The position numbers and the translations under genes are program-made. A stretch of 64,000 nt of DNA, taken from the NCBI GenBank assembly GCA_965235115.1, contig OZ249451.1:1736001-1800000 (forward strand), written 5' to 3'. Below the pieces are notes generated by a model. That model was given only the letters and a program-made list of their open reading frames with translations. It was not told where the DNA came from and searched no databases. Below, in pieces: positions 1-64,000 of this stretch; position 1 is the first letter of the stretch; every line of letters starts with the position of its first letter. This DNA comes from Laetmonice hystrix. Its lineage: Eukaryota.

Positions 1-1543
1 CGTCACGCGCGAGTAGGAGAATCAGGACGCTCTCTCTCTTTGAGTGACGTTGAACTATTACAGCCACAACTAGAGCATGAATGTCGCACACAGTCATCAT
101 GGACCATTCTTAGCCACCTGTTCTTTAATACGGTAATATAAATAAACTCCATAATAGATGACTGGCACGGAAGGCAGTAACCGGTGCCCACTTGGCTGGT
201 TATTTCATATTAGGACGAGGCGCGACATCACATGATATCAAAATATCAAAAATAATACACGCCTGTGTCATAACGAGCCCCAGATACAGGAAAACAGACA
301 CCATGTGTTTAGAACGTGTTGTGCCACAGGCAGTCTTCATTCATGGTCCTATCCTTCATAATTCAACACCGACACCATTTTAGGACAACGTTTCCTATAG
401 GCCTACCTACACCACCTGCTTGTAGATTCTTCACGCAAATATCCCTAAGTTTCAATGCATTAGGTAGGCCTACATTAATTGGTTTTCACATAGACCTAGC
501 CCTATAGGCCTATAGGCCTACTTAGTTGTAGACCTATATGTAAGAAATCTCTGGTCTCTAGTCACGAAAGGCAGTGAAAAGTTCACACTGATAGAGCCCC
601 CCCCCCTCCCCCCCTTCACCAGCCGTAATTTAGAGTCTATATAGGCCTATTCTTTTGCATAAGAAGAAGGGTTTCTGATGAAAGTGAAGAAAATCGGGCT
701 AACCCCTCCATTAGCCTATACTATGTGAAGCCACCACCACCTTCTTCAAGGTGTTTCATTTTCAGGCCTTTAAACCGGTTTCACTTCTTCTTCTTTTTAA
801 AATTTAGAATGGCACATTCCACCCGGTGCCTGAGGATCAAGACCCCCCACGAAACCATTTATCCGTTTGTTAAAAGGGGAAAGACGGACTTGGTTAAAAG
901 GGGAAAGACGGACTTGGTGCGATTAGTTTGGACTGGATTGTGGATGTCCGACACATGGTATCTCCTACATGTCTCTCCTACACTAATTCACGTATCTTGA
1001 CACGTGTTAATTAATTCACAACCTTGTCCTCACTCTGCCGGGGGATGCGGCGGGGTGGGGTGGTTACAGTCACCCTCCAGAGAGCAGGACGCGAGGATCC
1101 AACCCCGGTCTTGGCAAGGCAATGAGGGCGGAGGGCAAGCATTCCTGCAAGGTCAAGGGTCAGGCGCGGTAACCGTCAATAACACACACCAGTGACTCGA
1201 TCCCAATAAAGGGTTGTTTTGTAAAACTTTTTATCTTTCTTCATCACGATTTCAGCCAGATAAAATATGCACAGTAACAAAAACTAACCCAAGGTTAAAC
1301 AGGTTATCATGCCGTGCAGGGAAAAAATGGAGGAGCTTGAAGAAAAGATGTTCCACCCAAAGTGCCAAATTTGGCAACAAGACTTTGGATGCATGTTCCT
1401 CTGAAGTGGGCCCATATGCTGTTCTGTGGAACATTAAAACAACTCCAGACGAAAAACAAGAATATTTCCCCTTCTGAATGAAAGCATCGTTTTGTTTGAT
1501 TTGTGTATCTGTAGTGCTTCGCCGTGAGGATGGCGCAAAACCA

Positions 1544-1608
1544 CTCACTCACTCGCTCACCCACTCACTCCCCCCCCACTCACCCACTCACTCACTCCCC
1601 CACTCACT
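1544..1608. repeat. (CACT)n-like imperfect microsatellite
   Basis: cactcactcactcgctcacccactcactc... Confidence 0.75.
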
Positions 1609-1876
1609 CTGTCGTGCTGTAACGTGTACGGTTGATAAACAAGTCAGTCCATCCCTAGATACAGAACCCAGATCTGATCTATAACCGTCATTCTTTTTTA
1701 ACCGAAACGTCGACATATCATCACGTACCCCTTGTCCTCAATGACGTTAATTATACCAGGGTGGGTATAGGCTCGGGTCAATGTCGACAAACATGGCGCT
1801 CAGGTTAATTATGCCCTCTCTGGGTATCAATCAGGGTCAGCATTCAACCTGGGAGATTTGTGTGACCAAAACCGTG

Positions 1877-2338
1877 ACTGACAGTCAAATGGGACATGTC
1901 ACCCTGCTCAGAAACTGGCAGACATATGGGACGTGTCACCCTGCTCAGAAACTGACAGCCATATGGGACGTGTCACCCTGCTCATAAACTGACAGCCATA
2001 TGGGACATGTCACCCTGCTCAGAAACTGACAGCCATATGGGACATGTCACCCTGCTCATAAACTGACAGCCATATGGGACATGTCACCCTGCTCAGAAAC
2101 TGACAGCCATATGGGACATGTCACCCTGCTCATAAACTGACAGCCATATGGGACATGTCACCCTGCTCAGAAACTGACAGCCATATGGGACATGTCACCC
2201 TGCTCAGAAACTGACAGCCATATGGGACGTGTCACCCTGCTCATAAACTGACAGCCATATGGGACGTGTCACCCTGCTCATAAACTGACAGCCATATGGG
2301 ACGTGTCACCCTGCTCATAAACTGACAGCCATATGGGC
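1877..2338. repeat. 37-bp minisatellite, about 12 copies
   Basis: Unit cagaaactgacagccatatgggacgtgtcaccctgct; period 37 (1889, 1926, ...). Confidence 0.95.
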
Positions 2339-2814
2339 TCAGATAATTGGTCCGTCTGAATTAGAAGTAGGATATATAAAAAATACGCGTCCCTCTACAA
2401 GGGGGTCAATATTCTCAGAATTAAAAACACACTTGTCAAGAAACCATTGTCATTAGCGTGGGAATTGCACGCACATTTATATAAATATTCTAGAGCCGTT
2501 ATAAAAACTTTCTGCGGCGCCTTTCAACTGAGCATCTATCGTGTGAATCTTTCCCACGTAAATTTCACATGACGAGTGGTAAAGCAGGGATCGTTTATTG
2601 TAACATCTGACACTAATGATTCTTAAAGAAAGGAAGAGAGATTCGTGATCACACTGGTAAAGGGGCACAGAGGGGTTTTTTAAAAATCCCGTCACAAGAC
2701 GACACTATAGGCAGGGTTGAGGTCATTTATGTTTCAACTCCAGCCTAAAATACCAGCTGGAGCGGATCAGGAGGGGGTAATATTAATTACCCCACCCCTG
2801 CCCCATAGACACCT

Positions 2815-4041
2815 ATACTAGGACCGCCGCCAGCCATAACCATCTACGACATATACTAGGACCACCATAACCACCGACTACATAATACTAGGACCACCAT
2901 AACCACCTACTACATAATACTAGGACCACCATAACCACCTACATATATACTAGGACTACCATAACCACCTACTACATAATACTAGGACCACCATAACCAC
3001 CTACATATATACTAGGACTACCATAACCACCTACTACATAACACTAGGACCACCATGACCACCTACTACATAATACTAGGACCACCATAACCACCTACTA
3101 CATAATACTAGGACCACCATAACCACCTACATATACTAGGACCACCATAACCACCTACTACATAATACTAGGACCACCGTAACCATCTACATATTCTAGG
3201 ACCACCATGACCACCTACATATACTTGGACCACCATGACCACCTACATATACTAGGACCACCATGACCACCTACATATACTAGGACCACCATAACCACCT
3301 ACATATACTAGGACCACCATGACCACCTACATATACTTGGACCACCATGACCACCTACATATACTAGGACCACCATGACCACCTACATATACTAGGACCA
3401 CCATGACCACCTACTACATAATACTAGGACCACCATAACCACCTACATATACTAGGACCACCATAATCACCTACTACATAATACTAGGACCACCATAATC
3501 ACCTACTACATAATACTAGGACCACCATAATCACCTACATATACTAGGACCACCATAACCACCTACATATACTAGGACCACCATGATCACCTACATATAC
3601 TAGGACCACCATAACCACCTACGACATAATACTAGGACCACCATAACCACCTACATATACTAGGACCACCATGACCACCTACTACATAATACTAAGACCA
3701 CCATGACCACCTACATATACTAGGACCACCATAACCACCTACATATACTAGGACCACCATGATCACCTACATATACTAGGACCACCATAACCACCTACTA
3801 CATAATACTAGGACCACCATAACCACCTACAAATACTAGGACCACCATGACCACCTACATGTACTAGGACCACCATGACCACCTACATATACTAGGACCA
3901 CCATAATCACCTACATATACTAGGACCACCATAACCACCTACATATACTAGGACCACCATAACCACCTACTACATAATACTAGGACCACCATAGCCACCT
4001 ACATATACTAGGACCACCATGACCACCGCCAGCCATAACCA
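2815..4041. repeat. 28/32-bp minisatellite, about 40 copies
   Basis: Unit tactaggaccaccataaccacctacata with a 32-bp ctactacataat variant. Confidence 0.95.
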
Positions 4042-4726
4042 CAGGTCTAGTACTACATGTCCTGGTTCCGGAAGGCGGGGCACGTCTAGCCACGAGCATT
4101 TCGTAGAAACCGCAAATCCTTCCATTCATTTGTACTTTTTTTTATTGACCACAATATTTGCTTAAAATAGGTAAGACAGGGAGACCATGTCCACATGCGG
4201 CCCCAACCTCCCTCTTCTCGTCCTACCGGCTCCTACTACCCCCCCCCCCACCCAACCCCGGTACAACTTCATCTCTACCTTTAGAAATTTACCCCTCCCT
4301 GGGGGTACAACTGCCACCCCACCTTTAGAAAGTTACCCTACTTTTCATTTTCTGTACAAGTATCATCTCAAGCGTCTATAGAACGACTGGGGTCATAGAA
4401 ACGGGTCGTCTGCTTCCGAGGTCAAGGTCCTCTGGACTCACATCCTCCGCGTTCCGTCGTACCTCGCCGATCAGGGTCGGCAGGGGAAGAAATCAAGTTT
4501 GAAATGGAAAAAAATCGAACCAACTCGTCAGGTAACTGTATGCCCCTACCGTAGGTGTAAGTTTGGGTGTTAAGTCGTGTCTTAAAACCTAAGTCTTAAA
4601 ACAGTGAAATAACAGGTTATTGATGGAGACTCAAAATGAAATGATCGACTGTGAAATATGTCGTGATAATATTCATAATTACACACGAGATGAGGACAAA
4701 TAGGCCCGGGTGCAACTCAAGTACAT

Positions 4727-4909
4727 NNNNNNNNNNNNNNNNNNNNNNNNNNNNNNNNNNNNNNNNNNNNNNNNNNNNNNNNNNNNNNNNNNNNNNNNNN
4801 NNNNNNNNNNNNNNNNNNNNNNNNNNNNNNNNNNNNNNNNNNNNNNNNNNNNNNNNNNNNNNNNNNNNNNNNNNNNNNNNNNNNNNNNNNNNNNNNNNNN
4901 NNNNNNNNN
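4727..4909. other. Assembly gap (183 N)
   Basis: Run of n characters. Confidence 0.99.
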
Positions 4910-5195
4910 CGTTTGGCGTGAGTTATATGGAGTGGAGCCACCTTTCTCATATAAAGTCATTGTTTGAAATTTGGATCAACGTAAGAAAATTCCTTGTTCA
5001 CACACTCCAGCTCTGTGATTGTCGTAGTCTATTCAAACCAAGTATGCTCAGTAAATATCACACTCACCAGGAGACTGAATCTTATAAGAAGTTTTCGTTT
5101 GAAAAAAGGGCGTCTGTGTTATAAACCGCCTGGGGAGGAAGCACAGGAAACTTACGTCTAGTTTTACGGGTTGCTTGGAGCTGTGACTTTAAATC

Positions 5196-5990
5196 TTGTC
5201 TAACAGAAGTCTGCAACTTGGCATTTTTGTCTAACATAGGAGACATCAAAGAGACCCTTTTGTCTAAAACAGCAGGCACCAGCCAGGTCTAATTGTCTAA
5301 CATAGGAGTTATCAACCACACACCCTTGTCTAACATAGGAGTTATCAACCACACACCCTTGTCTAACATAGGAGTTATCAACCACACCCCTTGTCTAACA
5401 TAGGAGGTATCAACCACACCCCTTGTCTAACATAGGAGTTATCAACCACACACCCTTGTCTAACATAGGAGTTATCAACCACACACCCTTGTCTAACATA
5501 GGAGTTATCAACCACACCCCTTGTCTAACATAGGAGTTATCAACCACACACCCTTGTCTAACATAGGAGTTATCAACCATACCCCCTTGTCTAACATAGG
5601 AGTTATCAACCACACACCCTTGTCTAACATAGGAGTTATCAACCACACCCCTTGTCTAACATAGGAGTTATCAACCACACACCCTTGTCTAACATAGGAG
5701 TTATCAACCACACACCCTTGTCTAACATAGGAGTTATCAACCACACACCCTTGTCTAACATAGGAACCATCAACCATACCCCCTTGTCTAACATAGGAAC
5801 CATCAACCGGGCCCCCTTGTCTAACATAGGAACCATCAACCATACCCCCTTGTCTAACATAGGAACCATCAACCGGGCCCCCTTGTCTAACATAGGAACC
5901 ATCAACCGGGCCCCCTTGTCTAACATAGGAACCATCAACCGGGCCCCCTTGTCTAACATAGGAAGCATCAACCGGGCCCCCTTGTCTAAC
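5196..5990. repeat. 33-bp minisatellite, about 21 copies plus 3 diverged upstream copies
   Basis: Unit ttgtctaacataggagttatcaaccacacaccc; the variant type changes along the array. Confidence 0.95.
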
Positions 5991-6954
5991 GTACCTGTAC
6001 CAGTCTAACTAGACTGCTTGCCTACTATGGGGATTGAAATTAGAATAATACTATTAAGAAAGAAATGTACTGTATACTCCTTAGGGAATAAAACAAATAT
6101 TCACCATATTTGTACATGGTCTGAGGCTTCGCGCATTTCATTCCAAATGGATTTTAATTCTCGTCAGAATCGAATTTTATGCTACTCAACCTGACGACAA
6201 TACAGATTCATTTTTTCGTGTTCACTCTGGTGTCCTAATGTTTTCCTAAAGAAAAAGCTTTGTTACGCGTTCCGGATATGTAAGCAGTTATGTAACAAAG
6301 GCCGATATTCCCGGCTAATCTCATGTGTGCTTTATGAAAGGATGGCCGAATAAAAATCTCCCCGCCTGACGTGCAAGATGAGGAGGACTTGTCGAAAGAG
6401 AGCGATGGAGGAGTTATGTTTTATAGTTGTTTTCAAACCTAGATCTTTAACCACGAGACAATTCATATCCATCTCAAGTTTCATGGCTCCCCGCTGTGCA
6501 GAAAGCATCGGGAATGGGCAGAAAAAGACAAGGAACTTCGGTAAAGGAAGCCGTAAAAATCACACTGTCAGAGAAAGAAGGTGTTTGCTGAGATAAGAAC
6601 TTCAGTGGCGGCCGCTCGGTCCACAAACACTTGCGCTCTCTACGTCTCTGGTTGGAATACAGAGTTTGGAAACCATATTTTTTTTCGTATGTTTTTTTTT
6701 TATGTTCCTAGGGCGGTATTGTGACATGTAAACAGAAAACTGATGGCGTCTGTACCGAGAAGGTTCCCAGCCCGCTCTGAAGGTTGAATAAAGGGCGTAC
6801 GTAGATGATGACCGTGTGTCAAGGACATACTGCCAAACTGAATAAACCTTGAAGAATGAAACACTAAAACAACTGACGCAAGCCAGGTCATTCCATCTAT
6901 TACAGTTAGTGTCAGGTCAGTGGAACGCAGCGGACAACGGTCAGATATACAATC

Positions 6955-7092
6955 GGAACGCTACGACATGGCGACCAGGGTTAGCTAATGAAAGGTTATA
7001 GGAACGCTACGACATGGCGACCAGGGTTAGCTAATGAAAGGTTATAGGAACGCTACGACATGGCGACCAGGGTTAGCTAATGAAAGGTTATA
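6955..7092. repeat. 46-bp tandem repeat, 3 copies
   Basis: ggaacgctacgacatggcgaccagggttagctaatgaaaggttata at 6955, 7001, 7047. Confidence 0.95.
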
Positions 7093-7158
7093 TGTATAAC
7101 CATGAAGAAGATAATAGATCTATAGCATGTTGATATAGCAACTACCTAGCTGTACTCA

Positions 7159-8664
7159 CAGGTGACCGTACCACCCTAGAGACAGGCGACCGTACCCATC
7201 AGACAGGCGACCGTACCCATCAGACAGGCGACCACACCCATCACCATAGAGACAGACGACCACACCCATCACCATAGAGACAGGCGACCGTACCCATCAG
7301 ACCTGCGACCACACCTATCACCCTAGAGACAGGCGACCGTACCTATCACCCTAGAGACAGGCGGTCGTACCTATCACCCTAGAGACAGGCGACCGTACCC
7401 ATCAGACAGGCGACCACACCCATCACCCTAGGGACAGGCGACCACATCCATCACCCTAGAGACAGGCGACCGTACCCATCAGACAGGCGACCACACCCAT
7501 CACCCTAGAGACAGGCGACCGTACCCATCACCCTAGAGACAGGCGACCGTACCTATCACCCTAGAGACAGGCGACCGTACCACCCTAGAGACAGGCGACC
7601 GTACCCATCACCCTAGAGACAGGCGACCGTACCCATCACCCTAGAGACAGGCGACCGTACCCATCACCCTAGAGACAGGCGACCACACCCATCACCCTAG
7701 AGACAGGCGACCACACCCATCACCCTAGAGACAGGCGACCGTACCCATCACCCTAGAGACAGGCGACCGTACCCATCACCCTAGAGACAGGCGACCGTAC
7801 CACCCTAGAGACAGGCGACCGTACCCATCACCCTAGAGACAGGCGACCGTACCCATCACCCTAGAGACAGGCGACCACACCCATCACCCTAGAGACAGGC
7901 GACCGTACCACCCTAGAGACAGGCGACCGTACCCATCACCCTAGAGACAGGCGACCGTACCCATCACCCTAGAGACAGGCGACCACACCCATCACCCTAG
8001 AGACAGGCGACCGTACCCATCACCCTAGAGACAGGCGACCGTACCCATCACCCTAGAGACAGGCGACCACACCCATCACCCTAGAGACAGGCGACCGTAC
8101 CACCCTAGAGACAGGCGACCGTACCCATCACCCTAGAGACAGGCGACCGTACCCATCACCCTAGAGACAGGCGACCACACCCATCACCCTAGAGACAGGC
8201 GACCGTACCACCCTAGAGACAGGCGACCGTACCCATCACCCTAGAGACAGGCGACCGTACCCATCACCCTAGAGACAGGCGACCGTACCCATCACCCTAG
8301 AGACAGGCGACCGTACCCATCACCCTAGGGACAGGCGACCGTACCCATCACCCTAGAGACAGGCGACCGTACCCATCACCCTAGGGACAGGCGACCGTAC
8401 CCATCAGACAGGCGGCCACATCCATCACCCTAGAGACAGGCGACCACACCCATCACCCTAGAGACAGGCGACCGTACCCATCAGACAGGCGACCGTACCC
8501 ATCACCCTAGAGACAGGCGACCGCACCACCATAGAGACAGGCGACCGTACCCATCAGACAGGCGACCGTACCCATCACCCTAGAGACAGGCGACCGCACC
8601 ACCATAGAGACAGGCGACCGTACCCATCACCCTAGAGACAGGCGACCGTACCCATCACCCTAGA
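7159..8664. repeat. 28-bp minisatellite (21- and 24-bp variants), about 55 copies
   Basis: Unit agagacaggcgaccgtacccatcaccct. Confidence 0.95.
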
Positions 8665-8908
8665 AACCCAGATTCTGACCATGGTCTGATGAGTAACCCC
8701 GACCTTCACCTTGGCTCTGACCAGGTCAAGCTGGTCCATAGGGTGGTGGCGGTTGAGGGGGTTGGAGGTAGCGGGTGGTGGTGGTGGTGGTGGGGTGGGG
8801 ATTGAGTGGGTGTAGTATGGACACGGATGGACGATCTGGATGACCAATTACTTCATATATCCTCGCCATGGCTGGCTTGTTGACCTCAATATTGAGTATC
8901 GACATCAC

Positions 8909-9070
8909 CAAGGGTTCTATGGTAACACACAAGGGTTCTATGGTAACGCACAAGGGTTGTATGGTAACACACAGGGGTTCTATGGTTACGCACAAGGGTT
9001 CTATGGTAACGCACAAGGGTTCTATGGTTACGCACAAATATTCTGTGGTAACGCAGGAGGGTTTTATTAT
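8909..9070. repeat. 21-bp tandem repeat, about 7 copies
   Basis: Unit caagggttctatggtaacgca. Confidence 0.9.
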
Positions 9071-11324
9071 AATAATTAAATAATCTTAGCATATCTCAGC
9101 TGAAATTTAATAAAAATGTATTTGGGTCTGTGTCTGGGCTAGGCTGAGTTTCAACATAACTATAGTTAGACAGCCGTCAGACTTTCAGGGACTTGTGCAG
9201 GGTGCAGAAGTTCTTGCTGGTATCAGGGAACAGATTGGGGAACGCGGGCATAAGCTTAACATACCTTGATTATTGTACCTTTCTGCAAATGTTCAACTTG
9301 TCCAAGACGTAAGGAATCTGGCACTACCCCAGCCTGTGGCGCCCCCTATGTAGGTCGCCACGCGATTGATAGGCCCATCGGCAGGTTCTCCGTCGGGTTT
9401 GTTAAAACAGGTTCTCCGCCAGAGACTTTCCCGTTTTACCCCCCTGCATGTCCATGGATACAGAAGGGGTTGTGGGGGTGGGGGTAAATGTATCAATGGG
9501 TAAACATCTAGGGGGCAACATCTTGTATCTGTGTGTGAAACCTGTTTTCCTCCAAGCCCCCCCCCCTCCCTGATCCGCGCCTAAATATAAAGTGTAATAT
9601 ATAGTAAAGCGTGCTCCTATGTTAGAATCTCCCTGATCCTGTCCGTCTGGCTAATCATTTATGATACTAGGGTGTCGCCAATTACCTTCAAACCTATCAA
9701 TCCTTGTGACATTTCCTTTTCAACCTTCTTACTGAATGTCGGTTTTTTTAATACTTCCCTGTCATTTCCCACTTCCGAATTAACATAAATCTATGTGACC
9801 TGAACTCGCAATATGGGTAGTTATATCCAGGTCTAATGGCTTGGACCTGTGTTGAAGATACAAACATATTTTTAAACAGGTTTGCTACAGGCGCATCAGG
9901 CGACCTTGCTTCTGTTCGACGTCTTGCCAATTTAGCAGCGTTTGTAATTACAGGGCTGTTTATATGGACGGAAATATTATCTTAAAGTGAATGATGCCTC
10001 ACGTCAAATAAACAAGGTTGATGGATGTCCAAACCATGCAAGGCTGCTTCATTGAATGACAGCCGTGGCCAGAGTTTTTTTCTATGTTTTCTTTACTTTA
10101 ACTTTTTTTGGAGAAAGACGGGGAACTTGAGCATTGACGCCCCACGGTTGGTTTGGTATGGTGTTTGGGTTTCAGGTGATTGACAGGTCTGTCGTCCCAG
10201 CTGTTATTATGCTGATCAGGTTCGGCTAGCATAATTTCCAACAAATATGAACAAGTTCTAACACCATTCCAAAGTACCTGAGTCGGATCCCTGTAGTCGC
10301 CTTACGTACGTAATCAAACACCGCCATCTACCGGGCACGGACACGACTACACCACCGTCTCTGGTACAATGGCGACCATTTTGTCCTTTCTCTAAGGAAG
10401 GCACATATCTAAGCATAATCCGTGTTTATTTGTTTAATCGCTGTTTACTTATTCCAAGGTCGTTCACTCCGAGAGAGCATTAACAGTCAGAGAATAATAG
10501 AACTATGTTCCAAAGTATATAGTGCAGAAAAAGCTTTAAAAAATACGCCAAATATCTACTGGCCATGGACACTCGGAACCGGAAATGGTTTATTCTTGAT
10601 TGTAGAGAGAAAACAAAATGGAGCACGTGACACGTTTCCTGACCTTTCACCTCCCAATCTCTATGCTCTAATATAGAGCTGGCGTCGAGGGGCAATTCCA
10701 TAATTTATAAAGTACTTTAATTGTGATTACTCTTGATAAAGTCCCTTAATTGTGATTACTCTTGAAAACAAACGAAACGGAAGTCCACTCGTACGGCGTC
10801 TCAGAACGTAACGGTCACGTGACCGATGGTTTAGAAGAGAAACCAGTTTTATTGGTGTCAGGGAATAGAAGAATTGAAAATTCAAATAGAGTACAGTCAG
10901 AAAAAAACGAGGAAAATGGAAGAGGAAGGTTTAGGATGGAGACTGGCAGAGAAATGGGTGGGGGCAGGAAACCGGCTGGAATGAGACTGGGGCCGATAGG
11001 TGGCGCTACCGTAAGTGGGGCGTCACGTTATTAGAAAAAGAAAATTCCATGGTCTCCGAGCATGTCGACCTTTGATCGACTTTCCCGTGTAATTTATTCT
11101 GCTGCATCTGACATTAGAATCTCACATATTATCGGGTTGAAACATTTTTAAAATACTTTCTTCAACCATTCCTTTATCATGTTGGCTGGTAGACAAATGG
11201 AAATTAACATGTGATACGTCAATTTGTCTTTGGTGGTCTAACATGTTCTCTATTGCTAGAAATAGTTATATGTATTAGCTATGTAATAATGATTACATGA
11301 TTAATGATTATAGATTAACCAGAC

Positions 11325-11328
<4 letters not shown>

Positions 11329-11369
<41 letters not shown>
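11329..11369. repeat. (AG)n microsatellite
   Basis: Pure AG run. Confidence 0.95.
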
Positions 11370-11374
<5 letters not shown>

Positions 11375-12080
11375 GGTCGGGCCAGAGTGATCCCAGACAC
11401 CTCCCCAAAACCGGCTCGACCGCCATTCTGACGGTGGGGGGAGATGGCTAGCCTACACCTGTGTACCCCTCAGATACAAAGACCTCCTGGTCCCCCTCTG
11501 TCTGCCACAGGAGGTCATCAGTGTCCATGAGGCTGTATCTTTCTTCCTTTTCTTTTTGATAGGTTTATAAAGTACAACAGACCGGTAATTGAGGGCCAAT
11601 TACAATTCCCGCCCACAGGTGGCGCTTTGCTGGATTTTGACCCGTGACATTGATCGAAGTGGTTGCTACAATTACGATAAATGTCAGAAAAATGAAATCT
11701 ATTTAATTTCCCTGAGGGTTATTCATGGTGTACACCCTGTTTTAGATCCATCGTAGGAAGTATGTTCCATACATATTCTTGCGCTGGTCACCAGTGGTTT
11801 AAACCCTGATTTCCCCTCATCAGTCATCAGACTGATTTAAGTTCAGGTGGTGTCCTTTATACCGATATTTATGACTATCATTACACCTGGACGATGGTCT
11901 TGACGACAGGAAGTATTTTTGTTAAATGCCATGACCTGGCTACCAAGTGAAAGGATATTTGAGGTCAACGAGTTCAAACAGCATCATACCTGACTGGACT
12001 GGGTCATATTAACCCGCTTGATACCACAATCTTTTTCTATCAGCATCAGAACAGAAGTCCTTTATTGTACTGTGTCACAA

Positions 12081-12160
12081 TGATCCCACAGTAACAATGA
12101 TCCCACACTAACAATGATCCCACAGTAACAATGATCCCACAATGATCCCACAGTTACAAT
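12081..12160. repeat. 17-bp tandem repeat, about 4-5 copies
   Basis: Unit acaatgatcccacagta. Confidence 0.85.
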
Positions 12161-15100
12161 GCTGAGGTTCTGCGGGCGGGAAGTATGAGCTAGGTTAGGG
12201 TTTGGGCAGACGGCAATAGATTCGTAGTTCTTTCTACCACATTTCGTGGAGGATTTCCATGAGGATCTAACCCTACTAACCACTTTCCGACGAGATTATC
12301 ATATGTCACGAGATTTACGGTGTGTTACCGGAGTATTTGCCAGCCCAGGGCTCCTTTAGTCCAAATAAAAAGTGGCGTTAGATCGACCTATGGGTACACA
12401 ACCCTCGCATTGTCTGACTCGGGTTCGCCGACCACAGGCCCGGGAAAGGAGGCAGGTTGATACAATATGTCTGTGCCCCCCCCCCCCCGCTCTGCCGGGT
12501 CGGGGTTATGGGGGTACGGGGCCAGGCTGTACCCTAGCCGTGCTATTGTTGATGTTCACTGATGCTGTGTTACGTGCGCATACCCTGATGTATACCGAAT
12601 TGAGAACGCTAGCTGTCTGTTTGCCTAACTCGTTACATAAACCTAGACTGTTTCTTACAACACGACCGGTTAGTCGTACTGTCGGGTCGGGTATCACTCA
12701 CGTAGCGCCTCTCAGAGTGTGAAGGCGCGAGACTTCCGACTTCCGGTCAGCCCATTCTCACTATTGACACTTATTGCTTCCCATAAAATCTCTCACTTGC
12801 GTAATAATTCTCGAGCCTTTTCAAGATTCGATACAAACTGAGATTTCAAGTCTATTAAACTATAACAGAATAACATGATGAATTCTAAGTGTCTTCATGA
12901 CCTTACCCACATTAGTATGCCATATAGCCATGTGTGAAACTGTAAAACATGGTCGCCAGTTCCATGGCCACTCGGCACACGACAACCAGAGCATGTCTGA
13001 CACCACTATAACCAGTTCACAAATGGAAAAACCCCTCCGCCGGCCTCGACCAACACAGACAAACATCAGACTGGTGCTTGACCTGATAATATTTCAATCA
13101 AAACCCGTCCCAATAAAAAGATCGTGGTCCCACTCCTCGTTATGGCATACTATCCATATAAAAATGTTTTTGGTATAGGAGGAGCGGGAGATAAGGGAAA
13201 GTATGTAAGATTCTCAGAGGGTTCCCAACTGTATTAATCGATTCAGGGCGTGGCCCCATGACCTCCTGGGTTATGACCTTGGGAATTGTAATCAGTTTTT
13301 TGTACACATCTATAATACGACTCTGTAGAGGCATGTGATATCTATAAGATACATCTGTGCATGTTTTTATGTAAAGTTAGCACGAAATATTCTATCTCCG
13401 GTATGCAGGCACATCAACCTAGTTCACCTGTAGACAATTTCGAAGCAGAAATAATTATTTATATACCGTATACTAATAGACAGCTGTACTTATATACCCC
13501 GGCGTAATAATGATAAGTGAGATTATAGCGTTATCTCTGTTACTTAGTACCCTGCCAAGGTCATGGCGTAAGCCTACGTAACTCAGGAAGGAACGATTAA
13601 CCTGACCATCCGGGATCTTACATCAGTTAACTCCGTCCAAAGTTGTTAAAAAAGGTCGTCTAGAACCGGTTCGATGGTCTGGCTCCATTCTACGTCTATG
13701 CAAACCGTTAATGACGTGAAGTCTTGGCTGTCAACATTCTGTGTAAATACCACTAAACCTGGCTAACCAAGTCCTGCACAGATGTGTTTTACTAACTCTC
13801 CGACAGTCTATCCACACTGGTTGGCTTTGTGTCTGACTAACAACCACTTGGAGTTTTTAAACAGACACACAATTTTAAGATCGTCTTTCTGTTGTGGTAA
13901 GAAAACGATTATCGAGAATTGGGTTTAGCTCCGCTAGTCTGGTGGTTGGCCTGCTCATCTTGTCGTACTTAGATTATAAACATACAACCAACCAACAACA
14001 ATATGATATGTAAACAGTTGAATGTGGTCATCTTGTCAATCGTCATTTCTCTATTGTTCTCATTCCCTTTTGATTTATTCCTTTTCTAGAAAAGTAAAAC
14101 TGAACCTTAATACTGCTTGGCCTAATTCGACATTATTGTACGTGGCCATGTCTTCCTACATGCAGGTATAAATAAGGCCTCTTTTAAAGTGCCCTCTTAT
14201 TATTATGTCGTTGTTTATTTCAATAATTGTTGTGTATGTACTACATAACTCTGATTACACGTGAAGAGTTTACGGATCGGAACCGCCATACCATGAATTC
14301 ACAGTTATTAAAACGTCAAATAATGAAAGTATTTAGAATGGGCTGTCAGGCGTTACATTAGTTTCCATGACAGAATCTTTTCATTTTAATGAATACCGAT
14401 ATTCACACAAGTGCACAGCTCTGGCAAAAGAAATAGGTTGATTGGCATCAGAGCCCAAGAGCCGCTTTGACCAATATCTTTCCACATTGAAATATATTAC
14501 TATTGCCACTCTCTGAGAGGTTGAAGGAATGTGGTTTGTTCGGTAGATGTTTCCAAAAACGCTCAATGAATAGCAATGCTTTAAGGTATAAAAAAAATTG
14601 TTTGCGACAGAACTCTCGGCGGTGAGTGAGGCGGCATAATAAACCTGATCTGTAAATGTCAGTTCTAGCCCCACAAAAGATGAGATCGTACAATTAGTTA
14701 CCGCAAACAGTAGGCGGTCGTAAAGTTAATTTGAAAGAAACCCACAGAGACATGACAAGTCTTCATCATCGTCCAGTACTGACGTAAGCCATGGAATCAT
14801 ACTCGTCATTGAATCTAGGGACCTTTTGTAGACGTAACACTTACATCAGGAAGAAACTCTTCTGAGACTTCAAAATCCGTGACCCGCGAGAAACCGATAG
14901 AAATCGGTGTGAATGGATCACTTTGATGACAATTACCACTCAGTTTTATTTCAAACGTCGTTCAGCTAGCAAGTAAACCGTCCAGGAACAGGAATACGAA
15001 CCTAATTTGTCGTTCATGACAAATAAAGAAGAAAGTAATCAAAAGAAAGAGGTTCAACAGATTTCTGGACTCCCAACAAAGCACTGTGAATATTAACATC

Positions 15101-16212
15101 ACCAATAACATGTAATGGGGTCATAGTTCCCCATTTTTGTGGGCAGATTACGAAATTTCACACATGAAATCGCACTGAGAAACTCGGGAGTTTCACCAAG
15201 GTGAGGGAGTAGGTCAGAGGTGTCGTTGGCATAACTAGGTTTCTAAGGATACATTCCTCTGCTGGTTATCACATAGAGCGTCTTTATCCTTTTGACATAT
15301 AGAGCGAGAATTATGGATACCATGTTTTTCTCTTCCCTAAGCAGAAGTAGAACGCGTAGACTCTCTACTTTTCTCTTTTTTTTGTAACCGATTATGACAT
15401 TTCAAGGTGACTAACAGAAAGCTGGACTCTGTGGCCGGAGGGATGTTATTAGTCCAGGGTCTCTCTGTCTCTGGCATTCCTAACCCGACTCCTTCCTACG
15501 CAGTGGGTTATGACGCCTCTAACAAGTTATGATATATAACAGTGCGCTTTTTTAGTTTGTCCCTCTGGCCATAATCACCACTCTACCCTCTCGTGGGATG
15601 TCTGTGTGGCCATGACATTCTCTTTGTTCGTCCTGTTGACTTGAGTATATTCATATTCCCCAACTAACCCTAAATATAAATACCCTTTCAATTGTAGCCA
15701 TTACTATATGTCTTTTTGCATACATTGACATAATTATCTTCTATGTGTTTGGATGTGTACATTTCGAAATTAGATTTCCCCCTTCTTAGACTTGCCGGTG
15801 AGAACATATATCAGTAGAAGTATGGTGCTGCCATGGGTCAGACTGTTGTGTAGAGGTATATTCTATGATGTCCCTTTAAGGTATCGCTCGGTCCGTCCCT
15901 TTGACCGCTATACTCTGACTTTAGGAAATGAACTGATTGTCAGTCTGTCAGTCTGGTAATTATTTTGACCTTGAAGGACTACACTGTGTGACATGGAGAG
16001 CGGTGTAGAATGCAGAGATCCCGTTTGACTTTCTGCCCACGAGAGGGCGAGACTGTTCCACAGTGACACCGCCAATTGACACGGCACACATCACACTCTC
16101 TGGATCTCATCATAACTCGGAGGTCATGGTCCAATAGACCGGCCGTATGTCTCACTTTTATTTGCGGGTGTGTGTAAGTTTACGTCCCATATTTTTATAT
16201 ATCTTCGAAATA

Positions 16213-16213
16213 A

Positions 16214-16259
<46 letters not shown>
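16213..16259. repeat. (AG)n microsatellite
   Basis: AG run with one interruption. Confidence 0.95.
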
Positions 16260-16261
<2 letters not shown>

Positions 16262-16420
16262 TTGCACACGAAGAGCTTGTCAACATGCCTTATAATCACT
16301 GACACGAACGCCCACCCACTTCGATGACGTCATCAACCCACCATCCGGGCTCCTGGAGTCAGGTCTTCAGCTGACGGTAGGGTAACGGCACCGGAGACAC
16401 GTTCAGGTCGGCTGCGGTCT

Positions 16421-17463
16421 ACTGGTTACACCAAGGACACTCCGGCCACGAGCCACCCTGACAACGACGGTCCACTGGTTACACCATGGACACTCCGGCC
16501 ACGAGCCACCCTGACAACGACAGTCCACTGGTTACACCATGGACACTCCGGCCACGAGCCACCCTGACAACGACGGTCCACTACAACATGGACACTCCGG
16601 CCCCGAGCCACCCTGACAACGACAGTCCACTGGTTACACCATGGACACTCCGGCCACGAGCCACCCTGACAACGACTGTCCACTGGTTACACAACGACGG
16701 TCCACTGGTTACACCATGGACACTCCGGCCACGAGCCACCCTGACAACGACAGTCCACTGGTTACACCATGGACACTCCGGCCACGAGCCACCCTGACAA
16801 CGACTGTCCACTGGTTACACAACGACGGTCCACTGGTTACACCATGGACACTCCGGCCACGAGCCACCCTGACAACGACTGTCCACTGGTTACACAACGA
16901 CGGTCCACTGGTTACACCATGGACACTCCGGCCACGAGCCACCCTGACAACGACTGTCCACTGGTTACACAACGACGGTCCACTGGTTACACCATGGACA
17001 CTCCGGCCACGAGCCACCCTGACAACGACTGTCCACTGGTTACACAACGACGGTCCACTGGTTACACCATGGACACTCCGGCCACGAGCCACCCTGACAA
17101 CGACTGTCCACTGGTTACACAACGACGGTCCACTGGTTACACCATGGACACTCCGGCCACGAGCCACCCTGACAACGACTGTCCACTGGTTACACAACGA
17201 CGGTCCACTGGTTACACCATGGACACTCCGGCCACGAGCCACCCTGACAACGACTGTCCACTGGTTACACAACGACGGTCCACTGGTTACACCATGGACA
17301 CTCCGGCCACGAGCCACCCTGACAACGACAGTCCACTGGTTACACCATGGACACTCCGGCCACGAGCCACCCTGACAACGACTGTCCACTATAGTTACAC
17401 CGTGGACACTCCGGCCACGAGCCACCCTGACAACGACAGTCCACTGGTTACACCATGGACCCA
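16421..17463. repeat. Compound minisatellite of 53-bp and derived 75-bp units
   Basis: 53-bp unit gttacaccatggacactccggccacgagccaccctgacaacgacggtccactg; the 75-bp unit is the 53-mer plus the 22-bp internal duplication gttacacaacgacggtccactg. Confidence 0.93.
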
Positions 17464-17591
17464 CCAAACCAAACATTCAAACAATGGTCCCTCAATTTAA
17501 TTTGTTGGTGATGATGATCCTTTCATGGGGAATGTTAAGCCGGAATCCTAGATGATATAAATACCATCGAAAATGTGACTGGGAAATCCTT

Positions 17592-17759
17592 ATATCTTAG
17601 AGAGGGCTACCACCACACTAGAGGTCATTATTGATATCTTAGAGAGGGCCACCACCACACTAGAGGTCATTATTGATATCTTAGAGAGGGCTACCACCAC
17701 ACTAGAGGTCATTATTTATATCTTAGAGAGGGCTACCACCACACTAGAGGTCATTATTT
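17592..17759. repeat. 42-bp tandem repeat, 4 copies
   Basis: Unit atatcttagagagggctaccaccacactagaggtcattattg. Confidence 0.93.
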
Positions 17760-20372
17760 AAAGTGACTCAGTGGACCGCATACCTTATAAAACGGGGCTG
17801 ACTTGGACCACTTTCTGACAAAGCTATTCTGACCCGCACTAGTCTTATTAAGTGAAATCAAGTAGGCCACCCATAATACATGGACTTAACCTTGAAATGT
17901 GAAGCAGACAGAACCGAACATAGGATATGGGTAGAAACATCTTAAAGATGCTACTTGAAGTTTGGGTGTTATTAAACACCAAAACCCCTACAGCGTTCTC
18001 GGGAACCAGGCTAACCTTTAAACGGGTCAGGTTATTTCATTATCCCGATGTTGTGTGCCGACTATTCTGGACGGGCGAACGATGTCCAGAAAATGTTCTC
18101 TGCGTATTAAAGATTGAACAAGTCCGTTTCTTTATTTCATATTTAACGTTACATGACTTTAGGAGACGTTGCGCTACTTGACGCTGCACTGTACCATATT
18201 ACGTGACGTTACGTCATGTTACTCGACGTTACGTCATGGTATGTGGTGTTATACGTTATATTATTCTATGTAGCGCCAATTACAGTTGGTAAGGACAAAA
18301 TCTGTCTAATCCTAGCAGACGTATAAATCACGAAGATGTAGTCAGTCACCTGTTTGGTCATGACCAAGACTATATATCCGATTAACATATATCCAGTAGG
18401 CGTTTAGAAACGGTCAACAGAAAATACACGATCCGTTCTTTATTACAGACCCTAGCTCACGGCTTCCGGATACGATTTTTTTTGTGGTTACATTTAAAAA
18501 ATTCTGGTATGCCCTTTGCTCTACCTATGTGTACCTATGCGGTATGCTGGTTTACCAATGTAATGCTAACTTATGTTACTTTATCTGGGCAGGGAACCAG
18601 AAGGTAAACATAAACATTGAGGCAATAAAAGCGTAGGATGTTTGCTTTTGGGACAATGTTAAAGTCGCCAAGAGCCATATGGTTTTGTTCCCTAAATCGA
18701 CCCCCTATGAGTTTGCCTCCTAGGAGAAGTGTTGCTAGTGAGACTACAGTAACACTTCCTCAAGCACCTCAGTTCATCTCGGCAAATATATTCACGAAGC
18801 AGACAAACATAACAAAGATGGCAACTCAATGGAACGATTTTGTCTTTGCAGCGGCCGTAACGTCGTGTCGTCGTTGTATGGACGCTGGGATCGTTTGGAG
18901 ACGGTCGTATGGAGAACGCCGACCGAACAGAGCCAGTCGTGGTGGCATTGAACAAACGGCGGTGGTTACTCCGTGGGCGGGACTTGTTGACCTTGGGGCA
19001 TTGGATGGCAGAGCAGACGACAGAAGTAACCCGCGGTAAACAGCAGTCAGTTGAAGGGAAGCTCCTGCCAGAAAGCGGTCAGAATTGGACAGTCACGTCA
19101 CGGAGCGGATGTCGCGGTGCTACTGTAGAACCCACCTACGGCTGTCGTAAAGAGAATAAAATCATTTACAATCTTGTGGACCTGTCCGGGAGGTCCTTAC
19201 GTGACATTGTCAGACGACGAGTCTGCGCCGGTAGCGATTGCATGTCAAAACTCTTGTTAATTAGGATTCTTTATAAAGGGAATTAACTGAGGACCTTTCA
19301 CACTTGTTTAAGTCATAAACGAGGACAGTTCTAAGAAATTACTACTATTAGGCCTAGATTAAACCAGATTTTATACAAGACTTTTTGCAAGTTAATGCAC
19401 TGAATGACATGTCTATCAATGTACTAATAAAATAATTTAATAAATAAGAATTGTCTTTTGCTTTTAGGGTGGGATTGAAGTTAATTTGTGAGGATCTAGG
19501 GGAAACTGCTAGCCTGTATTCCCATCGGGTTTCCGTGGGATGGGGTCCGTCTGGTAAGGACCAAACAGTGGCGGCACCTAGCGGACGGAATAAAACAGGA
19601 CCTTTGCCCCGTTCTGTGGTACCCTGTCAGCCGGAGACGGCCGGGACGGGGGTTTGGCGGGCACCCCAAATATTGTAATGTTGACTCTGGTTGGCAGGCT
19701 GACCGCCAGGCCACTGTGTTACGTACACTAGTCGTTATACCATCACCTGAGGTGGCTGTGAAGGACATGTTTGACGCTGGGCCCGGCGCCTGGCTGAGCT
19801 CTCTCAGCCCAAACAATCTGATCCCCGCCCCCACCCCCGGCTCACAGATCAGGTAGCTGTTAAATCTCCTCATGTTCCAGCAAACTCTGGTCACACTCGC
19901 TGGTGTGGGTCGGCACGGAAATCTCCTATCATTAAAAGATCATGCCTGCCTTCTGTCTGCAGAGTTGGTAGATGTTCTCCCATTCCATATCACCAGGAGA
20001 TTCAGGGTGGGATCCAAGTCGGCGCCAGGGATCTTTGAGCTTGAATGTTAACCACCTCCACAATAAATATATATATATCCATCACGGTTACAACTTTAGT
20101 AAGTTCTTGATGATAGTTGAGAGTACGAGTCAAACACCCAGTAACAGTTTGCTAACTCTTTGGGACAGGGCAGTACCAGTGTCGCCTATGAGTACTAGGC
20201 TGAGTAGCACGAACATTCAGACCACACTGCTAGCCGTCAATCCTACAGTGCTCCTGTATTTGAGGGATCAGTCTGCGGTTTAACCCGGATCATGTCGGGG
20301 AGGAGTCAACTCGAGTCGAGTTAATCTCATCTCGCGGGTCAGTGCTGTAGGCATGCGGAGAGGAAGGTCTCC

Positions 20373-21070
20373 GGAGTCGGGTGTAGTGACACTCATACTG
20401 GGCCCTTCCAGGTCCCAGGAGTCGGGCGGAGTGACACTGAGTCTCGTACTGGGCCCTTCCAGGTCCCAGGAGTCGGGTGTAGTGACACTCGTACTGGGCC
20501 CTTCCAGGTCCCAGGAGTCGGGCGTAGTGACACTCGTACTGGGCCCTTCCAGGTCCCAGGAGTCGGGTGTAGTGACACTCGTACTGGGCCCTTCCAGGTC
20601 CCAGGAGTCGGGCGAAGTGACACTCGTACTGGGCCCTTCCAGGTCCCAGGAGTCGGGCGTAGTGACACTGAGTCTCGTACTGGGCCCTTCCAGGTCCCAT
20701 GAGTCTGGTGTAGTGACACTGAGTCTCGTACTGGGCCCTTCCAGGTCCCAGGAGTCGGGCATAGTGACACTCGTACTGGGCCCTACCATGTCACAAGGAG
20801 TGACACTCGGACTGGGCCCTACCATGTCACAGGGAGTGACACTCGGACTGGGCACCATGTCCCAGGAGTCGGGCGGAGTGACACTCGTACTGGGCACCAT
20901 GTCCCAGGAGTCGGCCGGAGTGACACTCGTACTGGGCACCATGTCCCAGGGAGTGACACTCGTACTGGGCACCATGTCCCAGGGAGTGACACTCGTACTG
21001 GGCACCATGTCCCAGGAGTCGGGCGGAGTGACACTCGTACTGGGCACCATGTCCCAGGAGTCGGGCGGTG
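20373..21070. repeat. Minisatellite with 45/51/36/42/33-bp unit variants
   Basis: Core gagtcgggcgtagtgacactcgtactgggcccttccaggtcccag, grading into ggcaccatgtcccag variants. Confidence 0.92.
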
Positions 21071-21391
21071 ACAACCACTGAATATCTCACGGTCAACGCC
21101 TCCTCTGCCTCACTGCCGCCATCGGTCACAGCCGACTGCCTCGTTTTGATGTACCTTGAAGAGTAATGTTAGTTGGATCCAAGTAATCTATGATAATATA
21201 ATACATTGTGTGAGACGTGACCATACCTGTGAATCCGTCCCAGAACACTTTAAACAGGAAACATTGAAAGATGGCTGGGTGGTTTTGGCAGGCGACGTGT
21301 TCCGCTTACAAACGGGTCAGCTGAAGATTATTAACGGTCACTGGAAGATGTGCAGTGGCACCTGTTCTATCTCTGGTAACAAGATAAAGAA

Positions 21392-21745
21392 CGCACACAC
21401 CCGCACGCACGAACCAATAAAAACACACCCGCACACAAATAAAACACACACACCCGCACGCACGAACCAATAAAAACACATCCACACCCAAATAAAACAC
21501 ACACACCCGCACGCACGAACCAATAAAAACACACCCGCACACAAATAAAACACACACACCCGCACGCACGAACCAATAAAAACACATCCACACCCAAATA
21601 AAACACACACACCCGCACGCACGAACCAATAAAAACACATCCACACACAAATAAAACACACACACCCGCACGCACGAACCAATAAAAACACACCCGCACA
21701 CAAATAAAACACACACACCCCAACCAATAAAACACACACACACAC
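21392..21745. repeat. CA-rich 53-bp tandem repeat, about 6 copies
   Basis: Unit cccgcacgcacgaaccaataaaaacacacccgcacacaaataaaacacacaca. Confidence 0.9.
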
Positions 21746-21880
21746 TCCTGCAAGGCCCTTTGTAGGTTTATACCATAGGCATCATTTATTGCTATTACCC
21801 TTTCACTATTACCAGAGTACATGTTTCAGTAGACCCTGGGACAATGCCCCCAACTGACAACATCATTCCTGGGGAGTATA

Positions 21881-22035
21881 CCTGATAACTAGGAGCTATC
21901 TTGGAGAGTAAGCCTGATAACTAGGAGCTATCTTGGGGAGTAAGCCTGATAACTAGGAGCTATCTTGGGGAGTAAGCCTGATAGCTAGGAGCTATCTTGG
22001 GGAGTAAGCCTGATAACTAGGAGCTATCTTGGGGG
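21881..22035. repeat. 32-bp tandem repeat, about 5 copies
   Basis: Unit cctgataactaggagctatcttggggagtaag. Confidence 0.92.
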
Positions 22036-22728
22036 TATGGTAATGACGACGAGTGGGTCAGGAGATAGCTACCATAGCTGTGCATAGAGTATGAAATCAC
22101 TTTTCTGCACTTGAAAACCTTCCCCTTTCCGCTGACCTTTCCAAAATGAACTAACTGGCGAACAGTTGGCCCTATAGATGAGATCCGTGTGGCGTTATTA
22201 CGTATCTCGATGACTTGTCCGTGATCCAAATCAGGACCTGCTTCTCTTGGCACAAGTCCGTGCTCTCTGAAGTTTTACGAGTGCACTAAACTCTCTGACA
22301 GGATTCCAAGGCTCGGTGTATGGACATGAATGGGATGGCTGTATGAAGGGGCATGTGATGGGGTGGATTCACCTTCTGTCAATAGATAGTGTTCAGGGAT
22401 GAGTGCCTCTCGTGGCAACCCCCCAGACACTGCCGAAATCATCGTCTTCCAGAGGGGGTCCTGCCAATCTCGCTGCCAATATATCCGGTAAATTATATCC
22501 TGCTGACTGGAAGAGTAATTTTCCAGGGATCAGGAGGGTTAATTTGGTAATATTTTCGGGATCTTGAGCTCTCTTAACCTGCAATTACCCTGTTATGTGA
22601 AGCTAGGTAGAACACGGGTCGAGATAAAACCATTGAGACACATATATAACCACCCAAGTATATAACACAGGGTGGTTTTAGGCTTGCTGACGTTTAACAA
22701 CAGGAACTAGCTGTAGGCTGGGTGGTCG

Positions 22729-23337
22729 AGGCCCTGCTCACCTCTAACAGAGTGAGTTGTGGTTTTGTAGGCCTTGCTGACCTCTAACAGACAGCTGTGG
22801 TTCTGTAGGCCCTTCTGACCTCTAACAGAGTGAGTTGTGGTTTTGTAGGCCCTGCTGACCTCTAACAGACAGTGAGCTGTGGTTTTGTAGGCCCTGCTGA
22901 CCTCTAATAGGGAGGGAGTTGTGGTTTTGTAGGCCCTGCTCACCTCTAACAGGAAGCGAGTTGTGGTTTTGTAGGCTCTGCTCACCTCTAACAGAGTGAG
23001 CTGTGGTTTATATAGGCCCTGCTGGCCTCTAACAGGGAGTGAGTTGTGGTCCTGCTGGCCTCTAACAGAGAGTGAGTTGTGGTTTTGTAGGCCCTGATGA
23101 CCTCTAACAGAGAGTGACTTGTGGTTTTGTAGGCCCTGATGACCTCTAACAGGGAGTAAGTTGTGGTTTTGTAGGCCCTGATGACCTCTAACAGGGAGTA
23201 AGTTGTGGTTTTGTAGGCCCTGATGACCTCTAACAGAGAGTGAGGTGTGGTTTTGTAGGCCCTGATGACCTCTAACAGGGAGTGAGTTGTGGTCCTGCTG
23301 GCCTCTAACAGAGAGTGAGGTGTGGTTTTGTAGGCCC
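22729..23337. repeat. About 42-bp minisatellite, about 14 copies
   Basis: Unit gtaggccctgctgacctctaacagagagtgagttgtggtttt with variants. Confidence 0.92.
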
Positions 23338-23760
23338 TTTTCTGTTGATCGATTCCCTCGTCATGCGGCTGAAGCCATTACACATATTATCGCCCACGCA
23401 CATCGGAATAGACGTTTTTTGAAATGAAGAAATAATCCGCTTGTTTACGATAAAGACAATAATGACAGTTATAGAAGAGACTGAGAGAAGAAAGAGAGAC
23501 GAAACGACCTGGGGGCATGGCTGCATGGTCAAGAAAACTCTGCTGTCTGTCTACTGGTAGCTTGAAGTAGCTGGTCAGAATGTGGTGCCAAACGTCCTTC
23601 TGGATTTTAATGTCCTTGGGGCGGCCCCATTGCCAGGCAGGCAGCATGTTGGCGGAATGACGCATAGTTTTCCAGTTCGACTGTCATTCATTGTAAACGA
23701 CCACTGGTGTTGTAAGGCATGCACCTTTCAAGACATGCCTTTAGTTTAGAATGACCGTGG

Positions 23761-24174
23761 CTGCCAATATAGGGAGGGAGCGTAAGTCTCGTGACTGAAA
23801 ACGAGGTTCGGTTTGACCTAGTTAGAGCGCTGGCGACATGCAGCTTCCGTTACGTCACAATTCCCCATTGGTTTAACATAGGGCGAGCGTACACCTCTCC
23901 AAACATCGGCCTTTCTTTTGACAATTAAATATTTTTTAAGTATGAAGTGTATTTTTTCTAACATAAGGGATGTTTGTTCTGATGTATAGTAAGTTTGATA
24001 ACAAAGAGAACAGTAATTGTGGAGTTATCAGTTAGAACGTTTTTTCAATGGGCCTCCCAATGCTAAATGAACGGAACCGGAATTTGGCTGGCGCCAGTTT
24101 AGGCCTCCAAACCGCATTTCTCGTCGATTCACGCATTGTGACGTGACATACTTACGCTCCCTATAGATTGCCAG
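23761..24174. mobile_element. Candidate MITE / non-autonomous DNA transposon remnant (about 414 bp)
   Basis: Perfect 13-bp inverted repeat agggagcgtaagt (23775-23787) / acttacgctccct (24150-24162), with imperfect outward extension (ctgccaatat vs ctggcaatctat). No ORF and no clear target-site duplication. Confidence 0.5.
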
Positions 24175-27100
24175 TTAGTCATTTTGAATATAACAAATCA
24201 GTCCTAACTCCGGGATCTTTTCCGCCTTCTTAGTGTTCATAACCAAGCACAGTGAGGGCTGCGAACTTTACAATAAATTTAGAACTTCTGGCTCACCTAT
24301 TTGGGGTAGTGAAATCAATATTGACGGGAGGTGGGGCCTATTGAACCTTGTCGACTGACTGACTGAAAAATTTGAAGGATCCCCTATAGACCGACTATTT
24401 TCGGTACATGCTTCCGTCTCCCTTCTTCCAGACAAGCAACCCTCAATAAAATAGCATGACTGGTATAACATATTTCATGTTCATGTGGTAGACGGCCACA
24501 CGGACACACATAAACCTACAAACGACACCCATAAACTCAAGACCATGGACTGGGGTTGGTATGCCTATACCTGCGTGCTATGACATCACACACGGGCCGT
24601 TTAGTGCACAGGTCAATTCTTTTACACGGGTTTGCACATGAGCACCAATGTTCGCTTAAATGAAGGGGTAGGGCCTATACAGCTACCGGCGGGTAAATGA
24701 GGTTGCGTAAAAATGCACATGAAAATGCTGCGAAATGATCATACATGTATGTTTATTTAGCACTATACATATACGTATATATACATAAGTCAGACAGGCG
24801 TCTAGTGCCATTCCATGCACACGACATGCAAATACCACTTTAAAGAAAGGATTGCATCATTATTTTGCATAATAATTAATGTGGGATTATTTTCACGGGC
24901 CACGCTGACTCCATGTCCATCCGCATTTGCTTTTGCACAGCGCGTGTAAATATAGCGGGACAATGGACCTGGCCACTGGTCAGTCTGGTATGGGACACGC
25001 TCCATTGACTCCCATTGGGAAGGTTTACCAGCTGGCGTCCTGTATAGCAGCCGACAAAATGGCGACCGAACTCCCGACGTTGGGGTACAAATGAGCAAAA
25101 AAAAAACACATAAAAGTGAACATTGCAATAAAAATAAAATAGCCCATGTCAAATGGGAGTATGGGTCGAACATAATGGGGTATATATTATACCCCATCCG
25201 TTCCCAGTTTGTGTCGCATACACGGGTCTCAGTTGTGTGGTGCGACGAGTTCTAAGTGGAACCTGCGAACCGTGTCGGTTCCGGTTCGGTAGGCAGCATC
25301 GGAAGATGTTGGTCTCTTCCCATGAGCCGGTCCTGTTTAGCTCACAGACTGCATGTCCGAGTTCCTGGCCAACTAACCCGTTAATAGCTGCCAAAAACGG
25401 GCCAGTGGCTAACACGGCCACTGGGGGTTAGAAACGGGTTTTTATATGAACATTTGATCAGGATCCACTGGGGGCGGGGGGAGGGTGTGGGAGAGGGGAA
25501 ACCGGTGGTGTTTATGCCCTGCCGGGGAGTTGTGTCCAACAAAAGTACAATCAGCTCAGCGGAAAGCTATCGGATCTTAAATGACCTGACCTCCGCACTG
25601 CCTCCCCTCGGGAAGGCTATTGGTGACTTGCCTCCGTTTCTTTGGTTGAATCTTTTATTCAGTTGAAAGCTACGCTATACAAAAGAATAAGAACAGTAGC
25701 GACTCGCATGACAGATTTTGTTGGCAGTCGTGTAGAGCGATTTCCTTTGTTCGTCTGAATTAACTTTAATACGACAGTAAGAACAGTAACAACATAAACC
25801 TCTGAGGCATGTTCGTGGGAACAATGAAACATTGAGATAAGCTGAAATAAAATCCCTCACCTGGGGAGGGGAAAACAAGTTATTATGGTAGCCTCAAGTT
25901 AATTATCTGTTACATAACCATTGGCCATGTCTTTAGCATTACCTATTTCATAGCCATTGCCGATTGTAGACACCTGCTGCAGACACCAAACGAAGTTTAA
26001 GCTTACCAGCGACCCCTGCCGTCAATTTCCTGAACAGACGTTGTATCAAACAATTATAAAATGCGGTTTTCTATTTTTGTAACGTGGTGTCCAGTGACCC
26101 GAACTGGTATTACTAAAAAAAAAACGGGATCTCTTATCGAAGTTAAGTGTTACTCTTTACAATAGCGTGCGCTCCACGCTCCCTTAAACCTCTCGCAATG
26201 GTCAAGTTCATTGTTTTCCGCCGAGTAACCATTGTGCATGTTGGGAGCGGCCCTTCACGCGTAACAACGTTACGGAGTTTCTAACGTGACGTCACAAACA
26301 TCATAAATGACGCCAAGTGACCGCTTAACGCCTCATTTAAACTTAAAAGTACCGGTAGCTGGATGGCATGACGTGCCAAATCACGTTACTGATGTTTTGT
26401 ACAAACAGAAAACTGCACACGAGAACAGAACAGACTTGTGCCGACAGCAAGCAGTGCGTGCGGAAAATCACAATAGTCAATGAATTACTTTTATTTAACT
26501 GATCGGGTCCTGCAAGCAACGGTTCCCAATAAAACTCCAGCTATATAGGTCTATACTGTTTTCCTTTAGAAAAATAACACACACACAGAACACCCTCCTC
26601 CTAGTCACACATGAAGGACATGCATTCTCCATAGGCCTATTCCAAGCTAACATGCTCAGGCTTGCACACCACAGTCCGCTAGGCTTAGGCATGACATGAC
26701 ATTATGTGTGCGCATTTAAAACAGCAGAGTTGGCGTCAAACATTTTGACTGACAGATTCTGGCGCGCTGAGCGGACAAGGCCACGTCGATTACCTGTCCT
26801 AAGGGAGTGAAGTGCCCTCCTGTACAAATAATCATATATCTATTTTCAAAGCGGAAAAATACCACCGGGGGAGTGCACAAGAGGAAATAGTTGGCTTGTT
26901 ATGATAGCAGTGAAATGCTGAAGGTATTAGAGGGGGGTGCCTCGCGTCAGGTGAGGTTACGTTACGGTCTGGATGTCTCTGACCTGAATCAACAACAGCC
27001 TTCTTCCAGCACTGTCTGGCTTGCGGTTGGCATGTGGGCCAGCAGCAGGATTCCCACTTTTTATCGGTAGGCCTACGTTGGGAAGCTGGCCTAAGGAGGG

Positions 27101-28925
27101 GGTTGGTGGTGGGGTTGGGGGCAGACCGTACCTGGTTAACCATGTGTAACCAGTGGTAAACCAGTGGCGAGAGAGAGGTTAACAGACCCGCCGCTGATCG
27201 AGTAGTCGGGCCTTCAAAAGCCACACGTCTTGGGGAGGTCACTCCAGCCAAACAACTCCATCAGAGTTCGCGATTTTGTATGGCATTTCCCCATGAAACT
27301 GGGGCGGGGTAGGGCTTAAGGGCAGGGACAGGGGCAGGGGCAGGTGTAGGGCAGGTGGACGACCGATAGGAGGCTTTTTCAAAGACTTTTGTTGGAATCA
27401 TGGTTTCAGGGTCCGAATAATGCATCTTCATAAAAAGAAGGGGGAAAGGGAAAATTTAAGGGCGGCTGTCTTTATATCGATGGTCTACCTTTGGCATGTT
27501 TGTTTCCTGCTCCATAATCTCACTTGAAACACAAATATTTATTACATTAAATAATTTCCTTTTCTACCTTATTTATTGACTATTACATGACATGACAAAT
27601 GCCTTCGCCCCCGCAGACTTATATAAGCTCGATTGTCGGATGCGTGTTTAAGACGGCTGGATGGACGCGGAATGTTACCACAATGAGTAGAAGAATTTCT
27701 CGGCTGTAGATCACCCAAAAAGTTACCACAACTCGTTGACAGGTGTATACTATACAGTGAAACCAGGACTGCCTTTAGGGAGTCAAAGGTTGAAAGGAAG
27801 GTCCTGGCCTGGTAACATGTATTTGTATCAACCCTTCCAAGGTGACAAATGGTGTACATGTACATGTATGTTAAGTCATGACGAGTTCTCAGTATATCTA
27901 CCAATCGTCCGGCCCCAGGCCAACTAACATTCTCCCGTCTTGGAATAAACAAATGTGAAATCAAAGACTCGAGGGTAATGAGGTCAGAGTTTGGACATTT
28001 CGCTTGTCTTAAAGTCCGCTCGCATCGCCGCGATTTCACTTCGTGAGGTTTTTAATCAAATCTTCTCTTTAAAAATGGAATTATCTTAAGTTAGCACACG
28101 TCCGCTGATGTCTCTTTAAAAATGGAATTATCTTACATAAGTTAGCGTATGTAGAAGTCTACGCTGACGTCGCTTAAAGTTACATTCAAAAGGCGATTTA
28201 CGTCTGGCCCAAGGCCGCGTGATGGTAGTGCCATTTTAATTAACCAATCATCGCCACAGGTTACGAGGAACGCCAAGCTGTGACGTCATGTCCCTCGATC
28301 TGGTCCTTACGTCCTAAGGGTCATCCCAACTCCTTTACAGCACATACACGCCACTACTGTCAACATCATTTACCTCGTCTGAGGACATGTTCCGTGGCTA
28401 ACGGCTTGTTGACCTGTGTACGCCGCCTGGCGGTATAGCAGACACACTAACCGCCTCTGGCAACCACAGTTAGATCCAAGCTGCCAGGACCCGGCGCGAC
28501 GTACTCCTGGCGTCCTTGTCATGGCCAGGGTCGCGCCATGCGGTGAGATCAGGTGAGGATTGTGGTCAGGCTGTAAGGTGGCGAATAAAAAAACCACGGG
28601 GGATTGTAGGAAATACTTGTACAAGGAAGACATGCCTAGCGGTTATATAGTTGTTCTGTAAATCATGTAAGGATGTATAGGTCTAAAAAAAAGTATGTGG
28701 TTGGGCCCCCTTAATGGAGGGCACGACGCAGTGCATGACGGTCAACCAGGCCTGGCGGGGTGGGGGGGTGGGGGGGGGGGTGTTTGTATGTGGTATAGGA
28801 TAAAAGTCGGCCGGTAGAGGGCGCGGTGATCGAGTCGACAGCCTTCAGCTGTAAAATCACATGGTACCATCCTCACAAAATTAGGCCAGAGAAATTAAAA
28901 GGCTATCATGGTTTCTATAACGATT

Positions 28926-29437
28926 TCTAGCCCCAAACTCAACTTTTATCCCTACCCGACATCCTCACAAAATTAGGCGATAATAATTCAAACTTTATCC
29001 CGTCTTCTAGCCCCAAACTCAACTCTTATCCCTACCCGACATCCTCACAAAATTAGGCGATAATAATTCAAACTTTATCCCGTCTTCTAGCCACAAACCC
29101 AACCCTTATCCCTACCCGACATCCTCACAAAATTAGGCGATAATAATTCAAACTTTATCCCGTCTTCTAGCCGCAAACCCAACCTTTACTCCTACCCGAC
29201 ATCCTTACAAAATTAGGCGATAATAATTCAAACTTTATCCCGTCTTCTAGCCGCAAACCCAACCTTTACTCCTACCCGACATCCTTACAAAATTAGGCGA
29301 TAATAATTCAAACTTTATCCCGTCTTCTAGCCGCAAACCCAACCTTTACTCCTACCCGACATCCTTACAAAATTAGGCGATAATAATTCAAACTTTATCC
29401 CGTCTTCTAGCCGCAAACCCAACCTTTACTCCTACCC
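28926..29437. repeat. 80-bp tandem repeat, about 6 copies
   Basis: cctacccgacatcctcacaaaattaggcgataataattcaaactttatcccgtcttctag... with period 80 (28951, 29031, ...). Confidence 0.95.
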
Positions 29438-30941
29438 CAATATCGTGTGACGTTACGACCGGGGCAATAACCCCTCCACCACCAAGTGGCAACAGTTTTA
29501 TAGGATCACTACATTAGTTTTAGCAGCCGAACGTATCTCGACGACGTTAACGCTACCAGTCTGCCGGTTTATAACCCATTATTCACCCTCTCTTCAGTCT
29601 CGTCCTCGTCTTTGGTCATCAAGATAGCAATCATCACTTAGCGCCCCTTACACGTTTTTATCATTAAGAAAGGAGATAGCGGAACATAAAGATTTTACGG
29701 GATTGATTAACGAAACAACGTGACGTGACGTGATATGGCTACCGTCATGACAACGCGACTGTATGTGCCCTGGACCATGAATATGTATAATTATGTTCAA
29801 TGAGGCGGAGAGAGAGCCAGAACATGTATAATAACTTCAACTTGAAACAATGGTACACATAAAAGGCTGCACTTATCGTGGCCTCGTGTCAGAGGTGGAT
29901 GGATGTCAATGACTTTATGATCAAAGAACGTGTTGTTACCTGTGGCACGCGGCGAAATGGCATTGTAATAAGGGTACGAGCCCTCACCCCGTATCTCCAT
30001 AAAGAAGTTCGCCGCTGAAACCGGCCGGCTACATTACGTATATACATGATTGGGGCACGCGTCAGGAGTTCCGCTCGTGCACTGTGCAACATGCACAGCT
30101 GATCTACCCGACGGTTTATTGTGTGTGTGTCACTGTGTGTCATTGTGTGTCATTGTGTGTGTTGTACAAATCGGCCGACACACAGACAGACATACACAAC
30201 CACAGCCCCGTGTCAGAGGACAAACGCCGGTAGCATTCCAACAAGGTGTCTGTGACCGTCGGGGTGGGGAGGGGGTGGGGGGATCTGCTTGTCTATGACC
30301 GTCGGGCTGTGTGGGGGGATCGGCTCAGTGTACAAACAAGCTGCGTGAAGCCATTCTGACTGGGATCCCAACGCGGCCCGCTCTGATCGGGGATAAGTGG
30401 CAAGGTCATGACCTCTGTCCGTGGTGTCCATTCTGTGCGGTGTTCGGAGGCTCAGGGACTGTCATAATACAACTTGACTTCTTATATAGATCAATGGGAT
30501 AATGACCACCTCATGGGATCCTATAAGGTGTACATGGGGCAGGACTTGGGGGGGGGGGGTCCTTACTATTCATAACCTTTATAACCTATATGTCTACTTT
30601 ATTATACTTGTAGAGGTGTCTTAATGTACATGTATATACATGTACATAATAATATGTACATGTATGCCTAATTAATGTAATCGTCTTATTTCTAAATTCA
30701 TCTCTGAGCTTAACATTCCTAATGTCTGTGCTTTGTAGTTGTCAAATCGCTCCTCATTGCAGTGGATACATAATACCTTTCGCATACCTGTTGCACTTTT
30801 TGCGGTTACCAATACGACTTACCCAAATAAGGGTTGCCTATTGTTTGTTAGCCGACCGCCGTCGGGGGGGTTGACTTTTACGGCCGAGGCCGTTCACGGA
30901 CAGGTGAGGTGTCATAGGGAGGGTGTAACGGCGCTCCCCCT

Positions 30942-31016
30942 GGCCAAGATCTACCCTCCCCCAGGCCATGAGCCGGCCAAGATCTACCCTCCCCCAGGCC
31001 ATGAGCCGGCCCTGGG
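30942..31016. repeat. 33-bp tandem duplication
   Basis: ggccaagatctaccctcccccaggccatgagcc x2. Confidence 0.85.
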
Positions 31017-31204
31017 CCATGGCCTCTTCATGGATGGCTAGTTAGTGGAATCCAAACATAAAAATAGAAATGAATACAATCCAATTAATAGAGTTAATTA
31101 ACAATAAGACAACCAAGAGAGACATTGCCAACAGTGTCCCCATTCTGGTGGACAGATGATAAATCTTTAGATACATTCTCTGGATCAGGCTAGGGGACAG
31201 CAGA

Positions 31205-31680
31205 GTGGGCCGGGGAGCCCGGGTACCGGGGAGCGGGGTGAGCGGGTGAGCGGGTGAGCGGGTGAGCGGGGGAGCGGGTTGATCCGGGGAGCGGGGTGAG
31301 CCGGGGTGCCGGGGAGCCGGGGAGCGGGGTGCCGGAGAGCCAGGCTAGCTGTGATCTGATGGGAGGAGGCCGTCATTCGGCCGTGCCAGTCGTCTCGCTT
31401 ACTGCCCACGGTCCGACCCCCCCCTCTCTACCTGTGCCTGAAGCACAGTCCCCCCCCCCCTGCCACCCCAGCACTGGGACAGGTTCCCAGCCATTGGCAC
31501 GCAAACCGGATGAACGCCTTCAACCCCGCCGCGCCGCGCCGCGTCCCCCCCCCCCCCCCCCGCAACAAGACAGGGGCTCCTGACAGGGGCGGGGGCTCCT
31601 GACGGGGGGCTCCTGACCGGAGCTCCTGACGGGGGGCTCCTGTCAGAGGGCTCCAGGCGCCAGCCCCCCCCCCCCCCAAA
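31205..31680. repeat. G-rich gagcgg(g) repeats followed by C-runs and gggggctcctgac repeats
   Basis: gagcgggtgagcgggtgagcggg... at 31205-31335; ggggctcctgac about 5 times at 31573-31655. Confidence 0.75.
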
Positions 31681-34600
31681 CAACCACATACAACAATCTA
31701 TATCGGGATCACCTAGCCGCAGTCAGCCACAGAGCTGACATTAATCTTTACTTTTCTCAGCTTAGTGATTAATTCTCAGCAGTAATACCTGATGAACTGG
31801 TCCCCCCTCACACCGCCGCCGACACCGCCACCCCCACCCCCACCCCCACCACCCCCACTACTGTAGATAGAACCCCTCTACTATACGGTATATCATGTAG
31901 TTTTGTTAATATCCTCTTGCAGGTGTTATTATGTCGAGGAAATATTCTGTCCATTCCTGACATTCAAATAAAATAAAACTAACAGGTGAAATATAATGTG
32001 CCAACTGTTTTAATATTATTTTTGAAGAGAGCAATCGATAGCTGTGAATGGGTAGCATATCTTTATACTTTATATCGTTATACACTGTTCCCAGGTCTAA
32101 TAGAGGCAACTGTAAAATTCTTCCTAGATAATGATAAATTAATTATACATAATGAGTAGGATTAGAATGCCAAGACATGGATCCCATTAATGATATAAAT
32201 GAAATGTATGTCAAAAGTGGGAGGGAGTTTTCGTGCTGATTAGTTACAATATTTGCTACTAGGGGGCGGTAGTGTATCCTGGCGTCACCATGAGCTCGGG
32301 TAAGCGTCAGGTCACAGCGCCTGTCTAGAACATTCCCTGTTAGCCTCACGTCTGGGGCCTCTATATAGAATGGGAGCTCGTGAAGGTTTTATAAAATACT
32401 TATAGACTTCATACGTTAGATAGAAAGACTACAATATCTTGGTTGTTACGTAAGCCATGTCAAGACTATTTCGATGAGATAACAAGTGTTGTAAAATTGT
32501 TAAAATAATTTTATTTTATTCCCCCCCCCCCAGTAAATATATCTTAAAGATGGTGACAATAAATATTTAGTAGAAGCGTCAGAATTTATTCTGTTTTTTT
32601 TTTGTAATTTTTAAACAGGAATTTGAGAATATCCCGTTTTCCCTTGTATAGAAACTATCAGACGAGGTTGGAGAGGAAATTAAAAAGTGACAATAATATT
32701 TTAATGATTTGATTTGACCTTTGCGATATTTAATTGCAATATAAAGGTGAAACTGAATGGTTTAGTCACTAGAAACCTGAATGCATTTTGTTTGGTCGTT
32801 CCGTATGCCATCACCTCCACCAAATAATATAAATGCGGTTCGTATAATGCGATTTCTTTATCTGACAATTATGAACCTTTATTAACAGAGTGGCCAAAAA
32901 TCATAACATCCTTTTAAGTAATTATTTTTATATCCTGTGGCAATATGAAAATATGCTTATGTCCTCATGCAGATAGACGTTCATGCAAGTTTATAAACAT
33001 GCATGCACGTGTAGTAAAAGAATGTATACAACCAGCTTTAATATCCTAAAATATGTTCCCGAAATAAAACGATTTAAATAACAATAACTAACACGTAATG
33101 AGTCCCCCATAGGGTAACTTGTAAGCACCCCCCCCCCACCCCCCACCCCCCGATTAAGGATGAAGCCGTATAGTAGCGCTGTGGTCCGCTGCCTGGCTGA
33201 CGCCTGTTTCCGAGGTCTAACTTGGCCCAGTCAGATTAAAGGCGACCGACCGGTCTGTCCCAAATATACCCGCTGAGTCCCCGCCACACCAAGCCGTAGA
33301 TCCAGTTCCTCGGCAGTCGGCTGAAAAAAGGAAATTCACCTGGGCGAAACCGGAAAGTCGTAGCGCTGCGGCTGCCCTACGCTCAGAGCCTCGGTGCCGG
33401 CTCGCAATAGGTCGGGCAGGTTTTGGTAATCGTGAATAAAATAAGTAGACAGTCACTGAAGTGTGACAGTGAGCGTGGAAGCCTTGGGTTTCCGAATGGT
33501 TGGGACGAGGCCCGCTGTTCGTTAGGACCGGTGAGCGCAGGGCTGACATACCCGGTAGGTTTCTACATATATACTCACGGATACTAGTATACATGATGGG
33601 CCTATACGATTGATTATTGCAATGGACACTTTAACTGCAGTTCTTTAAATGTGGGTGCCCAGAAAGTTGTTGGGACCAAATTGTGGTGGTTCTCGACGCC
33701 CGGAGTTGAGGAGGTGAGGTAGCTGACGCTAGTGGAGGGAAAGGTAAGGTATCTGACGCTAGACAAGGTTACAAGTTGGGATGGGGACAAGGACAGGTGT
33801 TTTCTCAGGTAACAGGTGTAGCGCCTTAACATCATGTCTTCGTTATATTATTTCAACAGTCTGATATGCCATTAGTTTCACCAACTTTGCATTCTCTCGT
33901 ATCACCGTTAAAGGTCTACATATATTTCTCCACACTCGAGATTCGTCTCGGGGGGAAAGTTAGCCATGCATGACGGACGACTCGCCGTGCAAGGAGAACG
34001 CTGTAGGTGAACGTTAATGTAGAGAGAGATTTCAATATCAAACTGGATCCTAAAACTGTTCTGTCGTGAGGGGAATGAAGTTACCTGACTGAGATATGTG
34101 GCCGTGTTTGGAGGAGAAGGGAGGGAGGGTCGGCCATGTTGTTTACGATACATGGCCAGCTGGACGGACAGTTTGTGCCCGTCAGACGAGTTGGTATACC
34201 CACCGTCACCCTCCCGGTCGGTCGGGACATCAACCAACTCGTTCTTAATGTGTCCACCATACGTGGCTACACATTCGCGATCTTTGAACACGGTCGGGAA
34301 TTATCTCTCAGAAATAGAAAATACTTGTATGGACAGGGGGGCGATATATAGGAGTTACGTCTGTAGGTAGACTGACCTAACTGGGGGGTGAGGGTGGGGT
34401 GGGTGGGGGTGGGTGGGGGTGGGTGGGGGTAGAGATGGGAGGGAGACGCAGACCTCTGTTGGTGAGGCAGCCTTGGTTACGCTCGGTTGATCACGATCCC
34501 GGACTGAGACGCAGGTATTGGTCACACCAGTCATCAGAACGCAGGCTCCGGGACGCAGGGTTCGGTCTCCGCCGGTGGAAGGCAAGGTAAGGCGGGGGTA

Positions 34601-36032
34601 ACCATCCATACTGACGCCGGCCTGGAGGCCACTCCAGGCGGCCACCCTGGAGACCTGGCCGGGCTGAGGGTCGGGTATCTCACTGCCCTGTTATAGGACT
34701 TTGTGTGTCAGTTAGCTATCACTATTCACCTGGACGGGACAGAATGCTGCTGTATGGTTGACAATAAGTTATATGGCGCCTGTGATCAGACAGTAGGAGG
34801 TGGTTTGGCACACACCTTTACCTACGGGTCTGGTTCTGGTCCGGGTTCTTGGCGCAATCTCGGACTATTGTTGGCACATCATACTCATACACCTGTTGGT
34901 TGTCTTGGGACGCTCCTGTCCGCGCGCGTCTGTAGGTGCGTCTGACCGCAGACACCATGCTATATCAGAGATAATACACCTCAGTCAGGACGGATAATTG
35001 GGTGTCATGACATGATATTGTATAATAATGCATGGTGTCATGTATAATAATGCATGGCTGTAAATATTGAATGTAGATATAAGTAATGAAATCAAACAAA
35101 CGTATATAATCGCGATGATTTTACTGAGGGTTATAGAAGCGGTGGTTAGTTGGACGATGGCTCGCCAGGTGGCGGTGGTGTTGTCGGCTAGGACCGTGCC
35201 GTCGCTGGGCCGGTCACGGTCGGATCCCCCCGACCTCCGACCACCGCCGCCGCCTCCTCCTGCCCGGTTTGCGGTGCCGGGGGTGGGTGGGTGGAGGGGT
35301 GCACTGAACACCTACGCCGGTTGCGGGCATTGCGTTTGACACCATTACCAGGGACTGGCCAAACCTGTACTTTAAAGGTGTTTGAATATCGGCCGCCAAA
35401 AAAAAAAAGAAAAAAAAGAAGTCTCAGCAGACGAGGAGGTTTTTCTCTACTGATCCTAGGTGACACAGAATGCCACATGTAGTGGGTGAATGTGCGGTAT
35501 TTTCTATTTGATTTCGCCAGTGTCAGCAAACAAACGGGCAGGGAAGATGTCTGAAAAAGTTCAACTATAATTTCCTCCTTCTCACCATGAAAAAAAAAAC
35601 AGACAGGAAAAGGTCAGAATTAATGCACTAGCCTGGAAAGTTTAGCTTCCGTATAACAAATGTTACTGGTAAATCAAAACAAGATGTCTATGAAAGAGCA
35701 TTGTGTATCTGTGTTAGACCAGGCTGGGAACATTCAGGTAAATAGTCTCAAGTGGCATACAACCCACGTATCCATTAAAGCTATACCGCGATCCTTTTGT
35801 ACACGGATGACTGATGGGAGAATACACCGTGAAACCAGGCCCCGCTATGTGTGTGTGTGTGTGTGTCAGGAGGGTGTTTGTAGATCACGTAAGGTAGCAG
35901 GGGAGTAGGTCAAATCAGAGCAATCGTAATGAGGAGAACTGTGGACTTGTGAGGACGTTTCTGTCAACGAACGCCAGCACTGTGTTTGTATTAGAAGTTG
36001 TGCCAGGCCGGGTCGAGTTCCACTAGCTGGGC

Positions 36033-36552
36033 CATGTATACGTGAACAGGTGGAGGTATACGTGAACAGGTGGACATGTACCTGAACAGGTGGGCATGTA
36101 CCTGAACAGGTGGGCATGTAGGCTACCTGAACAGCTGGGCATGTACCTGAACAGGTGGGCATGTACCTGAACAGGTGGGCATGTACCTGAACAGGTGGAG
36201 GTATACGTGAACAGGTGGACATGTACCTGAACAGGTGGGCATGTACCTGAACAGGTGGGCATGTAGGCTACCTGAACAGCTGGGCATGTACCTGAACAGG
36301 TGGGCATGTACCTGAACAGGTGGGCATGTACCTGAACAGGTGGAGGTATACGTGAACAGGTGGAGGTATACGTGAACAGGTGGACATGTGCCTGAACAGG
36401 TGGACATGTACCTGAACAGGTGGACATGTACCTGAACAGTTGGACATGTACCTGAACAGGTGGGCATGTGCCTGAACAGGTGGACATGTACCACAACAGG
36501 TGGGCATGTACCTGAACAGGTGAACATGTACCTGAACAGGTGGACATGTACC
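36033..36552. repeat. 20-bp minisatellite, about 25 copies
   Basis: Unit tacctgaacaggtgggcatg. Confidence 0.95.
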
Positions 36553-38410
36553 TTGGCCGACAGACACTCTCAGAGGTCTGTCCCCTGCGTTCCCATGCGA
36601 CTGTCAGTAGCGTCAGTATAGCGTTCTTGACAGGACGGTCTCTCATTATAAACGGATGCTACTATGGTTAGGGGGCGTCTCAGGATATAGACTAATTAGA
36701 TTAGCAATGTGAAGGTAAAGCGGCTCTTGATCCCCAAGGCGTTTCCTAAAGATATGTTAAAAGACGCATGTTACGTCAAAAATATGTTACGTCAAAAATA
36801 TCAAATTAAAGGTCACCTCCACCCATAGAGGGCGCTCTTTAAAAATCATTTTAAGTTGCAACTTAAATTTATGTTATATTCCCCCTCCCTAACCTTTGTT
36901 TTAAATATGCTTAAACATTGTTAGGCCGACTTTAAAGGAGTGTATCCCTCGGTTAATATCATTAATCATTACGGGTTATGATTGATCATCCATGACGACC
37001 TCCTGGGATCCATTTCTCTGTTACTATGGTTACCATAGTTACCATGGTTACATGGGACTGACCACTGGAATCACAAATAGCCATGGATATACCTTCATAG
37101 ATACAAACGGTAGAATGTTACCTGGCGGCTTGTTTTTACATTCACCTGAGTCTGCCACAGAGATGACCCAACTATTTCTGAAAATCACTAAACCGTGGGG
37201 CTGCAACCGGTCTTTGTGACCCAGTTTAGCCGGCTCCCTCCCAAAATAACTTCTATTGAAGTTCGTCATAGCATATCATCGTATACCTTTCCGTAAGACG
37301 TCCCATGCCTGGGCATGCAGGTGGGCGGTTAAGGCGTCTTTGGTAATCCTACCATTCTTATATCGAGAGATTCCCGATTAACCAGATAATCCAACAAAGT
37401 ACATCTAATGGCATCATAATCTATCTGATTAATAGGACTACAAATGGCTGACTGCAGACAGCCAAAACGTTATTAAAACACTAGTAATTACTCGAAAACA
37501 CCAGTTTATTGTTTGGCTAACGACAAGGGTGGGGTCCTCGGTAAGATAATGGGATTTTAGATAAATGTTCGACTTCAAGGTAAATCTTGCAAGTAAACAC
37601 TTCCATTATATTAATATGGGAGAGAGGTGGGTGACGCGTCTCCTTCGTCAGCATTCCATAATATTCCTAAAGACATAATATTACTTACAATTGTGGGCAA
37701 ATAGAAAGGTGTGTGGCCATCTGAAGGAATGGCAGACGTATTTTCATTTATTCAGTCAGTAGAGATCTGTTGATCTGTTACAAGAGAACCCAATACCCCA
37801 GGCCAAGGCCCGAGTCCAATCGATATTACAAGGGTTCCTACCCCCCCTCCCCTATTCTCGATCCATCCCTGGGTCCGGTTTTTAGTTTGCAACCCGAGTC
37901 TTAAGATTCAAACCTTAAGACTGAACTTTTGTTTCAGAGTTTCTGATTGGTCCTTCCAATGAAGTCAGCCAATGAGAGACCATAACACAAGTCAGTCTTA
38001 AAAATCCAGGCTTGAGATTGCTAAAATGGCGAACTAAAACCCAGACCCTGGTGTGGAAATTTTAACAAGGTCAAATGGTGCCTCGTTATGAAATCAAGGA
38101 GAACGCGAGCCGTTACAAATGACATTTGGACTGTTGCTGCCAAGTGTCTACTTTGTTCTGAGACTGTTACTCGGACATGGCTCTGCCCTCTGGACACAGC
38201 GTGGTGGAGACTGTAGTATAGAGAAGTAGTAAACACGGTGCTAGTCAAAGAAACCTACACATGGGAAAAGATGTCAGTCTACATGCCTGAGGAGTTTGAC
38301 ACGGAGCCAACGGGCTGGAGGTTTCCGCTTCATATAACATGGAAACCTCGGACCTGTCGCCGACTGGAGCTGAGATTGTGCTGATCCTCCAACACAAACC
38401 ATATCTCAAA

Positions 38411-38590
38411 CAGAAAGACCTGTGCAATGGCACAGAAAGACCTTGCAAGGGCACAGAAAGACCTGTACAACAATGGCACAGAAAGACCTGTACAAGGGGA
38501 CAGAAAGACCTGTGCAAGGGGGCAGAAAGACCTGTGCAAGGGCACAGAAAGACCTGTACAAGGGGGCAGAAAGACCTGTGCAAGGGCACA
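38411..38590. repeat. 22-bp tandem repeat, about 8 copies
   Basis: Unit gggcacagaaagacctgtacaa. Confidence 0.9.
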
Positions 38591-39000
38591 GGAAGTCTGT
38601 GGATAGGTCATCAACCCCATCGCCCCCTCACGACTACGATCCCTTCTGTTTGACTGGTGTAAACTTCGTACGGATAGTTTGGTAAAGGCCCGTAACAGTA
38701 GTATGTAGGGCCATACATACTAGGTACTAGTTTAGTCAAACCTCCAGGCTGTTCATTGGGAATGAGCTAGGTCTGACAGATTCTTTGAAACAAAAACGTA
38801 AAAAAAGTAAGAAAAAGATATGCGTACTTCGCATTTCAGTCCTGAATACCATTAGCATACCAACACGCACACGGACTCGACTGTATGACATAATGGAAAA
38901 CGTGAGGCCCTCTGCCGCGAAATGAGCCAGAAAATAAGTTCGGGGAACAAATAGGCCGTGAGAGTCTACATTGTTGTCTCTATTTGTAGCGGAAAGAAAA

Positions 39001-39200
39001 GTACTGTTCACATTGAGACAGTTCTGTCCACATTGAGACAGGGCTGTTCACATTGAGACAGTACTTCCCACATTGAGACAATTCTGTTCATATTGAGACA
39101 TGTCTGTTCACATTGAGACAGTTCTGGTCACATTGAGAAAGGCTTGTTCACATTGAGACATGGCTGTTCACATTGAGACAGGTCTGTTCATATTGAGATA
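39001..39200. repeat. 20-bp tandem repeat, 10 copies
   Basis: Unit (n)ctgttcacattgagaca(nn), period 20. Confidence 0.92.
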
Positions 39201-39535
39201 GTGCATTAGCTATGCTAGTTTAGTCTTGAGCCCCGGCAATACAGACTTAGCTTATAGAAATACCACGAGCCAATCGCGAGATCCGGGGGCTCTAACCCCC
39301 TAACAATTTCCCGATAGTTCAATAGTATTAATAGTTCAAGCATAATTATTGTTCTACCTGTTTTACCTGATTCCGTCCACACATATAAACGTAGGGCTCC
39401 TTAGAATATGAAATGTGACATAAACTTTGGATGGATCAGGGTTGCGCACGGCACAGATTACACAAAGCCTACACCTCTCCCACTCTGACAGACGAATCCT
39501 GTAGCCACCCCTGAATATATTTCTTAGGGTCACTT

Positions 39536-39600
39536 TCCTAAACACCTTTCCTTTCCTAAACACCTAAACACCTTTCCTAAACACCTTTCCTAAACACCTT
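39536..39600. repeat. Short cctaaacaccttt repeat, about 4 copies
   Basis: ttcctaaacacctttcctttcctaaacacctaaacacctttcctaaacacctttcctaaacacctt. Confidence 0.8.
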
Positions 39601-39963
39601 GTATCAGCATGTGTCACCTTTTGAAAGCTAGAGAAAGTGTCAGAATAAAGTGATGAGCAGAGAGAATTGTGCCATCATAAGTTCAGACGCCGTCTGCAGA
39701 CTGCGGCTCACAAACCGTGTACCCGCCTGACAGGTTGTCCGAGCACCCAGCGTTCCAGGGTCAGCCACCGTGACTAACCTCACCGTTCACAGTCCGATGA
39801 CGAGGGGTGTTGGGGGTGGGCCTGGGCCGCACACCGCAAGCGTCGGGTAGCGCCAACCCCCCCTCACCCCGCGCGTCTCAGGGGGCAGACTTTGGGAGAG
39901 GTGACCGCAAGGTTAGGGCGAACGTGTGCTGTCCTCATACATTCAGACATGTCAGACCTCGAT

Positions 39964-40058
39964 CATCTGGCCATCTTGGTGCACGTTCGGTCCTCGTTCA
40001 TCTGGCCATCTTGGTGCACGTTCGTTCCTCGTTTATCTGCCCATCTTGGTGCACGTCC
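39964..40058. repeat. 35-bp tandem repeat, about 2.7 copies
   Basis: Unit catctggccatcttggtgcacgttcggtcctcgtt. Confidence 0.88.
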
Positions 40059-40187
40059 CTTCAACACCTCCATATAATGATGTGATTTCCTGGAGGATAG
40101 AAATAATAAAATGGCGTCCTTCAGTTTATACTCGTTCCAGCTCTATGTCTATGTCTCTGTCTCTGCTTCTGTTTCTCTGCATTTCCG

Positions 40188-40219
<32 letters not shown>

Positions 40220-40306
40220 CCTCATTTGTTGCTTCATGAAAGCAGATTGAAGAGATAGTACCCAAACCGGTTAAGCAGGGCCGAGGAAAGCTTTACCTGA
40301 CTGGTG

Positions 40307-40426
40307 GTAATCATGACGTCATAGTGTGTGAACTGTGTAATCATGACGTCATAGTGTGTGAACTGTGTAATCATGACGTCATAGTGTGTGAACTGTGTAA
40401 TCATGACGTCATAGTGTGTGAACTGT
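40307..40426. repeat. 30-bp tandem repeat x4, each with a palindromic CRE (ATGACGTCAT)
   Basis: Unit gtaatcatgacgtcatagtgtgtgaactgt; TGACGTCA at 40314, 40344, 40374, 40404. Confidence 0.93.
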
Positions 40427-41089
40427 GCGCCAGCAATGACAGTTGAACTGTCTCAATGTGAACGTTTCTTGTAAAGCTCCTAAAGTACGACTAATTATTG
40501 AATGCCACCCAAGTCACACCTGTACGGGTGAAAATGAGTCAGAGGCTTTATTATAAAACAAATATTACATGTTTTTTATGGAGGTGTGATTTTATGTTTA
40601 GATCCTGTACTGGAATACTGGTGTAGGAAACCTTTTTACATCCTGTAAGAGGAAATGGTCATGTTGACAGTTATCTGACGGGTTGTAACAGATTAACAGG
40701 ATTTAAGTGCCTTTATACCTGCCTACCAAACACATAAACACTGCAGGATTCCGTACACCAAACACCCCAACTCCTCATGACCTACACTGACCCTGTGGGC
40801 ATGCAGTATGAGGACGTTGGTCCCCACCACTCACTCAGTAAGGCAGGGTTGTCAGACGTCTGATGCTCGTGCACAGTGGGGATAGAGCCGAAACAAATCA
40901 AACTCCCACTCATACACAACTCCTTTGATTCCAGCTCACAGTACGGCGGCACGCGTTTCGACGCACGTTACCCAGCGTGACGCAGGCCTTGTCTGCTTTA
41001 TCTGTCCGGCTGACAACGCTTAGGGCAGTTGTCCAGACAAGGCCCTAGAGCAATTCGTGCGCAACTTTACAAGAGCGAGCCTTATCTCA

Positions 41090-41464
41090 ATGTGGTGACA
41101 GGTAACCATTTGTTTCTCTCCAAATCTAAATGTGGTGACACGTAACCATTTGTTTCTCTTCAAATCTAAATGTGGTGACACGTAACCAGTTGTTTCTCTC
41201 CAAATCTAAATGTGGTGACAGGTAACCATTTGTTTCTCTCCAAATCTAAATGTGGTGACACGTAACCATTTGTTTCTCTCCAAATCTAAATGTGGTGACA
41301 CGTAACCATTTGTTTCTCTCCAAATCTAAATGTGGTGACACGTAGCCATTTGATTCTATCCAAATCTAAATGTGGTGACACGTAACCATTTGTTTCTCTC
41401 CAAATCTAAATGTGGTGACACGTAACCATTTGTTTCTCTCCAAATCTAAATGTGGTGACAGGTT
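41090..41464. repeat. 40-bp minisatellite, about 9 copies
   Basis: Unit aatgtggtgacacgtaaccatttgtttctctccaaatcta. Confidence 0.95.
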
Positions 41465-41663
41465 TACCGTTCCAGAATCAATATTAATACATGTGCATAT
41501 ACAATGTGATAGGATAATGGAATTAAAACCTGGGAATATTTTGTCCTGTATTACGTCCAAAATCTAACAACAAACATAATCCTATGCGAGAAAAATATAT
41601 TTTGTCATACCTCAGAGGCTAATACTGATGCAAGTAAAATGATATGACAACCAGACCATGTCG

Positions 41664-41733
41664 AAATCGTAGTATACTTAAAAATCGTAGTGTACTTTAA
41701 AATTGTAGTATACTTTAAAATCGTAGTATACTT
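41664..41733. repeat. 18-bp tandem repeat, 4 copies
   Basis: Unit aaaatcgtagtatacttt. Confidence 0.88.
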
Positions 41734-41832
41734 GTACTTTAAAATCCGTGTTGAATGTTTTACTTCTTAAACTTTTTGTACTTCTGTTTTGTTATTGTGT
41801 GTCATTTTATATTTGTTGTTTCATTTTGTCAG

Positions 41833-41961
41833 CGCGGGTGCAACCTCCAGGCCCATCAAACATGGGACCTCCGCGGTCATCACGTGACCCTAAAAGGATG
41901 TCTCAACTTTTTCTTATTCTTGTGGTTTTCACCACGCTCTTCGGAACGGTTGTAACGCAAA
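41833..41961 (+). CDS. First coding exon: partial 5' UTR + signal peptide [21 protein letters not shown] (ATG at 41898)
   Basis: Acceptor tttcattttgtcAG at 41831-41832, a hydrophobic 21-codon N-terminus, and a strong phase-1 donor a|GTGAGT at 41962 that joins in frame to the vWA1 exon. Confidence 0.8.
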
Positions 41962-44900
41962 GTGAGTACAGGTTTCCCGTCCCCCTGCCAAAGCTCGAGA
42001 CGCTAGCGGAACGCTCTGACGTCATAATACGGCATAATCTCATCACATCCAATGACTTACCCATTGTCTCACAGTGTCTTACTAACCACTGTTCAGCCAG
42101 TTTAGACATTGTTAACGTAATTATTTACACGTCTTCACGGCAAAGCCAAATATTAAGTGTAGAAGGTGTCGATGTCCGTGATGGTGATGGTAATGGCTGT
42201 AATGAGCACATCAACCGTTTTTGTTTGGTTCCGAGAACTAAAGCATTACTACTTGCTGCTCTACCGATAATTTCCCATAACTGCCGGTATGTCCCCTTCA
42301 GGATGTACCCTCCAACCCCCAGAGAGCTTGCGAAAGTAGTTAACGCAAGCCTCAGTTGCCTTAAATATCCCATGAAAAGCTTTCGCCATGCCGGATTTGC
42401 TTCTTGTATCATGACTTGACGTTATGCTCATTTCTCTACACACCCATATGATCGCTTCTGTCTGATTGATTCTTCGCCTAGGGACCTGTTACGAACTGAT
42501 GGATTTAGGCATAATCATTGACGTCGGACAGACGTTGGAAAGCTGGAACAGCCAAGCCAAGCCTTTCATCAACAGTGTTGTGCAGCGGTTTACGATACGG
42601 CCGGAGCGTTGGGCGAGGATAGGCGTCCTCCAATATGGAGAGAGGCCTTATCCAGAGTTCTCGCGGCTCCTGAACGCCCAGTTAACCGTACGCAGTGCCA
42701 CTGATTTTATCACAAGAGTGGTCACACCACGTAGTGAAGATACCGATCAGGCTGGCATGATCCGCTACCTGAACACCGTCTTCTTCAGTACCGGGGGCTC
42801 GGCCAGAGCCTGGGCCCGTAATGTGGCTATCATCTTCACGGACGGTGAGGACAGGTCGCGACAGGTTCAGAGCGCAGTCCGAGAGGCACGTAGACTGGGA
42901 ATACAACTCATTGTGGTCGACTTGAACCGGTTTGAGACAGCGTTCGACGCGAACCAGAGAGCGATCGATGATCTGGACTCGCCTGTTCAGGTGGATCTCG
43001 GTAATCGAGGATCATGGCGTGGAACAATCGACGAGATTATCAATAGAATCTGCCCCCAAGAAAACCGCGGTAAATTCATTATTAGGATTTTTCAAAACTA
43101 GTTCTCAAACATAAAATCTCCATAACTCATCTTAAGGTTTTTTTTGTAGGAAATTACTACATTAAGCAAAATTGACAATTTCCTTTTCCCATTATAGCAT
43201 TATTATTATTATGATAGTATAACTCATATTAAGTAAACAACAAAGTAATCTTTGCCTAATTTAAAGATTTTCCAATAGCATAGCTAAGAATAGCAAGTGT
43301 AAAAGTATTTAGTTCTGCTAATTAATTAGAATTGATAATAAATCGTATGCCGCGCAGCGAATGAACGTTCCTCCTGTAGGCCTCCTGTAGGCTGAGTACT
43401 TGCGCGCAAAGTAGGTCAGCCTGGATTTGGTCGTGCTGGTTTGAGAACCCTCTCCTCTATCCTGCGCGCGCAACAGCGGCAGATTTCGGCGGCCCTGGCG
43501 GTCAAGCGTCTCTCCCCATTGTTTGTTTAGTTTCCATCTACTTGTTCATCGACAGTTACCGCTCACAGCGCGAACGCGATGGAACACGTTCATTACTCCT
43601 CAATTATAAAACTCTTCATCTTCAGAAAAAGGAATCACGGAATGGAATGGCTCTTGTTACATGTGGATAGACGTAGCCGTGTTTGTTTCAGTGCCTAGAG
43701 GACGCCGTTCTACAGCCGTCCCGCCACACCGGTCACCTGAAATCACGGTCCCCCTATGACTCGCTTGTCGCTGGTGATCACATCTGCCTATACTGTGTGC
43801 AGTTAATATTGCTACATTGGTAGTACCGATATATTTGATGCAATTCACTTAATTGCTTTGTTCCTCACGTCAAAATGACATTTTGGGCATTTCAAGCTGT
43901 AAACTGACGTGTTTTTTGGCAGTAAGTTATTAATGTTAGGCCTACCATCTACAATGGTGTGACATGCATCAAATGTAACGGAAACTATCCTCACTTGTAT
44001 ATATAGTGCATTTCATAGCTGAATGTCTTGTACAGCTTTCCTTGTGCAACTTGTGTTTGTTTATGCCTTCATTTTTGCGCGCTTATTATGCCTGTGCTGC
44101 GCTGCGCATGCGCAGAGAATGACCGGCGCTGAAAGCAGACCCGGGTCTGTGATTGGCTGGTCGGTGGACCGCGGGCCTGTGATTGGCTGCTCGGATGGAC
44201 CGGGCCTGTGATTGGCTGCTCGGATGGCGCGCGCTCAACGATTGGTCAGCTCACAATCATGTATACCCGCTGTACATTTTCAGCGGCCCCATGCTCCGAT
44301 CAAAGATACCAGGACTGGGCATTCTTGTTCCAAGGAAATGCCAACCTCAGGGACTTTGCTATTAGCAAGAATCTTTCGATCGAGGTTGTCAGATCACTGG
44401 ATATTGGTAGCAACCAGCACCACGTGGCCGCAGCACGGTACTTGGACAGGGGATCTGAATTCTTTGACCTCGCACGATACTCCAATGATGACGATCTGCT
44501 CAGGGCTTTGTCCAACCTTCGGGAGTCGCAAGGAAGCAACAACCTCGCCGCCGGGCTGAACTTCTTGACACAGAACACGTTCAGAGCGAATGCCCGAGGA
44601 AACCGAGCCAACTTTGCCAATGTTGCCGTTGTTTTTGTCACTAGCGAAATCCAGAACGAGCAAGAAGTTATTGTGGCAGCCGCCGGCCTCAAGAGCGTCG
44701 CCCGATTAATTGTAGTCGACCTCTCAAACCGGGTTTCTCCCAGGGTTTTGAATGCCATAGCCTCTCGCAGAGACTATGTCCTGAGGGCCGGCAATGCTTT
44801 CAGACTTCCCGAATTGCTCGATATGGTGTTCACTGATGTCTGCACGCCTGTCACTATCGGTAATAGACACAGATGATTTTGTTATTATACTTCGGTAGTC

Positions 44901-47900
44901 ATTGATATCTGAATAATTGGTTCTTCTAGCAATATACTTTAATATTTAAATTAATAATATCGCATGACCATCAGATAATGCTCTTGAAGATGTTTCCTAT
45001 GAACATACTGTAAATCTGTTAGTATTTGGCCCCCACGATAAGCTAACATTTAACTTTCGATGAATTACATATTAAGATATGCTCCATCATTGGTGATAAC
45101 ATCATAAATGTTATATTCACGTGTTTGTAGTCGTAACAATATGATATGGATGTTTTCTTTCCGAAATGTACGTGTACATTAACTTAATGCATTGACTCTA
45201 GTCGGTCCACCCGGACCAACCGGAGCCACGGGATCCCCGGGCCGACCGGGAGCTCAAGGACCGGCCGGACGACCCGGCACAGCTGGACCGAGAGGACCTG
45301 CTGGACCCGACGGACAGCCTGGCCGCCCAGGCACACCAGGTAAACAATATCTGTTTGACACAATGGTAACCTTTGTCATCTTTACCATTTTATTATCGCA
45401 TTAAATAATTTGCATTAAAGTTATTTTTATTTATTGACTGTAATTGATATAATAGTTAATTGGAGACGTTTTGGTTGGTTACAGGCTCACCCGGCACACC
45501 AGGCCGATCAGGAGCCACAGGTCAATCGGGTCGTGTTGGACCGCGAGGACCTGGGGGACCTCTAGGACCTGGGGGACCCCGAGGACCAGCTGGACCTTCT
45601 GGTCCTGCAGGACCTTTGGGCGGTGCTGGCCCGAGAGGTCCAGCCGGACCCCGTGGGCCTGATGGAACACGGGGAGAATCAGGCCTTCCTGGGCCATCTG
45701 GACCCGCAGGACCTCCTGGAAGGAGAGGCAATCGCGGAGAACCTGGAGTTGGCGGAGGTCCTGGAAGTACAGGAGCAACTGGCTTCCCCGGACGGCCGGG
45801 CGGCCCTGGACAGCGGGGATCACCGGGACCACAGGGCCCCGCCGGGGAATCCGGACCACCCGGGCCTCTTGGGCCTGGTGGACCTCTGGGTCCTGCTGGA
45901 GCCACTGGCCCGTCAGGACCTGCCGGACCAGCTGGACGTCCTGGACCACGAGGCGGGCTTGGCCCCGCTGGACGACAAGGAGCGAGGGGAGAGTCTGGTC
46001 CAGATGGAGGGGCTGGCCCTCCAGGACCAGCCGGACCTCGAGGACCAGCCGGACCTCTTGGAGGTGCTGGAAGAACAGGTGCAGCAGGACCTTCAGGTCC
46101 CCGCGGACAAGCAGGACCCTCTGGACCGGCTGGACCAGCCGGTCCGGCAGGACCAGCCGGAAGACAAGGAGGGACAGGAGGACCCGGAGCTCGTGGCCCA
46201 CGAGGTGAATCAGGATTACCTGGACCTGCTGGTTCACCCGGCCCTGCAGGAAGCCGTGGACAACCAGGGCCATCAGGACCACTCGGTCCATCAGGACTAC
46301 CTGGACCATCAGGACCTTCAGGACCCGCAGGACCGCCAGGGCCACTGGGGCCCGCTGGCCCGTCAGGCTCAACCGGAGCCCTTGGTGGACCTGGCCCACG
46401 TGGACAACCTGGACCAGGAGGGCCACTTGGACCTGCAGGAATAACCGGTTCTGCTGGACCGCGGGGACAGCCGGGACCACCGGGACCGTCTGGACCTTTA
46501 GGACCGTCAGGTATGCATCTCTTTCTCCCTGTCTCACTCTCTCCCATTTATCTCTCACACTTGTGGCTTTCAGCTTTTTTTTTATCTAAGACTGTCGTTA
46601 ATGATAAACCCTATAATTTGTTGCACAGGACCTGCTGGACCCTCTGGACCAGCTGGTGAACGAGGCGGGGCTGGTCCACCTGGACCGTCTGGACCATCTG
46701 GACCAGCTGGGGGCCCTGGATCAAGAGGAGAACGTGGACCATTGGGACCAGCAGGAAGGGCTGGACCTCCTGGACCAGCAGGCAAGTAACGTTCAATAAC
46801 TATTTATATTTATTCTTCAATAACAGGATACATGTTTAATGAAAGCATGTGTTTATATTTTTTATCTTATATCTTATCTTATCTTATCTTTTATCTCCCC
46901 CAATTACGTCCACTATGAGTAGGAACTCTATAAACTAGGAGACTCTCCCTATGTTTGTCATAGGCTTTGTTAGCTCATTATGACAAACTCGTTGCTGTTA
47001 CAGGAGAGCGCGGTGAGGGTGGACCGGCCGGGCCCTCTGGACCATCTGGACCTGCTGGGCCTGGTGGGGAACGAGGACCGGCTGGGCCTTCAGGACCATT
47101 AGGTCCAGCAGGACGACCTGGTCCATCAGGTCCATCTGGACCGGCAGGTGAAACTGGAGCCGGTGGCCCCCCTGGTCCATCAGGACCGCGTGGACCTCAA
47201 GGAGGACGGGGAGAGTCTGGACCACCTGGACCTGTCGGACCATCTGGACCTGCAGGGGAACGAGGCTCAACAGGAGGCCCTGGACCAGCTGGACCATCAG
47301 GACCGTTAGGACCCGCTGGGCCGAGGGGAGGAACCGGCTCCCCAGGCCCACGAGGAGAACGAGGAGAGGGCGGAGAAGCTGGACCAGCAGGACCAGCTGG
47401 ACCACGTGGATCACCAGGTTCACGTGGCGAGGTTGGACCTTCTGGATTGCCCGGACCACAAGGTATGTCACTGGTTTGTGATCTTATAGATCTTGTGATC
47501 ACTGATTATCTTCCTTTTGGATACTATGTTGGTATCATTTAGAAAATAATAGATTAGACACACTAACTGAAAACTGTCCCCGTCTTATACCTTCAGGAAC
47601 CCGAGGCGAGCCTGGCCCTGCCGGACCAGGTGGACCACGTGGTCCCGCTGGCGAACGTGGCCAGCCTGGTGAATCTGGACCTGCAGGACCGTCAGGCCCT
47701 GCTGGACCATCAGGACAGCGTGGTCAGCCCGGTCCAGCCGGGGCTGTAGGCCCTGCTGGTCCCGTCGGATCGGCCGGACCTGCCGGAGCTACCGGAGGTC
47801 CTGGAGCCAGAGGAGAAGCTGGCGTTGCAGGACCTGTCGGACCTGCCGGACCACGGGGAACCCGGGGAGAAGGTGGCCCTGCTGGACCAGCTGGTGAATC

Positions 47901-50900
47901 TGGACCCGCAGGACCTGCCGGACCGAGAGGTCCCGCTGGCGGAAGAGGCGGGCCCGGACCAGCTGGACCTCAAGGCTCAAGAGGAGAGAGAGGAGAGGCA
48001 GGGCCCGCAGGCCCAGCAGGACCATTGGGACCTGCCGGTGAGAAGCCATTTCATGAATAATTCAGAATTCGTCTCTCAATACAACTTGTAGTAATGAGTA
48101 AGATGACAATACACGTTGACATAATTCAGATACTAATTGTTATTAAATGTGGTATTACTTTTATACAGGACCATCCGGACCTGCTGGACCAGGGGGGGAA
48201 CGAGGTCAGCCTGGTCCCGCAGGACCACTTGGACCATCAGGACCAGCTGGGACAACTGGAAGCCTTGGCCCAGCCGGCCCAAGAGGAGGCCCAGGCCCAA
48301 GTGGACCCCAAGGATCTGCTGGAGCCACTGGCGAGCCTGGACCATCTGGACCACGAGGACAGCCTGGACCATCTGGACCCTCTGGTCCATCTGGACCAGC
48401 AGGACCTGCTGGTGAACGAGGACCTTCTGGGTTACCTGGACCTGCCGGATCAACCGGTGGCCCCGGACCAGCCGGTCCAACCGGTGCTGTAGGCAGAGCC
48501 GGAGATAGAGGACAACCTGGACCTGCTGGACCACAAGGCAAGGACGTTTGTCTCTGGAGTTGATAATAATCTAATGAACAAATAACATTACCATTATTGT
48601 TACAACTCTAACCAGAGCAGCGATTCTTATATCTTTTACCATGTACTAATATCCATTGCCATATTAAGCAATGCAATTTTGTATCTTTTGAACAGGATCG
48701 GCAGGTCCAGCCGGACCTTTGGGAGGTGTTGGCCCATCTGGGCCGCGTGGATCGCCTGGTCCACGTGGATCCGCTGGACCATCAGGACCTGCTGGACCGG
48801 CAGGAGAGCGTGGGGCACCTGGACCGGCTGGTTCGACTGGCGGTCCCGGTGGACCCGGACCCGCTGGACCGGCAGGAGAACGTGGTCCACAAGGAAGCCG
48901 TGGTGTCCCTGGTGGTCCTGGATCACGGGGTGAAGCTGGACCAGCAGGACCGAGAGGAGAGTCAGGGCCAGCAGGGCCAAGCGGACCAAGCGGCCCAAGA
49001 GGCGAGGCTGGCGAGTCCGGACCTGCGGGACCTGCAGGATCACGAGGTGGGCATGTGCAAGACACATCTATTACTCAACACTGTTAACAATGTTCAGTAT
49101 TCAACAGCTTAATTTATAAGACATAGGAAACTGCTCGAATGTTATTGTTACGAAGCTATAGCATCTGACTATGGTTTCCAGGAGCACCTGGCCCTGGAGG
49201 ACAGAGAGGTCAACCAGGTGCACGAGGTGAGCCTGGTCCAGCCGGACCACAAGGTGAACGTGGTGGTGCAGGACCAGCTGGACCGAGAGGAACACCCGGC
49301 ACCGCTGGGCCAGCTGGCCGAACAGGAGCAGCTGGACCATTGGGACCTGCAGGACCTGCAGGGCCCCGTGGACAACGTGGTGAAGGTGGAACAGCGGGAG
49401 AACAAGGTTGGTATTGTAAACATTTTCATGATTTGCACAGTCTTTAAGTCTCTCCTTCATCATAATCTGGAATTGTGGGATTTTTTATTTAATTTTTATT
49501 TTAAAACTTTTGATCAATACCCACTTTACTTTCAGGCCAGCCTGGACCTGCTGGACCAAGAGGACAACGTGGTGAAAGCGGCCCTGCAGGAAGCCCAGGA
49601 CCAGCTGGACCCGCAGGTCAGCGAGGAGAGGCTGGACCTGCAGGCCGTGCAGGTCCCCAAGGATCTGCGGGAACTCCCGGCAGTCAGGGACCAACTGGCG
49701 CATCTGGAGCAGCTGGTCCTGCTGGACCAAGAGGCCAGCCAGGTCCGGCGGGACCTCTTGGACCCTCTGGACCGGCAGGAGGAGCAGGACCTCGTGGTGA
49801 AAGGGGAGAACCTGGACCAAGTGGCCAACCCGGTTCAGCAGGCCCTGCCGGTAAGTTCTGCCTTCTTTGATTTGTTACTTGTTTCCTGGCGCTGTTTGTA
49901 TTGACCATCAAGTTAATGTTGTTATTTCCATCTGAAAGGGCCTGTTGGACCCGGAGGACCTCGTGGAGAGCGTGGCGAAGGAGGATCTCCTGGACCTGCT
50001 GGACCTGCTGGACCCTCAGGTCCAGCTGGACAGCCAGGGACCAGAGGAGAAGCTGGACCTGCTGGACCGGCAGGACCCCGCGGGGGTGTCGGTGAGGCAG
50101 GACCTGCTGGACCAGGTGGAAGCCGAGGTGAACGAGGACCTGCAGGACCGCCAGGACCTGCTGGACCAGCAGGACCGCGATCTGAAAGAGGAGAGGCCGG
50201 ACCTCCCGGTCCATCTGGGCCAGCCGGACCATCAGGACCAGCAGGACCTGCAGGACCTCAGGGAGAGCAAGGAACACGAGGCGAAGCAGGAAGGCCTGGA
50301 CCACAAGGTATGTTCCACTCCTGCCAGGGAAAGTGATGGAGGATGACTGTGAGCACATCATCTTCATTATTCTTACACTGAAATGGTAAATAATTACTCA
50401 TTATGTCGACTATGTGGATTTTAATAGTGAACATCACTTACACCATTGTTTTCATCGCTTTTAGGCGGCCCTGGACCTTCCGGTCCCCTAGGACCAGCAG
50501 GAAGACCAGGACCATCTGGCCCCGCTGGACCTCGTGGACAACCAGGAGAATCAGGACCAGCTGGAAACCGTGGAGAGCCTGGACCCGCAGGACCATCTGG
50601 ACCCTCAGGACCAGCTGGACCAGCCGGCCCGACTGGAGCTGCTGGCCCAGCTGGATCACGTGGTCAGCGTGGAGAGGGAGGACCGCAAGGATCCCCTGGA
50701 TCACCAGGATCACGTGGAGAGCGAGGACCTGCTGGACCTGCTGGACCGAGTGGACCCTCTGGACCAGCTGGACCAGCTGGATCTGCGGGAGAACAAGGTC
50801 CTCGTGGTGAAAGTGGACTTCCTGGCCCCGCTGGTAGTGTAGGACCTGCTGGACCCCTTGGCCCCGCAGGACCTGCTGGACCTTCAGGACCTGGAGGCCC

Positions 50901-53900
50901 CCGTGGAAACCGTGGAGAACAAGGACCTGCAGGAGAACGTGGACAACCTGGACCTGCTGGGCCCAGTGGGCCAAGAGGACAGCCTGGTCCTGCTGGCCCT
51001 TCGGGACCAGCTGGAGAAGCAGGATCACGAGGGGAATCTGGACTTCCTGGTCCATCAGGTACATTGTCCGGTCACTCCTGACATTCGAGTAGTGATTTAA
51101 TCTATGATACGAGGAAATTAAAGTATTAATGACAATTAATGATGCCTGGTTGATTAGTTAATTGATAATTAATAGTATCTATTATTATTAATAGGACCGG
51201 CTGGAGGTCCTGGTCCAGCTGGAAACCGCGGAGAAGCCGGACCACCTGGCCCTAGTGGACAACGTGGAGAGAGAGGCCCACGCGGAGAAGCTGGGAATGC
51301 TGGTTCCCCTGGCCGTGACGGCCAACCCGGAGCAGCTGGACCAACCGGAGCGGCAGGCCCATCTGGACCTGCAGGACCCGGTGGTCCTAGAGGCGAACCA
51401 GGAGCACCTGGACCTGCTGGACCTGGAGGACCCCGTGGAGAGCGGGGAGGTCCAGGACCTGCAGGGCCCGCTGGTGAAGCCGGCCCTGCAGGACCTGGGG
51501 GGCCACGAGGACAACGTGGTGAACCAGGAAGACAAGGAACAAGAGGTAAACGTGGTAACATTTAGGCCCTATTCCGTCATGCATCTCAATAATACGACAA
51601 GAAACTGGTATCCCCAGTTTTATTAATTAACTACATCAGTATATTAGTAAAGGCATAATGTATAAATTTCAGAGCATCTGGTACATCATTAGCAATAATT
51701 GTCACCAAGCAATCCGGCAAAAGATAATAATGCTTAATCACTCTTCTCACTATAGGTGAAGCTGGCCCAGCCGGACCTCAGGGTGGCCGGGGAGAACTTG
51801 GCCCTGCTGGACCTGGTGGACCACGTGGAGAAGCAGGCCCCGCTGGACCAGCAGGACCTGCTGGTGAACGTGGACAGCAAGGATCAGCTGGATCCCCAGG
51901 ACCTCAGGGTCCCTCTGGCTCACCTGGTACAAGAGGTGAACAAGGAGAACGAGGACCTGCCGGACCTCTAGGACAACCAGGTCAGTGTACCTCCTTCTAC
52001 GGCATACACACAATTTCTAAACTGAAGACTTGTGGCATATCTTAAATCTAGTATAATAATATAATATATAATATAATAGATTTTTAAAAAACGGTCCAGA
52101 TTCTACATTCAGACTCAAGCATCCTGATGTAAAGGGATTATTTTTTAAATTCGATTAAAATTTAATATTTTATATTCTAGGCCCCAGCGGACCTGCTGGT
52201 TCCCCTGGCCAGAGGGGAGAAGCTGGACCTGCTGGACCTGCAGGACAACGTGGAGGCCCTGGTCCCAGAGGAGAAGCAGGTACACCTGGCGGTCCCGGTG
52301 AACGTGGTGAAGCTGGACCTGCTGGCCCAGCCGGTCGCGCTGGCCCATCAGGACCGGCAGGCCCAGCTGGAGAGAGAGGCGAGGCAGGACCATCTGGATC
52401 CCCTGGATCACCAGGACCAAGAGGAGAGGCAGGAGGCCCAGGACCCGCAGGCCAGCCTGGTGAAGCCGGCCCTGCAGGACCTGCGGGGCAACGAGGACAA
52501 CGTGGTGAAGCAGGGCAACCTGGTTCAGCTGGTAGGTTTATAAGTATTGATGAAAAAACACTTTCAAAATTATTCCTGTACTGAAGTATTCTCTTAATTT
52601 ATATTGATGGAGACATTGGAACTCTTTCTGAGAAAGATATTATTCGTTTATTTCAGGTGGTATTGGACCAGCGGGACCTGCAGGACAACGCGGGGAGGCT
52701 GGACCTGCCGGACGACCCGGTGGCAGAGGTGAGGCTGGCCCTGCCGGACCTGCCGGATCACCAGGTGAACGGGGACGACCAGGACCATCTGGCCCCGCTG
52801 GACCAAGTGGTCCTGCTGGGCCTGCAGGAACACGAGGAGAACAGGGAACGAGAGGAGAATCTGGATCCGCAGGACAGCCAGGTCCTTCTGGACCAGCTGG
52901 ACCCCGTGGAGAAAGAGGGGAAGCTGGACCTGCTGGTCCTGCCGGCCAACGCGGAACGCCAGGATCAAGAGGCGAACCTGGCAGTCCAGGTCCCGGCGGT
53001 AATAGAGGAGAAGCCGGACCGTCTGGACCGGCTGGACCAAGTGGCCCAGCTGGACCAGCCGGACCAGCTGGCCAGCCCGGAGAACAAGGACCCCGTGGAA
53101 CTCCTGGATCTGCTGGAACTCAGGGACGTCCCGGTGAGCGTGGTGAGGCAGGACCTTCCGGACCTGCCGGACCTTCAGGACCCTCAGGACCACGCGGAAC
53201 ACGTGGAGAGCCTGGTCAAGCTGGAGCAGCAGGTATGAGTCTTAATGCATGTCAAATGTAATGTCAAATGTAATGTCAAATGTAATGTCAAATGTAATGT
53301 CAAATGATTCGGGCAGAAGATTCCCCCTTTTAGAAAATGAGTAAAACATTATTACTCTATGAAATATAAACTTATTATAGGTGCAACTGGACCTGCTGGA
53401 CCTGCCGGACAACGAGGAGAATCTGGACCAGCTGGACCAGCTGGACAGCGGGGAGAAGCCGGCCCTGCAGGCCCTGGTGGACCACGTGGTGAGGTAGGAC
53501 CCCAGGGTTCAATTGGATCGCCTGGACCCAGTGGCCAACCCGGCCCTGCAGGCCCACGGGGAGAAGCTGGACCAAGGGGAGAGCAAGGCCAACCTGGTAC
53601 CCCAGGTATGTGATCTTTATGTGATTTATATATTCTTAAACCTACCCCTGTGTTTGAGTTTTAATTTAAATTTAAGTTCTCAAAGGATGATTCCTCACAC
53701 TCGTTTACTCACTTTGTTTTCAGGAAGTACTGGTATTTCTGGACCTGCTGGGCCGCGGGGAGAACCCGGCTCTGCAGGTCCCGCAGGCCCCGCAGGCCCA
53801 CGCGGTGAGCCAGGCCCACCTTCAACCAGAGGGGAACGGGGAGAGCAAGGACCAGCTGGTCCAGCGGGATCTCCAGGACCCGCCGGTCCAGCCGGAGGAC

Positions 53901-56900
53901 CAGGACCAAGAGGTGAAGCTGGAATTCGTGGCGGAAGAGGTGAAGCCGGAGCACCTGGGCCCCGTGGAGAGGTTGGTCCAAGTGGACCGGCCGGACCTGC
54001 TGGTACATCAGGACCATCTGGCCCAGCCGGACCAAGAGGAGAACCTGGAGAGCGAGGACAAGCCGGACTTCCAGGACCCGGAGGTATGTATCATTGAAGG
54101 TTTAATCATAGACAACTTGATGTTTAGTGGATTGTACAAGAGATTTGGTATAACATGGGATGTTCTCCATTCAGGTCCAAGTGGTCCACAAGGTCCTCAG
54201 GGAAGCCGAGGAGAACCGGGTCCGGCTGGAGGACCCGGTCCGCGAGGAGAACGTGGTGGGCGTGGAGAGGCAGGACCTGCTGGTGAACCAGGAAGAGCTG
54301 GTGAACGTGGTTCCCCCGGCCCTGCTGGACCAGCTGGTGCGTCAGGGCCCTCAGGTCAGCGTGGACAGCCGGGAGAAAGAGGCGAACAAGGACCAAGAGG
54401 AGAGGGTGGAAGCCCAGGATCACCAGGTGATGATAGAATATAAACTACTGATGATTATTCAAACCTTAATCTGTCAGCATGTTTACATTGTCTTCAGTAG
54501 TTTTCACAGAAACGTCGTTATTCTTGTAGGATCTGATGGCAGACCAGGTGGTCCGGGACCTCGTGGAGAGGTTGGACCGGCAGGTGAACCAGGGTCTGCT
54601 GGACCTGCAGGACCAAGCGGACCAAGTGGACCTGGTGGTCCACGAGGTGAACCAGGCAGCCGTGGAGAACGTGGCGAGGCCGGACCTGCAGGACCATCAG
54701 GACCTGGAGGACCCAGAGGAGAAGCTGGCCCAGCTGGGCCAAGAGGAGAAGCGGGACCTTCAGGACCATCAGGTATGTTGACCCGGAATCCTTTCGTCCT
54801 GTTTTCATTCAAAGAAATCATAAGGGGAATGACATCTGGGGGGGGGGGGGGGGGGGGGTGTTCCTCATCATGTCGTTAGCTTGTCGTATCGTTAACTCCA
54901 ATGAATTTTCAATGGGGATTTTAACGCACGACAAGATAACGACAGATGAGGAACGCACCCCAGCTGAGTCAGTGCCGTATTTCTTTTACCGAATTATTAT
55001 TTGATACAATAATTATGTCTAACGTATAGCAAAGAATAAAATACTTAACACAATATGACCTTTTCCATGTTTATTTTTAAGGACCGTCTGGACCTGCTGG
55101 ACCTGCGGGACAACCTGGAGAGGCTGGACCAGCAGGACCAGCTGGATCACGTGGCGAGCCTGGACCAAGAGGAGAGGCCGGAACTCCAGGATCAGCTGGA
55201 AACCGTGGTGAGCCTGGTGCCCCAGGACCTTCGGGACAACCTGGATCTGCCGGGTCCCCTGGAACACGGGGAGAGCGTGGCCCTGCAGGCGAACGTGGAG
55301 GTCAAGGAGAACGTGGAGAAGCTGGACCGGCAGGAACACCAGGTAGGCAAGAATAGAATCGAATGGAAGTGACATATAGACTACGCATAATCAGTATGAC
55401 ATATGAGTTCATGTGCCTAACGAGAGGTCCCCCTTTTCAATTATTTTCTTTGATGCCTGATTTGTTTTCGGGCAAAAGGCATGTCTTAAAACTTCCACCT
55501 GCAACATAATATTTTTTTTCAAATATGCGTTGCTATTTTTTTCTAACAGGTTCAGCTGGACCTGCTGGACCTGCTGGACCACGAGGTGAGACAGGCCAGC
55601 CAGGAGCAGCCGGACCATCTGGACAGCCAGGCCCTGCAGGACCTGGTGGGCCAAGAGGAGAAGCTGGACCTGCAGGAGAATCAGGACCGGCAGGCCCTGC
55701 CGGACCGGCTGGACGTCCAGGCGAGCGAGGTCAACCAGGTCCCGCTGGCGCGAGTGGCGTTCCAGGAGAGGCTGGGGCCAGAGGTCTTCGTGGTGAACAA
55801 GGTGCACGAGGAGAAGCCGGCACACCTGGATCAGCAGGTAGGACACTTTCGACATTGGATAGCCATCCCCCTAAGGCGTCAGGAAAATTCTGCTTAGATG
55901 TAAGAGTAAATGTTCCCACACTTTCCCATATTCGTGATTATGCTAAAGTAGAAAATCTTTGTAATATATATTTTGTGGGGTTTTTCATCAGGTCAACCTG
56001 GACCTGCTGGAGAGGCTGGACCGGCTGGACCATCTGGACCCCAAGGACCTGCAGGACAACGAGGAGAAGGTGGACCCAGAGGAGAAGCTGGACCTGCCGG
56101 CAGTCCCGGATCTCGAGGAGAACCGGGATCACCTGGTCCATCTGGACCTTCTGGTCCAGCTGGACCTCAAGGTGGTCGTGGAGAAAGAGGACCTGGAGGA
56201 TCCGCTGGTCCTCGGGGTGAGGCTGGAACTCCAGGTTCACGTGGTGAGCCTGGACAACGTGGTGAACAAGGCCCTGCTGGAACACCAGGTCGCCCTGGTG
56301 AAAGAGGTCAACCTGGCTCTGCTGGCTCTGCTGGACCAGCTGGACCTGCAGGACCCCGAGGAGAACGAGGAGAAGCTGGACCACAAGGTCCAGCAGGATC
56401 TCCTGGTCAAGCTGGGGAACCAGGCCGACCAGGTAAAATATGTTAATGGTTGCAGTGTTTTTGTTGTTGTCGAGGAACATATATGCTGATTGCTAGGTTT
56501 ATGTACCTTCAAAGGGCAAGTAGTGAACCATAACTTAACCACACAATTCTCATGAAGTTTCATTTATACGAATACAAAAACCTCTGACACGGCTCATAAT
56601 CCTTCTAATACAGGCGAAGCTGGACCGGCTGGTGCTCCGGGAGTAGGCCGTCCAGGCCCCGCTGGCCCTGCTGGAGCCATTGGGGAAGCTGGACCTGCAG
56701 GTGCACCAGGACCCGCTGGACAGAGAGGACAGAGAGGAGAAGGAGGCACACCTGGATCCCCTGGCCCAAGAGGTGAAGCTGGAAGTGCAGGACCTCAAGG
56801 ACCACAAGGAGCCCGTGGAGAGGCAGGAAGCGCTGGCCCTGCTGGCGAAGCTGGACCGTCTGGCCAAGCTGGTCCTGCAGGACCACAAGGAGCACCGGGC

Positions 56901-59900
56901 CAAAGAGGCGAAGGTGGCCCGAGAGGAGAGGCTGGACCAAGAGGAGAAGATGGCACACCAGGCAGTGCTGGTAGGCCAGGAGAGCGTGGACAGCCTGGGC
57001 CAGCCGGACCGCAAGGAGAGGCCGGACGTCCTGGACCAGCTGGACCAGCTGGAACCCGTGGAGAACGTGGACCAAGAGGAGAGGCAGGAACAGCAGGAAA
57101 TGCTGGCTCTCCTGGATCACCAGGTAAGCAGTGATTACGTATAATTGATTGATCTCATCTCTGACTGATTTAAACAAGAACATCAATTAGAACATTTGGA
57201 TGATACATTAAAATACAAATGTTTTGTAATACAGGGCGCGATGGATCCCCTGGTGCCGCTGGTGAACCTGGAAGAGATGGCAGCGCAGGCGCTCCCGGTG
57301 CGCGAGGAGAAGCTGGACCCCGTGGTGAGCCCGGCACAGCTGGTACACCAGGCACAGCCGGAGAACGTGGACAGCCTGGACCATCTGGACCAGCAGGATC
57401 TCCTGGATCTCAAGGTCCAAGAGGCGAGGCAGGGTCACCAGGTCCACAGGGAAGCCGTGGAGAGGCAGGTCCTCAGGGATCACGCGGCGAGGCTGGACCC
57501 AGAGGAGAATCTGGTACTCCAGGAACACCCGGTCAACGAGGCGAACGGGGAGAAGCAGGTACACCAGGCTCAGCAGGATCTCCTGGACCAAGTGGTCCAG
57601 CTGGACCTAGAGGAGAACCTGGTGCGGCAGGAACTCCAGGTGAACGTGGCGAGGCAGGAACTCCAGGGTCACCTGGTAAGTATAAGTATGCAGGCAGTGA
57701 CTTTGGGTCGAGTAATGTCATAAATAATAATCGATTAGTAAATCCAACATGGGAGGGACGAACTTCTAAATTTCGGCATTAATGATTTCAGGAAGAGATG
57801 GTTCACCTGGTGCGCCTGGACCACGTGGCGAAGCCGGAACGGCCGGAACACCTGGAACACGTGGAGAAGCTGGTCCAGCTGGACCAGCAGGGGCACGTGG
57901 AGAAGCTGGCCCAAGAGGCGAAGCAGGAGAAGCAGGCCGTCCCGGAGAACGGGGTGAGGCAGGGACACCAGGATCTGCTGGTGCACCTGGACCACGTGGT
58001 GAAGCCGGAACACCAGGATCACAAGGATCACCTGGTTCACCTGGACCTGCAGGACCAAGTGGACCTCGTGGTCAACCAGGATCCAGGGGTGAAGGTGGCC
58101 CAAGAGGAGAGGCTGGCCCGAGAGGTGAGGCCGGAACACCGGGATCGGCTGGTCGACCAGGAGGGCGTGGAGAAAGAGGACCAGCAGGTCCTGCGGGAGA
58201 AGCTGGCAGTCCAGGACCAGCGGGATCACAAGGGGCACGTGGAGAAAGTGGACCTCGTGGCGAGGCAGGAAGTCCTGGAGCACCTGGGTCAGATGGAAGG
58301 CCAGGTATGTGTGGTCTATAATACATCTATAAGACTTTCATTATGAAAAAAGGATTGTTAAAAAAAGTTTACAAAGCCGCTTACAAAGTGCACAAATCAG
58401 TAACAAAATGATATATAAGAAAGGTATTAAATATTAAGATAAAATAAATTTCTGTTAAAAGGCGAAGCAGGACCTGCTGGGCCCGCTGGCGCTCTTGGAC
58501 CAGCTGGACCTGCTGGCCCACGAGGAGCACGTGGTGAGGCTGGCCCTCGGGGAGAGCCTGGTACACCAGGTGCACCTTCACAGCGAGGGGAACAAGGAGA
58601 ACAAGGACCTGCTGGACCTTCTGGACCTGCTGGATCCCCAGGACCTCGTGGTGAGCGGGGCCCTGCTGGAGAACGTGGTGCTCCAGGAGAGAATGGCCGA
58701 CCAGGAACTCCTGGCCAGCGTGGAGAGGTAGGACCCTCTGGACCTGCTGGATCCGCTGGACCATCAGGACCTGCTGGACCGCAAGGTGGTAGGGGTGAAG
58801 CTGGACCTCGCGGAGAGCCAGGCCAACGTGGAGAACCAGGCACAGCTGGAACACCAGGTTATAGACCCTTTTGTATTTAAAAGTAAAATAGAAAATCAGC
58901 TGAGAACAAATTTATTGCTTAAAACTTTATGGAATGATATAACTTTAATGATATAATGATATTTAATTATGTATTTCTATCAAACAGGATCGGCTGGACC
59001 TGCTGGACCTCGTGGGGAACGAGGAGAGGCTGGACCAGCTGGATCAGCTGGACCTTCTGGCCCAGCAGGAAGACCAGGATCAGCTGGAACACGTGGTGAA
59101 CAGGGTCCTCGTGGAGAAGCTGGAACACCTGGATCACCTGGTCAGCGAGGAGAAGCTGGACCCGCTGGACGTGATGGCTCACCTGGAGCACGTGGAGAAG
59201 CAGGACCAGCTGGTACCCCTGGTAGGGCAGGAGAGGCTGGCCCAGCTGGACCACAGGGAGCACGGGGAGAAGGAGGACCGCGTGGCGAGTCTGGGCCAAG
59301 AGGAGAGGCAGGAACTCCAGGAACAGCTGGACGACCTGGACCAGCAGGGCGAGCAGGATCACGAGGAGAACAAGGACCTCAGGGAACCCGAGGGGAACCT
59401 GGAAGAGATGGTTCACCAGGTGGACCTGGTGCACGTGGAGAAGCTGGCCCACGAGGTGAAGCTGGAACTCCTGGAAGTGCAGGAAGTCCCGGAACACCAG
59501 GTATGTAGCGTTTTATACGAATGACAAATCAATTATCCTTATTTTCTTTTTAACATGAAGTTTTATTTGGTAAAATTCAGTGAAAGTTTTTTTTACTGAC
59601 TTTCAAAATATCTGACAGTTATGAATTCGTGTTATAGGCGAAGCTGGACAACCTGGATCGCCAGGACAACGTGGAGAGGCTGGCCCTGCTGGATCACCTG
59701 GCACGCGTGGAGAAGCAGGACCACGTGGAGAGGCTGGTACTCCTGGAACGGCAGGAACACCCGGAGAAAGAGGTAGTGCTGGACCTTCTGGACCTGCTGG
59801 ACCTAGCGGGCCTGCAGGTACACGTGGTGAGGCTGGTCCAAGAGGCGAGCAGGGTCCGCGTGGAGAGGCAGGAACACCAGGACAGAGAGGAGAACCCGGA

Positions 59901-62900
59901 GCTCGGGGAGAATCTGGACCTGCAGGAACTGCAGGAAGACCAGGGGAACGAGGTCAACCAGGTTCAGCTGGATCTGCTGGTCCAGCTGGACCAGCTGGAC
60001 CACAGGGCACACGAGGTGAAGCTGGAACTCCCGGAACACCAGGACAGAGAGGAGAAGCTGGCCCGCAAGGAAGTGCTGGTATGTTATTGAGGATTATATA
60101 TGATACCTTACACATAAACATGGCAGAAAGAAAATTACTGATCATTCATATCATATTTGGATTAAAAGTAATATATTTTGCTTGTTGACAGGCCCAGCAG
60201 GTCAACCTGGATCCGCTGGACAGCGTGGAGAACGTGGCGAACCTGGTGAGGCAGGACGCCCCGGAACCCCAGGAGGTCGAGGAGAAGCAGGACCTGCAGG
60301 AGCTGCAGGATCCCCAGGCACACAAGGACCCAGAGGTGAACGTGGTGAACCAGGAACGGATGGTTCTCCCGGATCACCTGGCTCCAGAGGAGAAGCTGGC
60401 CCTCAAGGACAGGCTGGCTCCCCTGGCTCTGATGGGCAACCAGGTCCCCAAGGACAACGCGGAGAACCTGGTCAAAGAGGAGAGCCCGGAGCACGTGGTG
60501 AATCAGGCACTCCAGGGACTGCTGGATCGCCAGGAAGAGATGGTATAGTTATATAGTTATATATTAGTTATGAACACATTTGCAGATTGTTATCGAATGT
60601 AACGTTGTCGCCTTTGACATCGTTATGAATTTCTGTTTTATAGTAGGAAAATTAATTCAAATTAACCAAATTAAATGGGTTATCAGGATCACCTGGCCAA
60701 CAAGGATCTCCTGGTACGCGAGGAGAAGCAGGACCTCAAGGCCCACAAGGTCAACGTGGAGAACCTGGAGAGCGAGGAGAGGCTGGAACTCCTGGACAGG
60801 CAGGTCGTCCTGGAGCACGTGGTGAGGCAGGACCCTCCGGATCTCCTGGATCAGCAGGACCATCAGGTCCAGCTGGATCTCGGGGTCTACCTGGAGAACG
60901 TGGAGAGCCTGGAACGAGAGGAGAGGCAGGACCTCGTGGCGAGGCTGGTAAGAAGTCAGATTTTAATTTAAAATATGGCAGGATCACAATTATTTTACCA
61001 GCAATTTGTATTCTTAGCTTTTTATGACCGTGCCATTCTTGTAATTTAAAAAATCACTTCAAAACATTCTCACCCCCAAAAATGTTTTCAGGTACCGCTG
61101 GCTCCCCTGGCCCTGCTGGCCAGAGAGGAGAACCTGGTACACAGGGTTCTGCTGGACAGAGGGGAGAAGCTGGACCTGCGGGTCAAGCTGGTCCAGCAGG
61201 CCCACAAGGTCAAAGAGGTGAAGCCGGGCCACGTGGAGAGGCTGGAACCCCAGGTTCAGCAGGACAACCTGGACCAAGGGGAGAGGCTGGAACCCCAGGA
61301 TCAGATGGTCAACCTGGTCCAAGTGGGCCAGCTGGACCACAGGGCCAACGAGGAGAACCAGGTACACGAGGTGAGCCTGGTGCCAGAGGAGAACCAGGAA
61401 CCCCAGGAAGTGCAGGAACTCCAGGATCAAGAGGAGAAAGAGGACCAGCAGGACCCTCTGGACAAGCAGGATCTGCAGGCCCTGCTGGTGCAGCTGGACC
61501 TCGTGGAGAACCTGGCAGTGATGGAGCACCAGGACGTGATGGCTCTCCAGGTAACTTTAATTTTGGTTATTATGATCTAATGTGGTAAAGACATTGTAAT
61601 CTATGCTGTTCTGAACATTGGAAGCGCATTGATATTTTGCTTAAAATGCTGTCTATATCTTTTAAAGGAGCACCTGGTCCTTCTGGGCCAGCTGGACAAC
61701 GTGGAGAAGCTGGATCTCCGGGAACACAAGGACCCCGAGGTGAGGCAGGCCCCCGTGGTGAAGCTGGAACTCCTGGATCTGCTGGTCAACCTGGAAGTAG
61801 AGGATTGCCTGGAGAACGTGGTCAGGCAGGTACACCTGGATCTGCTGGACCAGCTGGATCAGCTGGACCTCGTGGACAACGTGGAGAGCCAGGTACCAGA
61901 GGTGAACCAGGGGCAAGGGGAGAACCAGGCAGTCCAGGAACTGCTGGTTCTCCAGGCCCCAGAGGAGAGGCAGGAACTGCAGGATCCCCTGGTGCTGATG
62001 GCCAACCAGGAAGCCCGGGAGGAAGAGGTGAAGCAGGACCAAGAGGCGAAGCAGGACCACGTGGAGAGGCTGGCAGTCCAGGTGGAGCTGGGCCTGCAGG
62101 ACCCGCTGGATCACCAGGCCAGCGTGGTGAGGCAGGACCTCAAGGAGCCCCAGGAAGTGCAGGGCAACCAGGCTCACAGGGACCGAGAGGAGAGTCAGGC
62201 CCTGCTGGACCTGGAGGTGCGAGAGGTGAACCAGGCCAGAGAGGAGAAGCAGGGACACCTGGATCTGCAGGTCGACCTGGAGAGAGAGGACAGGCTGGAT
62301 CACCTGGACCTGCAGGACAGGCTGGTTCACCCGGAACCCGAGGAGAGGCAGGCCCACGAGGTGAGCAAGGACCACGTGGGGAGGCAGGAACACCTGGATC
62401 CCAAGGAACGCCTGGCCAAAGGGGAGAGGCAGGACCTGCAGGACAATCTGGTCCTGCAGGACCATCTGGCGCTCCTGGGCCAAGGGGAGAAGCAGGTGCT
62501 CCTGGAGCACCTGGCCGTGGAGAACAAGGTCCACGTGGAGAAGCTGGAACACCTGGTACTCCAGGTAGACAGGGCGAAAGAGGAGCCGCCGGACCTGCTG
62601 GTCCATCAGGACCACAAGGACCACAAGGTGGACGTGGTGAACCTGGTCAGCGAGGAGAAGCTGGACCAAGGGGAGAAGCAGGATCACCTGGTGGTGCTGG
62701 TAAGTTGAAATGAATATTCTCCACGCTTTTTATGATTTTCTTTACTCGTAATTCGATTAAAATAAACGATACTTCTAAATTCTGTATAATTTTTTTATTT
62801 TATTTATGACCACCATTTCTTGATGAAAAGTCATATAAATAATGTGGCATGAATGTGTAGGTCCGGCCGGCCCTCAGGGTCCACAAGGACAACGAGGAAC

Positions 62901-64000
62901 ACCGGGCACTGACGGACAGCCAGGCTCAGATGGTCAGCCAGGATCACCTGGCGCACGAGGTGAACCTGGTGCAGCTGGAACACCAGGCGCCCGTGGAGAG
63001 CCAGGTCAGCGCGGCGAAGCAGGAACTCCAGGACAGGCTGGAAGGCCAGGAGAACGAGGAGAAGCTGGTCCACAGGGTGCAGCTGGTTCAGCAGGCCCAT
63101 CTGGCCCTGCCGGATCCCCTGGACAACGGGGTGAAGCTGGACCACGCGGAGAGCCCGGATCAGCTGGTGCACCTGGTAAGATTTGGAAAATTAACAGTTC
63201 ATGTCTTAGCTGAAAATAATTTAGGGACTCGATTGGTTCTGTTCAGACAATACAAGATTTTGTTTTACTGTCGTGAAGCTTATACATTAAACTTTTGACT
63301 GGGGTTTCCTGTTTCTTGTTTAATGTAAATAATTTTGTGAATGTGTTTCATTTTCAGGTCGCGATGGTCAGCCTGGAGCTGCTGGCCCACGTGGTGAGCC
63401 AGGAACAGATGGACAAGCAGGAAGTAGAGGAGAAGCAGGACCACGAGGTGAGGCAGGACCACAAGGGTCTCCTGGTCAACGTGGTGAAGCCGGTGCACCT
63501 GGATCACCTGGAAGCCGTGGAGAACCAGGCACTCCTGGATCAGATGGCTCCGCTGGACCAGCTGGACCAGCCGGTACTCGTGGAGAACCCGGACAACGTG
63601 GTGAAGCTGGACAACGTGGTGAACCTGGTGAGGCAGGTCGTCCTGGTACTGATGGCCGTCCGGGTGAGCGTGGCGAGGCTGGGCCTGCAGGTTCAGCTGG
63701 TCCAGCTGGACCCCGTGGAGAGGCTGGCCCAGCTGGAGCGCGAGGAGAGCCTGGTCAAGCAGGCGAAGCTGGATCTCCTGGACGAGATGGTAAGAAGCAG
63801 TCTTGTTTTCAATTTTACTTAATTGGAAGAATCATTATATTTCCTACTGATACGATTAAACCCTTTGCTGATCATAACAAATATTGCTTGAAAAGGATCA
63901 CCTGGAGCGCAAGGCCCCGCAGGACCACGAGGAGAACCTGGACTTGCTGGGCCCGCTGGTGCTGTAGGACCATCTGGACCTCGTGGCGAAGCTGGCACAG
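41898..64000 (+). CDS. Giant secreted collagen (signal peptide + 2 vWA domains + at least ~1,530 Gly-X-Y triplets), 3' end beyond window; candidate annelid-type cuticle collagen
   Basis: Manual splice model: join(41898-41961,42482-43069,44284-44859,45202-45339,45485-46510,46629-46781,47004-47462,47597-48037,48169-48537,48696-49046,49182-49406,49536-49850,49939-50307,50465-51058,51195-51545,51756-51980,52181-52531,52657-53232,53381-53605,53724-54083,54175-54426,54530-54772,55082-55342,55550-55837,55992-56432,56614-57123,57235-57675,57792-58304,58462-58857,58988-59500,59638-60078,60192-60542,60687-60947,61092-61550,61668-62699,62861-63175,63358-63789,63896->64000). Every intron is phase 1 with an AG acceptor and a GT donor (two GC). 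The joined frame is stop-free (5,003 codons) and keeps Gly-X-Y register across all junctions. Confidence 0.95.
42482..43069 (+). CDS. Exon encoding vWA domain 1
   Basis: Translation [18 protein letters not shown]...ARIGVLQYG...NVAIIFTDG...IQLIVVDL...IINRICP shows the vWA strand motifs (D-L-x-h-h-h-D, R-I-G-V-L-Q-Y, h-h-h-TDG) and Cys at both ends. Acceptor cgcctAG, donor g|GTAAAT. Confidence 0.88.
44103..44245. promoter_or_regulatory. Intronic cluster: NRF1-type palindrome plus four inverted CCAAT boxes in a 29/30-bp repeat
   Basis: TGCGCATGCGCA at 44103-44114; ATTGG at 44152, 44182, 44211, 44241. Motif match only; function unproven. Confidence 0.35.
44284..44859 (+). CDS. Exon encoding vWA domain 2
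   Basis: Translation [17 protein letters not shown]...[14 protein letters not shown]...[14 protein letters not shown]...[15 protein letters not shown]...LIVVDL...LNAIAS...DVCTP matches the vWA pattern (IG-x3-V, AGL, R-x4-VAVVFT, L-x-x-IAS) with flanking Cys. Acceptor acattttcAG, donor g|GTAATA. Confidence 0.85.
45202..64000 (+). CDS. Collagen triple-helical region: 35 exons, 13,782 coding nt, about 4,590 residues, incomplete at window end
   Basis: Continuous Gly-X-Y from the Gly codon at 45204. All internal collagen exons are exact multiples of 9 nt except 56614-57123 and 61668-62699, each 3 nt short because of one Gly-X-Gly interruption. Introns are 88-309 nt and AT-rich. Confidence 0.95.
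53248..53306. repeat. 12-bp intronic repeat (aatgtcaaatgt), about 5 copies
   Basis: atgtcaaatgtaatgtcaaatgtaatgtcaaa... Confidence 0.85.

Follow-up and report, generated by a model that had tools for sequence, protein, structure and literature searches.

A 62-exon gene for a giant vWA-collagen with a predicted C-terminal membrane anchor, a candidate for the micrometre-long cuticle collagen

Results

The analysed window, a stretch of 64,000 nucleotides from Laetmonice hystrix, holds roughly the first 60% (the 5' part) of a very large collagen gene on the plus strand. The complete gene, which we call gene A and its product chain A, comprises 62 exons over 39.4 kb, starting at 41898 and ending 17.3 kb beyond the window (G000:C21:1777898-1817345). 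Its stop-free coding sequence of 27,741 nt specifies a product of 9,246 aa and 844 kDa. Within the window our recount gave 38 exons and 4,995 codons; the helical part takes up about 4,585 residues, or some 1,527 Gly-X-Y triplets broken by four interruptions. These figures agree well with the 38 exons, 5,003-codon open frame, ~4,590 helical residues and ~1,530 almost uninterrupted triplets of the first-pass annotation. That annotation had left the frame open at 64,000, as it indeed is, and extension reached the stop codon 17.3 kb further on. A six-frame regular expression scan of the window located Gly-X-Y runs of at least six triplets on the plus strand only, from 45204 to the window end, with short antisense chance runs elsewhere; before any splicing, the raw reading frames hold 1,556 triplets.

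Exon 1 (41898..41961, plus strand, as are all features below) carries the start codon and a signal peptide with a hydrophobic core, and its donor (AAA/GTGAGT, phase 1) is in frame with exon 2. An in-frame ATG at 41862 would extend the signal peptide by a basic n-region. Exons 2 (42482..43069) and 3 (44284..44859), both phase 1 and in frame, each encode a von Willebrand factor A (vWA) domain recognised by Pfam PF00092 (E 9.4e-17 and 2.4e-16, respectively), so that the signal peptide and vWA pair proposed earlier were upheld. Exon 4 (45202..45339; 16 triplets), identified by Gly-X-Y chaining, is the first triple-helical exon, and it is followed by 34 pure Gly-X-Y exons (exons 5-38, 45485..64000) separated by phase-1 introns of 88-309 nt, with exon 38 running on to 64228. 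Exon 5 matches the Pfam collagen family (PF01391, E 5e-41).

The helical exons were chained by linking Gly-X-Y runs through GT/GC..AG introns while keeping glycine at every third residue. Under this rule each helix junction had one solution only. All junctions are phase 1 with the pattern G/GT...AG/GN, the Gly codon being split by the intron, and frame and Gly register are preserved by 57 of the 57 helix introns. GC donors occur at two sites, 46781 and 48537. The corresponding GC-AG introns are 46782..47003 (donor CAG/GCAAGT), where no other junction preserves both frame and Gly register, and 48538..48695 (donor AAG/GCAAGG), which likewise keeps both. At three acceptors (48696, 58462 and 60687) an in-frame alternative lies 3-6 triplets further on, and the counts are therefore accurate to about 1%.

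The full helix amounts to 8,641 residues and 2,875 Gly-X-Y triplets with five small interruptions. With this many Pro-rich triplets recognised by PF01391, chain A belongs to the collagen superfamily. In three of the interruptions that lie in the window a glycine is replaced: GPR-SER-GEA (50181..50189) after 413 triplets, GPP-STR-GER (53822..53830) after 696 triplets, and GAP-SQR-GEQ (58578..58586) at triplet 1061, in register with LGR in the paralogue described below. The fourth is a two-residue unit, GRG-EQ-GPR (62522..62527), at triplet 1411, in register with the two-residue TR of the paralogue. The helix contains a single Lys, no Cys and two aromatic residues. Triplets of the form G-P-S or G-P-A make up 15% of the total, G-P-Y accounts for 28% and G-X-P for 24%, and the Y position is occupied by Ala (30%), Pro (24%), Arg (24%) and, rarely, Thr (1.6%). 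At 0.286 nm per residue the computed rod length is about 2.47 micrometres.

Transcript data were used to examine the modelled splicing. In RNA run X4, one 2,206-nt contig spans the last six exons, spliced exactly where the model places the junctions, including the joint between the helix and the transmembrane exon (skip 581, GT..AG), and all of these joints are absent from DNA run X1 of the same sample. The directly joined exons all lie beyond the window; junctions within the window come from the sequence model. Between 41800 and 45400 the presumed RNA run contains 0.37 of the sampled words, the modelled exon fraction being 0.38, and exon-only word shares in X4 were 0.37 and 0.70. Word depth in X4, a run with no recorded tissue, looks high, but depth is a poor measure. 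An intronless JGI contig from a relative (Ga0123360_1057123, 27.7 kb) places 1,113 triplets, neck, transmembrane helix, tail and stop in one frame. The genes called on this contig are off-frame with GTG starts.

Homologous loci in other assemblies extend the comparison to both ends of the gene. In the orthologues in L011 and L014 a vWA-vWA pair is followed by exons of 16, 115, 17, 53, 50, 42, 40, 26 and 36 triplets; the matching exons of gene A have 16, 115, 17, 52, 50, 42, 40, 26 and 36, and the sizes of exons 5-12 differ from those of the L014 orthologue by one triplet at most. At the other end, the last nine exons of L022 (36, 69, 68, 61, 130, 25, 25, 17 and 20 triplets) are identical in size to those of gene A.

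These comparisons bear on whether the giant frame could be an artefact, in which shorter collagen genes or a repeat-expanded misassembly were chained together by permissive splicing. Collagen repeats are error-prone in assembly, a concern also raised elsewhere (PMC12403961), and direct read support covers the last six exons. Nevertheless, we consider an artefact very improbable. Against it stand the absence of internal periodicity in the helix (lag scan flat at 0.206 +/- 0.014), the unbroken frame and Gly register, the exon sizes shared with other species at both gene ends, and a relative's intronless contig equal in size to the chain A coding sequence (27.7 kb each). Inside the gene model we saw no promoter-like gap, no stop and no signal peptide. 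The stretch is part of a single gene that is real and expressed. We also rejected the idea that the helix arose recently by tandem repetition, as the scan has no lag peak.

Of the two vWA domains, the first (vWA1) has an imperfect MIDAS motif (D-V-G-Q-T) and the second (vWA2) has none (FLFQGNANL at the site); the degenerate vWA2 exon is also present in L011 and L014. Homologues of vWA1 in other assemblies are 67%, 38% and 32% identical. Matches among PDB sequences are distant (integrin alpha1 and alpha2 I domains, collagen VI alpha3), and single-domain vWA matches are generic (E ~1e-7), with integrin I domains about as similar as collagen vWAs. Pfam analysis of the terminal exons detected the two N-terminal vWA domains and no other domain. 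A representative protein search with vWA1 returned exon-sized fragments and generic multi-vWA proteins but no full-length giant, a protein atlas search returned generic vWA clusters only, and a metagenome scan with a vWA1 alignment, seeking the 5' end of the JGI transcript, found no relative. In the protein collections searched, homologues from other assemblies appear as single-exon fragments only, which is what had been anticipated for automatic gene callers; annotators should be warned that genes of 62 exons and a 28-kb coding sequence get split.

The C-terminal end of the chain differs from what had been expected. The final helix exon joins in phase to an exon that encodes a helical neck (about 28 residues), a single transmembrane (TM) helix, which lies 165 residues from the C-terminus, and a mostly disordered cytoplasmic tail of some 140 residues with -SFL at its end. 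The domain order is signal peptide, vWA, vWA, helix, neck, TM helix, tail. No Pfam family scores above cut-off in this exon, which contains neither a COLFI propeptide nor the C-terminal trimerisation domain that the first-pass annotation had proposed to look for. AF2 predicts neck and TM segment as one helix (pLDDT 75-94). Twelve tail homologues (35-72% identity) share the invariant motifs W..VT..L.V, SDAES, D[KR]SSVVD, LD[ST]ELN, F.HA and a terminal G[AS]SFL, and a putative PDZ-class-I-like -SFL end is found in 13 of 13 tail sequences. The neck shows no furin-type site and no other conserved site for cleavage. Because the chain ends in a neck, TM helix and conserved cytoplasmic tail, its primary product is, as judged from the sequence, a type I membrane protein and not simply a secreted rod.

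A convergent paralogue, chain B, is encoded 6.5 kb downstream of gene A. Its helix has 2,865 triplets against 2,875 in chain A, an agreement in total length within 0.4%, and the two genes have about 40 intron positions in common, while identity at non-Gly positions is only about 24%. Three interruptions of like kinds are in register (B 1059, 1409 and 1721; A 1061, 1411 and 1723), with identical spacings of 350 and 312 triplets in the two chains. A B-type TM exon is also found in convergent orientation downstream of the A-type gene in L022, and the convergent pair is retained in a species in which the A vWA1 is only 32% identical. Equal length and three in-register interruptions in spite of such sequence divergence suggest that chains A and B may form a two-chain molecule, presumably a heterotrimer. 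Alternatively, A and B could each form independent homotrimers, their common length and register deriving from descent and a shared structural role. Each chain does have interruptions without counterpart (the Gly substitutions at 413 and 696 in A, a one-residue insertion at 109 in B), and chain B carries a single vWA domain and a tail that is shorter and diverged; downstream of its TM exon no exon with LDSELN or -SFL was found. Separate homotrimers nonetheless seem rather unlikely to us, given the exact spacings and near-equal length at so low an identity, the retention of the gene pair and the two distinct subunits of Nereis cuticle collagen. A complex prediction for an A2B neck and TM assembly gave a score of 0.07, which counts neither way.

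Discussion

Textbooks since the 1960s-90s have treated annelid cuticle collagen, with the longest collagen rods known, as an oddity. Work on the protein from Nereis, Arenicola, Alvinella and Riftia was reportedly carried out by Kimura and Tanzer, Gaill, Mann and Timpl. To our knowledge, neither its genes nor its domain structure nor the way it assembles has ever been worked out, and we know of no description of a membrane anchor or cytoplasmic tail in such a collagen; our literature searches for these two features in annelid cuticle collagen returned none. Extracted cuticle collagen has almost no Lys or Cys, and Pro or Hyp often stands at X before Ser or Ala. Chain A resembles it in its micrometre helix, a globule at one end and its low Lys and Cys content, and the G-P-S and G-P-A triplets of its helix recall the Gly-Hyp-Ser sequences said to occur in earthworm cuticle collagen. 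A cuticle collagen of the Riftia type, with glycosylated threonine, was rejected, since the Riftia collagen is Thr-rich at Y whereas Thr is rare there in chain A.

The computed, not measured, length lies within the 1.5-2.5 micrometres of annelid cuticle collagens, and the full helix, longer than the partial count that had first suggested a micrometre rod, comes closer to the polychaete class of 2.4-2.5 micrometres with a terminal globule (PMC11766948). Two N-terminal vWA domains would provide a globule at one end, and their earlier proposal as the terminal globule is plausible in this respect, although their equation with the globule observed on the rods is deduced. Length, composition and architecture together point to a probable cuticle role. 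A vWA-collagen named 'col6a6' is an epidermal marker in Platynereis (PMC11574210), which is a lead only for chain A. As to the source, a globin-X-like gene of the genome indicates a lophotrochozoan and fits annelid and mollusc alike, its best named matches being molluscs and Capitella at 50-57% identity. The annelid erythrocruorin linker family (Pfam PF16915) had no match, either here or in the control genomes; globin exons were closest to neuroglobin in PDB, and cryptochrome exons were too conserved to tell the groups apart. An annelid source is thus probable by inference.

To date, we regard the chain A gene as the best candidate to encode the micrometre-long cuticle collagen found in marine worms. 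Our preferred reading is that it is one expressed gene for a type I membrane collagen, that chains A and B form a heterotrimer, and that this molecule is the cuticle collagen; for the combination we estimate a probability of roughly 0.6. The neck and membrane anchor, synthesised last, would keep three chains aligned within the ER membrane, and the triple helix would then close up from its C end towards its N end, the anchor thus standing in for the missing C-propeptide. A and B would co-assemble into one heterotrimer, which would go to the apical surface of epidermal cells, where the tail motifs would serve sorting or cytoskeletal attachment. The rod would be the micrometre-long cuticle collagen with the vWA pair as its distal globule, and it would either remain tethered or be released by a cut close to the membrane. 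Speaking against this picture, classic accounts of extractable cuticle collagen are not known to include a permanent anchor in the membrane.

The same protein might instead be a permanently anchored 2.5-micrometre cell-surface tether and not the bulk cuticle fibre. It could, for example, connect the cuticle with epidermal microvilli or with attachment sites, act on the basal side or in muscle attachment, or form part of chaetal follicles or tube glands. The conserved tail, with its short linear motifs and -SFL end, argues that the anchor is functional and not a mere folding aid, and the neck without a visible conserved shedding site fits a tether as well. The nematode apical attachment proteins MUA-3 and MUP-4, too, are of type I and contain a vWA domain. 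On the other hand, the helix length equals that of measured cuticle collagen rods, the low Lys, Cys and aromatic content and two chain types fit the known biochemistry of cuticle collagen, and RNA word depth, for what so poor a measure is worth, looks high. A tether role is unlikely in our estimation.

If the A/B pair does encode cuticle collagen, the chain sequences and the terminal globule (two vWAs) become concrete, the absence of a C-propeptide is explained, and the folding, transport and orientation of a 2.5-micrometre, 2.5-MDa trimer in cells become testable. The anchor polarity, opposite to that of every characterised membrane collagen, would represent a new solution to trimer registration. 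A bolder proposal, which we advance tentatively and at somewhat short of even odds, is that of a class of collagens not described before, type I in orientation and anchored C-terminally, in which neck and TM helix would register three 8,600-residue A/B chains for C-to-N folding and a PDZ-type tail would direct or hold the 2.5-micrometre molecule at epidermal microvilli. Such a class, if real, would offer a molecular handle on the orthogonal cuticle 'plywood' of annelids.

Comparison with known collagens serves to place chain A. Its architecture is neither fibrillar nor that of type IV or FACIT collagens, an early judgement that the full domain order bears out. Fibrillar procollagens share a long uninterrupted helix whose folding is presumably nucleated C-terminally, but chain A lacks a COLFI domain and ends in a TM exon, has phase-1 introns in place of 54-bp phase-0 exons, lacks the Lys for lysyl-oxidase cross-links, and has a helix 8.5x longer (8,641 vs ~1,014 residues). 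Collagens VI, VII, XII, XIV and XXVIII likewise join vWA domains to a collagen helix; chain A differs from these and from the FACITs in having two N-terminal vWAs and no other Pfam domain in its terminal exons (no FN3, TSPN, Kunitz or C-terminal vWA), and its helix is 5-25x longer. The MACITs XIII, XXIII and XXV, collagen XVII, and C. elegans COL-99 and cuticle collagens resemble chain A in having one TM helix and a coiled-coil-like neck, and some membrane collagens are freed by proteolysis (PMC4678570, PMC10538796). These are, however, type II proteins with a cytosolic N-terminus, whereas chain A is reversed, with a cleavable N-terminal signal peptide and a C-terminal TM anchor, and its almost uninterrupted helix is 10-40x longer than theirs.

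The closest counterparts in size are the collagens in Table 1 of the 2025 Alvinella genome paper, with 8,859 aa in A. pompejana and 7,719-8,689 aa in Paralvinella, and also in Eisenia andrei (PMC12403961). Reports of giant collagens of 7.7-8.9 kaa come from annelids only (PMC12403961). Compared by description, they belong to the same size class as chain A and have 33-40% G-P-Y and 21-33% G-X-P, against 28% and 24% in chain A. The earlier view of cuticle collagens as known mainly at the protein level is outdated by these 8-9 kaa predictions. For them the paper gives length, repeat count and Pro percentages; it does not describe their domains or exon structure, nor any anchor or gene pair.

Gene model of the giant collagen

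On the forward strand of the window, runs of at least six Gly-X-Y triplets extend from 45204 to the window end, with no comparable runs upstream of 45204 or on the minus strand. Each pair of adjacent runs is connected by a junction that preserves both frame and Gly register, of GT..AG type except for two of GC..AG type (donors 46781 and 48537). All run-to-run junctions are phase 1, with the Gly codon cut as G/GT...AG/GN. Three further phase-1 exons sit 5' of the helix and encode a signal peptide (exon 1, 41898-41961) and two Pfam VWA domains (exon 2, 42482-43069, E 9e-17; exon 3, 44284-44859, E 2e-16). The remaining plus-strand exons of this gene (gene A) are exons 4-8 (45202-45339, 45485-46510, 46629-46781, 47004-47462, 47597-48037), 9-13 (48169-48537, 48696-49046, 49182-49406, 49536-49850, 49939-50307), 14-18 (50465-51058, 51195-51554, 51756-51980, 52181-52531, 52657-53232), 19-23 (53381-53605, 53724-54083, 54175-54426, 54530-54772, 55082-55342), 24-28 (55550-55837, 55992-56432, 56647-57123, 57235-57675, 57792-58304), 29-33 (58462-58857, 58988-59500, 59638-60078, 60192-60542, 60687-60947) and 34-38 (61092-61550, 61668-62699, 62861-63175, 63358-63789, 63896-(64228)). 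The first-pass annotation had proposed a 38-exon frame of 5,003 codons; our recount confirms it, with 38 exons and 4,995 codons and with in-frame alternatives at three in-window acceptors. This portion holds approximately 1,527 triplets and four interruptions.

The window corresponds to G000:C21:1736001-1800000 of the source genome (627 Mb, 35 contigs). Past its end the helix continues to ext 80177 (window numbering carried past 64,000), where the final helix exon ends as ...GLGAL-G/GTAAGT. The acceptor ctctttttctag, 581 nt further, starts an exon, again in phase 1, that reads ALGQKMAKGEQDVMREQNILKKMSAKSNT, FAVGMAAWAGIVTIALIVIVAIVY, RRIK, about 140 residues and a plus-strand stop codon (ext 81343-81345). 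The C-terminal trimerisation domain anticipated past 64,000 is absent; the extension ends in a neck, transmembrane (TM) and tail exon. The full model comprises 62 exons and a CDS of 27,741 nt, encoding 9,246 aa (844 kDa), with two exon pairs outside the window of ambiguous, mutually compensating phase. Its helix spans residues 411-9051 (8,641 residues, 2,875 triplets) and is interrupted five times: a single Gly is replaced at four sites (SER, STR, SQR, AER), and the remaining break is a two-residue unit (EQ). At 0.286 nm per residue, the computed rod length is 2.47 micrometres.

The helix draws on a very narrow set of residues. Position X is occupied by Pro (28%), Glu (23%), Ser (13.5%), Gln (13%), Ala (7%) and Thr (7%), and position Y by Ala (30%), Pro (24%), Arg (24%), Gln (9%), Ser (6%) and Thr (1.6%); in the entire helix Lys occurs once, aromatic residues occur twice and Cys is absent. 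Along the rod the Pro share of X declines, from 56% at its N-terminal end to about 10% over the C-terminal third. No internal long-period repeat emerged in a lag scan, which rules out the rod as a recently amplified array.

No recognisable gene was found in the 41 kb 5' of gene A. Minisatellite arrays lie at 16641-17500, 20280-21081, 21306-21822 and 36023-36646, their repeat units keeping long ORFs open on both strands, and 183 N at 4727-4909 mark an assembly gap or masked stretch.

Expression of gene A

The window DNA is present in four runs from one sample. One of these, the presumed RNA run X4 (59 Mb of contigs), covers 0.37 of sampled words over 41800-45400 (modelled exon fraction 0.38) and 0.70 over 6900-9400 of L003, the downstream DNA piece with the gene A 3' end, of which about 0.73 is exon or 3' UTR. 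Because its word shares track the modelled exon fractions, X4 behaves like a transcriptome. X4 reads were placed on L003:4001-10000; the in-window junctions are backed indirectly by word share, and by comparison with other assemblies. A single 2,206-nt X4 contig joins L003 positions 4500-5655, 5756-5968, 6107-6324, 6715-6859, 6990-7176 and 7758-8044, which are exactly the last six exons of gene A within the stated cut ambiguity. As this contig covers the join between helix and TM exon, the anchor exon is part of the collagen mRNA. The DNA run X1 contained none of the last-six-exon joints over L003:4001-10000, and X4 depth was zero across a 390-nt gene A intron. Gene A is one expressed gene. 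It encodes a type I membrane protein with an ectodomain formed by a 2.5-micrometre collagen rod bearing a vWA-vWA head.

RNA word depth rises from approximately 1,165 on coding exons to 5,000-74,000 past the stop, at L003:8800-10000 (ext 81800-83000). The source could be a long UTR with 3' bias, or else a distinct and very abundant transcript from between the two collagen genes.

Neck, membrane anchor and tail

From the tail alignment, AlphaFold2 modelled neck and TM segment as one continuous helix (pLDDT 75-94); the tail is mostly disordered in the model, and there is no Pfam family for it. The neck and anchor may stand in for a C-propeptide and register the chains for C-to-N folding, which would account for the missing trimerisation domain. 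The tail motifs might serve apical sorting or anchoring, and the rod may be shed or remain tethered.

Within the source genome, the tail profile recovered A, its paralogue B and, weakly, a third copy on contig 1. At G000:C1:30259266-30262460, ORF 1393-1866 is a third exon of neck/TM/tail type, in the order acceptor, short linker, TM helix (MIAMVVWVIIVTIALVVIGVL) and acidic Ser-rich tail. Elsewhere in the genome, a single-exon globin lies on the minus strand (1429-1998) of G000:C6:27493897-27497247; among named proteins it is closest to 'neuroglobin-like' sequences of molluscs and to a globin of Capitella (50-57% identity), which places the source organism in Lophotrochozoa. The globin begins MGCSVS, which may be an N-terminal acylation site like that of globin X.

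A convergent paralogue

A second giant collagen gene, B, starts 6.5 kb past the gene A stop, outside the window and convergent with A on the minus strand (G000:C21:1823794-1869566; ext 87794-133566). Its helix is encoded by 67 Gly-X-Y exons and counts 2,865 triplets. A single vWA exon lies 5' of the helix (Pfam E 8e-8) and, as in A, the final helix exon is spliced in phase 1 to one that encodes neck, TM and tail (...LGVMLGTWFGILSLALIVILVVIYKRLK...YNRSSVVDL...). A candidate signal-peptide exon lies near ext 139.7k, on the far side of an intron occupied by a 3.7-kb minisatellite (ext 135.2-138.9k).

About 40 intron positions are common to A and B. Three B interruptions (triplet 1059, LGR; triplet 1409, the two-residue TR; triplet 1721, AQR) have counterparts in A (1061, SQR; 1411, the two-residue EQ; 1723, AER), and in both chains they lie exactly 350 and 312 triplets apart. 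Non-Gly identity is about 24% in register, compared with 16-19% at out-of-register shifts of 6 to 300 residues; a shift of 3 residues still gives 24%. Equal length and register despite this divergence is what selection on A/B co-assembly, or at least a common structural ruler, would give. We propose that A and B assemble into one heterotrimer.

Conservation in other assemblies

A search of vWA1 against 1.8 billion representatives recovered exon-sized homologues at 67%, 38%, 32% and 30% identity, the remaining matches being generic multi-vWA proteins. Two sequences from other assemblies, L011 (Logan) and L014 (ENA), carry vWA1, then a second vWA lacking a recognisable MIDAS motif, then exons of 16, 115, 17, 53, 50, 42, 40, 26 and 36 triplets, compared with 16, 115, 17, 52, 50, 42, 40, 26 and 36 in gene A. 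The tail exon search returned 12 homologues (35-72% identity) in which the TM core, SDAES, D[KR]SSVVD, LD[ST]ELN, F.HA and a C-terminal G[AS]SFL are invariant, the last fitting a class I PDZ ligand. The 67% vWA and 72% tail homologues share one 502-kb contig. In a further sequence, L022, the sizes of the last nine exons exactly equal those of gene A and a convergent B-type TM exon lies 9 kb downstream, indicating that the gene pair is old. A 27.7-kb intronless JGI contig, whose single frame runs through 1,113 triplets into the neck, TM and tail and ends in a stop, looks like the transcript of a relative, its size matching the gene A CDS. Both the architecture and the convergent paralogue are kept in other assemblies.

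Relation to known collagens

We infer that the molecule is the long collagen of a marine worm's cuticle and that the vWA pair forms the globule of rotary shadowing. The link is suggested by a helix practically without Lys or Cys and by the presence of two chain types. Earthworm cuticle collagen reportedly contains Gly-Hyp-Ser sequences, which the abundant G-P-S and G-P-A triplets recall. The link is further suggested by collagens of 7.7-8.9 kaa, so far reported in annelids only (PMC12403961). A col6a6-labelled vWA-collagen marks epidermis in Platynereis (PMC11574210), which we treat as a lead only. Predictions of giant annelid collagens appeared in 2025, limited to their length and Pro content (PMC12403961), so the mere existence of a micrometre-long collagen gene has lost its novelty. 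Our literature search turned up no account of a collagen anchored at its C-terminus. Gene A departs from fibrillar, FACIT, VI/VII/XXVIII and MACIT collagens on the defining features of each, and its vWA domains match those of collagen VI, integrin I domains and vWF at a generic level only. The reviewed membrane collagens (MACITs, XVII and nematode cuticle collagens) are all type II membrane proteins, whereas chain A is type I.

What the first reader, a model, noticed from the sequence alone, without database searches (positions are those of the whole stretch)
45204..64000. Helix alphabet lacks Lys, Cys, Met, His, Trp and Tyr, and Gly-Pro-Pro is rare
Seen: reading all 35 collagen exons I found no K, C, M, H, W or Y codon in frame and one Phe. 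Dominant triplets are [21 protein letters not shown] and GTP. Established: vertebrate collagens depend on Lys/Hyl for lysyl-oxidase cross-links and glycosylation and on Gly-Pro-Hyp for stability. Arg in Y and Glu in X are strongly stabilising in host-guest peptides. Earthworm cuticle collagen is known for Gly-Hyp-Ala and Gly-Hyp-Ser (Hyp in X). Inference: this helix is stabilised by Arg/Glu pairs, X-position hydroxylation and possibly Ser/Thr O-glycans, and cannot be cross-linked through helical lysines.
Basis: partly seen in the sequence, partly recalled or inferred. Interest (0 to 1): 0.72.

Follow-up and report, generated by a model that had tools for sequence, protein, structure and literature searches.

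The report
Lysine-free giant worm collagen helix
This stretch is the first half of an expressed, 2.5-micrometre worm collagen whose rod lacks every chemically reactive or aromatic amino acid (no lysine, cysteine, histidine, tryptophan or tyrosine). That matches what is known of annelid cuticle collagens, so it gives sequence-level detail on a known oddity and is not a new kind of molecule.

Summary

- **Count in the window.** The 35 exons at 45204-64000 splice into 4,593 Gly-X-Y residues with no K, C, M, H, W or Y, one F, and 14 Gly-Pro-Pro triplets where about 132 are expected.
- **Gene model.** Spliced transcript contigs confirm 11 junctions. One of them removes the only in-frame Lys codon.
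- **Whole gene.** The full helix (chain A) is 8,646 residues, about 2.47 µm, and has no K, C, H, W or Y. A neighbouring paralogue (chain B, 8,633 residues) and homologues from five other sources also have no K, C or H.
- **Controls.** The same genome's fibrillar collagen has 35 Lys per 1,000 residues and many Gly-Pro-Pro triplets. The non-helical parts of this gene use a normal alphabet. Codon bias and recent internal duplication do not explain the pattern, so selection most likely does.
- **Other features.** Glu is almost only at X and Arg mostly at Y. Arg-Gly-Glu occurs 3.2 times more often than expected. Gly-Pro-Pro sits in islands at matching positions at both ends of A and B, and beside chain A's Gly-to-Ser breaks.

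Helical lysine cross-links are impossible and Arg/Glu pairing has statistical support. X-position hydroxylation and O-glycans cannot be tested here, and Y-position Pro is common. Giant annelid collagens and their unusual composition are already described, so this is a new member of a known kind.

The parts
41898..42419 (+). Start codon, signal peptide and Cys-rich N-terminal region of the same gene. This is an open-frame range; the exon's 3' end was not mapped.
   Evidence: ORF list; Met at 41898 followed by a hydrophobic leader. Ordinary alphabet: K7 C11 M5 H5 Y7 F12 in 223 aa.
42466..43101 (+). First von Willebrand A domain (open-frame range).
   Evidence: Pfam PF00092, E = 9.4e-17. Contains K, C, M, W, Y and F.
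44208..44876 (+). Second von Willebrand A domain (open-frame range).
   Evidence: Pfam PF00092, E = 1.7e-16. Contains K, C, M, H, W, Y and F.
45204..64000 (+). 35 triple-helix exons of chain A. The first is 45204-45339, the second 45485-46510, and the last, 63896-64228, runs past the window end. They give 4,593 aa with no K, C, M, H, W or Y.
   Evidence: Splice model and composition; full exon list; eleven junctions between 46510 and 52181 confirmed by spliced contigs of run X4.
45204..47227 (+). N-terminal Gly-Pro-Pro island: 10 of the window's 14 GPP triplets lie in the first 513 helix residues.
   Evidence: GPP positions. Chain B has 9 GPP in its first 200 triplets.
45784..45786 (+). The only Phe codon of the window's helix (helix residue 146).
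46782..47003 (+). GC-AG intron.
   Evidence: The donor reads G|GCAAGT. A spliced contig joins 46781 to 47004 (the joint is listed as 46778/47001 with 4 ambiguous letters).
48538..48695 (+). Second GC-AG intron.
   Evidence: The donor reads G|GCAAGG. An X4 contig piece ends at 48535-48537 (table 8).
51546..51755 (+). Intron that holds the only in-frame Lys codon (AAA at 51548-51550) next to the helix.
   Evidence: Two candidate donors. The spliced contig uses 51545/51756.
50181..50189 (+). Gly-to-Ser interruption (Ser-Glu-Arg), flanked by GPP triplets 12 residues before and 4 after.
53822..53830 (+). Gly-to-Ser interruption (Ser-Thr-Arg), directly preceded by a GPP triplet.
56643..56654 (+). 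Gly-X-Gly interruption (one residue missing). Chain B has an interruption at the same helix position.
58578..58586 (+). Gly-to-Ser interruption (Ser-Gln-Arg). Chain B is also interrupted at this helix position.
62516..62527 (+). Gly-X-Gly interruption. Chain B has an interruption at the same helix position.

Best explanation
**What it is.** The stretch encodes the N-terminal 53% of the triple helix of chain A of a two-chain giant collagen. The full helix is 8,646 residues, about 2.47 µm. The protein has a signal peptide, two VWA domains, the helix, a short neck, a membrane helix and a cytoplasmic tail. It is most likely the annelid-type cuticle collagen.

**Restricted alphabet (shown).** The helix is built almost entirely from G, P, A, R, E, Q, S and T, with a little D, L, V, N and I. 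Purifying selection has kept out every side chain that is nucleophilic, oxidisable or aromatic: Lys, Cys, His, Tyr and Trp completely, Met and Phe almost completely.

**What follows (inferred).** The rod cannot form lysyl-oxidase, disulfide, dityrosine or histidine-based cross-links. It also has few hydrophobic patches. It should therefore behave as a chemically inert, non-covalently packed, unbanded fibre.

**How the helix is stabilised (inferred).**
1. One proline in about half of the triplets, at X or at Y but hardly ever both. Pro at Y is the standard prolyl 4-hydroxylase substrate. Pro at X before Ala or Ser is the context hydroxylated in earthworm cuticle collagen.
2. Arg at Y.
3. A very frequent Arg(Y)-Gly-Glu(X) junction, which takes the place of the Lys-Gly-Glu/Asp clamps of other collagens.

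Gly-Pro-Pro is reserved for an N-terminal and a membrane-proximal C-terminal island, and for the flanks of Gly-to-Ser breaks. These look like clamps or nucleation zones.
For: **Composition and gene model.**
- Window composition. Splicing and expression.
- Whole chain A: 59 exons, an 8,646-aa helix with K = C = H = W = Y = 0, M = 1, F = 2.
- Chain B: 8,633 aa with K = C = H = W = Y = 0, M = 1, F = 14. Four of its interruptions fall at the same helix positions as in A.

**Evidence for selection.**
- A and B share only 31% identity at non-Gly positions, which is 3,963 differences. None of them involves K, H, C, W or Y.
- In chain A, 1,701 codons are one base from Lys, 1,850 from His and 1,863 from Cys.
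- Third codon positions are AT-rich (GC3 = 0.22), so base composition does not disfavour Lys codons.
- There is no recent internal amplification: the best long self-matches in the coding sequence are 61-65% identical.

**Controls.**
- The fibrillar collagen of the same genome has 35 Lys, 13 Met and 5 Phe per 1,000 residues, and 35 GPP in 385 triplets.
- The non-helical parts of gene A use a normal alphabet.

**Homologues.** Helices from five other sources (384, 1,065, 1,068, 3,333 and 1,398 aa) all have K = C = H = 0.

**Charge pattern.** Arg-Gly-Glu is enriched 3.2-fold in A, where it makes 17.9% of junctions and takes 77% of all Glu. It is enriched 2.2- to 3.1-fold in three A-like homologues. 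Across the aligned chains, R(Y) in B with E(X+1) in A is 2.0-fold enriched.

**Gly-Pro-Pro.** The profile per 200 triplets is almost the same in A and B. Three of chain A's five interior GPP lie within 12 residues of a Gly-to-Ser break.

**Literature.**
- Annelid cuticle collagens have a very long helix and globular domains (review PMC11766948).
- Giant annelid collagens of 7,719-8,859 aa have similar Pro shares at X and Y (PMC12403961).
- Earthworm cuticle collagen has unusually high 4Hyp at X (PMC8233474).
- Earthworm cuticle fibrils lack striations (abstract of PMC2106309).
Against: - Tissue and protein identity are not shown. No run is annotated as RNA, and the tissue of run X4 is unknown.
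- The organism's name is coded. 'Worm' rests on earlier notes of this scan and on the fit to published annelid collagens.
- No post-translational modification can be read from DNA.
- Chain B shows almost no within-chain Arg-Gly-Glu enrichment (1.17-fold), so that motif is not universal. From memory, Arg-Glu pairs stabilise model peptides less than Lys-Glu pairs.
- The GPP depletion is milder in some homologue fragments (94 against 138 expected in L036).
- The C-terminal membrane anchor is not part of the classical picture of a secreted cuticle collagen.
- The classical amino-acid analyses could not be read here.
Confidence: 0.6

Rival explanations
1. Lys is excluded because an 8,600-residue helix folds very slowly, not in order to avoid extracellular cross-links. 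Unfolded chains would stay exposed to lysyl hydroxylase and the Hyl glycosyltransferases for a long time. Any Lys would then be over-modified, as happens in slow-folding mutant procollagens, so Lys was purged and Arg took over the basic role.
For: - The helix is extremely long.
- A C-terminal GPP island next to the membrane anchor fits C-to-N zipper folding.
- Arg is abundant where other collagens use Lys.
- From memory of host-guest data, Lys at X is not destabilising, so a non-stability reason is needed.
Against: - It does not explain why Cys, His, Tyr, Trp and Met are missing as well.
- Lysyl hydroxylase was not looked for in this genome.
- There are no folding-rate data.
Confidence: 0.15
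2. The gene pair is not the cuticle collagen but another giant, membrane-tethered surface or matrix collagen. The composition is as described, but the link to the classical cuticle protein is wrong.
For: - Both chains end in a transmembrane helix and a conserved cytoplasmic tail. This is not reported for cuticle collagen.
- According to earlier notes of this scan, the same genome has another giant, Thr-rich collagen that resembles the Riftia cuticle collagen (not tested here).
Against: - Length (2.47 µm), two distinct co-linear chains, a terminal globular region and Pro-Ala/Pro-Ser triplets all match descriptions of annelid cuticle collagens (partly from memory).
- Giant collagens of this size are reported from alvinellids and an earthworm in the context of the cuticle.
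Confidence: 0.2
3. The restricted alphabet is a species-specific adaptation to a harsh chemical habitat (sulfide, metals, oxidants), not a family-wide property.
For: The missing residues (Cys, His, Met, Lys, Tyr, Trp) are the metal-binding and oxidant-sensitive ones.
Against: - Homologues from five other sources, including two metatranscriptome samples and another species' genome, also have K = C = H = 0.
- Paralogue B, only 31% identical at X/Y positions, shares the trait, so it predates the A/B split.
Confidence: 0.08
4. The missing residues are a passive by-product of amplifying a short founder repeat that happened to lack them, or of codon bias, without selection.
For: Collagen genes grow by exon duplication. 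Weak self-similarity is detectable within the gene.
Against: - Self-matches are only 61-65% identical over kilobases.
- GC3 is 0.22, so AAA/AAG codons are not disfavoured.
- Thousands of codons lie one step from Lys, His or Cys. Asn, reachable from only 288 codons, occurs 15 times.
- A and B differ at 3,963 positions without a single K, H, C, W or Y.
Confidence: 0.03

Closest known systems
Annelid cuticle collagens (Nereis A and B chains; Alvinella, Paralvinella and Arenicola 2.5-µm molecules; Lumbricus cuticle collagen with Gly-Hyp-Ala and Gly-Hyp-Ser)
   Same: - Very long triple helix (computed here as 2.47 µm).
- Two distinct chains.
- A globular region at one end (two VWA domains).
- Pro at X before Ala or Ser in the N-terminal third.
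- Few or no cross-linkable residues, and unbanded fibres.

Sources: review PMC11766948; reference titles; PMC8233474; abstract of PMC2106309. Lengths and compositions are partly from my memory of Gaill et al. 1991/1995 and Kimura and Tanzer 1977, which are not held here.
   Different: - This is a gene-level view. The exclusion of K, C, H, W and Y over 17,279 residues in two chains is complete, not merely 'low'.
- The protein has a C-terminal membrane anchor.
- Arg-Gly-Glu junctions are enriched, and Gly-Pro-Pro sits in positioned islands.
- Hydroxylation and glycosylation are unknown for this protein.
Giant annelid collagens listed with the Alvinella pompejana genome (BMC Biol 2025, PMC12403961: A. 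pompejana 8,859 aa; Paralvinella 8,689, 8,413 and 7,719 aa; Eisenia andrei)
   Same: - Same size class.
- Comparable Pro shares at X and Y: 0.33-0.40 and 0.22-0.33 in that paper, against 0.28 and 0.24 for whole chain A and 0.39 and 0.22 for the window part.
   Different: - In what I read of that paper, the collagen passages and Table 1 deal only with length and proline position. A word search found 'lysine' only in the opsin methods. It does not mention the missing residues, the charge pattern, the GPP islands or the two-chain arrangement.
Riftia pachyptila cuticle collagen (glycosylated Thr at Y; Mann et al. 1996, cited)
   Same: An annelid cuticle collagen that does not rely on Gly-Pro-Hyp.
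   Different: - In chain A, Thr is mostly at X (204 against 45 at Y), typically as Gly-Thr-Pro.
- Y positions are filled by Ala, Arg, Pro and Gln.
- The helix is 2.5 µm, not 1.5 µm.
Lys-Gly-Glu / Lys-Gly-Asp 'folding code' of collagens and collagen-like proteins (Nat Commun 2025, PMC11923368)
   Same: A charged Y-Gly-X junction is strongly over-represented (3.2-fold; 17.9% of junctions in chain A). That is the kind of signal the paper reads as interchain electrostatic clamps.
   Different: - There is no Lys at all; the basic partner is Arg.
- Interruptions are flanked by Gly-Pro-Pro, not by Lys-Gly-Glu/Asp.
- Whether Arg-Gly-Glu clamps comparably is untested.
Fibrillar collagens (the same genome's COLFI-bearing gene at C21:11.72-11.73 Mb)
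   Same: A Gly-X-Y triple helix with Glu preferring X and Arg preferring Y.
   Different: - The fibrillar gene has phase-0 exons of 54, 99 and 108 bp.
- It has 35 Lys, 13 Met and 5 Phe per 1,000 residues.
- GPP is at or above expectation (35 against 26).
- It ends in a C-propeptide.

Membership tests
Annelid cuticle collagen | Triple helix far longer than in fibrillar collagens (about 1.5-2.5 µm). | tested here: met
   The helix is 8,646 residues; at 0.286 nm per residue that is 2.47 µm. It has only 6 internal interruptions.
Annelid cuticle collagen | Two distinct alpha chains (the A and B chains of Nereis). | tested here: met
   Two tail-to-tail paralogues of 8,646 and 8,633 helix residues, with interruptions at the same positions (2683/2684, 3198/3199, 4251/4252, 5189/5190). 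Co-assembly is inferred, not shown.
Annelid cuticle collagen | A globular domain at one end of the rod. | tested here: met
   Two VWA domains and a Cys-rich region lie N-terminal of the helix.
Annelid cuticle collagen | Unusual composition: hydroxyproline also at X (Gly-Hyp-Ala/Ser), and little or no Lys or Hyl. | tested here: inconclusive
   The encoded part fits: GPA 271 and GPS 102 in the window, and zero Lys. Hydroxylation cannot be read from DNA. The published compositions were not readable here.
Annelid cuticle collagen | Made by the epidermis and located in the cuticle of an annelid. | not testable with these tools
   Spliced transcripts exist, but the tissue is unknown and the organism's name is coded. 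'Marine worm' comes from earlier notes. The search for the erythrocruorin linker domain (PF16915) found nothing and had no positive control.
Fibrillar collagen | C-propeptide (COLFI), a helix of about 1,000 residues, and phase-0 exons based on 54 bp. | tested here: not met
   The gene ends in a neck, a membrane helix and a tail. Its introns are phase 1 and its exons are 136-1,161 bp. COLFI is found only at two other loci.
Nematode cuticle collagen | Short interrupted helices flanked by conserved Cys clusters, with Tyr-based cross-links (PMC11766948). | tested here: not met
   The helix has no Cys and no Tyr, and runs 8,646 residues almost without interruption.
Collagens following the Lys-Gly-Glu/Asp folding code | Over-represented KGE/KGD junctions. 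| tested here: not met
   There is no Lys. Arg-Gly-Glu is the over-represented junction instead.

The most novel reading that the evidence does not exclude
The rod is an evolved 'inert polymer' version of collagen. Every side chain that enzymes, oxidants, aldehydes or quinones could attack has been purged from about 17,000 helix positions in two chains. The universal Lys-based electrostatic folding clamps have been rewritten as Arg-Gly-Glu, partly complementary between chains A and B. Gly-Pro-Pro is used only as positioned clamps: an N-terminal island, a membrane-proximal nucleation island, and patches beside Gly-to-Ser breaks. If so, this is a natural design rule for making micrometre-long, register-safe triple helices without cross-links.
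Probability: 0.3. Interest if true: 0.65.

Novelty: new member of a known kind. Interest (0 to 1): 0.5.

Why it matters
Annelid cuticle collagen has been a biochemical curiosity for sixty years, known mainly from amino-acid analyses and electron microscopy. This gene pair gives a complete sequence-level account of its helix.

- The near-absence of reactive residues turns out to be total, conserved and selected.
- It provides a natural exception to the proposed Lys-Gly-Glu/Asp folding code.
- It suggests testable rules for building very long collagen rods that stay in register and need no covalent cross-links: one Pro per triplet, Arg at Y, Arg-Gly-Glu junctions, and Gly-Pro-Pro only at the ends and at defects. 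Such rules would be useful for collagen-mimetic materials.

It is not a new class of molecule, and its chemistry (Hyp position, glycans) remains to be measured.

Tried and rejected
- **RNA evidence.** The run search listed no run annotated as RNA. Laying the four runs showed that X4 holds spliced contigs, which I used for junctions only. Depth, strand and tissue cannot be read from contigs.
- **Classical papers.** Kimura and Tanzer 1977, Gaill et al. 1995 and Mann et al. 1996 are not held. Old J Cell Biol scans are held only as abstract plus references. The supplement of PMC8233474, with the earthworm composition, is not held. Published Lys values are therefore cited from memory only.
- **Homologue search.** The tail profile searched against 1.84 billion representative proteins returned only short single-exon ORFs, with no full-length proteins. 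Cluster look-ups gave no names beyond one 'hypothetical protein'. The contig of the closest relative (P0001) could not be delivered.
- **Taxon check.** The search for the erythrocruorin linker domain (PF16915) found nothing, but it had no positive control, so it says nothing.
- **Prolyl 4-hydroxylases.** P4Ha_N matches at four or more loci on C1. This is a lower bound and shows no obvious expansion. I did not examine the catalytic domains for divergence.
- **Rejected explanations.** Codon or GC bias (GC3 = 0.22). Recent repeat amplification. Mis-modelled exons hiding Lys.
- **Not followed up.** I considered whether the N-terminal VWA domains might bind Gly-Glu-Arg sites through a metal site. 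By eye, the first VWA exon does not show the canonical Asp-x-Ser-x-Ser motif, so I did not pursue it.
- **Not attempted.** Structure or complex prediction, which is uninformative for Gly-X-Y rods of this size.

Full report
**1. Observation**

A six-frame scan shows Gly-X-Y runs only on the + strand from 45204 to the window end.

The flanks show one rule throughout. Each exon ends on the first G of a Gly codon, followed by GT (twice by GC). The next exon starts two bases into the Gly codon, after AG. Exon lengths are multiples of 9 except where the helix is interrupted.

The spliced translation is 4,593 residues with K = C = M = H = W = Y = 0 and one Phe (45784-45786). Its 1,526 triplets are led by [27 protein letters not shown] and GQR. 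There are 14 Gly-Pro-Pro where 132 are expected from the X and Y proline shares.

One place could have hidden a Lys: two in-frame donors at 51545 and 51554. Contigs of run X4 are spliced, and they use 51545/51756. They also confirm ten other junctions, including a GC-AG intron. The gene is therefore expressed, and the model, including the Lys-free reading, holds where it could be tested.

**2. The whole gene**

The window is G000:C21:1736001-1800000. I fetched 90 kb downstream and extended the model.
- Chain A has 59 exons from 45204.
- Its helix is 8,646 residues (2.47 µm at 0.286 nm per residue) with six internal interruptions.
- A last exon encodes a short neck, one membrane helix and a cytoplasmic tail.
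- Upstream lie a signal peptide and two VWA domains.

Over the full helix K = C = H = W = Y = 0, M = 1 and F = 2.

A second gene lies tail-to-tail on the minus strand (chain B). Its helix is 8,633 residues with K = C = H = W = Y = 0, M = 1 and F = 14. Four of its interruptions are at the same helix positions as in A. The two chains are therefore co-linear and probably co-assemble. Only these two genes in the genome carry this tail.

**3. Is it more than chance or bias?**

- *Control collagen.* The fibrillar collagen of the same genome was found through its C-propeptide. It has classical phase-0 exons, 35 Lys, 13 Met and 5 Phe per 1,000 residues, and 35 GPP in 385 triplets against 26 expected. 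At that Lys frequency, chain A would carry about 299 Lys.
- *Same gene, other domains.* The non-helical parts of gene A use K, C, M, H, W, Y and F normally.
- *Codon bias.* Third codon positions in the helix are AT-rich (GC3 = 0.22). In chain A, 1,701 codons are one base from Lys, 1,850 from His and 1,863 from Cys. Asn is reachable from only 288 codons, yet occurs 15 times.
- *Divergence.* A and B are 31% identical at non-Gly positions. None of their 3,963 differences involves K, H, C, W or Y.
- *Repeats.* Self-comparison of the coding sequence gives only 61-65% identity over long matches, so there has been no recent amplification of a founder unit.
- *Homologues.* A profile of the two tails found 50 representative proteins, all short ORFs. 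Contigs behind five of them carry helices of 384, 1,065, 1,068, 3,333 and 1,398 residues. All have K = C = H = 0 and at most one or two each of W and Y.

The exclusion is therefore helix-specific, old, shared across the homologues sampled, and maintained by selection.

**4. Further anatomy**

*Charged residues.* Glu is at X 664 times and at Y twice. Arg is at Y 676 times and at X 107 times. Asp is almost only at Y. The junction Arg(Y)-Gly-Glu(X) occurs 513 times against 160 expected locally. It makes up 17.9% of all junctions and takes 77% of all Glu. The enrichment is 2.2- to 3.1-fold in three A-like homologues but only 1.17-fold in chain B, which favours Gly-Glu-Arg triplets instead. Across the aligned chains, Arg(Y) in B with Glu(X+1) in A is enriched 2.0-fold, and the reverse 1.6-fold. 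Part of this reflects shared ancestry.

*Proline.* Proline is split between positions: 49% of triplets have exactly one Pro and 1.2% have two. GSP, GTP and GPS are over-represented.

*Gly-Pro-Pro.* GPP is depleted about five-fold even against local expectation (34 against 172). What remains is positioned. Counts per 200 triplets are 10, 0, 3, 1, 0, 0, 0, 0, 1, 0, 0, 0, 0, 17, 2 in A and 9, 0, 3, 1, 0, 0, 0, 0, 0, 0, 0, 0, 1, 12, 3 in B. Three of chain A's five interior GPP lie within 12 residues of its Gly-to-Ser breaks, and chain B has a GPP opposite one of them.

*Hydrophobic residues.* L, I, V, M, F, W and Y together are only 12 per 1,000 in A.

**5. How it most likely works**

Shown:
- the encoded alphabet and its conservation;
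- the charge and proline patterns;
- the two co-linear chains;
- expression.

Inferred:
- With no Lys/Hyl, Cys, Tyr or His, the helix cannot take part in lysyl-oxidase, disulfide, dityrosine or His-based cross-links. The genome nonetheless has a lysyl oxidase.
- With few hydrophobic residues, the helix lacks the patches that drive banded fibril packing. This fits the unbanded earthworm cuticle fibrils (abstract) and, from memory, the easy extraction of native annelid cuticle collagen.
- Stability should come from Y-position Pro (ordinary hydroxylation substrate), X-position Pro (hydroxylated in earthworm cuticle collagen), Arg at Y, and Arg-Gly-Glu junctions.

From my memory of the Persikov-Brodsky host-guest scale, the residues used here are among the better ones at their positions, and W, F, Y, H and C are the worst. 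Lys at X and Met or Ile at Y are favourable, however, so stability alone does not explain their absence. Chemical inertness, or avoidance of over-modification during very slow folding, is needed as well.

The C-terminal GPP island beside the membrane anchor looks like a nucleation zone for C-to-N zipper folding. The near-absence of GPP elsewhere would discourage out-of-register nucleation in a long repetitive chain. This last step is a hypothesis.

**6. Comparison with what is known**

- Annelid cuticle collagens are described as having very long helices, globular domains and odd compositions (review).
- Nereis and earthworm cuticle collagen papers exist, but I could read only their titles.
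- The Alvinella genome paper lists giant annelid collagens of 7,719-8,859 aa with X and Y proline shares like those found here. It discusses only proline.
- A 2025 paper proposes Lys-Gly-Glu/Asp junctions as a general collagen folding code. This helix is a Lys-free exception that uses Arg-Gly-Glu.
- The features defining fibrillar collagens and nematode cuticle collagens are not met.

**7. Earlier notes of this scan**

Other readers had already noted the following on this locus:
- the VWA-VWA-collagen architecture;
- the N-to-C composition gradient;
- the Gly-to-Ser breaks;
- the shared interruptions;
- the membrane anchor.

My analysis re-derived each of these independently. They also report a Thr-rich giant collagen elsewhere in the genome, which I did not test.

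**8. Verdict**

The molecule belongs to a known kind, the giant annelid cuticle-type collagen. The sequence-level rules (total exclusion of reactive residues, Arg-Gly-Glu junctions, positioned GPP islands) appear undescribed in the literature I could read.

Noticed in passing
beyond the window: G000:C21:1816759-1817345 (chain A) and C21:1823794-1824141, minus strand (chain B): Both chains end in a neck, one membrane helix and a cytoplasmic tail with shared motifs (Ser-Asp-x-Glu-Ser, Arg-Ser-Ser-Val-Val-Asp). Chain A and many homologues end in Ser-Ser-Phe-Leu. Fifty representative homologues of this tail exist in public data, and only these two genes in this genome have it.
   Followed up: partly
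chain A helix residues 1240, 2089, 2683, 3198, 4251 and 5189; chain B 2684, 3199, 4252 and 5190: Four of the six interruptions fall at the same helix position in both chains. The two that are A-specific (Gly-to-Ser) are flanked by Gly-Pro-Pro triplets, which are otherwise almost absent from the interior.
   Followed up: yes
window 46782-47003 and 48538-48695: Two GC-AG introns. The first is confirmed by a spliced contig.
   Followed up: yes
beyond the window: chain A intron between C21:1806889 and 1807115; chain B: Chain A has a single phase-0 intron among otherwise phase-1 introns. Chain B has four phase-0 introns and one apparent phase-2 intron in my model.
   Followed up: partly
G000:C1:30881577-30881987, minus strand: A match to the prolyl 4-hydroxylase alpha N-terminal domain lies in a 618-aa open frame without stops. 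This may be an intronless (retro-copied?) P4H alpha gene. Three more P4Ha_N loci lie on the same contig.
   Followed up: no
window 38240-38690 and 40230-40450: Short tandem repeats give repetitive open frames on both strands, just upstream of the collagen gene. One is a roughly 33-bp unit around 38.3-38.6 kb. The other is a 30-bp unit encoding Met-Ile-Thr-Gln-Phe-Thr-His-Tyr-Asp-Val, present three times.
   Followed up: no
run X4: A run listed with unknown kind, and not on record as RNA, holds spliced contigs of this gene. It is evidently a transcript library of the same sample.
   Followed up: yes
locus L036 (JGI sample 3300036281, 27.5-kb contig): A 27.5-kb contig whose held 11.2-kb end is a single open frame of 3,540 aa. 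It looks like a near-full-length transcript of an A-like giant collagen from another organism. Only this end could be fetched.
   Followed up: partly
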